Origin: Bacillota bacterium
GTDB lineage: Bacteria; Bacillota; Sulfobacillia; UBA8153
DNA length: 64,000 nt
Direction of reading: 5' to 3'
Assembly: GCA_040756655.1 (NCBI GenBank)
Contig: JBFLYN010000002.1
Location: 72,634 to 136,633 of the forward strand
Shown here: piece after piece, positions 1 through 64,000 of the stretch
Position numbering within the stretch: the stretch's first letter is position 1
Layout of the letters: the number at the start of each line of letters is the position of its first letter
Translations under genes and position numbers: made by a program
The notes under the pieces: generated by a model
What the model was told of the DNA's origin: nothing
Databases searched by the model: none
What the model saw: only the letters and a program-made list of their open reading frames with translations

Positions 1-194
1 GGGTCTTCACTCTCCCGCCCAGCACCTCGGGGAACCCGGTAAGCTGGGATACGCTGGTCACCGGCAAACCGGCCTGGGCCAGGGTCTGGGCTGTTCCTCC
101 CGTGGACACGATGCTGTAGCCCAGGGTTACCAGTCCCCGGGCGAAGTCTACCACCCCGGTCTTATCCGACACGCTGATGAGCGCCTTCTTCACG
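1..194 (-). CDS. purH: Bifunctional AICAR transformylase/IMP cyclohydrolase PurH, N-terminus only. The gene runs off the left edge of the window.
   Basis: Reverse-complement of 1-194 translates to [64 protein letters not shown], the canonical PurH N-terminus. GTG start at 194..192 is preceded by AGGAGGTG. Confidence 0.8.
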
Positions 195-205
195 GGCGCC
201 ACCTC

Positions 206-1225
206 CTAAACATACTGGACCCCCGGGGCTCCCGGGACAACCTCGCCCAGTTTCCACGCCGAAAGCCCGCGCCGGGCAGCCAGGGCAACGCACCGGTCGG
301 CTGCCCCGGGTGGTACCACCAGGATCATGCCTACGCCCATGTTAAATACCCGGTACATCTCGCCAGTCTCCACCTGCCCCACCCGGGCGATGAGGTCAAA
401 CACCGGGGGCACCTGCCAGGTAGACCGGTCCACCAGGGCTGATGAGCCCGGCGGGAGCACGCGCGGCAGGTTTTCCGTGATGCCTCCACCCGTAATGTGA
501 GCTACTCCCAGGAGCGGGACCTCCCTCCCCAGCTCCAGGAGGTCAAGGGCATAGATGCGGGTAGGTTCCAGGAGTTCCTCGCCCAGGGTCCGGCCCAGAT
601 CATCCACGTAGTCTGTAGCAGCAAAGTGGCCCGAATCCAAGAGGACTCGCCGGACCAGGCTATAGCCGTTGGAATGGAGCCCGGATGAGCCCAGGGCCAC
701 CAGGGCATCACCCGGGCGGATGCCGGAGCCGTCGATGATGCGGGAGCGCTCCACTACTCCCACGCAGAATCCAGCCAAGTCGTAATGATCGTCCTGGTAG
801 ATGCCGGGCATCTGGGCAGTCTCGCCGCCGATGAGGGCGCACCCGGCCCGGCGGCAGCCTTCCGCCACGCCCGACACGATCTCTTCCACGCGCCGGGAGT
901 CAAGTTTGCCCACCGCCAGGTAGTCCAGGAAAAACAACGGCTCGGCCCCGGATACGGCCACATCGTCGGCGTTCATGGCCACGCAGTCGATGCCCACCGT
1001 ATCGTGCTTGTCCAAAACGAAGGCTACCATGAGCTTGGTACCTACCCCGTCGGCGCCAGCCACCATTACCGGCTCCCGGTACCCGGCGGGCACCTGGAAG
1101 AACGCCCCGAAGCCGCCGATGTCGCCCAGGACCCCAGGCCGGAAAGTGGCCCTGGTCACCGCCTGCAGCTTCTTTACCGTCTTCTGGGCCCCGTCAATAT
1201 CAACGCCCGCATCCCGGTACTTCAC
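206..1225 (-). CDS. purM: Phosphoribosylformylglycinamidine cyclo-ligase (AIR synthetase)
   Basis: ORF 206..1291. The PurM N-terminal motif KYRDAGVDIDG starts at GTG 1225 with GGAGG upstream. The PurM/AIRS fold motifs are conserved. The ORF's upstream ATG extension would overlap purF. Confidence 0.9.
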   Translation of the reverse strand: MKYRDAGVDIDGAQKTVKKLQAVTRATFRPGVLGDIGGFGAFFQVPAGYREPVMVAGADGVGTKLMVAFVLDKHDTVGIDCVAMNADDVAVSGAEPLFFLDYLAVGKLDSRRVEEIVSGVAEGCRRAGCALIGGETAQMPGIYQDDHYDLAGFCVGVVERSRIIDGSGIRPGDALVALGSSGLHSNGYSLVRRVLLDSGHFAATDYVDDLGRTLGEELLEPTRIYALDLLELGREVPLLGVAHITGGGITENLPRVLPPGSSALVDRSTWQVPPVFDLIARVGQVETGEMYRVFNMGVGMILVVPPGAADRCVALAARRGLSAWKLGEVVPGAPGVQYV

Positions 1226-2648
1226 CCGGCAGCACCTCCAGGCAGCTCTTTCCCGTACCCCGGGGGATTTCCACCGGGTACTTCCCGTCAAAACACGCAG
1301 TACAATACTCTGACGAACCCAGGGCCGAAAACAGCTGCTGGTTGGTCAGGTAGAAGAGGGAGTCTGCCTCAACTGAGGACCGGATCTCTTCCAGGCTCTT
1401 GGTGGCGGCCACCAGCTCAGATGGAGCGGAAGTGTCGATGCCGTAAAAACAGGGAAAGCGGTAGGGGGGCGACGATATGCGCAAGTGAACCTCCCGGGCC
1501 CCGGCCTCTTTGAGCAGCCGTACTATGTGCCGGGAGGTAGTACCCCTCACTATGGAGTCATCTACCAGCACTACGCGCTTTCCGTCCACCAGCCTCCGCA
1601 TGGGATTGAGCTTCACCCGCACGGCGAAGTCGCGCTGCGCCTGGCTGGGCTGGATGAAAGTGCGGCCGATGTAGCGGTTCTTGATGAGTCCCATCTCATA
1701 GGGCAAGCCGGAGAACTCGGCATAGCCCGCAGCCGCCGACACGCTGGAATCGGGCACGCCAGTAACCAGGTCCGCCTCCACCGGGTAAGCTTCGGCCAGC
1801 TTCCGGCCCAAGGCCTTGCGCACCGCGTGGACGTTGGTGCCGTTGAACTGTGAATCGGGCCGGGCGAAGTATATGTGCTCAAAAACACACAGGCTGGGAA
1901 CTGAAGGTTCTAATGCCTGGAAAGACCTCAGGCCGTACCGGTCGACCATCACCAGTTCGCCGGGGGCCACTTCCCGCTGGAATCCGGCCCCCACCGCATC
2001 CAGGGCGCAGGTTTCCGACGCCAGGATATAGCCAGAGTCCAGTTTGCCCAGGACCAGGGGACGGATGCCGTTAGGGTCGCGGATCCCAGCCATGACCTCG
2101 GGTGTTAGGAACACAAAAGCGTAAGCACCCTTCACCTGCTGGAAACTCGCCTGGATACTGTGGTCCAGCGACTCCCGGGACCGCTGCGCCACCAGGTGTG
2201 CCACGACCTCCGTATCCAGAGTGGTCTGGAAGATACTCCCTCCCTCTTCCAGCTGGGCTCTAAGGTAGTGGGCGTTGACCAGGTTGCCATTGTGAGCCAG
2301 CGCCAGCTGGCCCTGGCGGTACCTGAACACCAGCGGTTGCACGTTCTCCGGACAGCTGGATCCGGTGGTGGAATACCGGACATGGCCGATGGCGGCACGT
2401 CCTTCCAGGCTGTCCGGGACTCCACCGTCAAACACGTCAGAAAGCAGGCCCATGCCGCGGACATAGCTGATGGTACGGCCGGACACCGCCGCTATGCCGG
2501 CTGACTCCTGGCCCCGGTGCTGCAGGGCGTAGAGGCCGTACAGGCTGAGCTTGGCAGCTTCGGGAAGCCCCCAAACACCAAACACTCCGCAAGCCTCCTT
2601 GAGGATATCGCCTTCTAGGCCATGTGACACGCTATGGCCTCCTCCCAT
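1200..2648 (-). CDS. purF: Amidophosphoribosyltransferase
   Basis: N-terminal CGVFGVWG nucleophile motif (Ntn glutamine amidotransferase) and PRTase domain, 482 aa. Confidence 0.9.
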   Translation of the reverse strand: MGGGHSVSHGLEGDILKEACGVFGVWGLPEAAKLSLYGLYALQHRGQESAGIAAVSGRTISYVRGMGLLSDVFDGGVPDSLEGRAAIGHVRYSTTGSSCPENVQPLVFRYRQGQLALAHNGNLVNAHYLRAQLEEGGSIFQTTLDTEVVAHLVAQRSRESLDHSIQASFQQVKGAYAFVFLTPEVMAGIRDPNGIRPLVLGKLDSGYILASETCALDAVGAGFQREVAPGELVMVDRYGLRSFQALEPSVPSLCVFEHIYFARPDSQFNGTNVHAVRKALGRKLAEAYPVEADLVTGVPDSSVSAAAGYAEFSGLPYEMGLIKNRYIGRTFIQPSQAQRDFAVRVKLNPMRRLVDGKRVVLVDDSIVRGTTSRHIVRLLKEAGAREVHLRISSPPYRFPCFYGIDTSAPSELVAATKSLEEIRSSVEADSLFYLTNQQLFSALGSSEYCTACFDGKYPVEIPRGTGKSCLEVLPGEVPGCGR

Positions 2649-4849
2649 GGCCGGGCCAGTTGGCTGGTGGAAGACTCCACCACCACCCCGGCCGAAGGAA
2701 TCTCTATGCGGAAACTACCATCCCGGACTCGGCCCAGCACCCGGGCTGGCACCCGGTGGCGAGAGGCGATTTCCAGGACAGCCTCGACCTTTTCCTGGCT
2801 ACAAGAAATCAGCATACGCCCGTGGGATTCTCCAAAGAGCGCCAGGTCCGGGCGCGGCTCTTCCAGCCGGAGGTCGACCCCGCCGGCTCCCGGCCCGGCC
2901 AAGAAGCAACTCTCGGCCACCGCCACCGCCAGCCCGCCGTCGGACACATCGTGGGCCGAGGCCAACAGCCCGCCGGACGCCATGTCCAGGCAAGCTTCGT
3001 GTAAAGCCCGTTCTGCATCCAGGTCCACGGTGGGCGGGGGTCCGGCCAGGCGGCCATGGACGGCCACCAGGTACTCGGAGCCTCCCAGGGTCCCTCCTTC
3101 CGGCCCCAGCAAGATCACGGCGTCGCCCGCAGCGCGGAAACCAGCCTTGACCCGCTTAGATAGGTCCTCGAGCACGCCCACCATGCCCACCACCGGGGTG
3201 GGATATACCGGGTGGCCGTCGGTTTCGTTATAAAAGCTCACGTTACCCCCGGTCACCGGGGTGTGCAGCGCCCGGCAGGCATCGCCCATGCCCCGGACGG
3301 CCTCTTTAAATTGCCAGAAGATCCCGGGCTTTTCCGGGTTACCGAAGTTGAGGCAATTGGTGATGGCCACCGGGCGGGCCCCGCTGGCCACTACGTTGCG
3401 GGCGGCTTCGGCCACCGCGGCCGCCCCGCCGGTGTAAGGATCGAGGTAGGTGTGGCGGCCGTTGCCGTCGGTGGCCACGGCAATGCCCAGGGGGGTACCT
3501 TTGACTCGTAACACGCAGGCGTCGGAACCGGGAGGTTCCACTGTGTCGGTGCGCACCATGTGGTCGTATTGCCGCCAGATCCAGCGCTTCGACGCGATAT
3601 TGGGTGAGCCCAGGAGGGCCTGGAGGGCACCGAGATACCCGGCGGGCGGTGGCCCGGGGTCGAGGTTGCCCGGGGAGTTGACCGTATCCACGTAGGCCGG
3701 ACGGGTGGCGACCGGGTCGTACATGGGCGCACCGTCGGCCAGCGCCCGGGCCGGGATCTCGGCCACTACCTCACGGCCGTCACGCACCCGGAACACACCG
3801 TCTGGAGTGACCTTGCCGATGGTGGCCACATTGAGCCCCCAGCGCCGGGCCAGCTCCTCTACCACCGGTTCTCTGCCTTGCTCCACTATGACCAGCATGC
3901 GCTCTTGGGACTCGGAGAGCATGATCTCGTAGGGCGTCATGCCTTCCTCCCGGAGCGGCACGCGACTTACGTCTATGTCGATCCCGGTCCCGGCCCGGGC
4001 GGCCGTTTCTGCACACGAGGAGGTAATGCCCGCGGCACCCATATCCTGGATGCCCACGACCACGCCGGTCTTGGTGAGTTCCAGGCAGGCTTCGATGAGA
4101 AGTTTTTCCACAAACGGGTCTCCCACCTGCACTGCCGGCCGCCGGTCCGGAGCGTCCTCTCCCAGCTCTTCCGAGGCGAAGGTGCACCCGTGGATACCGT
4201 CGCGTCCGGTGGAGTGGCCCAAGAGCATTACCGAGTTGCCCGGCCCGGCAGCCACCCCGCGGTGGATCTCATGCCGGTTCATGATCCCCACGCACATGAC
4301 GTTGCACAGCGGATTTTTCGCATACCCGTCATCAAAGTAGGTTTCGCCGCCTACCGTGGGCAAGCCCAGGCAATTGCCATACCCGGCGATGCCCGCCACC
4401 ACTCCGGCGAAGATCCGCCGGGGCCAGGCCTGGTCCAGGCGGCCAAAGCGTAAAGAGTCCAAAAGTGCAATGGGCCGGGCACCCATGGCCAGGATATCCC
4501 GGACGATGCCGCCGATGCCGGTGGCCGCTCCCTGGTAAGGTTCGATGGCTATGGGATGGTTGTGCGACTCAATCTTAAAGGTAAGGGCCAGCCCGTGGCC
4601 GATGTCGATTACTCCAGCGTTTTCCCCCGGCCCAACCAGCACCCGTTCTCCGCCAGTGGGCAGGGTCTTTAGGGCCCGGCGCGAGTGCTTGTACCCGCAG
4701 TGCTCGGACCAGAGCACTGAGAACATGCCCAGTTCAGTCCAGTTGGGGTCCCGCCCCAGGATGGCAGCAACCTCCTGGTATTCGTGGTCCTTTAAGCCCA
4801 GCTCGCGCCAGAGCCGGTTTTGGACAATATCTTCAACCCGCGGTTCCAG
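2615..4849 (-). CDS. purL: Phosphoribosylformylglycinamidine synthase II (FGAM synthase large subunit)
   Basis: The 703-aa ORF begins [13 protein letters not shown]. Homology continues ~35 codons upstream in the same frame ([41 protein letters not shown]), matching the B. subtilis PurL N-terminus. The only upstream start candidates are CTG or ATT, right after an in-frame TGA, so the start codon is non-canonical or uncertain. Confidence 0.85.
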
Positions 4850-5552
4850 GAGTCACACCTCCCCGGCAAAGGTAGTCCACGGCAGAAAGAAAGATCAGGC
4901 GCCCGTTGGTCTCGCCCAGCGCTTCTGAACAGCACCGCTCCGGGTGGGGCATCATCCCCAGCACGTTTCCTTGCTCACTGACGATGCCGGCGACGTTGTT
5001 CAAGGAACCGTTGGGGTTGGCGGCCGGGCTCGCGTTGCCGCGCTCGTCGCAATACCGGAACACCACGCGTCCAGTTTCCTCCAGCCGGCGTAGGGTCTTT
5101 GGGTCGGCGTAGTAGTTGCCCTCGCCGTGGGCGATGGGCATGCGCAGCACCTGGCCGGGCGTGCAGCGACCGGTAAAAGGCGTGGCAGTGTTTTCCACCC
5201 GCAGGTGGGTCCACTGGCACCTAAACTGCAGGCTGTCGTTGCTCAGCATGGCCCCGGGCAAAAGCCCGGCCTCCAGCAGGATCTGGAACCCGTTGCAGAT
5301 GCCCAGCACCAGCCCGCCCCGGGCCGCAAACCCAGCTACTTCTTCCATGATGGGAGAAAACCTGGCCATGGCCCCGGTGCGCAGGTAGTCGCCGTAGGAG
5401 AAACCGCCGGGCAGTATGATGACATCGAATCTGCCAAGGCTCCTGGTGCCGTGCCAGACGTATTCCACCTCCTGCTCGCAGTCATCCCTGAGTGCGAAAT
5501 ACGCATCGGAATCGCAGTTGGAACCCGGGAACACCACCACTGCGAACTTCAC
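4833..5552 (-). CDS. purQ: FGAM synthase I, glutaminase subunit
   Basis: [16 protein letters not shown] matches the PurQ N-terminus. A class I glutamine amidotransferase triad is present. The likely GTG start at 5552 overlaps the purS stop by 4 nt. Confidence 0.9.
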
Positions 5553-5812
5553 CGGCCGGTCTCCCCCCCTTGCAGCGTGAAGCTGTATTCTTCGATGACC
5601 GGGTTGGAGAGCAGCCGGTGGCACATTTCGTCCACTAGCCGGACGGCTTCATCCCGGTCGCCAGCATCCAGCACCAGTTCCAGGTGTTTCCCCACCCGCA
5701 CGGCTTCCACGCCTGCATACCCCATGGCGGCCAGTGATTTGCGTACGGCTTCGCCCTGGGGGTCCAGCACCGTGCGTTTGAGCATGACCCGGATGGTGAC
5801 AACATACTTCAC
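5549..5812 (-). CDS. purS: FGAM synthase PurS subunit
   Basis: 87 aa, [23 protein letters not shown]..., a typical PurS sequence. Confidence 0.85.
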
Positions 5813-5816
5813 GGCC

Positions 5817-6533
5817 CTACCTCCCCTGCTTCATGAGCCGGGCATAGACTTCCCGGTATGCCTCCTCCACCCCGCCCATATCCCGGCGGAAACGGTCCTT
5901 GTCCAGCTTTTCCCGGGTGGAAACGTCCCAAAAACGGCAAGTGTCCGGGGAGATCTCGTCACCCAGCACCACCCGGTCCTTATAGCGGCCAAATTCGAGC
6001 TTGAAGTCCACCAGTTCCAGGCCGGCCTCGCGCAGGACCGGCCTCAAGCAAGCGTTAACCCTGCGGGCCTGGGCCCGCAGCTCCTCCAGTTCGGCCCCGG
6101 TGACCAGCCCCAGCACCCGGGCGTGGTCGTCGTTGATGAGGGGGTCGCCCAGGCTGTCGTCCTTGTAGTAGAACTCCACCACGGGTTCGGGCATGGCGGT
6201 TCCTTCTTCCAGTCCCAGTCGCTTGCAGAGACTCCCGGCGGCGATGTTCCTGACTACCACTTCCACCATGATGATCTCCAGGGGGATAACCGCCATTTCG
6301 TGGCCGCTGAGGGTGCCGCGATAGTGGGTGGGGATGCCGGCTTCCTCAAGGCGAGTGAAAAGGTAGGCGGAGATGAGGTTGTTCAGCTCACCCTTGCCCG
6401 GGATGATCCCTCTTTTCTTGCCGTCGAAGGCCGTGGCCGTGTCCTTGTACTCGATGATGAGACGGTCCGGATCGCTGGTAGCGTAGACGATTTTCGCCTT
6501 GCCCTCGTGGAGTTTTTCTCCCTTGAGCATCAC
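5817..6533 (-). CDS. purC: SAICAR synthetase
   Basis: 238 aa. LHEGKAKIVYATSDPDRLIIEYKDTATAFDGKK is the PurC signature. Confidence 0.9.
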   Translation of the reverse strand: MMLKGEKLHEGKAKIVYATSDPDRLIIEYKDTATAFDGKKRGIIPGKGELNNLISAYLFTRLEEAGIPTHYRGTLSGHEMAVIPLEIIMVEVVVRNIAAGSLCKRLGLEEGTAMPEPVVEFYYKDDSLGDPLINDDHARVLGLVTGAELEELRAQARRVNACLRPVLREAGLELVDFKLEFGRYKDRVVLGDEISPDTCRFWDVSTREKLDKDRFRRDMGGVEEAYREVYARLMKQGR

Positions 6534-7822
6534 AGTCCCAGCCTCCCATAGACAGTGTCAATGTGTTCCAGCTGCCGCCAGGGGTCAAAACAGGCCTCCA
6601 AGACCGCATTGTCCAACCGTGAGGTGATGCGTGGATCCTGCCGTACCAGGTCCGCAAATACGCCCTCGCCGCGCCAGCCTTTCATGGCCAGTTCCTGAAC
6701 AACGGCATAGGCCTCTTCCCGGCTAAGCCCACTGGCGACCAGTGCCAGGAGGACTTGCTGGGAGTAGATGAGGCCGCCGGTGCAGTTGAGGTTTTTCAGC
6801 ATGTTCTCCGGGTAGACCTGGAGCCGCCGGACGATGCCGCAAAAGCGGCGGACCATGTAGTGCACCAAGGTGGTGCTGCCGGGTATGATCACCCGCTCAG
6901 CCGACGAATTGGAGATGTCTCGCTCGTTCCAAAGCACCATGTTCTCCAGGGCCACCCCGGCGTTGGCCCGCACTAGCCGGGCCAGGCCGGACATTTGCTC
7001 GCACCCCACCGGGTTGCGCTTGTGGGGCATGGCCGAAGAGCCTTTCTGTCCCGCGCTGAACGGTTCTTCCAGCTCCAGGATTTCCGTGCGTTGTAGTGAG
7101 CGGATCTCAGTGGCGAACTTTTCGATGGATGTGGCCGTGATGGCCAGGGCCGAAAGGTACTCGGCATGCCGGTCTCGCTGGAGGATCTGGGTAGACAGAG
7201 GAGCAGGCGTAAGCCCCAGACGCTGGCACACAAAGACCTCCACCCGGGGGTCCACGTGGGCATAGGTGCCCACGGCTCCCGATAGCTTCCCGTAGGAGAT
7301 GCCGTCCCGGGCCCGGGATAGCCGCTCGATGTCCCGGAGGATCTCGGCATACCACAGGGCAAACTTCAGCCCCAGGGTAATGGGTTCGGCATGCACGCCG
7401 TGGGTCCGTCCCACCATTAGGGTGCGCTTGTGCTGCCGGGCCATGTGGGCCACCACACCCGCCAGTTCGTATAGGGCCTCGATGATGAGCCCGGCCGCTT
7501 CCCGCATAAGGGAGGAAAGGGCCGTATCGACTACATCGTACGAGGTGAGCCCGTAATGTAGGTAGCGGCCGGGTTCGCCCGCTGTCTCCGCCACGGCTGT
7601 GACAAAGGCGATGACGTCGTGCTTGACCTCAGCCTCAATCGCCTCGATCCTCGAGACATCCACCCGGCAACGTTCCCGCAGTTGAACAACGGCTTCTCCC
7701 GGTATGACGCCCAGCTGGGCCCAGGCCTCACAGGACAAAAGCTCTACTTCCAGCCACCGCTGGTAGCGGTTTTGGTCGCTCCAGAGCTTCTGCATCTGGG
7801 GAGTGGTGTAGCGGGAGATCAT
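6530..7822 (-). CDS. purB: Adenylosuccinate lyase
   Basis: 430 aa. MISRYTTPQMQKLWSDQNRYQRWLEVEL is the PurB N-terminus, and the fumarase/lyase fold is present. Confidence 0.9.
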   Translation of the reverse strand: MISRYTTPQMQKLWSDQNRYQRWLEVELLSCEAWAQLGVIPGEAVVQLRERCRVDVSRIEAIEAEVKHDVIAFVTAVAETAGEPGRYLHYGLTSYDVVDTALSSLMREAAGLIIEALYELAGVVAHMARQHKRTLMVGRTHGVHAEPITLGLKFALWYAEILRDIERLSRARDGISYGKLSGAVGTYAHVDPRVEVFVCQRLGLTPAPLSTQILQRDRHAEYLSALAITATSIEKFATEIRSLQRTEILELEEPFSAGQKGSSAMPHKRNPVGCEQMSGLARLVRANAGVALENMVLWNERDISNSSAERVIIPGSTTLVHYMVRRFCGIVRRLQVYPENMLKNLNCTGGLIYSQQVLLALVASGLSREEAYAVVQELAMKGWRGEGVFADLVRQDPRITSRLDNAVLEACFDPWRQLEHIDTVYGRLGL

Positions 7823-8355
7823 CTCCCGCCACCCCGCTGGGACTCCAGGTATGCCCGGTATCCTATTTCCTCGCGCTTCTGGGCCCTGGCATTGACAGCT
7901 TGGCTTTGCTGGGCCCGAAAAGCCTCCAGCCGGCCCGCCACGTCCCGGTCATGAGAACCGATGATGGCGGCGGCCGGCAGCCCGGCGTTGCGGGCCCCGC
8001 CGATGGCCACGGTGGCCACCGGGATGCCCGGCGGCATCTGGACGATGGCATATGGCGTGTCCACGCCGTTTAGGGCTCCCGAGGTGAGCGGAACACCAAT
8101 GACCGGCAGGGTCGTGGCCAGCACCCCGGGCAGGTGCGCGGGCAGCCCGGCCCCGGCGATGATGACCTCCAGCCCGCGCTTGCGCGCCGTGGCCGCCCGT
8201 TCCAGTGCGCGGTCCGGGGTGCGATGGGCCGGGCACACCGTCAGTTCGAAGGCAATCTCCATCTCCTCCAGGGCCTGTGCTGCTCCCTGCATGACGGCGA
8301 GATCCGAATCTGACCCCATGATGATGCCCACTCGCGGCTTGGACAAGTATTTCAA
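7819..8355 (-). CDS. purE: N5-carboxyaminoimidazole ribonucleotide mutase / AIR carboxylase catalytic subunit
   Basis: 178 aa. PRVGIIMGSDSDLAVM is the PurE signature. There is no purK downstream. Confidence 0.9.
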   Translation of the reverse strand: MKYLSKPRVGIIMGSDSDLAVMQGAAQALEEMEIAFELTVCPAHRTPDRALERAATARKRGLEVIIAGAGLPAHLPGVLATTLPVIGVPLTSGALNGVDTPYAIVQMPPGIPVATVAIGGARNAGLPAAAIIGSHDRDVAGRLEAFRAQQSQAVNARAQKREEIGYRAYLESQRGGGR

Positions 8356-8410
8356 CCCCTCTTTATGAAAAGTGCCGGGCAGGCACCATGCCCACCCGGC
8401 CTAGTATCTC

Positions 8411-9723
8411 TCACCCTAGGAACGCCAGTAGTTCCGGGAACAGGTGGGCCAGTGACACCACTGCCAGCGCATACACTAGTGGGTGCACTTCCTTGCCCCG
8501 GCCGGCCGCCAGCTTCACGATGGGGTAGAACACAAAGCCCGCCGCGATGCCGTGGGAGATGGAAAAGGTAAAGGGCATCACGACGATGGTCATGAAGGCG
8601 GGCAGGGCCTCGGTGAAGTCTTCAAAGTTGATGCCCGTGACGGCACCCATCATGAGAACGCCCACGATGATGAGAGCCGGAGCCGTGGCAGCGCCCGGGA
8701 CCATGGTGGCCAGCGGGGTAAAGAACAGGCTCAACAGGAACAGGATGCCCACTACCACCGCGGTGAGGCCGGTGCGGCCGCCTTCGGCGATACCCGCGGA
8801 CGATTCCACGTAGGTAGTGACCGTGCTGGTGCCCACGACGGCGCCGAACATGGTGCCGACAGCGTCCGCCGCCATGGCTTCCTTGACCCGGGGCAGGCGA
8901 CCCTTGGCATCCAGCATGCCCGTACGGGTGGCGGTGCCCATGAGCGTGCCCATGGTGTCGAAAATATCAACGAACAAAAACGAAAAGATCACCATGAATC
9001 CAAGGCTCAACGCCCCGCCGATGTCCATCTTGAACAGGATGGGTGACAGCGAGGCAGGTGCACCCACAATGCCTCCGCCCGTGTAGGTCACTCCCATGGG
9101 GATGCCGATGACGGTGGTAAGCAGGATGCCTATGAGCATGGCACCGCGAACCTTCACCACTTTGAAGACCATGAGGATGCAGGTGATGAGCAGGCCGATA
9201 ATGGCCAGTTTGGGCTCAGGCGCGCTCAGGTCGCCCAGCTGTACCAGGGTGGGCTCGAAGGCCTTGACGATGCCGGCGTTTTTCATACCGATGAGGGCGA
9301 TGAAAAGACCTATGCCCACGGCCACGGCTCGCTTGAGGCTGGTGGGCACTGCGGCATCGATGTGGGTAATGGCCCCGGTGATGGCCAGCACAAAGAAGGC
9401 AACGCCGGAAAGAAACACGGCACCCAGGGCGGCCTCCCAGCTGTCAGCCTTGGCGGCCACGTAGTAGGCAAAGAAGGCGTTAAGCCCCATGCCGCTGGCC
9501 AGAGCGAAGGGATGCTTGGCCCAAAGGCCCATGAGGATGGTGGACAGGGCCGCCGCCAGGATGGTGGCGGTAGTAACCGCGCCGCGGTCCATACCCGCAT
9601 CGGACAGGATGAGCGGGTTGACGAAAATAATGTAGGCCATGGTCATGAAAGTGGTGAGTCCGGCCAAAAGCTCGATCCGGACGTTGGTCTTGTGCTCTTT
9701 TAGTTTAAAGAGCTGTTCCAGCA
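8411..9723 (-). CDS. NCS2-family (AzgA/PbuG-like) guanine/hypoxanthine permease, first gene of the pur operon
   Basis: 443-aa ORF. The likely start is the second ATG (MLEQLFKLKEHKTNVRIELLAGLTTFMTMAYIIFVNP), which is preceded by GGAGAGGAG. It is a multi-TM protein that looks like PbuG/PbuO. Confidence 0.8.
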
Positions 9724-9805
9724 TTGACTCCTCTCCCCCCATAACCTAAAATGGCTCAACAGCACCGGAACGGTCTTCACCTCCAAATGCCTTGAGCCTA
9801 ACTCC

Positions 9806-9834
9806 ATAGTAGCAAAAGGGGACAAGCATGTCAA
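9806..9834 (-). promoter_or_regulatory. Sigma-A type promoter of the permease-pur operon: TTGACA, 17 nt, TACTAT
   Basis: On the minus strand the sequence reads TTGACAtgcttgtccccttttgcTACTAT. Both hexamers are near-consensus, spaced 17 nt apart, and sit ~76 nt upstream of the permease start. Confidence 0.6.
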
Positions 9835-9843
9835 CGCAAAAGG

Positions 9844-9880
9844 CGAATGTTTGGCGACTGCTGTTACTTAATATTCGTCC
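9844..9880 (-). promoter_or_regulatory. Putative PurR operator (PurBox-like inverted pair) just upstream of the -35
   Basis: Minus strand reads gACGAATATTaag...(17 nt)...aaACATTCGcc. These are inverted CGAAT-containing half sites in the arrangement seen for B. subtilis PurBoxes. Confidence 0.35.
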
Positions 9881-9910
9881 CTTGGCCAGAAATCCGCTGG
9901 TAAATTGGTT

Positions 9911-9932
9911 CAGGCCCGCTTGAGCGGGCCTG
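9911..9932. terminator. Perfect 9-bp stem-loop (CAGGCCCGC ttga GCGGGCCTG) downstream of guaA
   Basis: The stem-loop lies between the guaA stop (9958) and the pur promoter. The flanking U-tract is weak on both strands. Confidence 0.5.
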
Positions 9933-9957
9933 ATTTCCGAACGTGTGTCCTAGCTGC

Positions 9958-11502
9958 CTACTCCCACTCTATGGTGGCAGGCGGTTTGGACGTGATGTCG
10001 TAGACTACCCGGTTGATCTCCGGCACCTCATTAACCAGGCGCGTGGATATGCGGGACAAGAGCGCCGGGTCCAGCCGGGTCCAGTCGGCGGTCATGGCAT
10101 CTTCGCTGTTGACCGCCCGTAACACCACCGTGTAGGCGTAGGTACGCTCATCGCCCATCACGCCCACGCTCCTAAACGCCGGCAGCACCGCAAATGCCTG
10201 CCAGATCTGGTCGTAAAGGCCGGCCTTCTTGATCTCGTCGATGAAAATGGCATCTGCTTCCCTTAGGACGGCCAGCCTCTCCTCGGTCACTTCTCCCACA
10301 ATGCGCACGCCCAAGCCGGGACCGGGGAACGGGTGCCTCCCGACGATCTCGTGGGGTAGCCCCAACTCCTGTCCCACCCGGCGCACTTCATCTTTGAACA
10401 GATCACGTAGCGGCTCCACTAGTTCGAACTTCATGTCCTTGGGCAGGCCTCCCACGTTGTGGTGGGTCTTGATGACCGCCGCCGTGGCCGTGCCGCTTTC
10501 GATGATATCCGGGTAGATGGTGCCCTGTACCAGGAAGCGGGCGTCCTGGTAGCGGGATGCTTCCTCCTCAAACACCCGGATGAACTCGGTGCCGATGCGC
10601 CGTCGCTTTTCCTCGGGGTCGGTGATACCTAAAAGGCGGTGGATGAACCTCTCCCGGGCATCCACCCGGCTGAGCTTCATGCCCATAACCCGGTGGAAGG
10701 TCTCTACCACCGTGTCGCCCTCGCCTTTCCTGAGCAGGCCGTGATCTACAAAGATGCACTGGAGCCGGTCGCCCACGGCGCGGTGCACCAGGGTGGCGGC
10801 CACGGCCGAGTCCACGCCTCCGCTCAGGGCACAGACTACGTGCCCGTCGCCCACCTGGCGCTGGATGCGGGATACCTGCTCTTCCACAAAGGACCCGGTA
10901 GTCCAGTCGCCTTTGAGCCCGGCCACCCGGAACAGGAAATTCTCCAGCACCTCTTGGCCGCGGTGGGTGTGCTTGACCTCGGGATGAAACTGGACTCCGA
11001 AAAGGCAGCGTTGGGCATCGGCCATGGCGGCCACCGGCGTGTTTCCGGTCCCCGCCAGCACCACAAAACCCGGCGGGGGGACCTCTACGGTGTCGCCGTG
11101 ACTCATCCAGCATTCCAAGTCTGGACCGAAACCGTAAAACAGGTCGGTACGGTCGTGGAGGTCCACCATGGCGCGGCCGTACTCACGGCGAAAAGCCCGG
11201 GCTACCTGGCCACCCAGGGCGTGGGCCATCAGGTGCATGCCGTAGCAAATGCCCAGCACGGGTACGCCCAGGCGGAAAATCCCCTCATCCACCTGGGGGG
11301 CACCGGGTGCGTAGACACTGGCCGGTCCTCCGGTGAAGATCACCGCCCGCACGTTCTTGGCTGCCAACTCCCGGGCAGTGGTGAAGTGCGGGAAGACCTC
11401 GCAGTAGACGTTGGCTTCGCGGACCCGCCGGGCGATGAGGTGCCCGTACTGGGCCCCAAAATCTATGATGGCGACGAGCTCGTGCGGTCTGATCATGAGC
11501 AC
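9958..11502 (-). CDS. guaA: GMP synthase (glutamine-hydrolysing)
   Basis: 514 aa. The GATase1 N-domain ([20 protein letters not shown]) and the ATP-pyrophosphatase SGGVDS motif are both present. Confidence 0.9.
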
Positions 11503-11518
11503 CCCTCCTAAAGAGCAG

Positions 11519-12067
11519 CTAGCTTCTGTACACCTCGGGCCTGAGCACGGCTATGTAAGGCAAGTGGCGGTATTGTTCGTTGTAGTCCAGCCCGTAACCT
11601 ACCACGAAGGCGTCGGGGATCTCAAAACCGCGGTAGTCCAGGTGCACCGGCACCCGGCGGCGGCTGGGCTTGTCCAAAAGGGTGCATACCCGCAGGCTGG
11701 CAGGTTTCCGGCCCAACAGGAGCCCGCGCAGGTAGGAAAGGGTAAGCCCGCTATCAACAATGTCCTCAACCAGCAGGACGTGACGCCCCTCTACGCTTAC
11801 GTCCAAGTCCTTGAGGATGCGCACGGCCCCGGAGGAGCTGGTGCCGGCCCCGTAGCTAGACACGGCCACGAAGTCAAAGGACAGTGGGAGATCGATGCAC
11901 CTGGTCAAGTCGGCCAGGAAGATCATGGCCCCCTTGAGCACACCCACCACGAACAGGTTGGTCTCCTGGTAATCCCGGGAGATCTCGGCTCCCAGCTGGC
12001 CTACCCGGTCGGTGAGAGTCTTCTGGTCGATGAGGACGCGCTCTACGTGGGTGTCGCAGTACGCCAC
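11519..12067 (-). CDS. hpt: Hypoxanthine-guanine phosphoribosyltransferase
   Basis: 182 aa. The PRPP-binding motif [14 protein letters not shown] is present and the protein is HPRT-like throughout. Confidence 0.85.
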
Positions 12068-12078
12068 TGGTGCTCCTC

Positions 12079-12576
12079 CTAGTCCCGCAACCTGGCACAG
12101 TCCCGCGCCCGGCCCTTTAGCACTTCCACGGCATGGGGCAGGGCGTCCAGCACGGCGCTCAGGTTTTCTCTCACCGCCCGGGGACTGCCCGGCAGGTTGA
12201 TGATGAGCGTCCTTCCCCTGACCCCGGCCGTGGCCCGGGACAGAGCGGCGTGAATGGTCTTTTGCAGCCCGGCCGCGCGCATAGCCTCGGCCAGGCCCGG
12301 TACCTCGAATTCGATGACATCATAAGTAGCATCCGGCGTCACGTCGCGCGGGCCCAGCCCGGTGCCGCCGGTGGTGATGATCAGGTCGGCCCGGTCGTCA
12401 TCGGCCAGCACCCGCATTTCCCGGGCGATAAGCTCCCGGGAGTCCTCAAGCACCACGTGGCTAACTACGGAGGCTCCGATGCTCCGGGCCAGTTCTGCCA
12501 CGACCTGGCCGCTCACGTCCTCGCGCTCCCCCCGGGATCCGGTGTCGCTGGCCGTCACGATGGCAACTCTAAACAT
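12079..12576 (-). CDS. mogA: Molybdopterin adenylyltransferase MogA/MoaB family
   Basis: MFRVAIVTASDTGS ... ITTGGTGLGPRDVTPD is the MogA/MoaB signature. The ORF extends to 12642, but the start is likely MFRV. Confidence 0.75.
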   Translation of the reverse strand: MFRVAIVTASDTGSRGEREDVSGQVVAELARSIGASVVSHVVLEDSRELIAREMRVLADDDRADLIITTGGTGLGPRDVTPDATYDVIEFEVPGLAEAMRAAGLQKTIHAALSRATAGVRGRTLIINLPGSPRAVRENLSAVLDALPHAVEVLKGRARDCARLRD

Positions 12577-12589
12577 GAACAACACCTCC

Positions 12590-14167
12590 TCAACCAGGGA
12601 TAAGCACACGCCCCGGCAACACGGGTAGCTCCCTATCACCATCCAATACCAGCTGGCCGTTGACCACCACGTAGCTTATGCCCGCCGGGTAATGGTGTGG
12701 CTCAGTGAAAGTCGCCGTATCCATTACGGTGTCCGGGTCAAACACCACCAGGTCAGCGTACATGCCCGGGCGGATGAGCCCGCGGTCAAGTATACCCATG
12801 CGAGATGCGGGCATAGACGTCATCTTCCTTACTGCTTCCTCCAGGGTAAGGATGCCCTCCTGACGCACATACTTGCCGAGTACCCTGGGGAAAGTGCCGT
12901 AGCAGCGGGGGTGGGGTTTCCCCTGGGCCGCCTGGGCCGAACGGGCCGAAGCGTCCGACCCGATCATCACCAGCGGGTGAGCCATGACATGCTTGACATC
13001 CTCTTCAGACAGGCCAAAGCCCACCATGCCTACGAGCATCCCGTTGTCCAACAAGAGGTCGATGACGGTATCTTCGGCACTCTGGCCCCGGGCTGAGGCG
13101 ATCTCTGGAATACGACAGCCTTCCCAGCGCCGGTCCTCGTCACGGGCAACCGAGGATACCATCACCCGGTTCCAATCCCGGCTGCCGTCTCCCTCGCGGA
13201 GCTGGGCCTTGATCTTATCGCGCCTGTTTCTGAGTTTGGCCATGACTTCATCCTGTGATCCTTCGCGCACCCAACCGGGCAGCACTGCCGAAAGGCTGGT
13301 GGCAGAGGCGATGTACGGGTACTGATCGGCAGTGACATCGATGCCCCGGGCGCGGGCCTCTTCCATGCGTGACAAGGCAGGGCGCACTAACCCCCAGTTG
13401 GGCTCCCCGGTAGCCTTTAGGTGAGAGATTTGAACCGGAATGCCGGCTTTCTTCCCGATCTCCAGGGCCTCGTCCAGGGACTCCAAAAGGCCCGCGCCTT
13501 CATTGCGCATGTGGGTAAAGTACAGGCCTCGGTGGCGGGCCGCCTCGGCGGCCAGTTCCACCAGTTCAGGAGTGCGCGCATACATGCCGGGGGTGTAGAT
13601 CAGCCCCGTGGATATGCCCCAAGCTCCCTGCTCCATGGCGGCACGAACGTGGGCTACCATGGCCGCCTGTTCCTCTGCGGTGGGATCGCGATCGTCGTTT
13701 CTCATGACCGCCCGCCGGATGCTGCTGTGCCCCACTAGGGCGGCCACGTTTACGGCAATGCCGGTTTCCCTGAGCGTGTCCAGGTATTGACCCATGGTTG
13801 ACCAGTTGCCAGCCTGGCCGTTCTCAAACTGGGATACCTCGTCCACGGGAGCTGCCGACGCACCGCACTGCCCTACGACTTCGGTGGTGATGCCCTGGCG
13901 GATTTTGCTGGAGGCCTGCGGAAAAGTGGTGAGGACCGAATCGGAATGGGAGTGGATATCGATGAACCCAGGGCAGACTACCTGGCCGCCCGCGTCAATC
14001 ACGGTCTCGGCCCGGGCCTTGCCGACTCTACCCACGTGGGCGATGCGGTCATGGGAGACGGCCACATCCCCGTAATACCAAGGCGCGCCGCTGCCGTCCA
14101 CCATGCGCCCGCCCCGTATGATTAACCGGTACAAGTTAGTTGTCCTCCCCCGTTCTTGGATGCTCAA
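12590..14167 (-). CDS. N-acyl-D-amino-acid deacylase (D-aminoacylase) family amidohydrolase
   Basis: 525 aa. The metal-binding motif FIDIHSHSD near the N-terminus and D-aminoacylase-like sequence throughout. Confidence 0.7.
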   Translation of the reverse strand: MSIQERGRTTNLYRLIIRGGRMVDGSGAPWYYGDVAVSHDRIAHVGRVGKARAETVIDAGGQVVCPGFIDIHSHSDSVLTTFPQASSKIRQGITTEVVGQCGASAAPVDEVSQFENGQAGNWSTMGQYLDTLRETGIAVNVAALVGHSSIRRAVMRNDDRDPTAEEQAAMVAHVRAAMEQGAWGISTGLIYTPGMYARTPELVELAAEAARHRGLYFTHMRNEGAGLLESLDEALEIGKKAGIPVQISHLKATGEPNWGLVRPALSRMEEARARGIDVTADQYPYIASATSLSAVLPGWVREGSQDEVMAKLRNRRDKIKAQLREGDGSRDWNRVMVSSVARDEDRRWEGCRIPEIASARGQSAEDTVIDLLLDNGMLVGMVGFGLSEEDVKHVMAHPLVMIGSDASARSAQAAQGKPHPRCYGTFPRVLGKYVRQEGILTLEEAVRKMTSMPASRMGILDRGLIRPGMYADLVVFDPDTVMDTATFTEPHHYPAGISYVVVNGQLVLDGDRELPVLPGRVLIPG

Positions 14168-14183
14168 TACTTCGGGGGATGGG

Positions 14184-14699
14184 TCAGAAAACCTCCTCGG
14201 CTAACACGGTGTCTTCTCCGTTCCGCCAGAAATCGCCGCTCCGTCCACCACTCTTCGACACCAGCCGGATGCCGTCCACGACCATGGTGCGGTCCACGGC
14301 CTTACACATGTCGTAGATGGTGAGCGCCGCCACGGCCACGGCCGTCAGTGCTTCCATCTCCACACCCGTCTTTCCGCTGGTAGCTGCCCGGGCTTCGATG
14401 AGCAGGGCCGACCCCGACGAATCGAAGGCAAAGTCCAGTTCCACGGTGTCCAGGGACAGCGGGTGGCACATCGGTATGAGGCGGCCCGTTTCCTTGGCGG
14501 CCAGGATGCCGGCGATACGCGCGGTGGACAGGGCATCACCTTTGGCCAGCGTACCACTGGACAGTCGCTGCAGGGTCTCCCGGTCCATGAGCACCTTCCC
14601 CCTGGCCACTGCCCGGCGCCGGGTCACCGGCTTTTCGCCGACGTCCACCATGCGGGCCCTCCCGCGGCGGTCAAGGTGGGTAAACTCCCCCATATTCAT
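14184..14699 (-). CDS. moaC: Cyclic pyranopterin monophosphate synthase MoaC
   Basis: 171 aa. MVDVGEKPVTRRRAVARG...IPMCHPL is the MoaC signature. Confidence 0.85.
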   Translation of the reverse strand: MNMGEFTHLDRRGRARMVDVGEKPVTRRRAVARGKVLMDRETLQRLSSGTLAKGDALSTARIAGILAAKETGRLIPMCHPLSLDTVELDFAFDSSGSALLIEARAATSGKTGVEMEALTAVAVAALTIYDMCKAVDRTMVVDGIRLVSKSGGRSGDFWRNGEDTVLAEEVF

Positions 14700-15676
14700 C
14701 CCCCCAGGCGGTGCATGCGCCGACGGCGGGCCCGGTCTGGCTGGTTGGCCATGTCATGCCCGGCCGGCTTGGCCAGGATGGCCCGGCGGATGAGATCCCG
14801 GATCTCCTCATCGCTAGCACCGTTTCTTAGCGGTTCCCTCAAATCTACCTCGTCGGGCGAGCCCAGGCAGGGGCTGAGTCCACCGGTGGATGATAGCCTC
14901 AAACGGTTGCAGGCCCCGCAAAAATGCTCGCTCAGTGGCGCGATGAAGCCCACGGTACCTTTGCCACCTTCCAGCCGGTAGTACCGGGCCGGGCCATTCC
15001 CAGTCACTCCCGCCGAGGGGTGCAACCTGCATTGTGCCTCCAGGCGGGCCCGGATCACGGATGCCGGCACAAAGCAGTCCGGCTGCATGTCCCCGGCGTC
15101 GCCCAGCGGCATCAGTTCAATGAAGCGCACGTGCAAGGGGCGTTCCAGGGTGAGGGCGGCAAAGTCTGCCACCTCATGGTCGTTGATGCCCTTCATGACC
15201 ACCATGTTCACCTTTACGGGAACCAGCCCGGCATCCAGGGCTGCATCGATGCCGGCCAGGACCCGGTCTAGGCCGCCCCGGCGGCAGATGGCATCGAACG
15301 TCTCCGGGTTAAGGGTGTCCAGGCTGATGTTGACCCGGGCCAGACCCGCCGCCTTGAGTTCCCGGGCCATTGGGGACAAAAGCTGCCCGTTGGTGGTCAT
15401 GGACACCTCCTCGATGCCAGGCAGGGCAGCTATGCGCCGGATGAACCCCGGCAGTCCCAGGCGCACCAACGGCTCGCCTCCGGTCACTCGCACGCGACCA
15501 ATACCCAGGTCACGAGCACAGCTGACCACTCTTTCCAGCTCCTCGTAACGGAGAACATCATGGTGAGCCCGCGGCAGCACCCCGGTTTCGGGCATACAGT
15601 ACATGCAGCGAAGATTGCAGCGGTCGGTAATGGAAATCCGGATGTAGTCTATGGTGCGACCACAAGGATCCTTCAT
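14696..15676 (-). CDS. moaA: GTP 3',8-cyclase MoaA (radical SAM)
   Basis: IDYIRISITDRCNLRCMYC is the radical-SAM CxxxCxxC motif. Likely start MKDPCGRTIDY at 15676, overlapping the upstream stop by 4 nt. Confidence 0.9.
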   Translation of the reverse strand: MKDPCGRTIDYIRISITDRCNLRCMYCMPETGVLPRAHHDVLRYEELERVVSCARDLGIGRVRVTGGEPLVRLGLPGFIRRIAALPGIEEVSMTTNGQLLSPMARELKAAGLARVNISLDTLNPETFDAICRRGGLDRVLAGIDAALDAGLVPVKVNMVVMKGINDHEVADFAALTLERPLHVRFIELMPLGDAGDMQPDCFVPASVIRARLEAQCRLHPSAGVTGNGPARYYRLEGGKGTVGFIAPLSEHFCGACNRLRLSSTGGLSPCLGSPDEVDLREPLRNGASDEEIRDLIRRAILAKPAGHDMANQPDRARRRRMHRLGG

Positions 15677-17574
15677 GGAGTCACTCGCCTTTCTGCGCCG
15701 GCCCCGGACCAATCATATCCTCCTAGTCGCTCCAGTTCGTGGTGGAAAGTCGGCGACAACGCCGCCTCCAACAAGCGGATCATGCCCGGCAGCTGCCGGT
15801 GCGCAGCCGGGATGGCCAGTTCGTAGCGCTCGGTGGTTACCGGGATGAAGTCCAGGTTGAGCGCCCGGGCGGCAGCCAGGATGCCCAGGCCGCAGGCAGC
15901 CGACCCCGACGCTACCGCCGCCGCCACCCCCATGTGGGTGTACTCCTCCCGCTCGTAGCCCCGGACAGCATGCGGGGAGATGCCCGCCCTTTCTAGGTGG
16001 AAGTCCAAGAGAATGCGGGTACCTGCACCGCGCTGCCGGTTGACCAGCGTCACCTCTTCCCGTGCCAGGTCCTGGAACCCGGCGATGCCCTGCGGGTTCC
16101 CCTTGGGGACCAGGAGTCCCTGCTGGCGGTGGAACAACGTCACCAGCGACACCTCCAGCCCGGGCAATGCCCGTTCCACGTACGGCAGGTTGTAATCGCC
16201 GGTGGCCGGGTCCAGAAGGTGTATACCCGCAGCGTGGGCCTCTCCCCGCCTGAGCGCCAGCAGGCCGGCCAGGCTGCCGGTGTGAGAGGATGAGAGCAAG
16301 TACCCGCGCAAAAGCCCGCCCAGGATCTCCAGGGCCAGGTCATGGCTGCCGCTGAGCACCACCGTGCGCTCCACTTGGGAAAGAGGAGTAAAAAGCTCCA
16401 CCTCCACCTCGGAGCCTTCGGCCAGGCCTTCAGAAAAACGGGTTACCCGGATTACACCGTCGGCGCGCACCAAAGACATGATGAGCCCAGCACCCCGGGC
16501 TATGGGCGTCGCCACCAGCTGGTCGCCGACCCGGCCCACCTTGACCCGCACGAACTCCTCCACTCCCATGGGCGATACTACCCGGCGAGACAGCCGGGCC
16601 CGGCACCTGGCAGCTTCCGGGGGCACTACGCCCAGCAGGCAGGCCACCAGTGGGCGGAGAAAGAGCGTGGCGGTCAGGTACGTTGATACCGGGTAACCGG
16701 GAAGTCCCAGCACCGGCTTGCCCCTCGCTACCCCCAGGATCACCGGCTTGCCGGGGCGGATGGCCACCCCGTGGCAGACCAGTTCTCCCCGGTCCTTTAC
16801 GATACCAGCCACATAGTCCTCGCTCCCGGCCGAAGAACCAGCGTTGATGACCACCACGTCAGCAGCATCCAGCGCCTCGTCCAGGGCCTGGGCAATGAGC
16901 TCCCGGCTGTCCGGCGCTGGGGGAAACCTCCGGGCCACCCCGCCCCAGGATTCCACCAGGGCTGCCAGCACAGGGCCATTGAACTCAGGGATCTGGCCCG
17001 GGGCCAGACCCGGCCCCGGAGCCACGAGCTCTGTGCCCGTGGGAATGATGGCTACTACCGGGCGACGGCGCACCGCTACCTCGGTAATTCCGGCCGCCAG
17101 CAACGCTCCCAGGTCCTCAGCCCTCAGTTGGCGCCCGGATGCCAGCACAGGTTCGGTGGCCACCAGATCCTCGCCCACAGCCCGCACGTGCTGCCACGGT
17201 GAAGCCGGGGCAGTGATCTCATAGCCGTCCGGGGTCTGGTGCACGTCCTCGATCATGATCACGGCGTCACACCCGGGAGGCAGGGGATCACCGGTGTCCA
17301 CCGGAAAGGCCCGGTCCCGGGACAGGGTCACCGGGGTGGTCTCGGACGCGCCGAAACTGTGCCGGGCCGGGAGCGCGATGCCGTCCATGGCACAGGCGTG
17401 GTAATGAGGCGACGAATTGCGGGCCAACACCGTCCCGGCCAGCACTCGCCCGGACGCGCCCGGGACGGGCACGGTTTCTGCCCGGTGCTCGGGCCAGTCC
17501 CGGCCCAGCCTGGTCAACAGGCGTTCCAGGGCCTCTTCCCAGGGAATGGCATCCAGGTAAACCCGGCGCGTCAA
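15673..17574 (-). CDS. moeA: Molybdopterin molybdotransferase MoeA fused to a C-terminal periplasmic-binding-protein-like (PBP_like) domain
   Basis: 633 aa. The N-terminal ~400 aa are MoeA. The C-terminal ~220 aa (SGSHDLALEILGG...LNLDFIPVTTERYELAIP) resemble the PBP-like domain known as a MoeA/ModE fusion partner. Confidence 0.75.
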   Translation of the reverse strand: MTRRVYLDAIPWEEALERLLTRLGRDWPEHRAETVPVPGASGRVLAGTVLARNSSPHYHACAMDGIALPARHSFGASETTPVTLSRDRAFPVDTGDPLPPGCDAVIMIEDVHQTPDGYEITAPASPWQHVRAVGEDLVATEPVLASGRQLRAEDLGALLAAGITEVAVRRRPVVAIIPTGTELVAPGPGLAPGQIPEFNGPVLAALVESWGGVARRFPPAPDSRELIAQALDEALDAADVVVINAGSSAGSEDYVAGIVKDRGELVCHGVAIRPGKPVILGVARGKPVLGLPGYPVSTYLTATLFLRPLVACLLGVVPPEAARCRARLSRRVVSPMGVEEFVRVKVGRVGDQLVATPIARGAGLIMSLVRADGVIRVTRFSEGLAEGSEVEVELFTPLSQVERTVVLSGSHDLALEILGGLLRGYLLSSSHTGSLAGLLALRRGEAHAAGIHLLDPATGDYNLPYVERALPGLEVSLVTLFHRQQGLLVPKGNPQGIAGFQDLAREEVTLVNRQRGAGTRILLDFHLERAGISPHAVRGYEREEYTHMGVAAAVASGSAACGLGILAAARALNLDFIPVTTERYELAIPAAHRQLPGMIRLLEAALSPTFHHELERLGGYDWSGAGAERRVTP

Positions 17575-17590
17575 AGTAGAAGCCTCCGTT

Positions 17591-18817
17591 TCACAGCAAG
17601 ATTACATCCACGGTGTCCCCGGCGCCGTACCCGCCTGTGTCCAGCGGAATGCGGATGAGGCCACTGGCCCGGGCCATGGTACTAATGAGTCCCGACTTCC
17701 CCAGGAGTGGCTGTGCCACGGTGACACCGCTTTCTACCGCCAGGGCACAGGGCACGTATTCCTCCCGCCCCGGCCGCGAAGCCAGGCTGCGGGTTACCGG
17801 GTGCCGCACTACTGGGCGGGGAACGTACCGGGCACCCTGGGCCCACGCTAGAGCCCGGCGCACTAGTACCAGGTACACTACCAGTGCCGAAAGTGGATGC
17901 CCGGGCAGCCCGAATACTGCTTTGCCCCCGATGGCAGCCACCAAGGTGGGTTTCCCCGGCTTAAGCGCCAGGCCGTGACACAGCACGCCGGGACTTCCCG
18001 CCCCGGCGATGACCTGGCCTACCACGTCGCGGCTCCCCACGGAAGAGCCGCCCGACATCAGCACCAGGTCATACTCCAAGGCCTGCTCTAGCCCGGAGCT
18101 GATGGTGCCGGGCTCATCAGCGAAGATACCCAGGTATTTGGCACAAGCACCGTCCTCTTCTGCGGCCAGGGCCAAAGCCGGGCCGTTGATGTCAAACACC
18201 TGGCCTGCGCCCAGCGGTTGCCCGGGCGACACCACTTCGTCTCCGGTTGAAAGCACAGCCACACGTAGCGGCGCCCGGACCGGCACATCGGAAAAGCCAG
18301 TAGCCGCCAGGGCCCCCACGTCGGCGGGACGCAGACGGTGGCCGGCGGCGAAAACACTCTGGCCCTCCACTAAATCCTCTCCCGCCCTTATCACGTTATC
18401 ACCGGGAGCGGCCGGTCGCTGCACCCAGACGGTACCGTCACCGGGTTCTTCAGTGTCTTCGATCATGACCACGGCGTCGCTGCCGGGTGGCAGCATGCCC
18501 CCGGTGGGAATGCGCACGGCCGTGCCCGGTCCCGGAAACACTGGCGCAGGACGGCCCATGGTAACCTCGCCCGCGACCGTCAGAAACGAGGGCATGCTTT
18601 CGCTGGAACCAAAGGTGTCCTGGGCCCGGACAGCAAACCCATCCACGGTGGAGCGCGCAAAAGCCGGCACCGGCAAGGTAGCCAGCAGGTCCCGGGCGGC
18701 CACACGGTTCCGCGCCCGGGCCAGTGGCACGTATTCCTCCTTGGGGACCGCCTCCTCCAGGTGTGAGCGTAGCAATTCCCAGGCTCTTTCAACCGTCACG
18801 ACTTCGAACAACCGCAA
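17591..18817 (-). CDS. moeA: Molybdopterin molybdotransferase MoeA, second stand-alone paralog
   Basis: 408 aa. MoeA N-, middle and C-terminal domains, with GGVSVG-like and GLPGHP motifs. Confidence 0.85.
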   Translation of the reverse strand: MRLFEVVTVERAWELLRSHLEEAVPKEEYVPLARARNRVAARDLLATLPVPAFARSTVDGFAVRAQDTFGSSESMPSFLTVAGEVTMGRPAPVFPGPGTAVRIPTGGMLPPGSDAVVMIEDTEEPGDGTVWVQRPAAPGDNVIRAGEDLVEGQSVFAAGHRLRPADVGALAATGFSDVPVRAPLRVAVLSTGDEVVSPGQPLGAGQVFDINGPALALAAEEDGACAKYLGIFADEPGTISSGLEQALEYDLVLMSGGSSVGSRDVVGQVIAGAGSPGVLCHGLALKPGKPTLVAAIGGKAVFGLPGHPLSALVVYLVLVRRALAWAQGARYVPRPVVRHPVTRSLASRPGREEYVPCALAVESGVTVAQPLLGKSGLISTMARASGLIRIPLDTGGYGAGDTVDVILL

Positions 18818-18833
18818 GACATTCCCCCCCGCT

Positions 18834-19172
18834 CTACCGGAAACAGCCCAGCTGGCAAGCGCAGATCTTCAGCCCCAGTTCATCAGCAAGCCTACCCAAC
18901 TCCAGGGGAGGCACGTCCAGCTGGACAGCCAGCGCCAGCAGCACTGCGCAGGCGATCTTCCCATCCCGGGCCCGGGCCTTTAGTTCCTGGGCGGTCCCAG
19001 TAGGCGTTCGTCCGGCCTGTTTCAAGTGTAGCCCTCCCATGGAAAACGGGCACCCGGATGGCGACCGGATGCCCGTCAAAAGTCTGCGGGCACAGTCCCT
19101 CTCCTTTCCGAGCACGGGAGGCGCAGCGGTTTCCCGCAGCACCCTTGGCCGGACTGGTCCGGCTGCGGCCAA
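18834..19172 (-). CDS. Small Cys-containing hypothetical protein at the head of the Moco operon
   Basis: 112-aa ORF. The C-terminus reads GKIACAVLLALAVQLDVPPLELGRLADELGLKICACQLGCF. No family was recognised. Confidence 0.3.
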   Translation of the reverse strand: MAAAGPVRPRVLRETAAPPVLGKERDCARRLLTGIRSPSGCPFSMGGLHLKQAGRTPTGTAQELKARARDGKIACAVLLALAVQLDVPPLELGRLADELGLKICACQLGCFR

Positions 19173-19286
19173 GCAGCGTGGGTCTGGGACCGTTAGCTGG
19201 CTTGGCTCGGAGTATGGGTTTTATGTATTAAGGTATGCTTCCACGTAGCCTGCAGGCTTTCCTGCTGGTCAGGTTGTCTTTTTGTC

Positions 19287-19868
19287 CTACCGTAGCACTA
19301 TCACCAGCCGGTCGTCGTGGCCAACCGCCCCCGGGTCCGCAAGGCCGTTCCAGCGGCACAAGGCACGGACCGTGGTCCGGTAGGTCTCGGCTACCTGGAC
19401 CAGCGTCTGGCCGGGTAACACACGGTGCAGGGTATATTCTGCGGGTATGAGGAGACGCTCTCCGGGCACCAGCCTGCTCTTCCCGTTCACTAGTTGGATG
19501 GCCCGGGCGGGCACTCCAAACACACCTTCCAGCAATTCGAACGTATCCCCCTCCTGGACGATGTAGCCCGGGCGCGGCCACTGGCGAGCCAACCAAAACC
19601 AGTATACCTTCGACAAGTCGTCTCCTGCGACCTCGCTCACCGAAGGTTCGAGTCTAAGCAGGCCAAGCAGTGAGCGCCAGGTCACCGCGTCCAGTTCCCC
19701 GCTGGCTAGGTCCGCTTCGAATCCAAAAAACGCCAGGGTCACCTGGAGTTCAGCCACATCCTCCCCCACTATACCCGGCACCAGGGGGCGGTAGGCAAAG
19801 TGGGCCGCGGTAACCGGTCGGCACAACATACAGACCAAGGCTAGTGTGGTTACGATGCGACGACACAT
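19287..19868 (-). CDS. Secreted peptidoglycan-binding protein (PG_binding_1-like plus two LysM-like repeats)
   Basis: The signal peptide is MCRRIVTTLALVCMLCRPVTAA. YIVQEGDTFELLEGVFGV and YTLHRVLPGQTLVQVAETY are LysM-like. Confidence 0.55.
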   Translation of the reverse strand: MCRRIVTTLALVCMLCRPVTAAHFAYRPLVPGIVGEDVAELQVTLAFFGFEADLASGELDAVTWRSLLGLLRLEPSVSEVAGDDLSKVYWFWLARQWPRPGYIVQEGDTFELLEGVFGVPARAIQLVNGKSRLVPGERLLIPAEYTLHRVLPGQTLVQVAETYRTTVRALCRWNGLADPGAVGHDDRLVIVLR

Positions 19869-20128
19869 GGGACTTCACCCCCCCAAGCTATGGGTCCCCC
19901 CGGACCCCATGACCTATTCTCCACCATCTACTGTAAGTCCTTCCAGATTCTGGTCTGGTACCGTATCCTGTTGTGCGGCCAATGTTGCCCTTGGGTGCCT
20001 CGCCAAGCCATTAGCCCCGGGGTCTTCTCAGTGTACGGAAACATCCCTTTGCTCACCTTGACCCGCTGTTGCGCCATCCAAGAGAACCAGAAAACCGATG
20101 CATCCCTGCCCGGGCCCGGCGTGGACTC

Positions 20129-21052
20129 TCATTGTGTTCCGTTATGCTGCCCACACAGCTTTGCCAGCATTAGGAACGCACCCACGGCAATATTGTGGCC
20201 GGTACTACCCCCCATCCGGCTAAGTTTCTGCAATGCCTGGTTACACGGCCGTCCGCGCAACAACGACAGCACATAATCCCTGACCGGCTCGGGAGTTAGC
20301 CCCCTTTGGCCCATCTCCAGCATGTGGGCTCCCAGGGGTGTGGTCCTCTGCTTGATGTCCTCTGGGTAAGGCATAGCCCGGTACTTGCAGTTTTTGCTGC
20401 GTCTGTAGTAATGCAGGGCGATGAGCGCACCGTGAATGAGGTCATCGCCAGTTGGGGTAGATCCATCACCCAAGCCAGCCAACATCCCGCAACAAGCCTG
20501 GAAACCCATGCGGTCTGAGCGCAAAAGCGCATGCGTAAGCTGGGGAAAATAGGTCTTGATTTGCTCCCCGAAATAGCCTTGGGTGTCGTTGCTTCCCAGG
20601 AGTACAGAACAGGTATGTGACGCCGTCAGGTTCTTCAACTGGGTCGAAAATGAGGTTAGCGACGATAGCCAGCCTTCGCGGACCATAGTGACCTCGGCTG
20701 GCGGCGCAAAAGATACGTAGGGCTCACCGAGGGCAAGAATAAGTTCTTCTTTGCCACTGAGAAAGACCACGGAGTCAGGCAAGTACCAGCCGCGTGTCGT
20801 GGAGGTTAGGAAGGCTTTAACTTCCCAAAGCGTCGACAAGGAGAGTCCTACCGTCGCCGGACCACGGACTACGCCCGGGCCAGCAATCATGAGCAGGTGT
20901 GGCCAACCCTCAACCGCCAAGTTGGCTACCTGATCATGAACGGATACTACGCGAAATCTTGCCGGCTCCCTGTACTCTACAAGGTCAGCGGCAACCCATT
21001 CAGCTTTACGAAGACACCACACATTCGTTCTACCCTCTCCGTCATGAGCCAT
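20129..21052 (-). CDS. DUF2877/AllH-like hypothetical protein (a family usually paired with carbamate kinase-like genes)
   Basis: 307 aa, with a GSTPTGDDLIHGALIAL motif. The assignment is tentative and rests mostly on the adjacent carbamate-kinase remnant. Confidence 0.35.
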   Translation of the reverse strand: MAHDGEGRTNVWCLRKAEWVAADLVEYREPARFRVVSVHDQVANLAVEGWPHLLMIAGPGVVRGPATVGLSLSTLWEVKAFLTSTTRGWYLPDSVVFLSGKEELILALGEPYVSFAPPAEVTMVREGWLSSLTSFSTQLKNLTASHTCSVLLGSNDTQGYFGEQIKTYFPQLTHALLRSDRMGFQACCGMLAGLGDGSTPTGDDLIHGALIALHYYRRSKNCKYRAMPYPEDIKQRTTPLGAHMLEMGQRGLTPEPVRDYVLSLLRGRPCNQALQKLSRMGGSTGHNIAVGAFLMLAKLCGQHNGTQ

Positions 21053-21089
21053 TTTTGCCGGAGCAGCTCAACAGCGGGCCTCGCAGCGA

Positions 21090-21500
21090 CTACGGGGTAA
21101 TCGTGGTGCCATCCTTGCCTGCTACAGCATCCAGCATGCCATCAAGAGACGTTATGATCGATCTGTTCTCGGTGTCCCGGACAAACTCTATCGCCGCCTG
21201 GATCTTCGGCGCCAGGCTTCCTAAGCCAAAGTGGCCATCCTTCAGGTAGGTCTTTGTCTGATCGACAGTCGCACTCGTGAGATCCCTTTCGCCGGGTAGA
21301 CCGAAGTGTAACTTAACGTGCTTTACGTCCGTAAGGATCAGGAATAGGTTCACACCAAGGTCTCTGGCTAACCTGGAGCTGGCTAAATCCTTATCGATGA
21401 CAGCCTCTATGTCCATAGGTGCGTCCATCTCGCTGAACAACAGGTATACCGCCCCCGCCTGCTGCTATGACCACACCTCCACTTTCACAGCAATGGTAGA
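21090..21500 (-). pseudogene. arcC: Carbamate kinase remnant: C-terminal third only, with an internal frameshift
   Basis: The 116-aa ORF IEAVIDKDLASSRLARDLGVNLFLILTDV...GSLAPKIQAAIEFV matches the carbamate kinase C-terminus. Upstream in another frame is ...VVIAAGGGGIPVVQRDG (CK motif ASGGGGIPV). The N-terminal two-thirds are absent. Confidence 0.7.
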
Positions 21501-21529
21501 TCACCTCTAAGTTTACGATCTTTCGGGGA

Positions 21530-21759
21530 ATTGGGGAAGGAACAGCTTTGCGTCAACCACGCTTGCTGTCTTCTATCCATTTCTCCTTGCGTATCCGCGC
21601 TGACCCGCATCGATCTTTTGCTGCCGAATCCAGCTGCGGAGTGACTCAGGTGATACGCCCAAGTTCTTTGCCGTCTGGCTGATGCTCTTCACTCTCACGT
21701 ACCAAGCGGACAGCTTCCGTCCGGAACTTCAGCGGATATGGTCGTCTTGATCCTGGCAT
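21530..21759 (-). mobile_element. IS3-family OrfA (HTH transposase N-terminal) remnant, frameshifted. No OrfB/DDE domain is present.
   Basis: Reverse-complement translates to MPGSRRPYPLKFRTEAVRLVRESEEHQPDGKELGRIT*. After a shift it continues ...SLRSWIRQQKIDAGQ, the IS3/IS911 OrfA pattern. Confidence 0.5.
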
Positions 21760-21802
21760 TGGCAACAACCTATTCCCAAGTATGCCCAATTGGGAGTGTC
21801 CA

Positions 21803-21990
21803 CTAAACCGGGTTAGGCTCACGATGTTCCACGACCATAGTCGTCACCTGCTGATCGGCCAGCAGGTTCAACAACTGCGGACGATGCCCGTCCAAGCCCG
21901 AACCAATCTCGGTAACGGTTTGCGCCACCGCCATTCCACGGCCATTCGCAAACTCCAGAATGCGCATCACTTGCTTATTGCTGCATATTC
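21803..21990 (-). mobile_element. IS607-like serine-recombinase transposase remnant (catalytic domain C-terminal part only)
   Basis: KQVMRILEFANGRGMAVAQTVTEIGSGLDGHRPQLLNLLADQQVTTMVVEHRE aligns to IS607 TnpA EVFSDIGSGLNYRRKNFQKLLDMV...ILVTHRDRL. The N-terminal part, including the catalytic Ser, is replaced by tandem repeats. Confidence 0.5.
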
Positions 21991-22108
21991 CGACCGAAAG
22001 CGACCACTCATTCCGGAGCAAACCGACCACCGATTCCGGACGAAACCGACCAGTCATTCCGGACCAAAGCGACCACTGATTCCGGCGGAAGCCGACCACT
22101 CTTGGCGA
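21990..22108. repeat. 23-bp direct tandem repeat, ~4.5 copies (CGACCACTCATTCCGGAGCAAAC-like)
   Basis: Units start at 22001, 22024, 22047, 22070 and 22093 with exact 23-nt periodicity. There is a partial unit at 21990. The spurious ORF across this region translates to the repetitive peptide RNQWSLWSGMTGRFRPESVVGLLRNEWSL. Confidence 0.8.
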
Positions 22109-22257
22109 CTTGATAGGAATTGGTGGCCTGAATACTCCGGAATGATGCGCCTGACGACGCATGAGCGCGGTAACCCTGGATAACCTGGGAAATCAGAGGC
22201 TCTCATGCTGAAACCGTATGCAAAGCGGTAATGCATGCGGAGAGGGATGAGGGAGCT

Positions 22258-22410
22258 ATGGCTAACAGGAGGTTATCCATGCGCAAAGTCCGTGAGATGT
22301 TGCGGTTGGCTTGGAACATGAGCCTGAGCATCCGCCAGGTAGCACGCACTTGCGGCGTCTCTCACAGCACGGTAAGCGAGCTGTTACGTCAGGCCACGCA
22401 GGCGGGGCTA
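22258..22410 (+). mobile_element. IS21-family IstA transposase N-terminal (HTH) fragment, ~50-70 aa only
   Basis: MANRRLSMRKVREMLRLAWNMSLSIRQVARTCGVSHSTVSELLRQATQAGLSWLLPAEWDDAVLEDRLY matches the IstA N-terminus MLSMRKIREVLRL...LSxRQIA...SHSTV. It has a good RBS. The reading frame then runs into the convergent ABC ATPase gene. Confidence 0.5.
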
Positions 22411-23344
22411 TCTTGGCTGCTGCCCGCAGAGTGGGATGACGCCGTCCTGGAAGACCGGCTCTACCGGCAGCATCACCAAAGGATAGTGGAGACCCGCGGC
22501 CAGCAGGATCTCCTCAAGGCTCACCCGGTTCACTCTCAGGTCTGCGGCCCCGGTAGCCTGCAGGCGGGATAACCATTCCTGCGAGTAACACCCCGTAGTC
22601 CCGACAAAGCTCAGACCGTCAGTCTGCAGGCTACGGAAAAGCGGCCGTAACTCCTCGGGCGCACCCCGGACTCCATTTGCCCTCCGCCAGCGGTCAAGTA
22701 AGGACTCCTTGTCTGCGTGAACTGCGATGACGCCCTCTTGGAGTATGGCGACGTAGTCAGCGACCTGCTCGACGTCATGAATGATGTGGGAAGAGAAGAT
22801 GACGGTCCTTCCTTCGTCCCGGATCACTCCTGAGATCTGCTCAAGTAGTTCCCGCCGGACTAGCGGGTCGAGGCCAGAGGTCGGTTCGTCCAAGATCAGC
22901 AATCGTGGACGGTGGGAGAGAGCCATGACCAGGGCCAGCTTCATCCTCATGCCCTTGGACATCTGCCGTACCGTCTTCTTAGAAGAACCTCGCAAGGTAC
23001 TCCTGGTACAGCCGGGCGTCCCATGTAGGATAGTAAGAGCTGACCAGTCGCCCCAGCCCGGACGGGGTCATGTCCTCGTAGAAGTTCGGGGTTTCGCTAA
23101 CGTATCCCACGCGACGTTTGATCTCCAGCTCCTGCCCGGGCTGCTCGAGTCCCAGCACCTCAACCCGGCCAGCCTCGGGGTAAGTGAGGTTGAGCATGAT
23201 CCGGATGGTGGTAGACTTCCCGGCTCCATTGGGACCCACCAGTCCCAGTACGTAGCCCTGTTCGACCAGGAACTCATCCAGGCTTAGCGTGAAGGCTCCG
23301 TAGCGTTTGCGGACTCCTTCCATGCGCACTACAACCCTAGACAT
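22408..23344 (-). pseudogene. ABC transporter ATP-binding protein (YtrB-like, GntR-associated), split by a frameshift near 22980-22995
   Basis: The N-terminal half is ORF 22979..23344 (Walker A GPNGAGKST). The C-terminal half is ORF 22408..22995 (signature LSKGMRMKL, Walker B LLILDEPTSGLD, H-loop). The two are in different frames. No cognate permease lies downstream, where IS fragments sit instead. Confidence 0.7.
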
Positions 23345-23723
23345 GCATATATCCCCCCGCCTTCATGGCCTGCTCCAGGAGTGCACGCAACGACTCCGGC
23401 CCTACGCCCAGTCGGCGAGCCTGCTCCACCACAGCGGCCAGTTGAGCACCGATTTCCTCATGCGTCAGATCCCTGGGCGATCTGGATAGCTCGCTGACAA
23501 AGGTGCCTCGCCCAGGGCGTGTCACGATGTACCCGTCCCGCTCTAGCTCCTGGTAGGCGCGTTGAGTGGTGATCACGCTGGTTACCAGGTCGGCCGCGAG
23601 CTGGCGGATGGACGGCAAGGGGTCCCCGGGCGATACCTCCCCTCTGAGGATCGCAGCCCGTACTTGCTCGATGATCTGCTGGTAGAGGGGTTGCCGGTCG
23701 GAGCTATCCAGCACGATGAGCAT
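23337..23723 (-). CDS. GntR-family transcriptional regulator (YtrA-like short C-terminal type)
   Basis: 128 aa. The winged HTH PLPSIRQLAADLVTSVITTQRAYQELERDGYIVTRPGRGTFV is present. Confidence 0.85.
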   Translation of the reverse strand: MLIVLDSSDRQPLYQQIIEQVRAAILRGEVSPGDPLPSIRQLAADLVTSVITTQRAYQELERDGYIVTRPGRGTFVSELSRSPRDLTHEEIGAQLAAVVEQARRLGVGPESLRALLEQAMKAGGYMHV

Positions 23724-23737
23724 GCGTCCACCTCTCT

Positions 23738-23777
23738 AGACGATACTGTATATATCGTCTATATACACTATATAGTG
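23738..23777. promoter_or_regulatory. Nested palindromes, a candidate GntR/YtrA operator, 15-55 nt upstream of the gntR start
   Basis: AGACGATActgtataTATCGTCT, with inner GTATATAtcgtcTATATAC and an adjacent perfect CACTATATAGTG. All lie in the gntR / permease divergent intergenic region. Confidence 0.45.
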
Positions 23778-24344
23778 AAAACGTCGCCCTATCAACACGG
23801 GTCCGGCGGCTTTGCTTTCGGGACAACTCTGGACTGCGGCCGCCGGTGGCTAGCCGTCTTCCCACCTTAGTAGTACCAGCACGGTGCTGTAGCGGTCCTC
23901 CACGGCGGTGATCCGCCCGGTCGTACCTCAAGGCACCTACGTTATCACCAAGAGCAGGAGGTAGAGGTAGATGCAGGCATTTGGGGGCTCTCAAAGACGG
24001 CCTTCTCCCCGGCGTAAGGCGGCCATGCAGGCATCGAGGAGGGACCAGGAGGGATATTAGGGAAATCGTTCCCTGGTACGGGTGCCTCCAGGTAGGTCGC
24101 GTTCGGCTATCCTTCTGTCTGGCAGTGGTGGTGGCCGGGGGCGCTCCGGCGAAAGCCGTACCGCCACCGATGACCAGCAGTCGTACCCGGGACTCCGCAC
24201 CCTGGGGGCGGCATATACCCAAGGTCGCGCCACTAGCTACTAGCCAGGTGTGGAAGGTGTTCGTTCTATACTCGTAGAAAGGGTGCGGGACGAGGGGTCC
24301 TTCCTCAACAGCCCGTTCTGGGAGCAGCCAGTCAAAGAGAGAGG

Positions 24345-24881
24345 ATGCGACTGGACATGAAAAGTGCCGAACGAGTGCTGGCCCTCATTGCCGCCGGGCT
24401 GGCCATGCTGGCATACCTCCGGGGTGGATGGGGTCTTTGGTTTAAAGGCCTTACGAATACCGCCAACGCTCTTACCTCCGCAGCCTGGCTCTTGGTGCTG
24501 GCCTTCGCCATCAGCGGTCTCATGGAGGTACTGGTACCGCCCTCCACCATCCGCAAGTGGCTGGGTGGCGAGTCCGGGCTGCGTGGCATGACCATGGGTT
24601 GCCTGGTAGGAGCCCTGACCCCGGGCGGGCCGTACGTATACTACCCCATTGCCCTGGCCTTGTACCGGGCGGGAGCGGGCACGGGGACGCTGATGGCATA
24701 CATCGCTGGCAAGGCCATATGGGACCTCCCACGCCTGCCGTTGGAGATAGGCCTATTCGGTACGAGGTTTGCCGTCATCCGCCTGACCGTCACGCTCTTT
24801 GTGCCGCTGGCGGCCGGCCTGCTGGGGAACCGGTTCTTTGGAAACTTCCGTGCGCGCGCCAAGGAAGGTGGGGCGTCATGA
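24345..24881 (+). CDS. Predicted permease half-subunit (DUF318/ArsP_1-like), first of a tandem paralogous pair
   Basis: 178 aa, ~5 TM segments, with GxxxP motifs. It is a paralog of the next ORF (shared ...LTPGGPY.YYP / LLPFGPYIVFP motifs). Confidence 0.45.
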   Translation: MRLDMKSAERVLALIAAGLAMLAYLRGGWGLWFKGLTNTANALTSAAWLLVLAFAISGLMEVLVPPSTIRKWLGGESGLRGMTMGCLVGALTPGGPYVYYPIALALYRAGAGTGTLMAYIAGKAIWDLPRLPLEIGLFGTRFAVIRLTVTLFVPLAAGLLGNRFFGNFRARAKEGGAS

Positions 24882-25366
24882 CCCAGACCATAACCGTCCT
24901 TGCCGTAGTAGCTGCCATGCTAACGGTGGCGGCCCGGCTTCGCGGGCCGGGGCTGGCCACCCGGGGTTGGGTTACTGCGTTCCATTCGCTACGCCGGCAG
25001 CTGCCCCTGCTGATCATCGCCTTCACCCTTGCCGGGTACCTGGAGGCCGTCATTCCCCAGAGCTTCATCCGGTCATGGATGGGAGCCGGGGCCGGGATCC
25101 GTGGCATCCTGCTGGGTAGTGTGGCCGGAGGGCTCCTTCCCTTCGGACCCTACATCGTGTTCCCCATGGGGGCTACCCTGCAGGCCTCAGGAGCCGGCAC
25201 CGCTACCATGGTGGCCTTCGTAACCGGCTGGATGATGTGGAGCACAGGTAAACTGGCCTTTGAGTTTGCCACCCTGGGCCCGGGTTTCACGGCCCGCAGG
25301 ATGGCAGTGTACTTGGTATTCCCCCCACTGGCCGGGCTTTTGGCACTGCTATTCTTTGGCAATTGA
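24878..25366 (+). CDS. Predicted permease half-subunit (DUF318/ArsP_1-like), second of the pair
   Basis: ATG at 24878 overlaps the upstream stop (ATGA). MTQTITVLAVVAAML... is a membrane protein paralogous to 24345..24881. Confidence 0.45.
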   Translation: MTQTITVLAVVAAMLTVAARLRGPGLATRGWVTAFHSLRRQLPLLIIAFTLAGYLEAVIPQSFIRSWMGAGAGIRGILLGSVAGGLLPFGPYIVFPMGATLQASGAGTATMVAFVTGWMMWSTGKLAFEFATLGPGFTARRMAVYLVFPPLAGLLALLFFGN

Positions 25367-25374
25367 AACCAGGC

Positions 25375-26454
25375 CTAAATGACTATGAGTTCCCTGGGCG
25401 CGTGGGTGAGAAGCCGGCAGCCGTCCGCGGTAAGCACTATGTCGTCCTCGATGCGCACACCACCCCAGCCCTCCAGGTAGATACCGGGTTCCACGGTGAG
25501 GACGTGCCCAGGCCGCAGCTCTACCTTGGCTCCGGGTGCGGCCCGGGGCCCGTAGTTTAGCGAGTGCCCGAGGCCATGACCGAAGCATGAGCCGTAGCCA
25601 GCCGCCTCTATGTGCTGCCGGGCCACCCGGTCCAGTTCCTCTCCGGTTATCCCTGGCCTGGCTGCGGCCAGGGCCAGTTCCTGCGCCTTCTGCACCGCTT
25701 CGTACACTTCCCGGGCCTTCTCCGTAGCGTACCCCACGGCCACCGTGCGGGTAAGGTCAGAGGCGCAGCCATCCCAGACCGCCCCGTAATCCATCGTGAC
25801 CAGGTCTCCGGCTTTGATGGCCCGGCTGGAGGGCGTACCGTGACAGAAGGCGGCACGAGGCCCGGACACCACTATGGTGCCGAAAGAAAACCGCTCTACC
25901 CCATGGGATCGGATGAACCGCTCCAGTTCAGCCGCGACTTCCAGTTCGGTAACACCCGGTCGTATAACACTGAGAACGTGTTCAAAGGCGGCATCGTCAA
26001 TGGCTCCAGCCCGCTCGAAGGCTATGATCTCTTCTGAAGTCTTCACCGCCCTCAGGTCGGCCAGGAGATCGTCGGCGGGGACCAGCCATACCCCGGTGAA
26101 AGCTTCACTCAGCGCTTGGAAGTCGGCATGGCTCATGACCCGGGCCTCATACCCTACCCGTCTGAGCCTGGACTCTTGGACCAACCCGGCCGCGACGCTG
26201 GTCAGGCTCCTCCTGTCCTCCCCGCCCCAGCGCACGACCTGGCAACCCTGGGCTTGCTGTCTGGCCTCAGCTAGGTCGACGAAATGGGTGATCAGGTAGT
26301 TCTGGGCCCGGGTCACCAGGGCAACCCCCGCTACCCCGGTGGCCAGGAAGTACCGGCGGTGGTCGGCAGACTGCAGCAACAGGCCATCCAAGTGCTCGTC
26401 TTCTAGACTGGCCAGGAGCCGCTTGACTCGTTGTTCGTAGGGATGCACGCGCAC
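25375..26454 (-). CDS. M24-family Xaa-Pro aminopeptidase/dipeptidase
   Basis: The pita-bread fold metal ligands HGLGHSLNYGP and VLTVEPGIY...IEDDIV are present. Likely GTG start near 26454. The longer ORF start would overlap the convergent gene. Confidence 0.85.
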   Translation of the reverse strand: MRVHPYEQRVKRLLASLEDEHLDGLLLQSADHRRYFLATGVAGVALVTRAQNYLITHFVDLAEARQQAQGCQVVRWGGEDRRSLTSVAAGLVQESRLRRVGYEARVMSHADFQALSEAFTGVWLVPADDLLADLRAVKTSEEIIAFERAGAIDDAAFEHVLSVIRPGVTELEVAAELERFIRSHGVERFSFGTIVVSGPRAAFCHGTPSSRAIKAGDLVTMDYGAVWDGCASDLTRTVAVGYATEKAREVYEAVQKAQELALAAARPGITGEELDRVARQHIEAAGYGSCFGHGLGHSLNYGPRAAPGAKVELRPGHVLTVEPGIYLEGWGGVRIEDDIVLTADGCRLLTHAPRELIVI

Positions 26455-26545
26455 ACACCCTTTCTCCGAACGTCGCGGGGCCCTTTTTGTCCATTCGGGA
26501 ACACGATAGCGGCAACTCCAGGTGTCTACTACGCCGGCCGGGGAT

Positions 26546-27661
26546 CTATTCTCCCAGCAACTCGATGGTGCGGATGGTGTAGGCAGACTCCAGGATGTAC
26601 CAGGGATAGGGACGACCGTTTCGGGCAAACCCCGCGGCCACGGTCAGCAAGTACTCCCGGGCCGCCTCCTGTTGGCCGATGAGTGCTGCGGCGTAGGCCA
26701 CGAGGGCCCACGGAAAGAGGTCGGGTAGTTCACCCTGGTGCCAACGGGGGAAGTCACCGGCTATCCGGTTGTAAGCGGAGAGCGCCCGCTGGTCATCGGG
26801 GTCCATCAGCCCGTTGAGCAGCGGGTAGAGCTGGCTGACGTAGTCGGGATACCAGCGACCGGTCCGCACTCGCCTGCGGCCCAGCAGGCCGTCACTCCAG
26901 TAATATTCCTCATTGCCGGTGTCCCAAAGACGAGACTCCAACCCCTGTCTAACCAGATCGGCCCGGGTACCGGCCTCCTCAGCTGCCTCCGGCAACCCCA
27001 GGTGCTCCAGGAGCCATGCCCAGTCCCTCAGTCCCCGGTAGTTCTCTGCGTTATCCATGAGGTACTTTACCCGGTGCGTGGGTTTGGCCCACACCAGCCC
27101 GTCGCGGTCCTGGAGCCCGGTTATGACCGAGGCGATCATGTGGAGGGATGCCAGATTATCGCGGGCAAACCCGGCATCACCGGTGGCAACCACGTACTGG
27201 CGCACTAAGGACAAGAACGTAGCCGCGTAGGAGTCAGCGGAATCGTAGTTCATGGTCGGTTCCAGGACCCCTGCGCGCATCTGATAATCGTAGATGGTGC
27301 CCGAAAGCCCCCAACGGTCGGGGTCGTTAAGGTGGTCTAGGTACCAAAGAAGGTAGTCCTTGACCCGACCGGGAGCATACGGCAACAACGCCGCGGCAGC
27401 TAGGTTGGAAAAATAGGGTATAACCAGCTGGTGGTCCGGGGTTTGGGCGATGGCGCCGCCCGGCAGCTGTGATGACAACAGCCACTCTACTTCACCCTGG
27501 AGCATAGAGGAGGACGATTCCTCCCAACCGGCCCTGACTGCGACCAACATGGGCACCAGCGGAGCCGGTGTGGGCCCGGTTGGCCGCACACCGCTGAGCA
27601 GTATGGCTATTCCCAGGAATGCCCATAGATACCTGGAGGCTTTGGCTAATCGCGTTGGCAT
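26546..27661 (-). CDS. Secreted protein, possibly alpha/alpha-toroid (six-hairpin glycosidase-like)
   Basis: 371 aa with a signal peptide (MPTRLAKASRYLWAFLGIAILLSG). It is Trp/Tyr/Asp-rich and reminiscent of six-hairpin glycoside hydrolases. The family was not recognised confidently. Confidence 0.35.
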   Translation of the reverse strand: MPTRLAKASRYLWAFLGIAILLSGVRPTGPTPAPLVPMLVAVRAGWEESSSSMLQGEVEWLLSSQLPGGAIAQTPDHQLVIPYFSNLAAAALLPYAPGRVKDYLLWYLDHLNDPDRWGLSGTIYDYQMRAGVLEPTMNYDSADSYAATFLSLVRQYVVATGDAGFARDNLASLHMIASVITGLQDRDGLVWAKPTHRVKYLMDNAENYRGLRDWAWLLEHLGLPEAAEEAGTRADLVRQGLESRLWDTGNEEYYWSDGLLGRRRVRTGRWYPDYVSQLYPLLNGLMDPDDQRALSAYNRIAGDFPRWHQGELPDLFPWALVAYAAALIGQQEAAREYLLTVAAGFARNGRPYPWYILESAYTIRTIELLGE

Positions 27662-27708
27662 ACAGTTGTGTTTCGCCGCGTCCCGGTGAAACTCCTGGTA
27701 AACTCATT

Positions 27709-28632
27709 TTAAGTTGTAGCCACCCGGATCAGACCCCGGACGGCGTCATCGAGCCGGTTCGGGCTCAACAGCCGTTTCACCCACCGCTTGGGCAGAGCCT
27801 CAAACCCGTAATATGCCCCGACGAGGCCACCGGTGACCGCTCCGGTGGTGTCGGCGTCATCGCCCAGGTTAACTGCTGCCACGATGGCATCTTCCGGGGT
27901 GTCCCGGTGCAGAAAACACCAAACGCTCGCCTCAAAGCAGTCCAGCACGTACCCGCTGCCCCGGAGCTGGCCGTAGGAGAGGCGGCCAACTCCGTCCAGG
28001 CGGTCCTTGGCTTTTGGCATTACGGCCGGGTATCGTTCCCAGCCATGACTGAGGGCGGTCCGGTAGGCTTCCCAGCGATCAGGCATGTCTTCCACGCATG
28101 CACTCACTAGTGCGCAGTACGTCACCGACAGGAACTGGCACAACAGATCAGCGTGGGTCATGGCCGTGAGCCGGGCTGCCCACAGGTCCCGGCGGACCGT
28201 GTCGTTGGCATAGGCCAGGCCCACCGGCACTATGCGCATAAGCCCGCCGTTGCCCGCAGCTTTGGGACGGAACCGGTCTTCGGTGATGGCTCCCGCCTGC
28301 TCCCAACTACCCGTGGTGAGGTAGAGCGCCAGGGCCGAACGCACGGTGGTTCCAATATCCGGAGGGTGTGAGCGGTACCACTGGATGAACCGTTTCCCCA
28401 CGTGCGGCTCCGGGTTCAAAGGATCTTCGCCAATGCCCAGGGCGGTAGCCAGCATCATCTCGGTATCGTCGGTAAACTCGCCCGGTTGCAGCTTCAGCCA
28501 CCCGCCGCCTGTGATCTCCGTGTGGAGGCCGTGCTTCCGCGCGACCTCGTCCCTGGACATAAACTCCACCGTGGCCCCCAAAGCATCTCCGGCGGCCAGT
28601 CCCCAGACGCTCCCCTTGATGGTATCCGCCAT
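27709..28632 (-). CDS. ADP-ribosylglycohydrolase family protein (DraG-like)
   Basis: MADTIKGSVWGLAAGDALGATVEF...TDDTEMMLATA is the ADP-ribosylglycohydrolase signature. The start is at the internal Met of the 351-aa ORF. Confidence 0.8.
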   Translation of the reverse strand: MADTIKGSVWGLAAGDALGATVEFMSRDEVARKHGLHTEITGGGWLKLQPGEFTDDTEMMLATALGIGEDPLNPEPHVGKRFIQWYRSHPPDIGTTVRSALALYLTTGSWEQAGAITEDRFRPKAAGNGGLMRIVPVGLAYANDTVRRDLWAARLTAMTHADLLCQFLSVTYCALVSACVEDMPDRWEAYRTALSHGWERYPAVMPKAKDRLDGVGRLSYGQLRGSGYVLDCFEASVWCFLHRDTPEDAIVAAVNLGDDADTTGAVTGGLVGAYYGFEALPKRWVKRLLSPNRLDDAVRGLIRVATT

Positions 28633-28888
28633 ATCGCGTGCCACGGGTACCCACCTCCGGGAAGGCCATTCGCCACATCCTGCGCTAAACCTCCTATGGG
28701 CGCGGGGTGCTGGTCCACAGTGTAGGAAGACCGCTACAGAGGTAGAAGTCCTTGGACATGGCAAATTCCCGGAGGCATTTGTAGATTACCTGGAAACACA
28801 GTTTGTCGAGCCACGACTAGAGTGAGCTGACGCCCGGCAAGGCTCAGCTCAGAGCCAAGTACCAGAGCCGGGACCCGCAGCAGGGAGG

Positions 28889-29282
28889 ATGAGAATGAGT
28901 TCGACCTGGTCATGGAACACGCCAGGAGCCACCTACAGGCCCCTGTCCCGGGGCAAGCCTCATCCCCGTACCTATGGAACCTGCGCACGGATCTTGGGCA
29001 AGTATGTCCGGAAAGGGACGCTGTCGTGGGAAATAGCGGTCAGCAAGATGACGTCGCTGCCCGCCGAGAAACTGGGGCTCTTTGACCGGGGGCTCACCCG
29101 CCCCGGCTGCGTCGCCGACTTGGTGCTGTTTTCCCCCGGGGGAGATAGCCGACACTGCCACCTACACTGAACCCCACGCCTATGCCCGGGGCGTGCGGGC
29201 AGTGTTGGTGAATGGCGCTGTCACCATAGAAAATAGAGAGCACACCGGGGCTGGCGGAGGACAGGTGCTACGCCACGCCTAG
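28889..29282 (+). pseudogene. Duplicated C-terminal fragment of the D-aminoacylase gene, frameshifted
   Basis: GKPHPRTYGTCARILGKYVRKGTLSWEIAVSKMTSLPAEKLGLFDRGLTRPGCVADLVLF matches the C-terminus of the intact 12590..14167 gene (GKPHPRCYGTFPRVLGKYVRQEGILTLEEAVRKMTSMPASRMGILDRGLIRPGMYADLVVF). It continues in another frame (TATYTEPHAYARGVRAVLVNGAV). Confidence 0.6.
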
Positions 29283-29347
29283 ATCCCCTCACCAATCTAT
29301 AGATGGCCGGGGTCGGAGGTCATCCTACCCCGGATGGTGATGTACAA

Positions 29348-29701
29348 ATGAACAGGACCATGGTGGCACTGGCGGTCAAATTCGTATTGACCCTCATCTT
29401 CGCCGGCGTTGCGTTCATGCTGGTGGCCGGAAACTCGCTCGGGCCGGTAGTGGTCGTTGCCGTTGCGGTTACCGTGGTGAACTACCTCGTGGGTGATCTC
29501 GGGGAATTACCCAGCTACGGTAACATTTGGGCGGCAGTGGGCGACGGTGTCATGGGGGCCATCGTGTCCTGGCTGGCGGCTCTCCTCATACCGGCCTTCC
29601 TGGTCACCCTCGGCAGCCTGGCGTTGTTCGCCGTGCTCACCGGCGTCACTGAATTCTACTTCCACCGGTACCTCATGAAGGATGAGAAGGTTGCTCCGTA
29701 A
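29348..29701 (+). CDS. DUF2512 (YndM-like) small membrane protein
   Basis: MNRTMVALAVKFVLTLIF...VNYLVGDLGELPSYGNIWAAVGDGVMG resembles YndM-family proteins. Confidence 0.55.
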   Translation: MNRTMVALAVKFVLTLIFAGVAFMLVAGNSLGPVVVVAVAVTVVNYLVGDLGELPSYGNIWAAVGDGVMGAIVSWLAALLIPAFLVTLGSLALFAVLTGVTEFYFHRYLMKDEKVAP

Positions 29702-29704
29702 AGC

Positions 29705-29730
29705 GGGACGGGGCTGCGAGGCCCCGCCCC
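29705..29730. terminator. GC-rich hairpin between the convergent genes
   Basis: GGGACGGGGC tgcgag GCCCCGCCCC. Confidence 0.45.
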
Positions 29731-29746
29731 TTCGGAAGCTCTTTGC

Positions 29747-30973
29747 CTACGCGGCAACTCCGGGACCGGACGAACGATAGAGGTCGGGCGAGAGGCGTTC
29801 GCCTTCAGTGGTGGCCACCATGGCGGCAGCAGTTATGTCGTCCACAACGTTAACGGCGGTGCGTGCCATATCCAGGATACGGTCTACCCCGGCGATGAGA
29901 GCTGTGCCTTCCAAGGGAAGACCCACCGATGTGAGCACGGTCATCAGCATGATCAAGCCTGCGCCGGGAACTCCGGCGGCACCGATGGAAGCCAAGACGG
30001 CGGTGACGGCGATGGTAAGCTGTTGCCCTATGGTCAGTTGAATGCCAAAGGCGTTGGCAATGAACACCGCCGCCACCGTCTGGTACAGGGCAGTGCCATC
30101 CATGTTCACCGTAGCCCCGATGGGCAACACGAACCCGGCAATGCCATCAGATACCCCGACCTGCTTTACCACCCGTAGGGTGACTGGGAGCGTGGCTGAA
30201 CTGCTGGCGGTGGTGAAGGCAAAGATGGGAGCGTCCTTGACCCGGACCAGGAACTTCAGCGGGTTGACCCGGCAAAAGTAGGCCACAAACAGGGCATGGA
30301 CAACGAACACGTGGACAATGCAGCCAATGTACACTATGGCGATCAAAAGGGCAAAGGGGCGTAACACCGCCAGCCCATGGTTCCCCACCGTCCAGGCTAT
30401 GAGCGCGAAGACCCCTATGGGAGCATACCACATCACCATGCCAACCACCCGGTACATGATGTCGGCGACTCCTCCCAAAACAGCCCGGACCGGCTCGGCA
30501 GTACGCCCGGCCAGCCCCATGGCCACCCCGAACATCAGGGTGAAGAAGATAATCTGCAGCATGGTGGTTTTGGCCATGGCGTCCACGATGTTGGTGGGGA
30601 CGATGTTGGTGAGGACTTCAGAAAAGGGCGGGGCCGTAACCTGCGCTACATCGCGTAACTGGCCCAGTTCCATGCCCCGGCCCACCCCGGTGGCGTTGGC
30701 CAGGGTAAGGCCGATGATCAGGGCAAAGATGCAAGTTACGTAATAGAAAAACAGAGTCTTTCCGAATACCCGGCCCAGCTTTACCCCACTGATGCCAGCC
30801 ACTCCCACGGCCAGGGTTGAAACCACCAGCGGGACCACCAGCATGCTCAGTAACCTGATGAAGATGGTGCCGAAGAAACGGAGCGCGGCAGCTTCGGGGC
30901 CGAGGATGGCCCCGGCGATGATGCCAAGCCCGAAGCCGATGAGTACCCTTTCCAAAATGCCGATCTTCTTCAT
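29747..30973 (-). CDS. Dicarboxylate/amino acid:cation symporter (DAACS, GltP/SstT-like)
   Basis: 408 aa, a multi-TM protein with DAACS family motifs (...GIPLEGTALIAGVDRILDMARTAVNV). Confidence 0.85.
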   Translation of the reverse strand: MKKIGILERVLIGFGLGIIAGAILGPEAAALRFFGTIFIRLLSMLVVPLVVSTLAVGVAGISGVKLGRVFGKTLFFYYVTCIFALIIGLTLANATGVGRGMELGQLRDVAQVTAPPFSEVLTNIVPTNIVDAMAKTTMLQIIFFTLMFGVAMGLAGRTAEPVRAVLGGVADIMYRVVGMVMWYAPIGVFALIAWTVGNHGLAVLRPFALLIAIVYIGCIVHVFVVHALFVAYFCRVNPLKFLVRVKDAPIFAFTTASSSATLPVTLRVVKQVGVSDGIAGFVLPIGATVNMDGTALYQTVAAVFIANAFGIQLTIGQQLTIAVTAVLASIGAAGVPGAGLIMLMTVLTSVGLPLEGTALIAGVDRILDMARTAVNVVDDITAAAMVATTEGERLSPDLYRSSGPGVAA

Positions 30974-31211
30974 CCTTAACCCTCCACAGTGCTAAAATAG
31001 GGAACCCACGCTACCCTCCTTCCCTCAGAGTCCCCCACATATGGAAAATTGTACCTGTCTTGGCTCTTTTCCTTCTGGAGCGCGTTGGTTATTGAACAGA
31101 AATTTGTGCATAAATCAGAGGCCGGGCTCTGGCCGTTCCACCGGCAGGGGGTGGCACAAAAGGAAAACTCCCCGAAGGGAGCTCCCAGCCGGTCATGACT
31201 GCAGGCGCCGG

Positions 31212-31316
31212 CTATTCTTTGTTCTTCCCCATCATCTTCTTGAGGATCCTAAGCTTAATGGGAGCCACGATGACACCGAGCACCGCCAGGAGCAAAAGCC
31301 ACATCCACCACTCCAT
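31212..31316 (-). CDS. 34-aa single-TM peptide
   Basis: MEWWMWLLLLAVLGVIVAPIKLRILKKMMGKNKE. The RBS is excellent: GGGAGGTG, 6 nt, ATG. Confidence 0.35.
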   Translation of the reverse strand: MEWWMWLLLLAVLGVIVAPIKLRILKKMMGKNKE

Positions 31317-31921
31317 GTTTGTCACCTCCCTCAAGTATAGCTTAGGTGCGGATGGGAAAACTTGAGAGCCAACATACATGCTGTTTAGCCGTACCTGGAC
31401 TGCATTGGCCTCCTTCTTGCGATGGCCGGTTGGTTCTGATGGCGTCCCCCAACCACATGCTATCGTGATGTGACTTGTCACCCCAAAGGACATTCTTGAT
31501 TAGGTTTTTTCCCGACACAACCCGTTGCCGTCAGAAGGAACGGTGAATTCCTCGGGAAAGGGATGGCTGTTCAATTATGCACGCGCGTGCATCCACGACG
31601 CAACCTAGTCGGTAAACCCAGTAGAAAATTCCAATCCTCGTCCAAGCCCACACTAACCTCAAAGACGGTAAAACATCGCTCAGGAGGATGAGCTTGGAGG
31701 AGTTGTTGCGCGCGCAATCGGGTTCGCATGTCCAATAAGTTGGCCGTGTCTATAAGGTCCCGGCCCTCTTCCGGCGTGATGCCCTTAGCCGACCACGATA
31801 CCAGTGACCTGCACCGGGCACAAGCCGAGCTCCCCCGACATGCAATGGAGAACTGGTGTCGTGGGTATCATCGCCAGATGACTGAGGCCGGGTCGCCCCG
31901 GCCTCGTGCCTTCCCAGGTGG

Positions 31922-32704
31922 TCATTTCCCTTCAAACTTGGCCGACCGCTTCTCCAAGTAAGCGGCCATGCCCTCTTTTTGGTCGGCCGTGGCAAAAAGC
32001 GCTGCGAACTCACCGGCCTCATAGGCGCTTCCCTCGGCCAGCGTAAGGTCAAGGCCGCGGTCAATGGCGCGCTTGGCAGCAGCGATGGCTAAAGGCCCCT
32101 TGCCAGCAATCTTGCGGGCCAGTTCCCGGGCACGTTCCATTAGCTGGTCGTGGGGGACCACCACGTCCACTAGGCCCATGCCTTCGGCTGATGCCGCATC
32201 GATAATGTCGCCGGTAAAGGTCAAAAGCTTGGCGCGGCCCCGTCCCACCAGCCGGGACAGGCGCTGGGTACCGGCAAAGCCCGGGATCACGCCCAGGTTC
32301 ACCTCGGGCTGGCCCAGCCTGGCCCTTTCCGAAGCCACCCGGATGTCGCACGCCATGGCCAGCTCGCACCCGCCCCCGAGGGCAAACCCGTTGATGGCAG
32401 CAATCACCACCACCGGCATGCTCTCGATGAAAGCTAGCACTGCCTGACCGTCCAGGGCAAACTGGCGGGCGGTTGCCACATCCATGTCCTTCATCTCACC
32501 GATATCGGCCCCGGCCACGAAAGCCTTTTCACCGGCACCAGTCAGGATGATCACCCGCACCTTGGCCTCCTGGAGTTCCTCGAGGGCGCTCTTTAGCTCA
32601 ACAAGGACTTGACGGTTGAGGGCATTGAGCACCCGGGGGCGGTTGATGGTCAGTACCGCCCAGGCGCCCTCGCGCTCGGTACTTATGTAAGCATACTCTG
32701 CCAC
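31922..32704 (-). CDS. crt: Short-chain enoyl-CoA hydratase (crotonase)
   Basis: 260 aa, crotonase fold (GAGEKAFVAGADI...AAINGFALGGGCELAMACD). Confidence 0.9.
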   Translation of the reverse strand: MAEYAYISTEREGAWAVLTINRPRVLNALNRQVLVELKSALEELQEAKVRVIILTGAGEKAFVAGADIGEMKDMDVATARQFALDGQAVLAFIESMPVVVIAAINGFALGGGCELAMACDIRVASERARLGQPEVNLGVIPGFAGTQRLSRLVGRGRAKLLTFTGDIIDAASAEGMGLVDVVVPHDQLMERARELARKIAGKGPLAIAAAKRAIDRGLDLTLAEGSAYEAGEFAALFATADQKEGMAAYLEKRSAKFEGK

Positions 32705-32722
32705 CCGATCACCTCCCAGGTC

Positions 32723-33571
32723 TTAGTACTGGTAGAAGCCCCGTCCCGTCTTCCTGCCGAGATGACCGGCCTTCACCATGCGCCGGAGAAGTGGACAGGG
32801 ACGGTACTTGGAATCGCCAAAGCCTTCGTACAGCACTTCCATTATGGCCAGGCAGGTGTCGAGCCCGATCAGGTCGGCCAACGCCAGCGGCCCCATGGGG
32901 TGGTTCATGCCCAGCTTCATGACGGTGTCGATGTCCCCGGCCGATGCCACGTCTTCCATGAGGCAAAACGCGGCCTCGTTGATCATGGGCATCAGGAGGC
33001 GGTTGGCTACAAAGCCGGGATAGTCGTTCACGGTCACCGGCGTCTTGCCCAACGCCTGGGCCAGCCCGGTGATGGTATCGTGGGTCTGAGCAGAGGTAGC
33101 TTGCCCGCGGATAACCTCCACTAGCTGCATGAGCGGCACCGGGTTCATAAAGTGCATGCCGATGAACCGGTCGGGCCGGTCGGTGGCTGCCGCCAGTTCG
33201 GTAATGGAGATCGAGGAAGTGTTGGTGGCCAGGATGGTCCCGGGAGGGCAGACCCGGTCCAGTTCGGAAAAGAGGGTCTTTTTGATGGCCACATTTTCCA
33301 CCACGGCCTCGATGACCACGTCGGCCCCGGCCGCTCGTTCCAAGCCGGTCACACCCTCGATGCGCCCTAGGACGGCGTCTCGTTCCTCGGTGGTCATGCG
33401 ACCCTTCTCCACCGTACGTTTGAGAAACCGCGCAATGCTCGCCCGGCCCTTCTCCACCAGTTCACTGGACAAGTCCTGTAGCAACACCTGGTACCCGGCT
33501 TGGGCAGCCACCTGGGCAATGCCCGCTCCCATCTGGCCTGCGCCTACTACCATGATGCACGTGATGCCCAC
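32723..33571 (-). CDS. hbd: 3-hydroxybutyryl-CoA dehydrogenase
   Basis: 282 aa, NAD-binding [13 protein letters not shown]. It is HBD-like throughout. Confidence 0.9.
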
Positions 33572-33586
33572 GAAAACTCCTCCCCT

Positions 33587-34789
33587 CTACTTCACTCTGA
33601 CCACTGTGGCTTCGCCCTGGCCTCCGCCGGAGCAAATGGCGGCCACCCCGTACTTGAGGCCCCGCCGCCTCAGCTCGTAGATAAGCGTCATCAGGATGCG
33701 GCCGCCGCTGGCACCGATGGGATGACCGATGGCGATGGCGCCGCCGTTGACATTGACCCGGTCCGGGTCCAGCCCGGCCAGCTTGATGCTTGTGAGGGTG
33801 ACCGTGGCAAAAGCTTCGTTGATCTCCACCAGGTCCATCTGGGCAAAGGTAAGACCGACCCGTTCCAGCGCCTTTTTGGCGGACAATGCCGGCACAGTCC
33901 CCAGATCCTCAGCCTCAGAGGACACCATGCCCTGGGAGACGATGGTGGCCAGTGGCTCCAGCCCGAGTTCCTGGGCCTTTTCCCTGGACATCAGCACCAG
34001 GGCGCAGGCCCCATCGTTGATGCTGGGAGCGTTCCCGGCCGTGACCGTTCCAGCCGGGTCGAAGGCCGGTCTGAGGGCGGCCAGCTTTTCCGGGCTGGTG
34101 TCGCGCCTGGGGGTCTCGTCGGCGGTAAACTTGGTGGGCGGTCCCTTGCGCTGGGGGATTTCTACCGGCACGATCTCTTGGTCGAAATACCCGGCATCCA
34201 TGGCGGCGATGGCCAGGCGGTGGCTGCGGTACGCCCAGGCATCCTGGTCTTCGCGGCTAAAGTTGAACTTCTTGGCCATGGTGTTGCCGTGATTACCCAT
34301 GTGTACGTTCTTCACGGGACACCACAACCCATCGTGGACCGTTGCATCAAGCAGGGTACCGTGACCCAGGCGGTAGCCAAACCGGGCGCCCGGCAAAAGG
34401 TACGGTCCCTGGCTCATGTTCTCCATGCCGCCTGCCACCACAATGCTGGCGTCGCCGGCCCGGATGAGGGAGTCGGCCAGGTTGACCGCACGTAGGCTGG
34501 ATGCGCACACTTTGTTGATGGTGTCCGAAGGGACCTCCAACGGCAGGCCTGCAGCCAGGGTGGCCTGCCGGGATGGGACCTGGCCGGCCCCGGCCTGCAC
34601 CACCATGCCCATGAACACCTGGTCTATTGTGGCAGGCCGGATGCCCGCCCTCCTCACGGCCTCAGCAATGGCCAGCCCGCCCAGCTTGGCGGCCGGAATG
34701 TCTTTGAGGGCCCCGCCGAAGCCGCCAAACGGAGTCCGGCAGGCACTGACAATGACCGTCTCTTTCACGAGAAAGGCACCTCCTATCAT
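33587..34789 (-). CDS. thl: Acetyl-CoA C-acetyltransferase (thiolase)
   Basis: VIVSACRTPFGGFGG has the thiolase active-site Cys. The C-terminus ...AICSGGGQGEATVV has the second catalytic Cys. Confidence 0.9.
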   Translation of the reverse strand: MIGGAFLVKETVIVSACRTPFGGFGGALKDIPAAKLGGLAIAEAVRRAGIRPATIDQVFMGMVVQAGAGQVPSRQATLAAGLPLEVPSDTINKVCASSLRAVNLADSLIRAGDASIVVAGGMENMSQGPYLLPGARFGYRLGHGTLLDATVHDGLWCPVKNVHMGNHGNTMAKKFNFSREDQDAWAYRSHRLAIAAMDAGYFDQEIVPVEIPQRKGPPTKFTADETPRRDTSPEKLAALRPAFDPAGTVTAGNAPSINDGACALVLMSREKAQELGLEPLATIVSQGMVSSEAEDLGTVPALSAKKALERVGLTFAQMDLVEINEAFATVTLTSIKLAGLDPDRVNVNGGAIAIGHPIGASGGRILMTLIYELRRRGLKYGVAAICSGGGQGEATVVRVK

Positions 34790-34849
34790 GGTTTTGCGGT
34801 CCCAGGAACGGTGACAGTTCACCCCCCAACATCCCTGGCTGGAAGGAGG

Positions 34850-35638
34850 TCATGCCGGTGCGTCCACGTCGATGCGATAAGGGTGGGTGTAAACATTGAA
34901 GCGTTCTCCCCGGCAAAACCCGACCAGCGTAATACCGGCCTCCTTAGCCATGCTCACCGCCCGCTCGGTGGGAGCGGACCGGGACAGCACCACCGGCACG
35001 GCCAGGCGAGAGGCCTTGATGAGCATGTCTGAGCTTACGCGCCCGCTGACGGCCAGCACGTCGTAACTCCCCACTTGGCCCTGGAAGAGAGCGTACCCGG
35101 CCACCTTATCCACTGCGTTGTGTCGCCCGATATCCTCGCGTAGCACCTGGAAGCCTTCCTTGGCGGGCCGGGCCGCCGCGGCCACGTGGGTGCCACCGGT
35201 GGTCCGGAAAACCGGGCACTCCACTTGCAGCCGTCGCGCTAGCTCCAGCAGGCGGGTCCTGGCCACGGTACCCCCATGCGATACCCGGGCCGGACCTGCC
35301 ATAAGCGGTGCCGGTCGTCCTCCACACCCGGTCCAGGTGGCCTCGGTGCGCACGACCTTCCCAGGGTCTGGGTCCGTGGTCTCCACGTCGGCTACGCCCA
35401 CTTCCTCAGAGATGGTCATCCGGTCAACCTGCTCCAGGCGGTCGATGAAGCCGGCAGTCAGCAGAAAACCGGCCACCAGTTCCTCCAAGTGCTGAGGGGT
35501 ACACACCAGCGTGGCCAGTCGGCGCCCATGCCACTGGATGGCCAAATCGTATTCGGCCACCACCAAGTCTTCTATCTCCTCCACGGCGGAACCCCGCACC
35601 GCCCGGAGCTTGGTAGGGAGGACCGGGTCGGTCATCAC
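34850..35638 (-). CDS. fdhD: Formate dehydrogenase accessory sulfurtransferase FdhD
   Basis: 262 aa. WTGCGG and GGTHVAAAARP...GRHNAVDK are FdhD signatures. Confidence 0.85.
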   Translation of the reverse strand: MMTDPVLPTKLRAVRGSAVEEIEDLVVAEYDLAIQWHGRRLATLVCTPQHLEELVAGFLLTAGFIDRLEQVDRMTISEEVGVADVETTDPDPGKVVRTEATWTGCGGRPAPLMAGPARVSHGGTVARTRLLELARRLQVECPVFRTTGGTHVAAAARPAKEGFQVLREDIGRHNAVDKVAGYALFQGQVGSYDVLAVSGRVSSDMLIKASRLAVPVVLSRSAPTERAVSMAKEAGITLVGFCRGERFNVYTHPYRIDVDAPA

Positions 35639-36108
35639 GCGCCGGCCTGTTTCTTCAAGTCGTTGACCAGCCTTTCTACTTTACCCGGGGCGAGGTGGCC
35701 GTAGGTCTTCTCGTTGACCATAACTGCTGGGGCCAGCCCGCAAGCACCCGGGCAAGCCACGCGTTCCAGGGTAAAGAGCATGTCGGGAGTGGTTTCGCCT
35801 GCCCCAACGTTCCGCTTCCTGCTGAGCACGTTGAAAAGCTGCTCTCCTCCGCGCACGTGACAGGCCGTATCCAGGCACAGCCGGATCACGTGCTTGCCCC
35901 GGGGCTTCAAGTGGAACTGGGAGTAGAAGGTTATTACCCCAAACACCCTGCTCAGCGGCACCCGCAGCGATGTCGATATGGATCGGAGATTCTCCTGGGA
36001 AAGGTACCCGAACTCCTTCTCGGTCTTCTGGAGGACCGCGATGAGCGCCAACGCCCGGGCGCCGTGCCGCTGGACGATGGTATTGAGTCGTTCTTGGGCC
36101 ATGGCCAT
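35635..36108 (-). CDS. nuoE: NuoE/HndA-like [2Fe-2S] thioredoxin-fold subunit
   Basis: 157 aa. Cys ligands are in RLCLDTACHVRG ... ACPGACGLAPAVMVNE. Confidence 0.8.
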   Translation of the reverse strand: MAMAQERLNTIVQRHGARALALIAVLQKTEKEFGYLSQENLRSISTSLRVPLSRVFGVITFYSQFHLKPRGKHVIRLCLDTACHVRGGEQLFNVLSRKRNVGAGETTPDMLFTLERVACPGACGLAPAVMVNEKTYGHLAPGKVERLVNDLKKQAGA

Positions 36109-36121
36109 GGTGGTTCCTCCT

Positions 36122-36571
36122 CTAGGACGTCGGCGTTTTTTCCAACCACACGGCGCACACTTTCAGTTGCGGTATCTTGGCCACCGGATCCAGCGCCGGG
36201 TTGGTCAGGATGTTGGCAGCACTCTCTGCGAAGTGGAACGGCATGAACACCACGCGCCGTCCGATCCCCGGGGTCACCATGACCCGGGTAGATACCCGGC
36301 CGCGACGGGACACTGAAGTGATGAACTCGCCGTCCTCTACCCCCAGCTCAACGGCGGTAGCGGGGTGTACCTGAACAAAGCCTTCTGGCGCTATGGCGTC
36401 CAGCCCCTTGGCCCGGCGGCTCATGGAGCTGGTATGGAAGTGGTACAGGATCCGGCCGGTAGTCACGATGTAACCAAAAAGGTCCTGGCCCAAAAGCCCG
36501 TGCTCGCAGGCAGCTGCCACGGCCTTGTGCAACCTGGACACAGCCAGCAGGTACTCGGCTCGCATATACAT
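36122..36571 (-). pseudogene. fdhA: Chimeric remnant: a NuoF/FdhB-like internal segment fused in-frame to the C-terminal MGD-binding domain of the formate dehydrogenase alpha subunit
   Basis: YMRAEYLLAVSRLHKAVAAACEHGLLGQDLFG is a NuoF-like mid region. It is followed directly by EFITSVSRRGRVSTRVMVTPGIGRRVVFMPFHFAESAANILTNPALDPVAKIPQLKVCAVWLEK, the FdhA C-terminus. About 1,100 codons of fdhB and fdhA are missing. Confidence 0.65.
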
Positions 36572-37396
36572 GTACCCCTGCTGGGCGCCGCGATGGCCAC
36601 ACCCTCCACCACCCGGTGCGAGTCGCCCTCCATGACGCCCCGGTCCATGAAAGCGCCCGGGGCACCCTCGTCACCGTTGCAGATTAGATACTTGGTTTCT
36701 CCTGGGCTGGAACGTGCCAGTCGCCACTTGGTACCGGTGGGGAATCCGCCGCCACCCCGGCGCGCAGTCCCGACGTTGCGATTTCGGCTATGACGTCCTC
36801 AGGCGTCATCTCCAGCAGATAGCGAGCCAGTGCGTGGTAGCCGCCGTGACCCAGGGCATCTTCCAGATCCTCCGGGTCCAGGTGACCGCAGCCGGAAAGG
36901 GCTACCCGGACCTGCTCGCTGTAGAAGGGCACCTTCTCCTCGGTATGAATATGCCCCCGCTGCCGTCGCTAAACAGCAGGCGGTCCACAGTCTGGTTAGC
37001 GACGGCAGCGGCGACGATGTCCTTTGCATCCTTCGCCTTGACGTTCACGTAGAAAAACCCCTGGGGTTCGACCCTGACCAGCGGTCCCTAGCCGGCGGTT
37101 ACTCCAGGTGCCTGACCCGTCTCCAGCAGGCGCACCAGCTCGTCATGCACCTCCGCTGCACCAGACGCCAGGCAACCAGTACCCGCGCACACCAGGAGCC
37201 TTGCCCCCAAAGACTTCTGCAGGCCCTGCCGGGCTGCGGCCCGGGCCTTGAGTTCGTCCAGTGTTGGTATGGAATTCGGCATGTCTTGACCTCCTGCTTC
37301 GTAGCGCCGGTCGGTCGGGGAAATGGCGGCACCGGGACTTGGTCCAACCAATGCTATTAGCCACTCGACTGTACTTTTCCTGCTCAAGACGGCCAT
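36463..37396 (-). pseudogene. fdhB: FdhB/HndC (NuoF-like) beta subunit N-terminal region, broken by at least two frameshifts and an in-frame TAG
   Basis: ORF 37088..37396 (LDELKARAAARQGL...LLVCAGTGCLASGAAEVHDELVRL) ends at TAG. Homology continues after the stop (GPLVRVEPQGFFYVNVKAKDAKDIVAAAV). It then shifts frame into ORF 36684..36932 (VPFYSEQVRVALSGCGHLDPEDLE...) and again into ORF 36463..36648 (AFMDRGVMEGDSHRVVEGVAIAA). Confidence 0.65.
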
Positions 37397-37468
37397 GGCA
37401 AACCCCTTTGCTGCTGGCCCCGGTTATGCTATCCTGAGATCAGCAACTGCAAGGGAGGGGAAAAACCC

Positions 37469-37666
37469 ATGCCCAAGAAGCTTTACCGGTCACGGACACT
37501 GCGCATGGTATCGGGTGTGTGTGGAGGCATTGCCGAGTACTTCAACGTGGATGAGACCCTGATCCGCCTTGTTACGGCCTTTGGCATCATCGCCTCGGGC
37601 ATCGTGCCGGGCGTCCTCTTGTACTTTGCCGCCTCCATCATCGTGCCCGAGGCGCCTAAGGTGTGA
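37469..37666 (+). CDS. PspC-domain small membrane protein
   Basis: 65 aa. RSRTLRMVSGVCGGIAEYFNVDETLIRL is the PspC domain signature. The RBS is GGGAGGGG. Confidence 0.7.
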   Translation: MPKKLYRSRTLRMVSGVCGGIAEYFNVDETLIRLVTAFGIIASGIVPGVLLYFAASIIVPEAPKV

Positions 37667-37973
37667 CGGCCTGATCCTGTCGGACTTGGCTGAGCACGTG
37701 CCCGCCCGGATGGGTGGGCATGCTTGTTTGCGGGGCCGTTTGCCATGATTCCCATTTGTGCTGAATTTCCCTTATGTGGAGGAATTGGGAGGGCCGACGA
37801 GAAATAGACAGGTGGCTTCTTTGTCTGTCACCGGCTGCCCAGCACGTATAGGGAAACCAGCCGCGGGCCGGGCATGCCGGGTCAATGGGCAATGCTAACT
37901 GAAGATGATCGAAGCCGTCGAAAACCGCCCTCTCCCGGGCGGAGAAATGCGAAGAAAGCAAGGAGGACTGCGC

Positions 37974-39737
37974 ATGCCACTGGATCCAACAAAACACCCT
38001 GACTGGCAAATCGCCGAGGCGGCCGAGCCCAACATGAAGACGGTCTACCAGCTGGCCGAACAACTGGGACTGGAAAACCGCGAACTCCTACCTCACGGTC
38101 ACTACATCGCTAAGGTGGATTTCAAGGCCGTCCTGGAACGGCTGGCCGACCGGCCCGACGGCAAGTACATCGATGTCACCGCCATCACTCCCACGCCGCT
38201 GGGCGAAGGGAAATCCACGTCCACCATGGGCCTTACCCAGGGTATGGGCAAACGCGGCAAGCGGGTCATCGCCACCATCAGACAGCCATCAGGCGGGCCC
38301 ACCATGAACGTAAAAGGATCGGCAGCCGGTGGCGGGCTTTCCCAGTGCATCCCCCTGACCCCGTTTTCCTTGGGGCTTACCGGCGATATCAATGCTATCA
38401 TGAATGCCCACAACCTGGCCATGGTAGCGTTGACCTCCCGGCTCCAGCACGAGGCCAACTATGGAGACAAGTTCCTCACCGAGCGGGGTCTTAAGCGACT
38501 CAACATCGACCCGCGCAACGTGGAGATGAAGTGGATCATCGACTTTTGCGCCCAAGCCCTGAGAAACATAGTCATCGGCATTGGTGGCAAGATGGATGGC
38601 TTCATGATGCAGTCGGGGTTTGCCATCGCCGTGTCCTCGGAGGTCATGGCCATCCTGTCTGTGGCCAAGGACCTGAAGGACTTCCGGGAGCGCATGGGCC
38701 GCATTGTAGTAGCCTACGATAAGAAAGGTTCCCCCATCACCACCAGCGACCTGGAAGTGGATGGGGCCATGACTGCCTGGATGGTTGAGGCACTCAACCC
38801 CAACCTCTTGCAGACCATCGAAGGCCAGCCCGTTTTCGTGCATGCGGGCCCGTTTGCCAACATTGCCATTGGGCAGTCCTCCATCATCGCCGACCGGGTG
38901 GCGCTCAAGCTGGGCGACTACGTGATTACCGAGTCTGGCTTTGCCGCAGATATCGGGTTTGAGAAGTTTTGGAACCTCAAGTGCCGCATGTCGGGTCTAA
39001 AGCCCCATGCTGCAGTGCTGGTGGCCACGGTCCGGGCCCTAAAGGCCCACGGCGGCGCCCCGCTCCCGGTGCCCGGCAAGCCGCTGGACCGCGCCTACTC
39101 GGAAGAGCATGTGGAATGGGTGGAGAAGGGCTGCGAGAACCTGGTTCACTGTATCAACATCATCAAGCAGTCTGGTGTCAACCCGGTGGTATGCATCAAC
39201 CACTTTTACACTGACAGCGACAATGAGATCCAGGCCGTGCGCCGCGCTGCAGAGGCGGCGGGAGCCCGGGTGGCCCTTTCCAAGCACTGGCTGCAGGGCG
39301 GGGATGGGGCCCTGGAACTGGCCGACGCTGTGGTCGACGCAGCCAACGAACCCAATGACTTCAAGTTCCTCTACGGGTTGGAGACCCCGCTCCGTGACCG
39401 GATCAACCTCATCGCATCGAAGGTGTATGGAGCCGACGGTGTAGAGTATTCGCCCGAGGCGCTGGAGAAGGCCAAGCGCATGGAGAAGGATCCCGAGATC
39501 CAGAAGCTGGGCACCTGCATGGTCAAGACCCACCTTAGCCTGTCGGACAACCCGGCCCTCAAGGGCGTGCCCAAGGGCTGGAAGCTCTTCGTCCGCGATA
39601 TTCTCACCTACAAGGGCGCGGGCTTCATAGTGCCCGTGGCCGGTACTATCAGCCTCATGCCGGGCACGTCTTCCGATCCCGCCTATCGTCGCATCGACGT
39701 AGACGTAGATACCGGGAAGGTAAAAGGCTTGTTCTAA
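37974..39737 (+). CDS. fhs: Formate--tetrahydrofolate ligase
   Basis: The FTHFS family signatures ([28 protein letters not shown]) are present. The start is [18 protein letters not shown], preceded by AAGGAGG. The ORF's upstream extension is unlikely. Confidence 0.9.
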
Positions 39738-39758
39738 GGGCCGTAGCAACCCAGATGC

Positions 39759-39790
39759 AAAAAGGAGGGGCCACATGGCCCCTCCTTTTT
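39759..39790 (+). terminator. Rho-independent terminator after fhs
   Basis: AAAAAGGAGGGGCC acat GGCCCCTCCTTTTT: a perfect 14-bp stem flanked by A and T tracts, so it can act in both directions. Confidence 0.8.
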
Positions 39791-39905
39791 ACTATCCCGA
39801 AGTTCCGGGCCAGAAAAACCCACTTTCAGGCATTAGCCGTGATAGAGGGGGATAACGCCACGGTAGGCACTGGGAAATGTACCCATGTATATTAAGTGCT
39901 AGGAC

Positions 39906-39934
39906 TTGCCTGTGCTGCCATATCATGGTATAAT
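39906..39934 (+). promoter_or_regulatory. Near-consensus sigma-A promoter with extended -10 (TTGCCT, 17 nt, TGgTATAAT) firing into a transposase fragment
   Basis: TTGCCTgtgctgccatatcaTGgTATAAT. Confidence 0.45.
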
Positions 39935-39945
39935 GAGGCCATGTA

Positions 39946-40353
39946 TAAGTACCTCGCCCCCCGTGGACCTCAAAGATGCGGCCCAGCTACCATCGCTTGG
40001 AGCACCGGGTGCGCGCGCACGTTCTCCTGTGTATGCTGGCCTACTATATGGAATGGCATCTACGCCAGGCGCTGGCCCACACCGCCTCACCGGTGGCTCC
40101 GGCCCGCCGTTCCGCCCGGGCGGGAGCCAAAGCGCGCCATCAGCGGCTGGAGGACGGGACGCCCGTGCACAGTTTCCAGACGCTGTTGAAGGACCTGGCT
40201 ACGCTGGCCCGCCATCGCGTGCAACCCCAACTGCCTGGGGTGCCCGCCTTTGACATGCTCACCCGGCCTACTCCTCAACAGGACGGGCCTTGGCAGTACT
40301 TGGTGTCAAGCTGGACAGCAGGGTTGTACCCAGTACCAAATAAGTCCGGTTGA
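39946..40353 (+). mobile_element. IS1634/IS4-family DDE transposase C-terminal fragment
   Basis: ...YHRLEHRVRAHVLLCMLAYYMEWHLRQAL matches the conserved C-terminal block of IS1634-type transposases (ERVRAHLLICFLAL). No N-terminal or DDE core is present. Confidence 0.5.
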
Positions 40354-40602
40354 CCATAAGACCAGTTGAAGACCTGTATCTAACTCTGAGTCAAACAGAA
40401 CTTCGGGCTAAAGGCGGCCCCGTCGAGGTAGCAGCAACCACACTGCAAAGGGTGAAGGAGGCACATGATGTCCAGACGGCTACTGGCTGTGGGGCAAAGC
40501 CCTCTGAGCAGTCCTTCAAGGGAGACCTGGATTACCTGGTGTGAATTCTCAAGAGCGTCCACGTTTCCACTCTAGACGGCATCTCCCCCCCAGCAGCAGG
40601 CA

Positions 40603-41660
40603 GTGATAGACCAAGTCTATGCCCGCCTAGAGGAATCCTCGCCGTCCCGGGGCGAGTTCTACTTTCTGGCCAGCGAGATCTTGGCGCTGATGGGAGACGC
40701 GCACATCCACATCCGTATGGACCAGCACGACCGGGTCTTAGACCTCCCGGTGGTGTGGCTAGCGGGCGGACTGTTTGTCTGTGCACCACGACCCGAGTTA
40801 AAGCCGGGCGACTGTGTCATCACCATCGGAGACATGGATGTAGCACAGCTACTGGCGCAGCTTGCCCGGTGCGTGCCGGCGAAAAACCACTACTGGGTGA
40901 GAGTTCAGGGGGAAAACCTCCTCATCCGCCAGGCCTTCTTGGAACACCTGGGGGTGCTGGAGAGGGACGGGTGCGTCCAGGTGGTAGTAGAGAGAGACGG
41001 CAAAAGGCTCACCCTCTACCGCCCGTTCCTGGAGGCCATGCCCTGGATCCCCCGGGAGTGGCAACGTCACCACTGGGTTGGGTGGCGCATTGATGAAGAA
41101 CATTCCCTCGGCATCTTCCACCTGGACCGGTGCGAACCCAAGCCGAGTACGAACAGGCTTTGCGGCGGTTTTTCCAGGAAGTGGCCCGCGCGGGCATCAA
41201 GAACGTCGTGGTGGATCTACGGTACAACACGGGTGGTAACTCCCGGGTGGCCGACCTGTTCATGCAATACCTGCCCGTTGACTCGTACCTCAGTTTTGGC
41301 AGCACCATCCGGTACAGCCCGGAAGCGCGTACTCAGCGCAAGTACCTGCAGGCCAGAGGTCATGTCACCCACCCGCCGGGGCGCAGGTCCAACCAGGTGC
41401 TCAAGGACCTGGTCTTTGCGGGTAACCTCTATGTGCTCACATCACCGCAGACCTTCAGCAGCGGCAAGTGGTTTGCCGTGCTCCTAAAGGACAACGGCCT
41501 GGCTACCCTGGTCGGGGAGCCCACAGGCAACGCCCCATCGGCTTCTGGGGACATCCTGAGCTTTAACCTTCCCCACAGCGGCTGCGCCTTCATAGTCTCT
41601 CACAAGCAGTTTGTGCGCCCTTCAGGTGACACCACGGAAAGATGTGTCTCCCCGATGTAG
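40603..41660 (+). pseudogene. S41-family C-terminal processing peptidase-like gene, frameshifted near 41130 and probably 5'-truncated
   Basis: The C-terminal ORF has VVDLRYNTGGNSRVADLF and LTSPQTFSSGKWFAVLLKDNGLATLVGEPTGN (S41 catalytic region). The upstream ORF 40603..41487 is in a different frame, with a junction at ...FHLDRCEP / RTQAEYEQALRRFF. Confidence 0.5.
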
Positions 41661-41853
41661 AGGTAGTCACTACCATCGAAGACATCCTCAACGGTCGCGA
41701 CCCCCAACTGGACAAAGTGAAGGAGATCATCAGAAGCAACAGAGGACTCTGACCCGCCGGAGCAACGGAGGAGGCTCCGGGGCATCAGGGCCGGTGTGGA
41801 GCACAAGCCGTGCGGCAGCCGGCCAGTAAGCCGGCTGCCGCGTAACCTGAGGT

Positions 41854-43359
41854 CTAGCGCAAGGGGATCTCCCAGTTACCATACACCAGGAGCTGGAGCC
41901 CGGTAGCGCGTAGCGCTGTGATGGTCATCCCCGGGGGGAGCTCGAATCGCTCGCCTGCTGTAACCCGGCCATCATGATGGGACCCGGTAGTGTGGTGTGA
42001 ACTGGCGGGCAAAAGGCCGCCGCGGGCATCCACCAGCTGCCAGTCCAAAAGACCCCATCCCGGCGAGCCCTCGGACCAGCTATAGCTCAGGTGCAGGTAA
42101 CCATCGCGGCACACAACTTCCTCGACGAGGAACTCTACCCCCTCCACGCTGCTGGTGAACGGTCCATTCCCCACTGCCAGTTCCAACTCTACCGGTACGT
42201 TAAGGGCCAGCACCGGCATGACCAGGGTAACCTGGCCGTCGGGTGGGCGAGGGAAGGCCAGCACCATATCCCAGCTGCCGTCCTGCCTCCCCCGACCCCG
42301 GGCGTGCTGGGGATTCAGCCGGCTCCCATCCGGGAGGAGCAGGTAGGGAACGTGGTGTTCGAGCTTGATGCCGCTGGGCGACAAGCCGCCGCTGATCATG
42401 TAGTTGACCATCAACTGGGCCGGGGTATCGGTGACCAGCACCTCATGGACCAGAACGCCCTCCATCTCGTGGCGGTATTCGATGCCATACTGCCGGCTCA
42501 TGGCACTGAGCTCAGCCCTCGAAAGTTCCAGCTTCACTTCCAACGTGGCGGCGGGACCGCGCAGCTCGCGGGTGACTTCGGCCTCTGCACTGGGAAGGGC
42601 TTCGGCGTGGACCATGCCTACCAGGCCCAACGGGGTGACCAGTGGCTGCCCCTTCCAGAATGGTACGCGTTCACCGTTCACACCGGTGATGACCAAAGGC
42701 GGGATCCAGCCTGCGAAGCCCTCCGCCGGCACCACTCCCGAGACAGCCCAGGGGTCGGGTGGGAGCCCGTCGATGAGGTACAGGATGGTGGTCTGCAGTG
42801 GGTCGGCCACTGCGCCCAGGATCTTGAGGCGCACCTTGCCGGCGCGCACGTCCGCCATGGGTTTTTGGATATACCCGTGTTCGTAAGCCCAGCTCAAACC
42901 AGCGTCGGTAAACACCAGTCGCTGCACGAACTCGCCCACCAGCGGCAACTCCGCCGAGGCCTTGACCAGGGCTGACCAGTTGGCCATGGCCACCACCATG
43001 AGCACCAGCCCGGCGGCTAGTGCCCGCATCCCGGGGAAGCGGCGGCGCGCCCGGGAGAGGGGGAGCCTGCACGGCTCACCGAACAGGTCCGCCACCCAAA
43101 GGCGTTCACGTTCGGCCTGCTCCGGGGTTAACCGGTGCCGGTGCTCGGCCAGCCAGCTGGCCACATCATGCTGGCGGCCCGTATGCGGCGCGTGGAGCAG
43201 TCCTTCCCGCAGGCGCTTCTCCAGGACCTCCAGCTCAACCCGGGCCCGGGCGCAACCAGCGCAAACCTGGAGATGCTCCTCCATGGTCCGGGTCGTTGGG
43301 CCATCGAGCTCTCTTCCCAGCAGGGCGGGGAGTTCGGACCTGACTACTTCGCATAGCAC
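41854..43359 (-). CDS. Anti-sigma factor (zinc-finger ZAS type, HxxxCxxC) with TM segment and a large extracytoplasmic domain
   Basis: EEHLQVCAGCARA (zf-HC2) lies near the N-terminus, followed by a predicted TM (LAAGLVLMVVAMANWSALV). The gene overlaps the ECF sigma gene stop. Confidence 0.65.
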   Translation of the reverse strand: MLCEVVRSELPALLGRELDGPTTRTMEEHLQVCAGCARARVELEVLEKRLREGLLHAPHTGRQHDVASWLAEHRHRLTPEQAERERLWVADLFGEPCRLPLSRARRRFPGMRALAAGLVLMVVAMANWSALVKASAELPLVGEFVQRLVFTDAGLSWAYEHGYIQKPMADVRAGKVRLKILGAVADPLQTTILYLIDGLPPDPWAVSGVVPAEGFAGWIPPLVITGVNGERVPFWKGQPLVTPLGLVGMVHAEALPSAEAEVTRELRGPAATLEVKLELSRAELSAMSRQYGIEYRHEMEGVLVHEVLVTDTPAQLMVNYMISGGLSPSGIKLEHHVPYLLLPDGSRLNPQHARGRGRQDGSWDMVLAFPRPPDGQVTLVMPVLALNVPVELELAVGNGPFTSSVEGVEFLVEEVVCRDGYLHLSYSWSEGSPGWGLLDWQLVDARGGLLPASSHHTTGSHHDGRVTAGERFELPPGMTITALRATGLQLLVYGNWEIPLR

Positions 43360-43829
43360 TTTGCAGGCACCTCCTCGAGCATGGTTCGCAACTGTTTCAG
43401 CGCCCGGTTCAGCCGGGATTTGACTGTGCCCACGGGTATGCCCAGCACGTAGGCGATGTCCCGTTGTGGCAGGTCTGCCAGGTACGGGAGCACAACCACC
43501 TGTGCGACCTCAGGACTGAGCTGGTCCACCAGCATCCAGATGAGACCGCTCTCAGCCGTGGCTTCCTGCTTTCTCTGGCAGGCGGCGTCCAGGGGGATCA
43601 CCTGGCGGCGCCGCCGCAACGTCTCACCGCACTTGTGGATCAGGATCGTCCTAAACCATGGCGCGAACCTCTCCGGTGAACGCAGCTGGCCGCGGGCCAC
43701 GTAGGCAGCCAAAGCCGCTTCTTGCAGGGCATCCTGCCCATCTGCATCGTTGCCCGTGATGGCCCGGGCCAGCGCGGTCATGGTCCTCTGCACCCTGGCC
43801 AGATGAGCAATGAATTCCTGATCGGTCAT
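43344..43829 (-). CDS. ECF (sigma-70 family) RNA polymerase sigma factor
   Basis: Region 2 (DALQEAALAAYV...FAPWFRTILIHK) and region 4 (DIAYVLGIPVGTVKSRLNRALKQLR) are both present. Confidence 0.85.
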   Translation of the reverse strand: MTDQEFIAHLARVQRTMTALARAITGNDADGQDALQEAALAAYVARGQLRSPERFAPWFRTILIHKCGETLRRRRQVIPLDAACQRKQEATAESGLIWMLVDQLSPEVAQVVVLPYLADLPQRDIAYVLGIPVGTVKSRLNRALKQLRTMLEEVPAKCYAK

Positions 43830-44065
43830 GGTTCCTCCAATCGCTCTGTTCACCATACAAGAGGGCCCGGGAGGGACATTTCGTTCGCCAGGGCGCAAAC
43901 TTCCTCTTTGCCGGGGCTTGGGCCAGTGGCCGACCAGTGCACCTGTCGCGGCCGGGCACGGGCCCAGCTACGACTCCCATGGGAATACGAGGACATACAT
44001 GAACTACCGCGGCTGGCGGGATCCCGGCAGTTCGGGTCAAAGGAGAATGGCGCCGTGCCGGCCAA

Positions 44066-44851
44066 TTGATATGCGGAGAGGACCGTGCCGACCCGCGGGA
44101 TCATCAGCACCATAGGAGGCGGGCTCTTCTGGACATAGTAGTTACTGTAGAAGGTCTGGGCAAGTCCTTTGGGAAGGTCCGGGTGCTCAGCGAGCTGTCG
44201 CTGCAGATATCCCGCTCCGAGTTGTTTGGCCTGGTGGGTCCTTCGGGAGCAGGCAAGACCACCCTGGCAAGGATCATGGCCGGGATGACCGGGGCTACCA
44301 CTGGGAGAGTGCTCGTGCTGGGGCAGGAAATGCCCTCGTTAGAGGCGATCAACCGCATAGGCTTCATGTCTCAGGCCGACGCCCTCTACGGAGACTTGAC
44401 AGCATGGGATAACCTCCAGTTCTTTGCGTCCCTGTACGGGCTTTCAGGCCGGGCCAAGACCCAGAGGATCACGGAGCTGCTGGACCTGGTTACCCTCTCT
44501 TCCGATGCGAAAAAGCGAGTAGCCGCCTTTTCCGGGGGGATGAAGAGGCGACTGTCACTGGCCGTTGCGTTGCTTCACCGGCCTGAAGTCCTGATCCTTG
44601 ACGAACCCACCATCGGGCTAGATCCACTCTTGCGAAAGTCAGTGTGGGATGAGCTAAGGTCACTTCAAGGAACAGGCACGACCGTGGTTCTAACCACCCA
44701 TTCCATGGACGAGGCAGATAAGTGCCAGCGCCTAGGCATGATCCGCCATGGTCGCCTGCTGGCGGTTGGTTCGCCTGCAGAACTCAAGGCCCAAGCCGGC
44801 ACTGCCACTCTGGAGGAAGCCTTTGTGGTGCTGGGAGGTAAATCCTCATGA
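44066..44851 (+). CDS. ABC transporter ATP-binding protein (ABC-2 exporter type)
   Basis: Walker A GPSGAGKTT, signature FSGGMKRRL, Walker B LILDEPTIGLD. The true start is probably near 44129 (AGGAGG at 44114 followed by CTG or ATA). No ATG or GTG is suitably placed. Confidence 0.8.
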   Translation: MICGEDRADPRDHQHHRRRALLDIVVTVEGLGKSFGKVRVLSELSLQISRSELFGLVGPSGAGKTTLARIMAGMTGATTGRVLVLGQEMPSLEAINRIGFMSQADALYGDLTAWDNLQFFASLYGLSGRAKTQRITELLDLVTLSSDAKKRVAAFSGGMKRRLSLAVALLHRPEVLILDEPTIGLDPLLRKSVWDELRSLQGTGTTVVLTTHSMDEADKCQRLGMIRHGRLLAVGSPAELKAQAGTATLEEAFVVLGGKSS

Positions 44852-45870
44852 GAATCTGGGCCGTGGCCACCCGCATCATCAAGCAGTTTTGGTATGATAA
44901 GCGAACCTTGGGGCTCATAATACTGGCGCCCATGCTGGTGCTGCTCCTTTGTAGCCGCATCCTCCTGGAGGAACCCTACTCTCCCAGGATCGCCATTGTT
45001 GCTTTGCCGCCCCAGGTCAGTGAGCTCCTGGCCGGGCGCGGAGTCATACTGGAAGTCTATGTACACAAAGATGCAGCCATCCAGGCCGTCCACCGCGAGC
45101 AGGTCGATGCTTTTTTGGAGATTGACGGGACCCAACCCGTCCTGGTGCTGGAGGGAAGCAACCCAACTGCCAGCCGGGCCGTTCTCCAGCACATCCACAC
45201 GGCCTTCCGGGCGGGAACCGATACCCCGGTCAGCGCCCAGGTCAGCTATTTGTACGGCGGGGAGAACATGGTGCTGTTCGACCAGGTAGGGCCGGTTCTC
45301 ATTGGTTTTTTGGTGTTCTTTTTCGTGTTTATCACCTCGGGCGTTTCCTTTCTCCGGGAACGTACCAACGGTACCCTTGAGCGCTTGCTGGCAACGCCCA
45401 TCAAGCGCTGGGAGCTGGTGTTAGGCTATGGATTGGGTTTTGGAGTATTCACTTCACTGCAGGCCGTTACCATCTCCTGGTTTGCCGTCAAGGTCCTCAA
45501 CATCCTGTTTGTGGGGCGGATGACCAGTTTGATTCTTGTAACAATGCTGTTGGCCATATCCGCCCTCACCTTGGGTATTCTCCTGTCGGCTTTTGCACAG
45601 AACGAATTCCAAATTGTCCAGTTCATCCCCGTGGTGATCATCCCCCAATTCCTATTCTCTGGGCTGTTCAGGCTCGAGGACCTGCCGGGTGGGCTACGCC
45701 TTTTGGGTAGCATCATGCCCATCAAGTACGGCGCCAACGCCCTGAGGCAGATCATGCTGCGGGGTAAATCCTGGCCGGAGATCGCCTACGATGCATCAGC
45801 CCTTATAGCCTTCTCTCTCCTATTCGGCATACTGAACGTGCTGGCTTTGAAAAAGCATCGCCCGGTTTGA
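44848..45870 (+). CDS. ABC-2 family transporter permease
   Basis: 340 aa, 6 TM, ABC-2 type. It overlaps the ATPase stop by 4 nt. Confidence 0.8.
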   Translation: MRIWAVATRIIKQFWYDKRTLGLIILAPMLVLLLCSRILLEEPYSPRIAIVALPPQVSELLAGRGVILEVYVHKDAAIQAVHREQVDAFLEIDGTQPVLVLEGSNPTASRAVLQHIHTAFRAGTDTPVSAQVSYLYGGENMVLFDQVGPVLIGFLVFFFVFITSGVSFLRERTNGTLERLLATPIKRWELVLGYGLGFGVFTSLQAVTISWFAVKVLNILFVGRMTSLILVTMLLAISALTLGILLSAFAQNEFQIVQFIPVVIIPQFLFSGLFRLEDLPGGLRLLGSIMPIKYGANALRQIMLRGKSWPEIAYDASALIAFSLLFGILNVLALKKHRPV

Positions 45871-45936
45871 TATTCGACCGCCCACCTGCAGGCCACGCTG
45901 CCGTGAGAGAGTCCTCGCCACGTGCGATCTTGGCCG

Positions 45937-46725
45937 CTAGGCGAGATGGTCGTGTGCAGAAAGCGGGACCACGTGGGGACACGGGTATAAGGGGTGAGGC
46001 TGCACCAGGACCTGGATGCCGTAGACTTCCTGCAGAAGGCCGGGGCCCAGCACTTCGGCGGGAGTGCCACTGGCCCGCACCCGCCCGTCTTTGAGCATGA
46101 CCAGGTGGTGACAGAAGCGGGCCGCCAGGTTTAGGTCGTGCATAACCATGACCACGGTGAGGCCGGTGCTCGCGTTGAGACGAGCGATGAGGTCCATGAT
46201 TTCCACTTGGTAGCCAATGTCCAGGTAGGCTGTGGGTTCATCGAGCATGAGCAGCCTCGGTTCCTGGGCCAGGGCCCGGGCCAGTTGCACCCGCTGCCGT
46301 TCTCCCCCGCTCAAGGTGGTCACCAGGCGCCCGGCCAGCCGGTCCGTGCTGGTGACCTCCATGGCACGCCGGGCAGCCTCGAAGTCTGTTGCCTGCTCGC
46401 CCCGCATACCCTCTAGATGCGGGTACCTGCCCATCAGTACCAGTTCCTCAACGGTGAGTTCCACGTCCACCTGCCCGTTTTGGGATACTACGGCCATGGT
46501 ACGGGCCACCTCCCGGTGGGAGAGGGAATAGATGTCACGGCCGTCCACCAGTACCCGGCCGACCCGGGGACGGAGGACCCGGCTGGCGGCTCGCAGCACC
46601 GTGGTCTTGCCCGAGCCGTTGGGACCCGCGATACCCAGGATCGCCCCGGCAGGCACGTGGAACGAGACTTCGCGCACGGCCACGAAGTTACGGTAAGAGC
46701 AGGTGATCCTATCGACCGTTAGCAT
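45937..46725 (-). CDS. btuD: Cobalamin/iron-siderophore ABC transporter ATP-binding protein (BtuD/FepC-like)
   Basis: 262 aa. GPNGSGKTT, LSGGERQRV and LLMLDEPTAYLD motifs are present. Confidence 0.85.
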   Translation of the reverse strand: MLTVDRITCSYRNFVAVREVSFHVPAGAILGIAGPNGSGKTTVLRAASRVLRPRVGRVLVDGRDIYSLSHREVARTMAVVSQNGQVDVELTVEELVLMGRYPHLEGMRGEQATDFEAARRAMEVTSTDRLAGRLVTTLSGGERQRVQLARALAQEPRLLMLDEPTAYLDIGYQVEIMDLIARLNASTGLTVVMVMHDLNLAARFCHHLVMLKDGRVRASGTPAEVLGPGLLQEVYGIQVLVQPHPLYPCPHVVPLSAHDHLA

Positions 46726-46728
46726 GGT

Positions 46729-47826
46729 TCACCTCCTCGGCTTCTTTCGCCGCACCAGCAAAAACAGAAAGAACGGTCCTCCTACCAGCGCGGTCACTAC
46801 CCCCACCGGCAGTTCGGCCGGGACCATCACCGTGCGCGCGAGCAAGTCAGCCAACACCAATCCGCTGGCACCCGTCAGGGCCGCCCCGGGCAAGAGCCAG
46901 CGCTGGTCGGGGCCGAGTGTCAGCCGGACCATGTGGGGTATGACCAGCCCCACAAAGCCGATAAGCCCGGCCACGGATACCGCAGTGGCGGTGAGCAGGG
47001 CCGCTGCTGCCAGGAGTTCTCTCTTCACCCGCTCTACGTCAAGCCCGAGGTGGGTGGCAGCTTCCTCCCCGAGCAGCATCACGTTAAGCTCCCGGCTGCG
47101 CCTGAGCAGGACCAGGGCGCCCAAGATCATGTACGGCAACGACAAGCCCACACTGGACCAGCGGGCGGAGGTAAATCCCCCCATCAACCAGAAGATGACC
47201 TGTTCCATGCGCTGGCGGGACAGCACGATAAGGAGAGACACCAGGGCGGACAAGATGGTGCTCATGGCCACGCCGGCCAGGAGCAGGGTAACCACGGGAA
47301 GCTTGCCGTCGATGCGGGCTAGGGTGTAGACCAGCGCCAGCGCGACCACGGCCCCGCCGAAGGCGAAAGCCGGGATGGCATACTGGCCCAGGCCCCGGCC
47401 CCACCCCAGCACTATGGCCAGCACTGCGCCTAGCGCACCTCCTGAGGAGACCCCGATGACGAAGGGGTCGGCCATGGGGTTGCGGAAGACGCCCTGGTAG
47501 GTTGCCCCGGCCAGGGCCAGTGCCGCGCCCACCATGCCAGCCAACAACACCCGGGGCAGGCGGATGACCCAGACTATGGTCTCATGACTGGCAGTCCACG
47601 AGGAGGTGGGAGCGAAGGCAGGTACCAACCTGCCGGTGATGATGCCGATCACGTGGCCAGCAGGCACCGGCACCGCACCCATGCCCACGGCCACCACCAT
47701 CACCAGGACGGTAGCGGCCGCCATGAGCCAGACGGCGTGACGCCGGGCTTCCCACCTTCGCTCCAGGTCCATCCTGTCTCTCCTATCTGAACAACTGCGG
47801 GTGTAGGCCCCTGGCCACCAGTTCAA
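46729..47826 (-). CDS. btuC: FecCD-family ABC permease (BtuC-like)
   Basis: 365 aa. FecCD signature ...AGMVGAALALAGATYQGVFRNPMADPFVIGVSSGGALG. Confidence 0.85.
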   Translation of the reverse strand: MNWWPGAYTRSCSDRRDRMDLERRWEARRHAVWLMAAATVLVMVVAVGMGAVPVPAGHVIGIITGRLVPAFAPTSSWTASHETIVWVIRLPRVLLAGMVGAALALAGATYQGVFRNPMADPFVIGVSSGGALGAVLAIVLGWGRGLGQYAIPAFAFGGAVVALALVYTLARIDGKLPVVTLLLAGVAMSTILSALVSLLIVLSRQRMEQVIFWLMGGFTSARWSSVGLSLPYMILGALVLLRRSRELNVMLLGEEAATHLGLDVERVKRELLAAAALLTATAVSVAGLIGFVGLVIPHMVRLTLGPDQRWLLPGAALTGASGLVLADLLARTVMVPAELPVGVVTALVGGPFFLFLLVRRKKPRR

Positions 47827-48718
47827 GCCCGTCCACGATGCGCGGGCCGGGACGTGAGACCACGTCCGGGTCAGGGAACAATACCCGCTGGTTCTTCACG
47901 GCGGATAGCTGATCCCAGCCGGGTTTGGCCTGCAGCTTGGGGTATTCATCCTTGGGAACGGCGACGATGATCACGTCCGGGTCCTTGGCCAGCAGCGCTT
48001 CCATGCTGTACTGGAGGTAGGCGAACCCTTCGGAGGCCGCGACGTTCACGCCTCCCGCCACCGTGGTCAGGTGGTCCATGAAGGTCCCGGGGCCTACCGT
48101 CCAGAGATCGATATCGATGACCCAAAAGACCGACGGTCTGTCCTTTGCGTCCCGGGTCTTCTCCTTGATCGCATGGTACCTTCCCCTCAGGGTGTCCACC
48201 AGTTGCTCTGCAGCTTGGGTCGCGCCGGCAACCTTGCCCACCAGTACTATATCCTCGAAGACTTCCTCGATGGTAGCACTCTGGGTTACCACGGTGGTCA
48301 GGCCGAGTCTCCGGGACTCTACTACGATCTTGCTTTCTGCCGTCCCAACCGCCAGCACCAAGTCGGGTTTGAGCCCGGCGATGAGCTCGTAGTTTGGGCT
48401 CCACTCGTCTCCTACACTGGGGATGGCTGCTGCCTCAGGGGGGTGGTTACAAAAGCTCGTCCTCCCCACCACCTTGCTCCCCAGGTTGAGAGCAAACAGG
48501 ATCTCGGTCAGGTTGGGGGCCATGGAGATGATGCGCCCCGGCTGCGCCGCGATGGTCACCTGTTGCCCGCTCCGGTCGGTCACCGCAAGCGGCCACGGGC
48601 TGGGCGGGGGTGCCGGGGCGGGGGTGGGAGTGGCACTGGTCTGGGAGAACCAGTTACACCCCGAAAGCGACGCCACCAACATTACCACAAGGACAAGGCC
48701 GACAAACGTTTTGCGCAT
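47783..48718 (-). CDS. btuF: Periplasmic/lipoprotein cobalamin-binding protein (BtuF-like, cluster A SBP)
   Basis: Lipobox LSGC. The protein is BtuF-like (...KPDLVLA...). The start is the second Met of the ORF. Confidence 0.8.
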   Translation of the reverse strand: MRKTFVGLVLVVMLVASLSGCNWFSQTSATPTPAPAPPPSPWPLAVTDRSGQQVTIAAQPGRIISMAPNLTEILFALNLGSKVVGRTSFCNHPPEAAAIPSVGDEWSPNYELIAGLKPDLVLAVGTAESKIVVESRRLGLTTVVTQSATIEEVFEDIVLVGKVAGATQAAEQLVDTLRGRYHAIKEKTRDAKDRPSVFWVIDIDLWTVGPGTFMDHLTTVAGGVNVAASEGFAYLQYSMEALLAKDPDVIIVAVPKDEYPKLQAKPGWDQLSAVKNQRVLFPDPDVVSRPGPRIVDGLELVARGLHPQLFR

Positions 48719-48743
48719 ACGTACATCCTTCCTCACGAAAAGA

Positions 48744-48779
48744 GTGACCCCGGCCCTTGGGGTCCGGGGTTTGTGTTCG
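48744..48779 (-). terminator. Intrinsic terminator (expression platform) of the cobalamin riboswitch
   Basis: Minus-strand RNA AAACCCCGGACCCCAAGGGCCGGGGUCACUCUUUUCGUG lies immediately 5' of the btuF RBS (GAGGAAGGAUGUACGU-AUG). Confidence 0.7.
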
Positions 48780-48867
48780 GTTGTGCCGGGTGCCTCGCCC
48801 GGTCAGTCCATGCACCCCCCTTTCCTTCGAAGGCAAATGTGCACCGGCGCGGCCAACGCCGCGCGTT

Positions 48868-49020
48868 CTTTCAGGCAGGTCTCCTGGCTTCGGATCATGG
48901 CCTGCGGGGGCCTTCCCGTCAGCTGACAGTGGCTCTGTCCCCTGGGCTTCCCGTTCACAGTGGCGGGACCGCGCCGGAATTCCACCGGACTTCCCTATTC
49001 TCCCTTGAGGGCACCTGAAA
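48868..49020 (-). ncRNA. Cobalamin (AdoCbl) riboswitch aptamer
   Basis: Minus-strand RNA has P1 UUUCAGG...CCUGAAA, GGUGCC...AAGGGA, GCGGUCCCGCCACUGU and a B12 box AGCCAGGAGACCUGCC at 48874..48889. It sits upstream of btuFCD. Confidence 0.85.
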
Positions 49021-49287
49021 GACTATGGAGTTATCATGTCCATTTTACTCCACCCGGGCGGTGGTGGCAAGACCAACCCGGGCGGCAGCAAGACCATTGG
49101 GTCAGAAAAACCCGGGCGTACCCGGCCTTGGGGTGTTGGGCTCGCTGTTGCACCCGCTCACGTTCAGGCCATCGGGCTCTCCTTACCTCCTCTTAACCCC
49201 AAGGGTAGGTGGAAACGCCGGGGAAAACACCACTCTATGATGGCTGACACCGACGTCTTCTGCCCCCATACTGGTACAGGCGTTTGG

Positions 49288-50661
49288 TTAGCACACCACT
49301 TCCACGTTGTTCTCGGCCACCGTCACCACGGTGCCATCTAAGAGCTCCACGTCCACGGTGTAGAGGCTGATCTCTGTTTCTAAACGCACGCGACTGCCCA
49401 ACACCGACACCACCCGGCCGTACTGGCCAAAGTGAGTAAGACGGGTGATCCTCACCATAGCCCCGGGCACCAGTTCTCCGCCAGCGCGCGCTACCTGGAC
49501 ATCCGCGTCAGGTAGGTCCGGGGAGATCCCTTCCCCCAGGGGGATGATGACCTCCGGCCGGACGGCTCCCGCCCGGATCTGGGTGCGGCCGTTAACCGAC
49601 GCGATGGCACCCTCGTAGGCGCATAAGAGGTTATAGGCACGCTGGGACATGGGCATGACTCCGAATCCCCCGGTGATTACCACGGTGAGGGGGAGCTCTT
49701 CTTGGCCGGTGAGCCCTACCATGACCTCCCGGCCCAAAAGCTTTACCACGTCCAGGTGGTTGATCCCGCCCGAGATGAGCCCGGTGGCCTTGACCTCCAG
49801 GGCGCGGTTCATAGCCTCCAAGGACGCCAGGGCCCCACCGAATACCACGCATCCCTCGTGAGACGGCAGGATATCCGCGGCTTCCAGGACCCGGTCGGGG
49901 CCGGCAACTCGCGCCAAGGGCCCATAAGCCTCGCCACCCAGGCCGAATAAGCCTTCGATATAGGCCGCGGCAGTAGAGACCTCGGCGCTGTCGCCCGGGT
50001 TGACTGCGGTTACCTCGCCCCTGATGTACGCATCTACCTCGGTGGGACGGGCGGGTCGCACAATGGTGATGGCGCCGGTGCGGGTGCAGATCTTCTCCAC
50101 CACTCCACTGACGGGAGCATACGCGCAGTCCCACCCCAGGGGCGACGGTGCCGCGGCCAGGATCTGGCCTTGCTTTACCTCGTCTCCCTCACGGCAGTGA
50201 GCGTAGGTCCTCAACATGCGCGGCCAAACGTCCAGCTGCTTGGCCGCCGAGACCACGACCACCGGCCGGGCAGAGCGCCCGTCCTCCCGGATGAGTACGC
50301 GACCGTGTAGCCGGGAGATGAACTCCACGACTCCCGTGACCGGCGACTTAACCACGACGACTTCACCCAGGAAACCCTTGGTGTAACGGGCAATGATGTC
50401 ACCACCAGTGACCTGGTCGCCCACCTGCACGGTCATGACCAGGTCCATGAGATCGGGCCCGGCCTTTTCCCTGGGCACCATGAGCGCCCGCATCACGTCC
50501 ACAAAGTAAGGGGCGCCGGGCAGCAGGTCGGTGCGGGCCACTATGGTCGAAGGTTCTACTGTCGAACCGGCACTGACCAGCACGTCACCGGGCAATGGCA
50601 ACCGGCGCTGTCTGCTGACCCGGGCCTTCTCCATGGTCCTTACCATGAGGTTCTCGGTCAA
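49288..50661 (-). CDS. Uncharacterised partner protein A1, translationally coupled to the MutL/GlmL-like ATPase. It has repeated barrel-sandwich (lipoyl/biotinyl-like) motifs and a KOW-like C-terminus.
   Basis: 457 aa with no recognised family. Motifs: VQVGDQVTGGDIIARY, CREGDEVKQGQILAAAP, GGFGVMPMSQRAYNLL...RTQIRAGAVRPEVIIPLG. It is a paralog of 59221..60333. The start abuts the upstream stop. Confidence 0.5.
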   Translation of the reverse strand: MTENLMVRTMEKARVSRQRRLPLPGDVLVSAGSTVEPSTIVARTDLLPGAPYFVDVMRALMVPREKAGPDLMDLVMTVQVGDQVTGGDIIARYTKGFLGEVVVVKSPVTGVVEFISRLHGRVLIREDGRSARPVVVVSAAKQLDVWPRMLRTYAHCREGDEVKQGQILAAAPSPLGWDCAYAPVSGVVEKICTRTGAITIVRPARPTEVDAYIRGEVTAVNPGDSAEVSTAAAYIEGLFGLGGEAYGPLARVAGPDRVLEAADILPSHEGCVVFGGALASLEAMNRALEVKATGLISGGINHLDVVKLLGREVMVGLTGQEELPLTVVITGGFGVMPMSQRAYNLLCAYEGAIASVNGRTQIRAGAVRPEVIIPLGEGISPDLPDADVQVARAGGELVPGAMVRITRLTHFGQYGRVVSVLGSRVRLETEISLYTVDVELLDGTVVTVAENNVEVVC

Positions 50662-52470
50662 CTAGACCACCTCCCGGCCGGCATACTTCCGGAGAGCGCT
50701 TTCAGGGTAGGCATGCATGGCCAGCCACCAGTCCACGAGAGCTCGCCGTCGTAGAGCTGGATCCTTAGGTAGCTCCAGCGGGCGACCCCGTCCGTCCAGG
50801 ATGAGCCCTACCTCTCCCCCGCTCACGTTGACTCTGAACGGCTGTTTGCGACCCCTCCCGGCGTCCCACCCGGAGCGAGGTATCACCTCTAGTTCCATCT
50901 CTTCCCCGGGTCCTAGCGGGACCAGCGCCATTTGACCAAAGACCAGATCCAGCTCCTGTCCGGGCATAGACACCCGGGCGATGGACTGACCCGGTCGCCC
51001 GGTGCCCGCCGGGGCCAACACCGTCCCCAGGGGAATGAGGCATTCCTGCCAAAGGGTGTCCAGCGCCTCCTTGGGCCTGAGGTCCAATAGCGCGCCAAGC
51101 TGGGGCAACATGAACACGCTGTCTACGAAAAGCCGGCACACTCCCACCGGAGCCAGAGCGTCCAGGAGCAAGAGAGCGGCCTGGGCCCGGCGCGGGGCGT
51201 GGGAAAGCACCCCTCCGGAGCCGATCACGGCACCCACTTCCCTCATGTCCACCAGGGGTTGCCCGGTGGACGTCTGGTCGAATACCCGGTCTGCCGTCCT
51301 CCTCTGGCGCACGCCCTTGAGCGTCACCGCCAGGGAGTTGTGATGCTCAAATGAGAGCCTGAGTGCATCCCGGGCCGCGGCGTGCTCCAGCAAAAGCTCG
51401 TCCATGGTCTCTGGCAAGGTCGTGGGCCTGATCACCTTGTTGGAATACCAGTTCCGCAAATCTCCCTCGGAGATGTAAAAGGGCAGCCAGGACTGCACCC
51501 GGTCCAGACTGGCTTCCTTCAGGACATTGCCCAGGCTGTAGCTCATGCCCAGGTTGGCGCTGACGGTGCGGTGGAACCGGCCACTGGCCACCGAAAACAC
51601 ATCGGTGGTGGCGCCCCCGATATCCAGGGCCACCACGTCCGTATCCAGGTACGCTGCAACCTGCTGCACCATCTTGCCCACGGCCATGGGAGTGGGCTGC
51701 AAGTGCCCGCCGGTCCAGTCCAGCAGGGTCTGGTAGCCCGGGGCCTGCGCCATGACATGCTCCAGGAAGACCCGGTGGATCTCTTCCCGGGCAGGCTGCA
51801 ACACCTCTTTTTCCAGGGTGGGCCTGATGTTCTCCACAAAAGAAAGCAGCATGCAGTCTCCCAGGGTGGAGGCGACAAATTCCCGGGCGTGCACGTTTCC
51901 GGCATAGATTACCGGCAGCCGAAAACCGCTGCCGAACCTTGGTTCAGGACTGGCAGCAGCTAGGTATTCGGCCACGGCACCGACGTGACTGGGCAGGCCT
52001 TCGTCGGTTCCTCCCGTAAAGAGGATCATGTCGGGCCGCAGTTCTCGTACCCTCTGGATGCGCTCCACCACCAGGCGGGCATCATCCATGGAGATCACGT
52101 CCATGACGATGGCCCCGGCTCCGAGTGCCGCCCGCTGGGCACTTTCGGCGGTCAAGTTCCGGACTAGCCCGGTAACTAGCATCTGCAGGCCGCCTCCGGC
52201 CGACGATGTGGCCAAAAAGAGGTCGGCGCCCCGGGATGACGTGCCCGGCACCACGAGGCGGTCTCCATCCAGGAGTGGGCGACCGGTCTCGTTGGCAAGC
52301 CTGCTCATGGCGTTTTTCAGCCCGATCATCACGTCCAGAAAGGGTTTTTCCACGGTGGTTGGCGCCGCCGCGCGCCCGCGCAGCCGGTACCCCTGGCCAT
52401 GGTACTCCAGCAGGATGGCTTTGGTCGTAGTGCTCCCCACATCAGCGGCAAGGATCGTCCTGATCTCCAC
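50662..52470 (-). CDS. MutL/GlmL-family protein A2 (ASKHA-fold ATPase, hydantoinase-A-like; the family of the glutamate mutase component L), long 602-aa form
   Basis: The N-terminal phosphate-1 motif ILAADVGSTTTKAIL, VALDIGGATTDVFSV and VIGSGGVLSHAP are present. It is ~140 aa longer than canonical GlmL and is a paralog of 60336..62153. Confidence 0.7.
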   Translation of the reverse strand: MEIRTILAADVGSTTTKAILLEYHGQGYRLRGRAAAPTTVEKPFLDVMIGLKNAMSRLANETGRPLLDGDRLVVPGTSSRGADLFLATSSAGGGLQMLVTGLVRNLTAESAQRAALGAGAIVMDVISMDDARLVVERIQRVRELRPDMILFTGGTDEGLPSHVGAVAEYLAAASPEPRFGSGFRLPVIYAGNVHAREFVASTLGDCMLLSFVENIRPTLEKEVLQPAREEIHRVFLEHVMAQAPGYQTLLDWTGGHLQPTPMAVGKMVQQVAAYLDTDVVALDIGGATTDVFSVASGRFHRTVSANLGMSYSLGNVLKEASLDRVQSWLPFYISEGDLRNWYSNKVIRPTTLPETMDELLLEHAAARDALRLSFEHHNSLAVTLKGVRQRRTADRVFDQTSTGQPLVDMREVGAVIGSGGVLSHAPRRAQAALLLLDALAPVGVCRLFVDSVFMLPQLGALLDLRPKEALDTLWQECLIPLGTVLAPAGTGRPGQSIARVSMPGQELDLVFGQMALVPLGPGEEMELEVIPRSGWDAGRGRKQPFRVNVSGGEVGLILDGRGRPLELPKDPALRRRALVDWWLAMHAYPESALRKYAGREVV

Positions 52471-52488
52471 AGTCCCTCTCCTTCCGTC

Positions 52489-53745
52489 CTAGAATCCACC
52501 GCAGCGCCCGCACTGGGCGCAAGAGGGGTTGGGGTTGAGGTAGACCCGGCGGTTGTAAAGGAGCTGGTCCACGGTGGCCCGCCGGGTCAAGGTGACCGGG
52601 ATCCAGCTGCCCAGGACCAGCGCTCCAGCGGCCAGCCATGCCGACGCTGCCAGGGCCCCCACTTCCAGACGCAGGGCGGGCTCATTGTAACGGTTGATAC
52701 CCCAGATCAAGCCGGACGCCAGGACCCAACCACCAAACATCCCAAGAAACGACATGAACCCGGCCTCCGCCACCAAAAGAAGACCCAGCTCGGAAGATTC
52801 CAGTCCAAGTGCTTTGAGCGTCCCCAGGTACCGCTTTCTCCTAAGGAAAGAGAACAACATGAGGTTGAAGAGCCCGGCAGCTGCAAGCGTCACCACCAGC
52901 CCCATGACGGCCCTTACCGGCGATAGCGACCGGCGGGTCAAGCTCCTGGCCAGTTCCTGCGGTGTGTCGCGGGTGATAACCACCCCTTGGGCGAAGAGCC
53001 CGCCCAGCTTGGCGACGGCAGAGCGCAGCGTGTACCCCGGACCCAGCCAGCCTACGACTCCCCCGTGCACGGCCTCACCGAGAAGGGCCAGGGCGTCCAG
53101 GCTTACCAGGGGGCCAGATACTGGCGCCCCCGGAGAATGGTACAGGCCGGTGACCAGCACCCGGACTTCGTGCCACCCGGCCTGGCCCGGCACGCCCAGG
53201 GTAGTCACCATCCCGGGTATCATACCCCCGGCAGTATCCGGGAACACGGCGTGTCCGTGTACTCCGCCGGGCGGGCGGCCCACCGGCCAGCGGCCGCTCG
53301 TCAGGGAAAGCCCAGCCACCAGCCGGGAGTCAAAGCGCAGGCCCAGGGCGGTGTAGCGTCCGGAGGCCGTGTACACTTCCGCCACAGCCACCGGTTCCCA
53401 GTAGTCGATTTCCACCACCCGGAAGACCCGCCGGTCTATGTCGGCGGGCAGGGGCCCGGGCGCATAGGCCAGGAGGTCAGCCGGGAGGCCGAGGGGCAGG
53501 ACCTGGGCGGCCGCCTGCCGGGAGGCAGTAGCCCCCACCGCCGTGAGCAGGATATAAGCAGCCACGGCCACGCTCACCACCACGGCCAACAACGCGCTTT
53601 GCAGGCGGTGCCTGGCCACGTGACGGCGGGCCAACGGACACACCAGGCGTAGGGAAGCCCCTAGCTGTCGGCATAAGTTCCGTCTCCACAAGGCGCCAGA
53701 CTGACGGGAAAGCCACTGGCCCGCAGCAGTGGCCCAGCCCATCAT
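52489..53745 (-). CDS. MacB/FtsX-type ABC transporter permease (4 TM with a large extracytoplasmic loop) carrying a C-terminal Cys cluster
   Basis: C-terminal FtsX domain (LKALGLESSELGLLLVAEAGFMSF...). The tail is NPNPSCAQCGRCGGF. The N-terminal start is uncertain. Confidence 0.7.
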   Translation of the reverse strand: MMGWATAAGQWLSRQSGALWRRNLCRQLGASLRLVCPLARRHVARHRLQSALLAVVVSVAVAAYILLTAVGATASRQAAAQVLPLGLPADLLAYAPGPLPADIDRRVFRVVEIDYWEPVAVAEVYTASGRYTALGLRFDSRLVAGLSLTSGRWPVGRPPGGVHGHAVFPDTAGGMIPGMVTTLGVPGQAGWHEVRVLVTGLYHSPGAPVSGPLVSLDALALLGEAVHGGVVGWLGPGYTLRSAVAKLGGLFAQGVVITRDTPQELARSLTRRSLSPVRAVMGLVVTLAAAGLFNLMLFSFLRRKRYLGTLKALGLESSELGLLLVAEAGFMSFLGMFGGWVLASGLIWGINRYNEPALRLEVGALAASAWLAAGALVLGSWIPVTLTRRATVDQLLYNRRVYLNPNPSCAQCGRCGGF

Positions 53746-54446
53746 GGCTTCATCACCCCGGCCCGTTCCTCAACGCGCACCACCGTCCCGTCCAGCATGT
53801 GCACGACCTTGGTAGCATATTCCACGAAAGCCTGGTCATGGGAGGCGATCACGAAGGTCTGGCCGTGCCGGGAGTTGAACCGGGCGAATAGGTCCATAAC
53901 CTGACAGCCGCTTTGGGAGTCCAGGTTACCCGTGGGCTCATCAGCCAGCACCACAGCCGGGCGGTTGGCCAGCGCCCGGGCCACGGCCACTCGCTGCTGC
54001 TCGCCGCCGGACAGCTCATGGGGGGAGTGGGCGGCCCGATCGACCATGCCCACTTCGTCCAGGAGCTCCAGGGTACGGCGGGCCACTTCCCGGTCGTCAA
54101 CACCCGTGATGCGCATGGGCAAGGCGACGTTCTCCGCAGCAGTCAGGTCAGGGAGCAGGTTGAAAAACTGGAAGACAAACCCCACATGGGTCCTGCGCAT
54201 CCGGGCCAGCTGGTTTTCCGAAAGACGGCTAAACTTCCGGTTCTGCAGTATGACCTCCCCGTGGGTGGGGCGATCCAGCCCGCCCAGGAGGTTGAGCAAA
54301 GTGGTCTTGCCACATCCGGACGGGCCCATGATCACCACGAACTCGCCCGGCATCACCAACAGCCGGACGTCCTTAACCGCGTCCACCCCATCGCCCACCA
54401 AGAAACGCTTATGTAGCTCATTGCACCTGAGGATAGGTTCACTCAT
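53742..54446 (-). CDS. ABC transporter ATP-binding protein (LolD/MacB-ATPase type)
   Basis: 234 aa. GPSGCGKTT, LSGGEQQRVAVARAL and VLADEPTGNLD motifs are present. Confidence 0.85.
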   Translation of the reverse strand: MSEPILRCNELHKRFLVGDGVDAVKDVRLLVMPGEFVVIMGPSGCGKTTLLNLLGGLDRPTHGEVILQNRKFSRLSENQLARMRRTHVGFVFQFFNLLPDLTAAENVALPMRITGVDDREVARRTLELLDEVGMVDRAAHSPHELSGGEQQRVAVARALANRPAVVLADEPTGNLDSQSGCQVMDLFARFNSRHGQTFVIASHDQAFVEYATKVVHMLDGTVVRVEERAGVMKP

Positions 54447-55824
54447 GACGTAGCACCTCCCGGGCTGTGGAACCGGAAGCTAGAACCGCTGGAATTACCC
54501 CAGCAGCCAGGGCCGTCACTGTGCTCAGGCCCGTGACCAGGCCCGCTGTATAGAGAGTGCTCAGGCCGGCCCGGGCCAAGGTCACGTCCGAGGCCAGGTA
54601 TACCAGGACGTAGAAAGCGCGCACCAGGGCAAACCCCATAATAGAGCCGAGGGTGGCAAGTACCACGGTCTCTCCCAGCACCATGAGGATGATCTCACCG
54701 CCTGATGCCCCGATGGCCTTGAGGATGCCGATTTCCCGCCTGCGCTGGGTGACCAGGATGAGCATGTTGGTAGTCACCAGCATACCAGCCAAGGCAAAAG
54801 AAAGGTAGATGAAGGCCCGGGTGGCATCCCGGGTCACCGGCATTTGCCCGGTGTGGCTCCACGATGCCTGGACCAGCTGGGGGACCGTCAGCACCCGTGC
54901 CCAGGGCAGTTCCGCCTGCAGGCTGGCGGCTACATCCCGGGCCAGGAACATACTCCGCACCCTGACCCCCAGCTGGCGGACGTACCGGAAGCCTCCGGTT
55001 CCGCCCACGGAGGCAAAGATCCTCTCCAGGGTAGCGGCGGGCACGAAAATCTGCTCAGAATGGAGATACCTAGGCTCCTCCAGCGAGTCCATGTCAAGCC
55101 CCCGGGCAAGGAGGTCCGTGGCGCTGGCCACAAACTCGTAGGTCCCCCTGACTTCAAGGGTGAAGTGATGGCGCCGGGTGTAATCGTACACAGTTCCCCC
55201 GGGGCCGTGAGCCACCACGCTGGGAACCTCCACAACCAGGGCTGTGACCCGGCTAAGGTCAGGCCAACCCGGGGGAATCTCGCGGTTGACCAGGCAGACC
55301 ATGGCACCATCGTCATCCGGGGTCAGAGCGTGAAGGTTCCAGGCAGCCGCATCCACAAGGGTGTGGCGTCCCCGCAGCACCGCCGGAACCAGGGCGGTAG
55401 TTCCCGGCACTATGAAGAAAGCAGGCATGGCCAGGAAGGGTTCTACAGCGATGACCTCCGGGTGCTCTAACCCACCCGGCAGATGGTGGAGGTCCATGGT
55501 GCGCACGTCTGCAGGAGCCAGGTACCCCTGGTGGGAGAAGGCGGGGAAGAACGTGAGCAAGTCGCTTTCATGGCCTTCTAGTCCCATCATCCAAGAAAGC
55601 TCTTCTCCACTGCTTGGGCCGGGGAGGACAGCCGGCTCGGTGAAGATGAGGATGTCGGCTCCAACCAGCCGCCGGTGCTCCCAGAAAGCTTCTCGCGGAT
55701 AGCCGCTTTCCATGGAAACACTCCCGGTCAGTATAGCCGCAGCCACGGCCATCCCTACCAGGGCCAGCAGGCTCCGGTTGAGGTTGCGACGGGCATTGCT
55801 CAGCGCCATCCTGAGAAACAGCAT
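54439..55824 (-). CDS. MacB/FtsX-type ABC transporter permease
   Basis: 461 aa. N-terminal TM, a ~280-aa extracytoplasmic domain, then a C-terminal FtsX 3-TM bundle (ILKAIGASGGEIILMVLGETVVLA). Confidence 0.7.
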   Translation of the reverse strand: MLFLRMALSNARRNLNRSLLALVGMAVAAAILTGSVSMESGYPREAFWEHRRLVGADILIFTEPAVLPGPSSGEELSWMMGLEGHESDLLTFFPAFSHQGYLAPADVRTMDLHHLPGGLEHPEVIAVEPFLAMPAFFIVPGTTALVPAVLRGRHTLVDAAAWNLHALTPDDDGAMVCLVNREIPPGWPDLSRVTALVVEVPSVVAHGPGGTVYDYTRRHHFTLEVRGTYEFVASATDLLARGLDMDSLEEPRYLHSEQIFVPAATLERIFASVGGTGGFRYVRQLGVRVRSMFLARDVAASLQAELPWARVLTVPQLVQASWSHTGQMPVTRDATRAFIYLSFALAGMLVTTNMLILVTQRRREIGILKAIGASGGEIILMVLGETVVLATLGSIMGFALVRAFYVLVYLASDVTLARAGLSTLYTAGLVTGLSTVTALAAGVIPAVLASGSTAREVLRHE

Positions 55825-55889
55825 CTTCTTCCCCCATTTCCACCAGCCGGAAGCGGAGTTCCGGGGCTTTATGGGTTTGGCTGGGTATT

Positions 55890-56576
55890 CTAGGCGGGCA
55901 GGCTGTCCACCAGCCTCCCGTCCAGCATGCGGACAACGCGCTTGGCGTAGGGGTGGAAGGCTTCGTTGTGGGACACAACCACGAAGGTCTGTCCCAGGGT
56001 GCAGTTGAAATTGGCGAAAAGCCGGGCGATCTCCTGCGCGTTACGAGAATCCAGGTTTCCCGTGGGTTCGTCAGCCAACACCACCCGGGGTTGATTGGCC
56101 AATGCCCGGGCTATGGCCACCCGCTGCTGTTCGCCACCGGAAAGCTGCAGCGGCCTGTGATGCATCCGGTCACCTAACCCCACCATCTCCAAAAGCTCCT
56201 GGGCCCGCCGTTCCATCTGGCGCCGGGAAAACCCGGAAAAGCGCAGCGGCAGGCTGACGTTTTCCGTGGCAGTAAGGTGAGGTATCAGGTTGAAAAACTG
56301 GAATACAAAGCCGACCTTGGCCCTTCTCAGCATGGCCAGGCCACTTTCACTAAGACGGCTGAACCGGTGACCGTCCAAGACCACCTCGCCGCTGGTCGGG
56401 CGGTCCAGCCCTCCTAGGAGACTGAGGAGCGTGCTCTTGCCGCTACCAGACGGGCCCGTCAACACCACGAAGTCACCGCCATCCACATCCAAGCTGACGT
56501 CGTGTACCGCTTGGACGGTCTGGCCCAAGAAAAAGGTCTTGGTCAGCTCAAAGGCACTGAGAATGGGCTCGTTCAT
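55890..56576 (-). CDS. ABC transporter ATP-binding protein (LolD/MacB-ATPase type)
   Basis: Start MNEPILSAFELTKTF. GPSGSGKST, LSGGEQQRVAIARAL and VLADEPTGNLD motifs are present. Confidence 0.85.
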   Translation of the reverse strand: MNEPILSAFELTKTFFLGQTVQAVHDVSLDVDGGDFVVLTGPSGSGKSTLLSLLGGLDRPTSGEVVLDGHRFSRLSESGLAMLRRAKVGFVFQFFNLIPHLTATENVSLPLRFSGFSRRQMERRAQELLEMVGLGDRMHHRPLQLSGGEQQRVAIARALANQPRVVLADEPTGNLDSRNAQEIARLFANFNCTLGQTFVVVSHNEAFHPYAKRVVRMLDGRLVDSLPA

Positions 56577-56602
56577 GGTATTCCTCCTGCCCAAAACAGT
56601 TT

Positions 56603-58186
56603 TCAACTGGAATTCTGGCGGTACCTCCTGGGAGTTACACCCTCGGATTTCTTGAACACCCGGCAGAAATAGTTAAGGTCTCGGTATCCCACCTGGCGGG
56701 ATATGGCCGTTACAGATAGCTGAGTGGTGGCAAGGAGTTGTTTGGCACGAGCTATGCGGATGGAAGTCAGCTTCTCCACAAATGTATGGCCGGTCTCGTC
56801 TTTGAAAATGTGGCTAAAGTAGTAAGGGCTCAAGTGGACCACGGAGGCGATTTCCTCAAGGGTGATGTCACGCGCATATTCCCGCTCAAGATACCGCAGG
56901 GCTTTTTTGACCAAGAGCAGGTTACGGGCATTGCGGTTCTTCTTCACCGACCCGGCCAGGGCCTGGGCACCTTGGGTTAGCAGTTCGCCTGCGTAGGCTG
57001 GGTCGCCCGCCTCCAGGCCCGCCTCGACAGCACGTGCCCGGTGCAGGTCAACAGCCTCCTTGTCTGCACCGCCATCGCTTCCGGCCTTGACCATGGCCAG
57101 GAGCAGCTGGAGTACTGCCAGTTTCGCCACGGTATGTCCTGAAGACAACAGCCGGACCACCCCAGGCTGAAGGGACTCGGATACCTCCTGGGCCCGTTCT
57201 GGGTCTCCCAGCCTGATGGTGCGTAAAAGCTCCTCCACGGCCTCAGCTGGCAGCGTTTCGGCATCGTCATCTACTTCGATGTCATCCACGTGCAACACCT
57301 GGCGCGGAGGGCAATAAGACCGGGCTCTCACGGCTTCTCGGTATGCGCCGGACAGGTCTGGAGGATGACGGCTGATCCGGCCCGTCCCGGCGTTCACCTC
57401 AAACCCCCGGGCCCGCATGCCTTGGACCAGTCTCGTCCCCAAGTCCAGCAGGTACTTGCGACCCCGGGCGGGATCCGCATCGGGCACCACTACCACCACC
57501 GCCACGCTGCCGCCGCCGGCGTGAGCGGCCAAGGCAACCCCTTGGGGCAGGAGCTCCCGCACTGCCTCCAAGGCCTGCTGGCGCCCGAGCTGGCGTTCTG
57601 CCTCAGTGCCCGGGAGGGTCTCGGTCCTTCCCACGGACAGGACGGCCGAAGGGATGCCGGCAAGGCCCAGGAAATGAGCGCGGTCCCGGGCGGCGGCCAT
57701 ATCCAGGCTCTGGCCGCTGATGAGTTCGGACACATACTCCATGCCGATGATGGGCAGGGCTGTTTCCAGTTGCCTTCGCAATTCCAGTTCCCGCTGGCGC
57801 CTGGCGTCGTCCCGGATTATGGCCGCCAGGGCATCCCGGAGAGCAGCTACCAGTTCGGACGGGTGCACCGGCTTGAGCAAGTAGTCTACCGCACCCAGCT
57901 TGACAGCTTCCTGGGCAAAGCGAAACTCATCGTAGGCCGTGAGGATGATGACCTTGACTTCCGGGCGTGCCGCCAGGATCCGCCGGGAAGCCTCCAAACC
58001 GTTGAGGACCGGCATGTTCAAGTCCATAATGACCACGGCCACGTCCTGCTCCAGAACGCTTTCCACCGCCTCGGCACCGTTGCCTGCTTCCAGGATCTCT
58101 AGCTCTTCCCCCAGGTGCAACTGGACTGTACGGGCCAAGAGCAGTCGCTGCAGGGCTTCATCGTCAACGAGCAGCACTTTTCTCAT
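56603..58186 (-). CDS. Response regulator, CheY receiver plus AraC-type HTH (YesN-like)
   Basis: Receiver domain with the phosphoacceptor in VVIMDLNMP. The C-terminal AraC HTH is ...YFSHIFKDETGHTFVEKLTSIRIARAKQLL. Confidence 0.85.
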   Translation of the reverse strand: MRKVLLVDDEALQRLLLARTVQLHLGEELEILEAGNGAEAVESVLEQDVAVVIMDLNMPVLNGLEASRRILAARPEVKVIILTAYDEFRFAQEAVKLGAVDYLLKPVHPSELVAALRDALAAIIRDDARRQRELELRRQLETALPIIGMEYVSELISGQSLDMAAARDRAHFLGLAGIPSAVLSVGRTETLPGTEAERQLGRQQALEAVRELLPQGVALAAHAGGGSVAVVVVVPDADPARGRKYLLDLGTRLVQGMRARGFEVNAGTGRISRHPPDLSGAYREAVRARSYCPPRQVLHVDDIEVDDDAETLPAEAVEELLRTIRLGDPERAQEVSESLQPGVVRLLSSGHTVAKLAVLQLLLAMVKAGSDGGADKEAVDLHRARAVEAGLEAGDPAYAGELLTQGAQALAGSVKKNRNARNLLLVKKALRYLEREYARDITLEEIASVVHLSPYYFSHIFKDETGHTFVEKLTSIRIARAKQLLATTQLSVTAISRQVGYRDLNYFCRVFKKSEGVTPRRYRQNSS

Positions 58187-59231
58187 GGTCACCCTCCCCA
58201 TCGTGGGTGGTAAAAGGGATGCATATGGTCACCCGGGTTCCCTGCCCCGGAGCTGACTGGATATCCAGACCATACTCCTGGCCAAACTGGTGCTGGAGAC
58301 GCCTGTGCACGTTGCTCACTCCCAGCCCGGTAGTATGCCCTTGTCCGGAACCGGCATCGCTCATGGACCGGATGGTGGATAGACGGGCCGGGGGGATGCC
58401 TACCCCATCGTCGGTGATGGTAACGTATACCTCTGCTTCGCTCAGCCGGGCATCGATCACGATAAGCCCCCGATCGCGGGACTCAAAACCGTGGATGATC
58501 GCGTTTTCGACCAGCGGCTGGAGCGTGAGCAGAGGGATCTTAGTCCTGAGCACTTCGGCGGGTACGTCGAGCCTGGTACTCACGCGTTTGCCGAACCTGG
58601 CCTCCTGGATGGTCAGGTAATCCTGGACGTGGTGAAGCTCATCTTCTAGGCTGACCATTTCGCCGATGCGCCGGAGGGAATACCGGAGGAGCCTGGCCAG
58701 AGCGTGGACCAGCCCTTGGGTGGCCATGGCACCGTCGAGCATGGCCTGGGCGGCGATGGTGGTAAGGGTGTTGAAGAGGAAGTGGGGGTTGATCTGGGAC
58801 TGCAATGCTCTAAGTTCCATTACCCTCAAGGCCTCTTCTAGTTCAGCGTTGATCTTCAGTTCCTCGATGAGGCGGGCCTGCACTTCCCCACTGTACTGCC
58901 TCCACCAAGTGGCGGTGGCCCGGGCGGTCACAAAGTCGGCCGCCACCCGCACCCGCAGGGCGCTAGAGCCGACGTGGTCTTCACGGGGACAGCAGGAAAC
59001 GTAAGCCAAGGTCACTCCTTCCACCGACACCGGCGCAGCCGTCACCGGCACCTCGAGGCACTCTTCGCCCTTCCCTTTCACGAGGACGTGCTGGTGGGGG
59101 TCGCGCAGGCAAAGGCAGCAACCGGCCAAAGGGCCAAGTTCGCCGAAGGCCTTCTCGATCGTATCCAGATCTACCAGGCTCCTCAGGTCTACCGTCTTTT
59201 CTACCAAAGGATGTGTCACCTCACCGGGCAT
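58164..59231 (-). CDS. Soluble (no TM) YesM/LytS-type histidine kinase (His_kinase PF06580 plus HATPase) with an N-terminal cytoplasmic sensor domain
   Basis: QINPHFLFNTL is the H-box of the LytS/YesM class. The ATPase domain is ...LVENAIIHGF...DDGVGI...GLGVSNV. The N-terminal ~140 aa have Cys pairs (CCLC, SCC) and no hydrophobic segments. Confidence 0.75.
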   Translation of the reverse strand: MPGEVTHPLVEKTVDLRSLVDLDTIEKAFGELGPLAGCCLCLRDPHQHVLVKGKGEECLEVPVTAAPVSVEGVTLAYVSCCPREDHVGSSALRVRVAADFVTARATATWWRQYSGEVQARLIEELKINAELEEALRVMELRALQSQINPHFLFNTLTTIAAQAMLDGAMATQGLVHALARLLRYSLRRIGEMVSLEDELHHVQDYLTIQEARFGKRVSTRLDVPAEVLRTKIPLLTLQPLVENAIIHGFESRDRGLIVIDARLSEAEVYVTITDDGVGIPPARLSTIRSMSDAGSGQGHTTGLGVSNVHRRLQHQFGQEYGLDIQSAPGQGTRVTICIPFTTHDGEGDHEKSAAR

Positions 59232-60333
59232 AAAGCTCCAGGTTTGAGCGGGGCACCATCACCAGCTCTCCACTATCCAACCGGACCGCGGCCACCTGTA
59301 CTTGGGAGCCTGTCTCCAGGGTCACCCTCTGTAACGGGAGGTCCACAACGGTACCGATAGCCCCAAAATGGCGGGGGCTGATGATGCGGACGGGGGTACC
59401 CACGAAAACCGTCGCAGGTCCCGGCAGCGGGGGGGCATGGTCCTGGGCAAGGTCCAGGGGGATCACTGCCTCGGGCCTAACTACCCCGGCCCGGACCTGG
59501 GTGGCTCCACTCACTGCCGCCTGCCGGCCGTCCAGCTCCTGGACCAGGCGGTAGGTGCGCTGGCTCATGGGGATGGCTCCAAAACCCTCAGTCAGAACGG
59601 TTATCAAGGTGGTATCTTCGTGTCCCGTCACACCGGTGCCGATGACGCGGCCGGCTATGCGATCTAAGTCGCGCTTGTGCAACCCCCCGGTGATCACTGC
59701 CACTGCTCCCACTTCGCGCACCCGGGTCAGGGCTTCGTAATCGTCCCACACGCCCCCGACCAGTATCTTCCCTGAGTGCTGCGGGCCAATGTCCCGGCTC
59801 CGTATGGGGGCCGTGCGTTCGCCTACCAGGCAAAGCTCGCCCCAGCCTTCCCCACCGACGCCGAAGATCCCCTGGACCAGGGCAGCCCCAAGGCGGATAG
59901 AAACTAATTCACCCGGTATTACCCGGACCACCTCCCCCGGGACATAGGCCCTCAGCGCCACCGGCAAGCTCCTGATGGTCACCCTACCGGTGGCTGGAAA
60001 GAGGCGCTCCAGGGTACCGGCCATGGGCGCCCGGCATTCCCGGTTGAAAAGGCCCAGGGTCGAACGGTACCGGGCTATGACTTCACCGGCCAAGACCCGG
60101 TCCCCTACCTTCCGGAGCAAGGCGTCCGGAACCAGCACCGATGGGATCTCCAGTATCCTGGCCACATCCACAGTCTCCAGGTAGCCCCGGGGGTTGAGCA
60201 GGGCAACCACGGTATCGTGCTGGACTCGCTGGCCCGGGTATACGCAGATCTCGCCTGAGGAGGGCAGGCGCCGTTGTTTGATCAGATTTCGCCCGGGGCT
60301 GATCTCCAGTCCCGGCAGGTGGATTTCACCCAT
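59221..60333 (-). CDS. Uncharacterised partner protein B1 (paralog of 49288..50661), translationally coupled to MutL-like B2
   Basis: 370 aa. Shares EGFGAIPMSQRTYRLV...ATQVRAGVVRPEAVIPL and the N-terminal RRLP...G motif with A1. The ATG lies 2 nt after the upstream TAG. Confidence 0.5.
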   Translation of the reverse strand: MGEIHLPGLEISPGRNLIKQRRLPSSGEICVYPGQRVQHDTVVALLNPRGYLETVDVARILEIPSVLVPDALLRKVGDRVLAGEVIARYRSTLGLFNRECRAPMAGTLERLFPATGRVTIRSLPVALRAYVPGEVVRVIPGELVSIRLGAALVQGIFGVGGEGWGELCLVGERTAPIRSRDIGPQHSGKILVGGVWDDYEALTRVREVGAVAVITGGLHKRDLDRIAGRVIGTGVTGHEDTTLITVLTEGFGAIPMSQRTYRLVQELDGRQAAVSGATQVRAGVVRPEAVIPLDLAQDHAPPLPGPATVFVGTPVRIISPRHFGAIGTVVDLPLQRVTLETGSQVQVAAVRLDSGELVMVPRSNLELYAR

Positions 60334-60335
60334 GC

Positions 60336-62153
60336 CTACACCTCACTGGGCATGTCGAGTTCTGTGGCCCCCATGGCCTTCATCCATTCCCATACCGCCC
60401 GGCGCCGCTCGAGCTCCTGGCCTGGAAAACGGATGGGGCGGCCGCGTGCATCCAGTATGACGCCCACGCAGCCGCCCCAGACTTCGGCCTCCACCGTAAC
60501 CCCACGGCCACCGCCCAGGTCCAGGCCGGGACCGGGAGTTGCCGTGATGACGGCCTTTTCCCCGGCTCCCAGGGGTACCCGCAAGATGGTGCCGGGCATA
60601 GCAGCCACCAGGCACGGCGCCCGACCAGGATACTCCAGCTTCGCGGTCACGGCGGGGTGGTCCGGGCGCATGCGACCGGACCCGGCCGGGGCAATGCAGG
60701 GACCCAGTGGTACCAGGCAGTCGTGATATAGAAGATCCCGGGCAGCCCTCGGGTGCAAGTGCTCAAGAAGCCCGATGTGAGGCATCATGAAGATGCTGTC
60801 CACGAAAAGCTGGGTAATCCCGCCCGGCTGGATGGCGTCCAGGAGCATCAAGGCAGCTTGTTCCCGCCGAGGAGCGTGTGATAGCACCCCGCCCGAACCG
60901 ACTATCATGTCAATGTGCATAGGGTCAACCAGGGGCCGGCCGCTGGGGGTCTGGTCGAACACATCTCCCATCGTCCTCTGCTGTTTGACCCCCTTGAGAC
61001 TGGTAGTGAGTTCACAGTGCTGCTGGAATGAAAGGCGTATGGTCTCACGGGCCACAGCCTGCTCAAGCAGGAGTTCGTGCCAAGTCTCAGGCACGGTCAC
61101 CGGCCGTACCATCTTGTTGGCGATGGCATCTTCGAAGGCCATCTGGTTAACGGCAAAGGGCAGCCACCGGTTTACCGCCGCAAATCCTGCCTCGGCCAGC
61201 ACATTGGTAATGCTGTAAGACATGCCCAGGTTGGCGCTGACGGTGCGGTACAGGTTGCCCTCGAGGACCGAGAACACGTCGGTGGTCGCGCCACCCACGT
61301 CGACGCCCAATACGCTACACCCGTGATCTTGGGCCAGGATCTGCATGACCCTCCCCACGGCCGCCGGCGTGGGCATGACCCGCTTCCCCACCCAGCTGGC
61401 CAAGCGGGCGTAGTTGGGGGCGTGAGCCATGACATGGTTCAGGAAGATCTCTTGGATCTTTTGACTGGCCGGAAGTACGTTTTCCTGTTCCATGCTGGGC
61501 CTGAGGTTATCAACAGCTGTCAGGTCGGAGAACTTGCCCAAGACATCGGATATGTAGGTACGTGCATCGCGGTTGCCGGCAAAGACCACCGGCATCTTGA
61601 CCTGGTCGCCAAAGCGGGGGCTGGCCCCGGCCAGAAAGAGCAATTCACCCATGCGAACTACGTGGGAGATGTTCCCGCCATCCACGCCGCCGGAAAGCAA
61701 GATGATGTCTGGACGCATGCGGCGGATCCGGTCCACTCGCTCATGGACCTGGCGACCATCGTCGATGGCCAAAACCTCGGTGACCACGGCACCGGCACCT
61801 AAGGCCGCACGCTGCGCGCTCTTAGCCGTGAGGTCCTTCATCACGCCGGCCACCATCATCTGCAGCCCGCCTCCGGCGCTGGAGGTGGCCAGGGCCAGGT
61901 CCACACCGGAATGGGCATCTGCGGGCACCACCAGGCCGTCGTCGCCCAGGAGCCTGCGACCGGTGCTATCCTGCAAAAGCTGGACCGCCGCCCGTATGCC
62001 GACGGTCACATCTTCAAACGGGGCCTCCACGGTGGTGGGCGCATCGGCCCGGTCCACCAGCCGATAGCCACCGTCCCGCTTGGCCACGAGAATGGCCTTG
62101 GTGGTGGTACTGCCGCAGTCTATGGCCAGGATCAGGTTGATGTCGGCCGACAC
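60336..62153 (-). CDS. MutL/GlmL-family protein B2 (ASKHA-fold, hydantoinase-A-like), 605 aa
   Basis: ILAIDCGSTTTKAIL, LGVDVGGATTDVFSV and IVGSGGVLSHAPRREQAALMLLD are present. It is collinear with A2 over its full length. Confidence 0.7.
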   Translation of the reverse strand: MSADINLILAIDCGSTTTKAILVAKRDGGYRLVDRADAPTTVEAPFEDVTVGIRAAVQLLQDSTGRRLLGDDGLVVPADAHSGVDLALATSSAGGGLQMMVAGVMKDLTAKSAQRAALGAGAVVTEVLAIDDGRQVHERVDRIRRMRPDIILLSGGVDGGNISHVVRMGELLFLAGASPRFGDQVKMPVVFAGNRDARTYISDVLGKFSDLTAVDNLRPSMEQENVLPASQKIQEIFLNHVMAHAPNYARLASWVGKRVMPTPAAVGRVMQILAQDHGCSVLGVDVGGATTDVFSVLEGNLYRTVSANLGMSYSITNVLAEAGFAAVNRWLPFAVNQMAFEDAIANKMVRPVTVPETWHELLLEQAVARETIRLSFQQHCELTTSLKGVKQQRTMGDVFDQTPSGRPLVDPMHIDMIVGSGGVLSHAPRREQAALMLLDAIQPGGITQLFVDSIFMMPHIGLLEHLHPRAARDLLYHDCLVPLGPCIAPAGSGRMRPDHPAVTAKLEYPGRAPCLVAAMPGTILRVPLGAGEKAVITATPGPGLDLGGGRGVTVEAEVWGGCVGVILDARGRPIRFPGQELERRRAVWEWMKAMGATELDMPSEV

Positions 62154-62252
62154 AAACCCACCTCCCGGCAGCTGGTACTGAATATTTCATCACCCGAAGG
62201 TAGAGCACCTTTTGGACTTTAGTGCCAGATATTGGACGATCTTGCTGGAGGG

Positions 62253-63482
62253 TCAAAGGAGGCTCTTCTCGACTTCCCCGTTTTTCAGCACCAGCTTGAT
62301 ATTGGACGCCTCCTGCAGGCACGTTACATCCACCAGGGGGTCACCGTCCACGACGATCAGGTCGGCATACTTGCCGGGTTCCAGAGTGCCCAGCCTATCC
62401 CCCAGCTGGATGGCATCCGCCGCCACCCGGGTGGCGGCCTGGATGGCCTCCAAGGGCGAAAAGCCAAGACCCACCAGGAGCTCGAGCTCAAGGGCATTGC
62501 TTCCGTGAGGCACTTGTGGTCCACCGGCAAAGTCCGTGCCCACAATCACGCGCACCCCGGCCTTCTTGGCCTTCATGATGTTGGCATGGTGAGTGTCCAG
62601 TATCTGCCTGGCCTTGACCACGGCCCAGGCAGGGGTGGACGCTGCAAACTCGGGCAGGAGCATGCGATGAAGAATGGACAGGGTGGGCACCAGGAAGGCG
62701 CCTTTCATCAAGAACAGCTCAATGCTCTCGTCGTCCATGAGGGTACCATGTTCGATGGTCCTGATCCCGGCCTTTAGGGCCGTGTTCACACCTGCTGCCG
62801 CATGGGCGTGGGCAGCCACGTGAGTGCCCACCCGCTCTGCCTCTTCAACTATGGCCAAAAGTTCCCCGGTGCTAAACTCGGCGTGCTTGGGGGTGTCTGC
62901 CGCGGACCCCAGGACTCCCCCGGTGGCCATGACCTTGAGGAAATCTGCGCCCTCTCTGAGCTGCTCCCGGGCGGCTTTCCGGCAGTCATCTTCACCGTCA
63001 CAGATGCGGGAGAGAAATCCCAGCTGGCGGGACTGCTCCAGGGGCAGGGTGCGCAGGTCGCCGTGTCCCCCGGTCTGGCTCAGGGACAGGGCGGCCGAGA
63101 GGATGCGTGGCCCCCGGATCTCCCCCTCAAGGATGACCCTCTTGATGAGATGGCCCATGCCGCCCGCATCCCGGACAGTGGTGAAGCCGGCGTTGATGAG
63201 GGATGCACAGTCGGCCACCACCCTGGCGGCCCGCACGGCCACCGGATCGTGGGCCCACTGGGCAAGGTTGAGAGAGCGCGTGCCGATGAGGTGCACGTGA
63301 GCATCGATGAGCCCAGGCATTACCGTCCTGTCGCCGGCATCGATCACTCGGTATCCGGGAGGAGGCGGGGTCTCTCTGGGCCCTACATGAGAGATGATAC
63401 CACCGTCTATGAGTACTACACCCGCCAACGGTTCGCTGCCGGTTCCATCCAAGATCCTGCCCAGCACTGCCAGTCCAGCCAT
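62253..63482 (-). CDS. Metal-dependent amidohydrolase (Amidohydro_1 superfamily), first gene of the 11-gene operon
   Basis: 409 aa. PGLIDAHVHL (HxH metal ligands), ...KVMATGGV... and ...HAHAAAG... are typical of imidazolonepropionase/Xaa-Pro-type amidohydrolases. Confidence 0.75.
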   Translation of the reverse strand: MAGLAVLGRILDGTGSEPLAGVVLIDGGIISHVGPRETPPPPGYRVIDAGDRTVMPGLIDAHVHLIGTRSLNLAQWAHDPVAVRAARVVADCASLINAGFTTVRDAGGMGHLIKRVILEGEIRGPRILSAALSLSQTGGHGDLRTLPLEQSRQLGFLSRICDGEDDCRKAAREQLREGADFLKVMATGGVLGSAADTPKHAEFSTGELLAIVEEAERVGTHVAAHAHAAAGVNTALKAGIRTIEHGTLMDDESIELFLMKGAFLVPTLSILHRMLLPEFAASTPAWAVVKARQILDTHHANIMKAKKAGVRVIVGTDFAGGPQVPHGSNALELELLVGLGFSPLEAIQAATRVAADAIQLGDRLGTLEPGKYADLIVVDGDPLVDVTCLQEASNIKLVLKNGEVEKSLL

Positions 63483-63651
63483 GAGGACACCTCCTGAAAG
63501 ACAAGCCGCGGCCTGTCCGTGTAGTTTCTCTCATTGTACCAGATGAGAACGGTCCTGGCTCACCTTGAGCCAAACCAAGCACGGAGATGGCCAGTACGCG
63601 TCGTAACCCCGCTCTGGCCGGGACTACACTGCCAGGTGCCCGTGCCCGTGA

Positions 63652-64000
<349 letters not shown>

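Follow-up and report, generated by a model that had tools for sequence, protein, structure and literature searches.

Probable remnant of a three-subunit formate dehydrogenase operon, with an in-frame flavoprotein-FdhA chimera, in an uncultured Bacillota lineage

The locus described here lies in a 64-kb stretch of DNA (the window) taken from a MAG of an uncultured Bacillota lineage. On the reverse strand, we found the remains of a formate dehydrogenase (FDH) operon, which comprise a broken flavoprotein gene (B'), a short 3' piece of fdhA (A') joined to it in frame, an open nuoE-like gene and fdhD (Table 1). The fhs gene is divergent from this remnant and lies past pspC (37469-37666). An AGGAGG Shine-Dalgarno sequence is located 7 nt ahead of the ATG of B' at 37282. 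A promoter/terminator scan of the locus gave no promoter-like site, and an Rfam scan of the region from 30 to 42 kb found no element and no riboswitch (e.g., Moco). Several further genes in the window were also broken.

Table 1. Positions of the operon remnant, its lesions and neighboring genes in the 64-kb window
Feature	Position	Strand	Description
Moco biosynthesis genes (moeA, moeA-PBP, moaA, moaC, amidohydrolase, moaB/mogA)	12079..18817	-	Full length, syntenic with relatives
fdhD, FDH accessory sulfurtransferase, 262 aa	34850..35638	-	Intact; TIGR00129, 190.8 bits (cut-off, 140.9)
nuoE/hydC/bfuC-like gene, 157 aa	35635..36108	-	Intact ORF; PF01257, E 1.5e-46, profile 2-145/145
Chimeric 149-aa ORF	36122..36571	-	Mid-B sequence in residues 1-33; C-terminal ~116 residues of FdhA in residues 34-149
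A', fdhA remnant	36122..36472	-	C-terminal Molydop_binding 'cap' domain and stop codon only
Deletion junction	36470..36475	-	G33 codon (36475-36473, B end) / Y34 codon (36472-36470, FdhA start)
B', NuoF/HydB/BfuB-like flavoprotein pseudogene remnant	36473..37282	-	First ~270 codons, in 3 reading frames
Frameshift 3, B'	~36588..36600	-	Small deletion, ~three codons + 1 nt; frame -2 to -1
Frameshift 2, B'	36759..36762	-	Apparent 1-nt deletion in the FMN-site motif; frame -3 to -2
Frameshift 1, B'	36954..36958	-	C5 homopolymer run (G5 on the coding strand); frame -1 to -3
In-frame TAG, B'	37088..37090	-	N-terminal thioredoxin-like 2Fe-2S domain; from translation and the 7t2r_B alignment
fhs, formate-tetrahydrofolate ligase	37905..39737	+	Full length; PF01268, E 2e-228, profile 3-556/556

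The 149-amino-acid (aa) ORF had been described in the initial annotation as a NuoF-like/FdhA chimera, and the results of six-frame translation, Pfam searches, structure alignments and tblastn all agreed with this description. Residues 35 to 140 form a complete Molydop_binding domain (PF01568; E 9.7e-29; profile positions 2 to 110 of 110). This is the only Pfam domain of the FDH alpha subunit in the ORF, Molybdop_Fe4S4 and Molybdopterin being absent, and it aligned to the extreme C terminus of solved FDH catalytic subunits (residues 561 to 673 of 674 and 862 to 976 of 989). Against TIGR01591 (Fdh-alpha, NCBIfam), for which the curated cut-off is 666 bits, the ORF scored only 89.6 bits, over profile positions 559 to 670 of 672. 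A nearly equal score (88.5 bits) was obtained with NasC (assimilatory nitrate reductase). This identity for the remnant was rejected on account of its intact syntenic counterpart, a TIGR01591 equivalog with an adjacent fdhD. When four intact FdhA homologues (894 to 1,055 aa) were compared with the whole window by tblastn, only their last ~115 residues matched, at 36478-36137. At the amino acid level, A' was 69% identical to the matching end of the intact FdhA from L084, a relative with a syntenic locus. Its descent from fdhA was also supported by positional orthology, as A' lies upstream of the nuoE-like gene, fdhD and a thiolase gene, the arrangement found in L084 to L087. The locus contained neither the FDH 4Fe-4S domain nor the active-site Cys/Sec-His nor the full set of pterin-binding domains, and no further pieces of B or A were found by tblastn across the 64-kb window.

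Upstream of the chimera, B' was found to be degraded at several positions. Intact B homologues (599 to 630 aa) matched it by tblastn in four collinear pieces (37204-36965, 36950-36759, 36780-36574 and 36586-36476), which lie in frames -1, -3, -2 and -1, respectively. Once these fragments were joined with residues 1 to 33 of the ORF, they gave an unbroken alignment (E 2.4e-65) to residues 6 to 266 of 7t2r_B, the 597-aa HydB-type subunit used as the structural reference for B'. The Pfam match to Complex1_51K covered profile positions 1 to 96 of 150 only. In total, B' carries three frameshifts, one more than the minimum of two noted initially, together with one TAG and the loss of both Cys residues of the second 2Fe-2S pair. 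The TAG is located at this second pair, as first annotated, and ETGQAPGVTAG*GP is found there in place of ETGCHGMCEMGP in 7t2r_B; the first Cys pair (CAGTGC) is still there. The first frameshift falls between ...SDGSGG and HIHTEEKVPFY.... The second, whose exact position was deduced from a conserved motif, affects the FMN site, where GLRGRGGGGFPTG reads GLRAGVAADS. The third is found between VVEGVAIAA and GAQQGYMYMRAEY.

Intact loci in relatives allowed us to determine what is missing. In the syntenic L086/L087, the genes for B (614 aa), FdhA (903 aa), the NuoE-like subunit (C) and FdhD are all intact, and they are followed by genes for a thiolase, 3HCDH and ECH and by two copies of moeA, moaA, moaC, moaB, hprt and guaA, in the same order as in the window. 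The FdhA of L086 scored 926 bits against TIGR01591, above the cut-off, and has Cys as the active-site residue (RLCHAS); its B subunit has C-terminal ferredoxin domains (Fer4 families at residues 555 to 613). In a nearer relative (L084/L085), fdhA is intact and adjoins C and fdhD. The nearest relative with an FDH locus shares only ~71% DNA identity with the window. The native gene order in the lineage is B-A-C-fdhD. A scan of species-representative genomes with the nuoE-like protein, in which the source species was not included, gave a best match of 52% identity; the 80 loci retrieved, which were used solely as intact references, all had the order C-B(-A). The GuaA protein of the window shares ~65% identity with sequences from Moorella and Desulfotomaculia and 80% with that of its closest relative, L088, whose lineage differs from that of L084 and whose contig stops short of the FDH position.

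At about 36473/36472, B' passes in frame into the fdhA tail, and it is from this junction onward that blastn aligned the window with the intact fdhA of L084 (L084 position 1054 corresponds to window position 36463). By comparison with L086, the deletion amounts to ~3.35 kb, covering residues 284 to 614 of B, a 15-bp spacer and residues 1 to ~780 of A. This is close to the ~3.3 kb estimated initially from the window itself; the missing DNA was thus confirmed, and its loss in a single event, as first proposed, is plausible. Microhomology at the junction was set aside, since the nearest intact locus is too distant, at ~71% DNA identity, for the ancestral breakpoints to be reconstructed. These comparisons established the anatomy and synteny of the remnant.

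The reading that we favor, with a probability of about 0.93, is that the locus represents what is left of a now dead operon, of the order B-A-C-fdhD, for a three-subunit cytoplasmic molybdo/tungstopterin FDH derived from a Bfu-type ancestor. The ancestral B would have been a NuoF/HydB-like FMN flavoprotein bearing a 2Fe-2S domain at its N terminus and ferredoxin domains at its C terminus, A an FdhA with NuoG-like Fe-S domains, and C a NuoE-like 2Fe-2S subunit. The ~3.35-kb deletion would have taken ~780 codons from the start of fdhA and 55% of B from its C-terminal side, and with them all the Fe-S domains, the pterin-binding domains and the active-site Cys-His. That the two stumps came to be joined in frame would be fortuitous. 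What was left of B would also have gained the three frameshifts and the stop codon and lost the Cys pair, in an order that can be presumed at best. With B' broken in three frames and fdhA reduced to its last ~116 codons, the operon is pseudogenized, as the initial annotation had stated, and a catalytically competent product is impossible from this locus. The process is ordinary gene decay, with no new mechanism.

Alternatively, the 149-aa ORF could be a genuine stand-alone cap-domain protein with its own function, comparable with FwdD/FmdD or with small Molydop_binding proteins encoded next to Hdr/Flp genes, a reading that we consider very unlikely. In its favor, Molydop_binding proteins of 149 to 178 aa are found in conserved contexts elsewhere (P0056 and P0096), the domain in the ORF is complete, zero substitutions were found in the ORF between two strains, and PGAP annotated a protein of 147 aa (MEW6522296.1, 'molybdopterin dinucleotide binding domain-containing protein'). 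However, zero substitutions over 450 bp can be expected by chance at a divergence of 0.33% (about 1.5 expected), and the first 33 residues continue the frameshifted NuoF-like gene in frame. Among 97 database matches to the ORF, these 33 residues were covered by the self sequence alone, and only self sequences exceeded 85% query coverage. The ORF also occupies the position of the fdhA 3' end in syntenic relatives, to which it is similar at the level given above, and there is no adjacent partner with the remaining pterin-binding domains. FwdD/FmdD and other stand-alone Molydop_binding proteins are of a similar size (about 130 to 180 aa) and likewise have a single PF01568 domain. These, however, are encoded by conserved genes with partner subunits, with examples found beside HdrA/FlpD, whereas the 149-aa ORF is a positional fdhA remnant with a NuoF-derived N terminus and is not a conserved independent gene with full-length homologues. 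Its product may be translated, given that the ATG is kept, a purine-rich stretch lies upstream and a gene was called by PGAP. The chance is slim that the fusion of B residues 1 to 33 to the FdhA cap is expressed and has been maintained as a novel independent Molydop_binding protein. One conceivable role for such a protein would be to act with the retained FdhD in binding or chaperoning the bis-MGD cofactor, and the locus would then illustrate how deletions in full-length molybdoenzymes give rise to small FwdD-like cap-domain proteins.

The lesions are real and fixed in two populations, as judged from assembled contigs of two runs. Logan contig SRR29635773_5326, from an independent short-read assembly, was 100% identical to the window over 12,349 bp. 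A contig from a second sample, SRR22388167_228849, aligned over 3,605 bp without gaps at 99.67% identity. Its 12 substitutions all lie outside the lesions, every one of which is shared by the second sample. It is thus highly improbable that sequencing errors or a mis-join gave rise to the frameshifts, stop codon and deletion and that the true operon is intact. The source is a MAG, one frameshift sits in a 5-base homopolymer, and the breakage of other genes in the window would fit such an artefact, but the region was reproduced without any indel in two independent assemblies from different runs, one of them representing a diverged strain, and the junction is a continuous in-frame sequence with normal synteny on either side. 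Heteroplasmy or minor intact alleles may occur in the populations. A locus functional through recoding (programmed frameshifts or stop read-through) or as a split enzyme can practically be dismissed, because nothing specific speaks for it apart from the fdhD and nuoE-like genes still being open, three frameshifts in different directions plus read-through of the TAG would be required at a site where the Rfam scan found no element, and neither the locus nor the rest of the 64 kb contains the C-terminal half of the FMN/NADH domain, the SLBB domain or any 4Fe-4S site of B, or the Fe-S, active-site or pterin-binding domains of A.

Returning to the dead operon, we examined which type of enzyme it once encoded. 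Residues ~27 to 110 of B' aligned with the N-terminal domains of both 7t2r_B and 7q4v_B. Matches of B' to bifurcating HydB/NiFe-HydB subunits had E values of 1e-65 to 1e-55, compared with ~1e-36 for FdsB; the FdsB matches (6vw7_B and 6tg9_B) were ~30 orders of magnitude weaker and covered query residues 115 to 272 only. The label 'NAD-type' given in the initial annotation was therefore imprecise. As far as its sequence indicates, the ancestral enzyme is of the HydABC/Bfu-like 'Type 1 Fdh-Bfu' architecture, defined in Schut et al. 2022 (PMC9304861), and not of the FdsGBA NAD type. This assignment was based on the N-terminal 2Fe-2S domain of B', found beside the FMN/NADH core, on its HydB-type best matches and on the ferredoxin domains in the B subunit of L086. 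The C-terminal [4Fe-4S] ferredoxin domains (B2-B5 clusters) are deleted in the window and present in L086, and are thus a trait of the ancestor and not of the locus. The four 2Fe-2S Cys residues of BfuC are present in the nuoE-like product (C78, C83, C119 and C123), with C119 being Trp in the sister strain L083. The combination typical of FdsGBA (no N-terminal thioredoxin-like domain, FMN plus one 4Fe-4S cluster and the order G-B-A) was not found.

Type 1 Fdh-Bfu enzymes are predicted to couple formate/CO2 to NAD(P) and ferredoxin (PMC9304861), and bifurcating activity (formate + NAD(P)+ + ferredoxin) is predicted for the ancestor. The enzyme predicted in Carboxydothermus hydrogenoformans (PMC9304861) has the same three subunits as the intact L086/L087 loci: a BfuB-like subunit with an N-terminal 2Fe-2S domain, an FMN/NADH site, an NADH_4Fe-4S domain and a C-terminal 2x[4Fe-4S] domain; a BfuA-like subunit with NuoG-type Fe-S domains fused to the pterin catalytic domains; and a BfuC-like subunit corresponding to NuoE. 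In contrast, the enzyme of the window is destroyed, and the lineage has the order B-A-C-fdhD instead of the common C-B-A. Bifurcation is a prediction for the present clade and even for the C. hydrogenoformans enzyme. According to Wang et al. 2013, as cited in PMC9304861, the bifurcating HylABC-FdhF2 of Gottschalkia (Clostridium) acidurici likewise combines a NuoF-/NuoE-like core with a pterin FDH. It is described there as a cytoplasmic, NAD- and ferredoxin-linked enzyme, as is predicted for the ancestor. Its pterin site is reported to be on a separate FdhF2 subunit (Type 3), with selenocysteine and tungsten, whereas in the lineage studied here the pterin domains form one polypeptide with the NuoG-like subunit, with Cys in the active site. 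FdsGBACD (Rhodobacter capsulatus, 6TGA; Cupriavidus necator, 6VW7) shares the NuoE-like and NuoF-like subunits, an FdhA with NuoG-like domains and an accessory gene of the FdhD family (FdsC). It differs in gene order, and neither the N-terminal thioredoxin-like domain nor the extra Fe-S clusters are found in FdsB (PMC9304861).

The genes fdhD, nuoE and fhs had been regarded as retained, and all three are full-length ORFs, nuoE only as an open frame: its sole known partner, B, is dead, and one of its cluster ligands is lost in the second strain. FdhD matched TIGR00129 above the cut-off over profile positions 2 to 235 of 237, and the Cys of its TGCGG loop is common to L084. Between the window and L083, the nuoE-like gene had three nonsynonymous changes (V12I, R97K and C119W) and one synonymous change, and fdhD had none and three, respectively, a contrast based on 7 variable codons only (Fisher p about 0.11). 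The C119W change, which removes a 2Fe-2S ligand, was seen in a single Logan contig. From these changes, the nuoE-like gene, though still open, is probably decaying as well, and fdhD looks still under constraint. The apparent constraint on fdhD, together with the intact Moco genes, suggests that fdhD presently serves another molybdoenzyme or an FDH elsewhere in the genome.

This uncultured Bacillota lineage has thus lost a Bfu-type FDH kept by its relatives, with fhs, fdhD and Moco synthesis retained. The loss hints at a changed formate/CO2 node, and the presumed physiological consequence would be either that formate is taken up or made otherwise, or that a second FDH operates. Literature searches on FDH pseudogenes in Wood-Ljungdahl organisms, and on the run and protein accessions, returned nothing relevant. 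The nuoE-like product is publicly annotated as 'NAD(P)H-dependent oxidoreductase subunit E', and given this name and that of the remnant, automated pathway calls could credit the MAG with FDH parts that have been lost.

The 149-amino-acid (aa) ORF (36571 to 36122, minus strand) holds a complete Molydop_binding domain at residues 35 to 140 (Pfam, E = 9.7e-29). It could be aligned with solved structures only from residue ~30 onward, matching formate dehydrogenase (FDH) catalytic subunits at their extreme end (residues 561 to 673 of 674, 592 to 707 of 743, and 862 to 976 of 989). Against TIGR01591 (equivalog cutoff, 666 bits), it scored 89.6 bits, with the match confined to the final 112 positions of the profile. 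The joined translation (272 aa) of B', the broken NuoF/HydB-like gene, covered only positions 1 to 96 of 150 of the Nuo51 FMN domain (Pfam, E = 1.3e-22). It gave one unbroken alignment to residues 6 to 266 of 7t2r_B (E = 2.4e-65), the B subunit (597 aa) of the bifurcating NiFe-hydrogenase. HydB of bifurcating FeFe-hydrogenases aligned similarly, and FdsB of NAD-dependent FDHs matched much more weakly (E ~1e-36), without the N-terminal part. When intact B (599 to 630 aa) and FdhA (894 to 1,055 aa) proteins from other genomes were used as tblastn queries, B residues ~1 to 283 were recovered from the window in four pieces, collinear but spread over three frames, and FdhA from residue ~780 to its C terminus in a single piece; no further B or FdhA fragment was found in the whole 64 kb. 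Because the Pfam, structure, and tblastn results agree, the initial annotation of a pseudogenized fdhA/fdhB fusion was accurate. It had also reported at least two frameshifts in B'; the gene is indeed broken by frameshifts, but there are three.

All features of the FDH locus lie on the minus strand, from 37282 to 34850. In the N-terminal thioredoxin-like 2Fe-2S domain of B', the first Cys pair (VCAGTGC) is kept and the second is lost. At the junction (~36473/36472), the final B-derived stretch (...MYMRAEYLLAVSRLHKAVAAACEHGLLGQDLFG) passes in frame into YIVTTGRILYHFHT...KIPQLKVCAVWLEKTPTS, which ends at the stop codon. No promoter-like site was found at the FDH locus by a promoter scan, nor any riboswitch or other RNA family by an Rfam scan.

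Features of the FDH remnant and other broken or notable genes in the window
Feature	Position	Strand	Description
B' start	ATG at 37282	minus	AGGAGG precedes ATG; opens NuoF/HydB-like gene
In-frame stop	TAG 37088-37090	minus	At site of lost second Cys pair in B'
Frameshift 1 of B'	36954-36958	minus	G5 run (C5 on plus strand)
Frameshift 2 of B'	~36759-36762	minus	Apparent 1-nt loss within FMN-site motif GLRGRGGGGFPTG
Frameshift 3 of B'	~36588-36600	minus	Small frameshifting deletion between VVEGVAIAA and GAQQGYMYMRAEY
Split ABC-transporter ATPase	22408-23344	minus	Two overlapping ORFs; downstream of GntR-like gene (23337-23723)
Peptidase S41-like gene	40603-41660	plus	Split by frameshift
Kinase fragment and AllH-like gene	20129-21440	minus	In low-GC patch
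125-aa ORF	39976-40353	plus	Between fhs and S41 pseudogene; no Pfam match
Two paralogous gene pairs	49288-52470 and 59221-62153	minus	~600-aa PF13941 "MutL" (glutamate-mutase-reactivase-like) first

With the NuoE-like protein of the window as the query, species-representative genomes gave only distant relatives (≤52% identity), which have the usual gene order of NuoE-like, NuoF-like, and then FdhA. Closer relatives, whose contigs share the neighborhood of the window, came from a large protein collection. In the syntenic relative L086/L087, B (614 aa) has FMN, SLBB, NADH_4Fe-4S, and C-terminal ferredoxin domains, and FdhA (903 aa) has Fer2_4, NuoG-type clusters, Molybdop_Fe4S4, Molybdopterin, and Molydop_binding; the NuoE-like protein (167 aa) directly follows FdhA and precedes FdhD. 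FdhA of L086 exceeded the TIGR01591 equivalog cutoff (926 versus 666 bits). After FdhD come thiolase, 3-hydroxyacyl-CoA dehydrogenase, enoyl-CoA hydratase, moeA, moeA-PBP, moaA, moaC, moaB, hprt, and guaA, and the gene series is reproduced in the window (minus strand, 37282 down to 9958). In a nearer relative, L084/L085 (identities of 61% for NuoE-like, 62% for FdhD, and 69% for the FdhA C terminus), an intact fdhA lies immediately upstream of the nuoE-like gene, and blastn homology of L084 starts at window position 36463, at the junction. Because syntenic relatives keep the intact operon, the native order in the window lineage is B-A-C-fdhD (A, FdhA; C, NuoE-like), with the deletion internal to the operon. 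From B start to A stop, L086 has 4,572 bp versus 1,161 bp in the window. By L086 numbering, B residues 284 to 614, the spacer, and A residues 1 to ~780 are lost, ~3.35 kb in all, in line with the ~3.3 kb first estimated. Many distant FDH relatives (loci L008, L010, and L029) have an in-frame TGA in fdhA, probably encoding selenocysteine, and the order NuoE, NuoF, FdhA, whereas the window lineage has Cys and B-A-C-fdhD. In L010, fhs directly follows fdhA.

That the 149-aa ORF is a genuine small Molydop_binding protein, proposed initially as the refutation of a fusion, deserved consideration: stand-alone proteins of this kind exist (P0056, 149 aa; P0096, 178 aa, Fer2 plus Molydop_binding), with conserved Hdr/FlpD neighborhoods in several samples. 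However, among 97 database hits, the NuoF-derived N terminus of the ORF is common to no other protein, and the position of the ORF is exactly that of the 3' end of the syntenic fdhA; this reading therefore fails. The stand-alone genes (L089, 6001 to 6537; L090, 975 to 1511; L091, 2337 to 2786) lie near HdrA/HdrD-like and FlpD (MvhD-like) genes, and their products (178 aa with an N-terminal Fer2; 149 aa) look like genuine small proteins, not remnants. Recoding cannot keep the fused locus functional, since 3.35 kb of absent sequence is not restorable. As for sequencing or assembly error, the sequence is deposited at NCBI as part of a MAG ("Bacillota bacterium"; contig, 182,490 bp); the Logan assembly of run SRR29635773 matched the window at 100% identity across 12,349 bp, and a Logan contig of a separate run, SRR22388167, spanned 38188 to 34584 at 99.67% identity (12 substitutions, no gaps). 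This slightly diverged strain shares the stop codon, all three frameshifts, and the junction. Therefore, error is excluded by two independent assemblies from different runs, and the lesions are older than the split of the two populations.

Among the genes described as retained, fhs is full length. The three codons of fdhD that differ between the strains are all synonymous, and this gene looks still constrained. The claim held less well for the nuoE-like gene (36108 to 35635; 2081 to 2554 in the SRR22388167 contig, L083), where three of four differing codons are nonsynonymous (V12I, R97K, and C119W in L083). The last of these changes, known from that single contig, removes one of the four cysteines that ligate the 2Fe-2S cluster. 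The numbers are small (Fisher P of about 0.11 for the two genes). A NuoE-like subunit depends on its NuoF-like partner for any function; since the partner is gone, drift is expected, and the two-strain pattern fits this. The Moco biosynthesis genes (12079 to 18817) are all full length, so the cell presumably still makes the pterin cofactor for something. A 525-aa amidohydrolase (Amidohydro_3; 12590 to 14167, minus strand) is inserted between moaC and moaB, as in the GuaA-based relative L088; the insertion is absent from L086.

Bfu (HydABC-like) enzymes proper have a B subunit with extra clusters B2 to B5, which are absent from nonbifurcating homologues, e.g., R. capsulatus FdsGBA, and in "Type 1 Fdh-Bfu" the pterin site is fused to a NuoG-like A subunit (PMC9304861, Schut et al. 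2022). Because L086/L087-type relatives and the surviving part of B' fit the Type 1 architecture, and the FdsB match is far weaker, the "NAD-type" label used initially is not the best one. Bifurcation by the FDH of this clade is putative. The locus is a pseudogene of an ordinary kind, from a known enzyme family, and its practical value is for annotating this MAG and reconstructing its metabolism. GuaA, 80% identical to that of a metagenomic relative and ~65% to Moorella, Thermanaeromonas, and Desulfotomaculia sequences, places the host in a Bacillota lineage.

Several further genes in the window are broken (ABC ATPase, peptidase S41, carbamate-kinase-like fragment, and transposase-like fragment), so the decay of the FDH operon is not an isolated case in this genome. 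The ABC ATPase, whose 121-aa and 195-aa ORFs cover ABC_tran positions 6 to 75 and 100 to 137, is probably another frameshift pseudogene. ORF 41130-41660 of the S41 gene covers Peptidase_S41 positions 13 to 155 of 165, and the shifted tail of ORF 40603-41487 had no Pfam match. In the 20- to 22-kb patch (GC, 0.55 versus ~0.63), the match of a 116-aa fragment to the amino-acid/carbamate kinase family is limited to the C-terminal end of the profile (positions 149 to 233 of 234). The AllH-like gene (oxamate carbamoyltransferase subunit) adjoins this fragment, and the two possibly represent a remnant of purine/allantoin degradation, either decayed or acquired. The 125-aa ORF resembles the C-terminal portion of an IS transposase and may mark the rearrangement that put fhs beside the FDH locus; genes upstream of B in intact L086 differ from those in the window. 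The second member of each PF13941 pair has a weak RnfC_N/barrel-sandwich match, and L086 has such a pair upstream of its intact FDH operon.

Follow-up and report, generated by a model that had tools for sequence, protein, structure and literature searches.

A GlmL-like ATPase and its partner protein, duplicated around two-component and FtsX-type ABC transporter genes in an operon of a Bacillota bacterium

Introduction

The GlmL/MutL proteins (Pfam family PF13941) are known as 'component L' of glutamate mutase operons, and to our knowledge no function has been assigned to the family since it was first noticed there. A role as a reactivase or chaperone is suspected for GlmL; among ASKHA proteins, such a role is established for DdrA/PduG, EutA and RACo. 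ASKHA proteins are also docked on membrane machines via short cytoplasmic peptides, as in FtsA-FtsEX and PilM-PilN. Two-component genes are common, and modules of two-component and ABC transporter genes are common in Bacillota. We know of no type VII ABC system for which an association with a long GlmL/MutL-type ATPase and a partner protein has been described. The type VII systems include MacAB-TolC, LolCDE, FtsEX, YknXYZ and YbbAP (PMC5985334, PMC12646458).

Here, an operon was analysed in which two such ATPases (MutL-long), each followed by a partner protein, bracket a two-component system and two FtsX-type ABC transporter gene pairs. The window, i.e., the whole stretch of DNA that was analysed, was 64,000 nucleotides long. 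In a preliminary description of this DNA no described system of this composition was known to its author, and no published description of it, or of the unit formed by MutL-long and its partner, was found.

Organization of the operon

The operon consisted of 11 minus-strand ORFs read from 63482 to 49288 with tight or overlapping spacing, and the domains assigned to them in the preliminary description were recovered by Pfam search. A gap of 99 nt separated the first gene, encoding an amidohydrolase, from the first MutL-long gene, which was followed after 2 nt by the gene of the short partner. The latter overlapped the kinase gene by 11 nt, and the kinase gene overlapped that of the response regulator, which in turn overlapped the first ABC ATPase gene by 4 nt (or, with the start of the gene caller, lay 26 nt from it). 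The first ATPase and permease genes were 65 nt apart, overlaps of 8 nt and 4 nt joined the first permease to the second ATPase and the latter to the second permease, and a gap of 18 nt preceded the second MutL-long gene, which abutted the gene of the long partner (0 nt). GGAGG-like sites preceded most of the start codons.

A terminator-like hairpin on the minus strand (49112..49125), recognized by consensus match only and composed of CCGGGTACGCCCGG and then GTTTTTCTGA, was the probable 3' end of the operon. A promoter-like site located 3' of the hairpin (49070-49042, also a consensus match only) was followed by a cobalamin riboswitch (48857-49033, 116.6 bits), which headed a separate BtuFCD-like unit. 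Since contigs of two independently obtained sequencing runs (SRR22388167 and SRR29635773) carried the same 11-gene order with identical proteins, the operon was not an assembly artefact. Both ATPase-partner modules pointed the same way, and in each the ATPase was followed by the partner. They are paralogues in a direct (tandem) duplication that brackets the remaining genes, and the mirror-duplicated layout proposed earlier had to be abandoned.

The ATPase-partner pair

The first MutL-long protein (605 aa, 60336..62153, minus strand) and its paralogue (602 aa, 50662..52470, minus strand) matched PF13941 with 403.2 and 373.6 bits, respectively, against a gathering threshold of 27 bits. The match covered model positions 1-449/450 in both proteins, corresponding to residues 8-478, and the two were 51% identical over 593 aa. 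The first protein was a MutL/GlmL-superfamily ATPase of the ASKHA fold; it contained a flavodoxin-like insert, which also resembled a B12-binding-like SCHIC domain, and a C-terminal beta domain and helix (residues ~480-594). The phosphate-1, phosphate-2 and adenosine motifs of ASKHA proteins were invariant in the alignment, and given these motifs the ATPase is probably active.

MutL-long shares the Pfam family and the ASKHA nucleotide-binding motifs with GlmL; however, it is ~140 aa longer owing to the C-terminal beta domain and helix, no mutase genes lie nearby, a partner is adjacent or fused in most loci, and its neighbours are membrane proteins, which have not been reported for classical GlmL. 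The best NCBIfam matches were GlmL and a GlmL relative of ornithine degradation, below all three cut-offs (NF040745, NF040744 and TIGR01319): the two proteins scored 231.9 and 215.4 bits against the GlmL equivalog cut-off of 475 bits (NF040745), and 172.3 and 167.0 bits against the subfamily cut-off of 204.05 bits (TIGR01319). MutL-long was rejected as a GlmL accompanying the two glutamate mutase subunit genes or those of another B12-dependent (amino)mutase, because no mutase domain was found in the scanned set, which comprised the eleven genes, the flanking genes and ten further large ORFs of the window; the earlier remark that the operon holds no mutase was correct, and neither a mutase nor a HyuB gene lay in or adjoining it.

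The preliminary description had regarded the family as known only from glutamate mutase operons. This view did not hold, as the long form matched at least 8000 protein clusters in many phyla, where its relatives are routinely labelled 'glutamate mutase L' or 'TIGR01319 family', and the identity between phyla was 54%. The window and the survey show that the GlmL/MutL family occurs predominantly in a longer form, which works with a dedicated partner of high conservation.

The short partner (370 aa, 59221..60333, minus strand) had no Pfam match, and the long one (457 aa, 49288..50661, minus strand) gave weak barrel-sandwich matches only (RnfC_N, NqrA_N and Biotin_lipoyl). An N-terminal barrel-sandwich hybrid domain, a central swiveling beta/beta/alpha domain and a C-terminal KOW/SH3-like domain were recognized in the short partner. 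The long partner carried one more barrel-sandwich repeat (~80 aa) close to its N-terminus, visible at about columns 150-230 of the partner alignment; the two were 38% identical over 326 aa, with a second match of the N-terminal repeat. Both are cytoplasmic proteins with no TM or signal-like segment, and matches to BSH_YknX or RnfC_N were faint. No Pfam or NCBIfam family covered the partner and no PDB entry was related to it by sequence, in agreement with its earlier designation as uncharacterised; it was found in at least 581 bacterial and archaeal species. Its central domain resembled most closely the mobile phosphocarrier domains found in Enzyme I, rifampin phosphotransferase and PPDK, as well as the small AcnX and isopropylmalate isomerase subunits. 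No histidine of the swiveling domain was invariant in the alignment, which excluded a phosphohistidine relay of the PEP-utiliser type, and the partner was rejected as the mobile domain of a PEP-utilising enzyme, since the conserved catalytic histidine is absent.

The unit was defined as an ATPase of ~600 aa with the C-terminal extension, followed by a partner carrying the GIFGxGGE, TEGFG and TQxRAGxxRPE motifs, and both pairs of the window carried all of its invariant columns. MutL-long lay directly upstream of the partner in 50-53 of the 67 loci with enough upstream sequence: 50 by the automatic criterion and three more by inspection (two ORF miscalls and L085, where the ATPase lay ~1.9 kb upstream). 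In two natural fusions, P0267 (995 aa) and P0343 (1003 aa), MutL-long was N-terminal and the partner C-terminal, and the MutL-long part was 48-50% identical to the first MutL-long protein of the window. In rough neighbour-joining trees, proteins associated with long and with short partners were largely separate, the split being cleaner in the partner tree, and the second MutL-long protein clustered with those accompanying long partners. About 14 surveyed loci contained a partner with no adjacent MutL. Adjacency, the fusions and the roughly congruent trees show that MutL-long and its partner are a genuine two-protein unit, as had been claimed. The pair is a widespread, unstudied unit of bacteria and archaea, present in many mostly uncultivated bacterial phyla and in several archaeal lineages.

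The ABC transporter genes

The first ABC ATPase (238 aa, or 228 aa with the start of the gene caller; 55890..56606, minus strand; ABC_tran 126 bits), of the LolD/FtsE/MacB type, and the second one (234 aa, 53742..54446, minus strand, ABC_tran 121 bits) were 62% identical; their best NCBIfam matches were LolD, FtsE and MacB, all below the equivalog cut-offs. The FtsX-type permease 1 (461 aa, 54439..55824, minus strand) matched FtsX (PF02687) with 46.4 bits over residues 337-450, and permease 2, or FtsX2 (418 aa, 52489..53745, minus strand), with 50.2 bits. As judged by hydropathy, permease 1 had four TM segments and an extracytoplasmic loop of ~295 aa between TM1 and TM2, the loop of permease 2 being ~200 aa long; neither loop had a Pfam match. 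Permease 2 was very divergent, and its similarity to permease 1 was limited to the TM2-TM3 region (E 0.029). It ended in a C-terminal tail, ...RRVYxxPNPSCxxCGRCGGF (window ~52492-52572), which is cytoplasmic by the usual FtsX topology. The tail was invariant in the orthologues, including one only 37% identical overall, and among all fetched loci it was confined to these FtsX2 genes.

The FtsX domain, four TM segments, large TM1-TM2 loop and cognate LolD/FtsE/MacB-like ATPases place the transporter in type VII (MacB/FtsX/LolCE superfamily). It resembles LolCE in having two unlike permeases, and a relative (L088) had a permease-ATPase-permease order. Unlike the type VII systems named above, the operon contained two ATPase genes and no gene for a signal-peptide-bearing partner of the membrane-fusion, adaptor or hydrolase kind, the extracytoplasmic loops had no Pfam match, and the barrel-sandwich domains of the partners are cytoplasmic. 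An adaptor-dependent pump of the MacAB/YknXYZ kind was rejected, as there was no exported or anchored adaptor and the only barrel-sandwich proteins were the two cytoplasmic partners.

The two-component and amidohydrolase genes

The histidine kinase of the LytS/YesM type (355 aa, 58164..59231, minus strand) matched His_kinase PF06580 (92.7 bits) and HATPase_c (57.5 bits). No TM-like segment was seen by hydropathy, and its Cys-containing N-terminal domain of ~135 aa had no Pfam match even at E<=1. The YesN-type response regulator (532 aa, or 527 aa with the start of the gene caller; 56603..58201, minus strand) contained REC, GGDEF_2-like and AraC-type HTH regions (Response_reg 92.6, HTH_18 78.8, HTH_AraC 70 and GGDEF_2 33 bits). 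These domains are those of YesM/YesN-type systems; however, the kinase lacked TM and HAMP segments and thus the usual membrane-anchored sensor part of the class, had the cytoplasmic N-terminal domain instead, and was translationally coupled to the short partner. A Bce module (BceRS-BceAB) was rejected: the permeases had four TM segments and not ten, the kinase had none, and the regulator was of the AraC and not of the OmpR type.

The amidohydrolase (409 aa, 62253..63482, minus strand, Amidohydro_1 191 bits) had the Xaa-Pro dipeptidase family NF051886 as its best NCBIfam match (310.7 bits, below the cut-off of 500). Its position was occupied by a divergent LMWPc gene in L096, and the upstream neighbour in L094 was divergent as well. 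The amidohydrolase is a lineage-specific passenger outside the conserved cassette.

Gene neighbourhood of the pair

Eighty species-level loci were surveyed. The usual neighbours were six uncharacterised, mostly membrane proteins, denoted c13, c6, c8, c9, c10 and c11. Homologues of c6 were found in 34/80 loci, c8 (DUF6754, 390.9 bits), c9, c10 and c11 each in 25-32, and c13 in 16. A member of the PorV/PorQ family (135.9 bits, cut-off 90) followed the pair or the full cluster in eight of the 80 loci, and also in L005/L006. No homologue of c6, c8-c11 or c13 was present in the window.

The preliminary description had raised a constant co-occurrence of the pair with FtsX/MacB transporters and YesMN-like systems. 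This was not general, as homologues of the FtsX or kinase proteins of the window were found in 0/80 loci. The neighbourhood recurred in part: the ABC-FtsX-ABC-FtsX-MutL-long partner order was found in L087 and L090, the FtsX-ABC-FtsX-MutL-long partner order in L088, where the first ATPase gene was absent, and the MutL-short partner-kinase order in one lineage, L096. Only sub-cassettes were thus conserved, that of the transporter and long-partner genes in three related MAG lineages; the amidohydrolase was not conserved, and the full 11-gene order was confined to this organism.

Different membrane genes occupied the slot beside the pair. An FtsX gene ended immediately before MutL and the long partner in L087, L088, L090 and the window itself; in L014 and L065 the c8-c11 genes ended ~90 nt before them; and in L092 and L098 two ABC_membrane+ABC_tran genes followed the long partner. 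No homology between FtsX2 and c8-c11 was detectable (hhalign probabilities <1%). The membrane modules in this slot are shown to be non-homologous.

The link to signalling was seen twice, with different two-component families. In L096, as in the window, the start of the kinase gene overlapped the stop of the short partner; the L096 homologue (50% identity, E 9e-44) did so by 14 nt. In L029, L039 and L046 the short partner was followed at once by an OmpR-type regulator, overlapping by 4 nt in L029 and L039, and the next genes in L039 and L046 encoded a PAS-HisKA kinase and a TauE exporter. The two-component association was limited to two lineages and the FtsX association to one.

Discussion

Because the pair is usually encoded with mostly membrane proteins (c13, c6, DUF6754, c9, c10, c11 and, in some bacterial lineages, a PorV-like protein), we infer from this adjacency that the unit acts on, or together with, a membrane machine. 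In this Bacillota lineage the slot beside the long-partner copy is filled by a non-homologous, heteromeric, LolCDE-like type VII ABC module made of two diverged permeases and two recently duplicated ATPases; as no c6, c8-c11 or c13 homologue was found within the window, a replacement is suggested by position only. MutL2 and the long partner may bind the permease pair from its cytoplasmic side, with the invariant FtsX2 tail as the candidate docking peptide, and nucleotide-driven movement of the ATPase and swivel domains might then gate or assist the export or mechanotransmission cycle of the transporter. MutL1 and the short partner, translationally coupled to a soluble kinase with no membrane sensor, could form the sensory input of this kinase, and the AraC-type regulator would control the operon. 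For physical contact with the permease, for the direction of signalling and for any substrate, we infer rather than observe.

A cytoplasmic ATPase of two subunits that couples to exchangeable membrane modules, and of which a paralogous copy feeds a soluble kinase, is accordingly offered as a tentative reading, held at somewhat below even chances. Taken as one operon with a regulatory and an effector half, each built around this ATPase, the whole explanation, membrane coupling and kinase input included, is possible and falls a little short of being probable. The proposal recalls FtsA-FtsEX and PilM-PilN, but MutL-long has no detectable sequence relationship to FtsA or PilM, carries the extra flavodoxin-like insert, C-terminal domain and partner protein, and would interact with the membrane only hypothetically; no division or pilus genes lie near the operon.

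Alternatively, the pair could be an ATP-dependent enzyme converting a small molecule (hydantoinase-, oxoprolinase- or acetone carboxylase-like), or a kinase with a mobile swivel, the transporters carrying the substrate or the product and the two-component system sensing that metabolite. This alternative is considered unlikely. The resemblance of the central partner domain to phosphocarrier domains and to the AcnX and isopropylmalate isomerase subunits speaks for it, the 54% inter-phylum identity of the ATPase would suit a conserved active site, and differing exporter types adjoin the pair. Amidohydrolases or peptidases recur near it as well (the window, L001, L087, L088, L090, L020, L064 and L065) and would fit a metabolic rather than a membrane role; such metabolic neighbours, however, vary by locus, and the only widely conserved neighbours are membrane proteins. 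The similarity of MutL-long to Hydantoinase_A (18.4 and 20.7 bits, cut-off 22.9) and Hydant_A_N (22.1 bits, cut-off 25.2) was weak and below threshold, no Hydantoinase_B match occurred in any operon protein, and no HyuB-type subunit was found among the called genes of the Pfam-annotated neighbourhoods. An identity as HyuA/HyuB, against which the preliminary description had staked its own reading, was rejected on these grounds, and the swivel domain lacks the invariant histidine.

It is quite unlikely that the juxtaposition arose by chance or is merely transcriptional, an ordinary two-component and FtsX-type ABC resistance or export module having been inserted between copies of an unrelated housekeeping pair. 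Such modules are, as noted, common in Bacillota, and the 0/80 count fits this account. In L087 the transporter half stood with no two-component system or first module alongside, and in other Bacillota the two modules adjoin with no transporter or two-component system, so that the bracketing is a lineage-specific insertion or rearrangement and not an ancestral design. Several Bacillota loci (L001/L002, L013, L042, L048 and L093) contained both modules and no transporter nearby. Against chance, the order of FtsX followed by MutL and the long partner was retained where identity had fallen to 53% in the partner and 37% in FtsX2, in differing wider contexts, the junctions across the module borders were tight (the 11 nt partner-kinase overlap and the 18 nt gap between FtsX2 and MutL2), the partner-kinase overlap recurred in L096, and the soluble kinase and YesN-type regulator mean that this is not a Bce-type resistance module.

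A reactivase or chaperone of a cobalamin-dependent enzyme, for which Pfam MutL membership, the GlmL-type NCBIfam matches, the SCHIC-like insert and the riboswitch and BtuF/C/D-like genes immediately downstream could be cited, is very unlikely, because no B12-dependent enzyme gene was found in the operon or in those parts of the window that were scanned or gene-called, the BtuFCD unit is preceded by a promoter-like site and a riboswitch of its own and is missing at that position in L087, L088 and L090, only one of the surveyed lineages (L005/L006/L078) has methylmalonyl-CoA-mutase-family genes close to the pair, on the opposite strand, the scores fall under the GlmL equivalog and subfamily cut-offs, and the conserved neighbours are membrane proteins. 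The pair also differs from DdrAB/PduGH, EutA, RACo and HgdC-type activators in that its swiveling domain resides on a separate polypeptide, between barrel-sandwich and KOW domains, and, by reading of the sequence, MutL-long lacks the Fe-S cluster motifs of the HgdC type. The diol dehydratase reactivase type (DdrA/DdrB, PduG/PduH) was rejected for this separate swiveling domain, for the lack of a small, DdrB-like beta subunit and for the lack of a client dehydratase or other client enzyme gene in the neighbourhood.

Returning to the membrane-coupled ATPase, a broader reading, which we regard as somewhat unlikely, is that MutL-long and its partner would be the cytoplasmic ATPase of an unrecognised, ancient and modular membrane machine of bacteria and archaea. 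Its default membrane part would comprise DUF6754, c9, c10 and c11 together with c6, c13 and, in some cases, a PorV-like outer-membrane protein; in Bacillota lineages, ABC modules of type VII or type IV would have taken the place of this set, and a paralogous copy would have come to serve as the sensory input to a soluble histidine kinase.

The analysis defines a sizeable unstudied system in which the pair is normally encoded with uncharacterised membrane proteins, and corrects a widespread database label, 'Glutamate mutase L', that is applied to proteins with no nearby mutase. It offers experimental handles: the candidate docking peptide of FtsX2, two paralogous pairs with apparently separate roles, and a soluble kinase with an uncharacterised sensor domain. 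If the broader reading is true, a GlmL-type ASKHA ATPase would for the first time be seen to drive or gate a transport or envelope system, and the GlmL family would gain a mechanistic context.

Organization of the operon

The preliminary description placed eleven minus-strand open reading frames between 63482 and 49288, and the ORF list returned exactly those coordinates; profile searches likewise confirmed every domain assignment made for the eleven genes. The amidohydrolase carried an Amidohydro_1 domain and was followed by module 1, composed of the MutL-like ATPase MutL1 (605 aa; PF13941 'MutL', 403 bits) and the short partner (370 aa), for which no Pfam or NCBIfam match was found. Further downstream were the kinase (His_kinase and HATPase_c), the regulator (REC, GGDEF_2 and AraC-HTH) and two ABC ATPases alternating with two FtsX-domain permeases (ABC1, FtsX1, ABC2 and FtsX2). 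Module 2 consisted of MutL2 (602 aa; PF13941, 374 bits) and the long partner (457 aa), which gave weak barrel-sandwich matches only. The architecture had also been described as mirror-duplicated, however the duplication was direct. Hydropathy revealed no TM-like segment in the ATPases, the partners or the kinase; each permease showed four TM segments, the first of them followed by a large loop, and neither loop matched Pfam.

Six of the ten gene junctions were overlapping or at most 2 nt apart. The others measured 18, 65 and 99 nt, together with the regulator-to-ABC1 junction, the size of which varied with the start codon chosen. Promoter and terminator consensus matches inside the operon numbered 16, close to the shuffled expectation of 10.1 ± 3.0, and such matches were used at the 3' boundary only. 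There, a terminator-like hairpin (49125-49112) was followed by a promoter-like site and a full-length cobalamin riboswitch (RF00174; 48857-49033, minus strand; 116.6 bits), which headed a separate BtuF/BtuC/BtuD-like ABC uptake unit (45937-48736, minus strand) immediately downstream of the operon. The same gene order with identical proteins was present on contigs of two unrelated sequencing runs, and a contig with the same operon showed a divergent gene upstream of the amidohydrolase.

Elsewhere in the window, a molybdenum-cofactor riboswitch (RF01055; 19085-19224, minus strand; 75.2 bits) was located upstream of a molybdopterin biosynthesis cluster (12079-19172, minus strand). The cluster encoded MoeA and a MoeA-PBP fusion, with MoaA, MoaC and MogA-like proteins recognized from their translations, and it enclosed an Amidohydro_3 gene (12590-14167). 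A purine biosynthesis and salvage cluster (1200-12067, minus strand) contained PurF-like and PurL-like proteins by Pfam, and PurB, PurE, a xanthine/uracil permease, GuaA and Hpt by reading the translations. An ORF with an AllH (oxamate carbamoyltransferase subunit) domain (20129-21052, minus strand; 61.9 bits) adjoined a short ORF that read like a carbamate kinase fragment.

The MutL-long and partner proteins

MutL1 and MutL2 were 51% identical over 593 aa, and the short and long partners were 38% identical, the long one carrying, close to the N-terminus, one barrel-sandwich repeat more (~80 aa; partner alignment A1). The two modules are old paralogues. In rough neighbour-joining trees of both the MutL proteins and the partners, the proteins associated with long and with short partners were for the most part separated, the division being sharper for the partners, and in both trees module 1 of the window formed one divergent branch with L096, one of the homologous loci fetched from other genomes (designated L0xx). 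Such broad congruence of the two trees is expected of proteins working as a complex.

The structure model of the partner (pLDDT 85.8) comprised three parts: an N-terminal barrel-sandwich hybrid, as in NqrA, RnfC and membrane-fusion proteins, a central swiveling beta/beta/alpha domain and a C-terminal KOW/SH3-like domain. The central domain gave fold matches to Enzyme I and rifampin phosphotransferase (9.7), the AcnX small subunit (9.3), RraA (8.8) and DdrA (8.2). The motifs GIFGxGGE, TEGFG and TQxRAGxxRPE were invariant among 32 partner sequences from many phyla, and no histidine was invariant across this alignment. It was concluded that the partner combines known folds in a new way, and it has no family model. 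The C-terminal domain of MutL had no Pfam match. Sequence searches of the PDB, run with MutL1 and with profiles of the partner and of the neighbour clusters c8 and c10, returned nothing, so that neither MutL-long, the ~600 aa form of the ATPase, nor the partner had a solved relative by sequence.

Several identities were considered for the partner and rejected. An exported MacA/YknX-like adaptor was ruled out by the absence of a signal peptide and TM segments and by the faintness of the barrel-sandwich matches. A lipoyl or biotinyl carrier was ruled out by reading A1, where the hairpin lysine position was unconserved and was arginine or missing in the window partners. A phosphohistidine carrier role of the swivel was ruled out as well, no conserved histidine having been found.

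Distribution and neighbours of the pair

The partner was found in at least 581 species in a pattern scan with each species represented by one genome, and an exhaustive profile search gave 1289 clusters at 50% identity (E ≤ 1e-30). Its carriers include Zixibacteria, WOR-3, Poribacteria, Eisenbacteria, Planctomycetota, Ignavibacteria, Armatimonadota and Bacillota among the bacteria, and Bathyarchaeia, Culexarchaeia, Methanomethylicia and Nitrososphaeria among the archaea; everywhere the database labels were 'hypothetical' or 'KOW domain-containing'. A metagenome scan with the long partner detected a single distant locus. The protein search for MutL-long yielded at least 8000 candidates, most of them named 'glutamate mutase L' or 'TIGR01319 family', and the Armatimonadota homologues were 54% identical to it.

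Among the best 80 partner loci, 67 had at least 2 kb of upstream sequence, and in 50 of these MutL-long immediately preceded the partner on the same strand. Three further loci with MutL upstream fell outside the automatic criterion, two because ORFs had been miscalled and one (L085) because its ATPase lay ~1.9 kb upstream. Two proteins, P0267 (995 aa) and P0343 (1003 aa), were natural MutL-long::partner fusions with the domains in the order of the genes. Based on this adjacency and the fusions, it was concluded that MutL-long and the partner form one functional unit, which is very probably a physical complex.

All neighbouring ORFs around the best 80 loci were clustered, antisense artefacts being set aside. 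The recurrent upstream neighbours were c13 (~157 aa, with a weak bacterial-PH match) and c6 (~134 aa), while c8 (DUF6754, 390.9 bits), c9, c10 and c11 recurred either downstream or upstream of the pair. These neighbours were mostly predicted membrane proteins, present in bacteria and archaea alike; most had no Pfam or NCBIfam assignment beyond DUF6754, NCBIfam being empty for c6, c9, c10 and c11. The extended cluster c13, c6, MutL-long, partner, c8, c9, c10 and c11 occurred in L010, L025 and L071 (~7.3-16 kb) and in many other loci. In some bacterial lineages it ended with a PorV/PorQ-family outer-membrane protein (135.9 bits, cut-off 90), which came after the pair, or after the whole cluster, in 8 of the 80 loci and in L005/L006; apart from DUF6754 and this PorV-like protein, family models were lacking for all members. 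In the Eisenbacteria-like L010, L025, L037, L050, L053, L069, L071 and L079, glycine-cleavage T, H and two P genes, recognized by reading the sequences, lay directly upstream in the same direction, which may be lineage synteny only.

Constant co-occurrence of the pair with FtsX and YesMN-like proteins, raised in the preliminary description, was not observed: homologues of the window FtsX proteins or kinase were found in none of the best 80 loci (phmmer, E ≤ 1e-3), and ABC ATPases near the pair in these loci were sporadic and several kb away. Conversely, no homologues of c6, c8-c11 or c13 were found within the window.

Membrane modules adjoining the pair

In L014 and L065, genes c8-c11 ended ~90 nt before MutL and the long partner; in the window lineage, the FtsX gene ended 18 nt before the MutL start; and in the L092/L098 lineage, two ABC_membrane+ABC_tran genes lay directly 3' of the long partner. 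Homology of FtsX2 with c8-c11, in which case the shared position would be trivial, was not detected, the profile-profile probabilities being below 1%. Hence, three unrelated membrane modules adjoin the same cytoplasmic pair, and mainly for this reason we infer from gene order that the pair works with membrane machinery.

The window ABC ATPases were 62% identical to each other and the permeases barely alignable, which, together with the permease-ATPase-permease order in L088, suggests a LolCDE-like heteromeric transporter. A Bce-type resistance module was ruled out by the architecture. The C-terminal tail of FtsX2 (...RRVYxxPNPSCxxCGRCGGF; 52492-52572, minus strand), cytoplasmic by the usual FtsX topology, was invariant in orthologues, even in one of 37% overall identity, and among the fetched loci the motif was confined to FtsX genes that immediately precede MutL-long. 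The tail is a candidate docking peptide or metal site.

Conservation of the arrangement and the signalling link

The order ABC-FtsX-ABC-FtsX-MutL-long partner was retained in L087 and L090/L091 (long partner 72-73% identical), L087 being flanked by an unrelated divergent gene upstream and by different genes downstream. L088/L089 (long partner 53% identical) carried TPR protein-FtsX-ABC-FtsX-MutL-long partner. The TPR protein, a MalT-like protein of 635 aa (L088:2931-4838), stood where the window has module 1, the two-component system and the first ATPase, and is a possible alternative regulator. The MAGs of L087, L088 and L090 were confirmed as relatives of the window organism by synteny of their MutL-module flanks with the window block 25375-39737, which encodes an M24/creatinase-type peptidase, ADP-ribosylglycohydrolase, enoyl-CoA hydratase, 3-hydroxyacyl-CoA dehydrogenase, thiolase, FdhD and formate-tetrahydrofolate ligase.

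The only close MutL1 relative was in L096, a 4.6 kb contig (MutL 70% identical), where MutL and a short partner were followed by a gene overlapping the partner stop and 50% identical to the N-terminal half of the window kinase. Its upstream neighbour was a divergent LMWPc gene, as in L088, with no amidohydrolase there. The neighbourhood was thus conserved in part. The effector half (L087, L088 and L090) and the junction of module 1 with the kinase (L096) are each conserved, the amidohydrolase is not, and the full eleven-gene order is so far unique to the window organism. In other Bacillota (L001/L002, L013, L014, L042, L048 and L065), both modules lay next to each other, and c6 was usually found either between the two or after them.

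The N-terminal region of the kinase (~135 aa; 58827-59231, minus strand) matched no Pfam family and shared the cysteines CxCLRD, EC and C-P with the homologue in L096; the region may be a cytoplasmic sensor domain of the redox, metal or protein-binding type. We proposed that MutL1 and the short partner would supply the input to this soluble kinase, because by hydropathy it has no membrane sensor, its N-terminus matches no family and the cysteines are shared. An OmpR-type response regulator also lay directly 3' of a short partner in a Chthonomonas sp. MAG (L029:9959-11790) and in two unclassified bacterial MAGs (L039:359-4139 and L046:899-4918), overlapping it by 4 nt in L029 and L039. It was followed in L039 and L046 by a cytoplasmic PAS-HisKA kinase and a TauE/SafE exporter, and in none of the three did a MutL gene adjoin the short partner. 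Since these are OmpR and PAS-HisKA families as opposed to YesMN in the window, the whole block is not of shared ancestry.

Alternative functions of the pair

The strongest rival to a role with membrane machinery is a metabolic ATP-dependent enzyme, which is supported by the weak similarity to hydantoinases, by folds of the kinase-like and swivel types, by the recurrence of peptidase and amidohydrolase neighbours and by the variety of exporters adjoining the pair. However, a metabolic neighbour was conserved nowhere, and both a phosphohistidine and HyuB were missing. A HyuA/HyuB hydantoinase, the identity against which the preliminary description had set its reading, was itself ruled out, the scores being below the cut-offs and HyuB not found.

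A reactivase of a cobalamin enzyme is suggested by the history of the family, by fold matches to DdrA and RACo and by the riboswitch-BtuFCD unit adjoining the operon. That unit, however, is separately controlled and was not in the corresponding position in the relatives L087, L088 and L090, no B12 enzyme was encoded nearby, and MCM-type genes occurred near the pair in one lineage only. Pure juxtaposition of the pair with the transporter and kinase is less likely, because the FtsX-MutL and partner-kinase junctions are conserved.

Relation to described systems

The window ATPases belong to Pfam MutL but scored below the cut-offs of both the equivalog and the subfamily model of GlmL, and their gene context is not that of GlmL; classical GlmL was ruled out by these scores, the greater protein length and the missing mutase. 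The transporter falls within the type VII ABC superfamily but has no known adaptor, and the two-component system is of the YesMN type, although its soluble kinase is atypical. Full-text literature searches gave nothing relevant on DUF6754, PF20539 or the MutL/GlmL family (PF13941, TIGR01319). The proposed mechanism, in which the pair would work with membrane machinery, is put forward with low to moderate confidence. The composite itself, in the general MutL-long/partner/membrane cluster and in the FtsX variant of this lineage alike, matches no described system.
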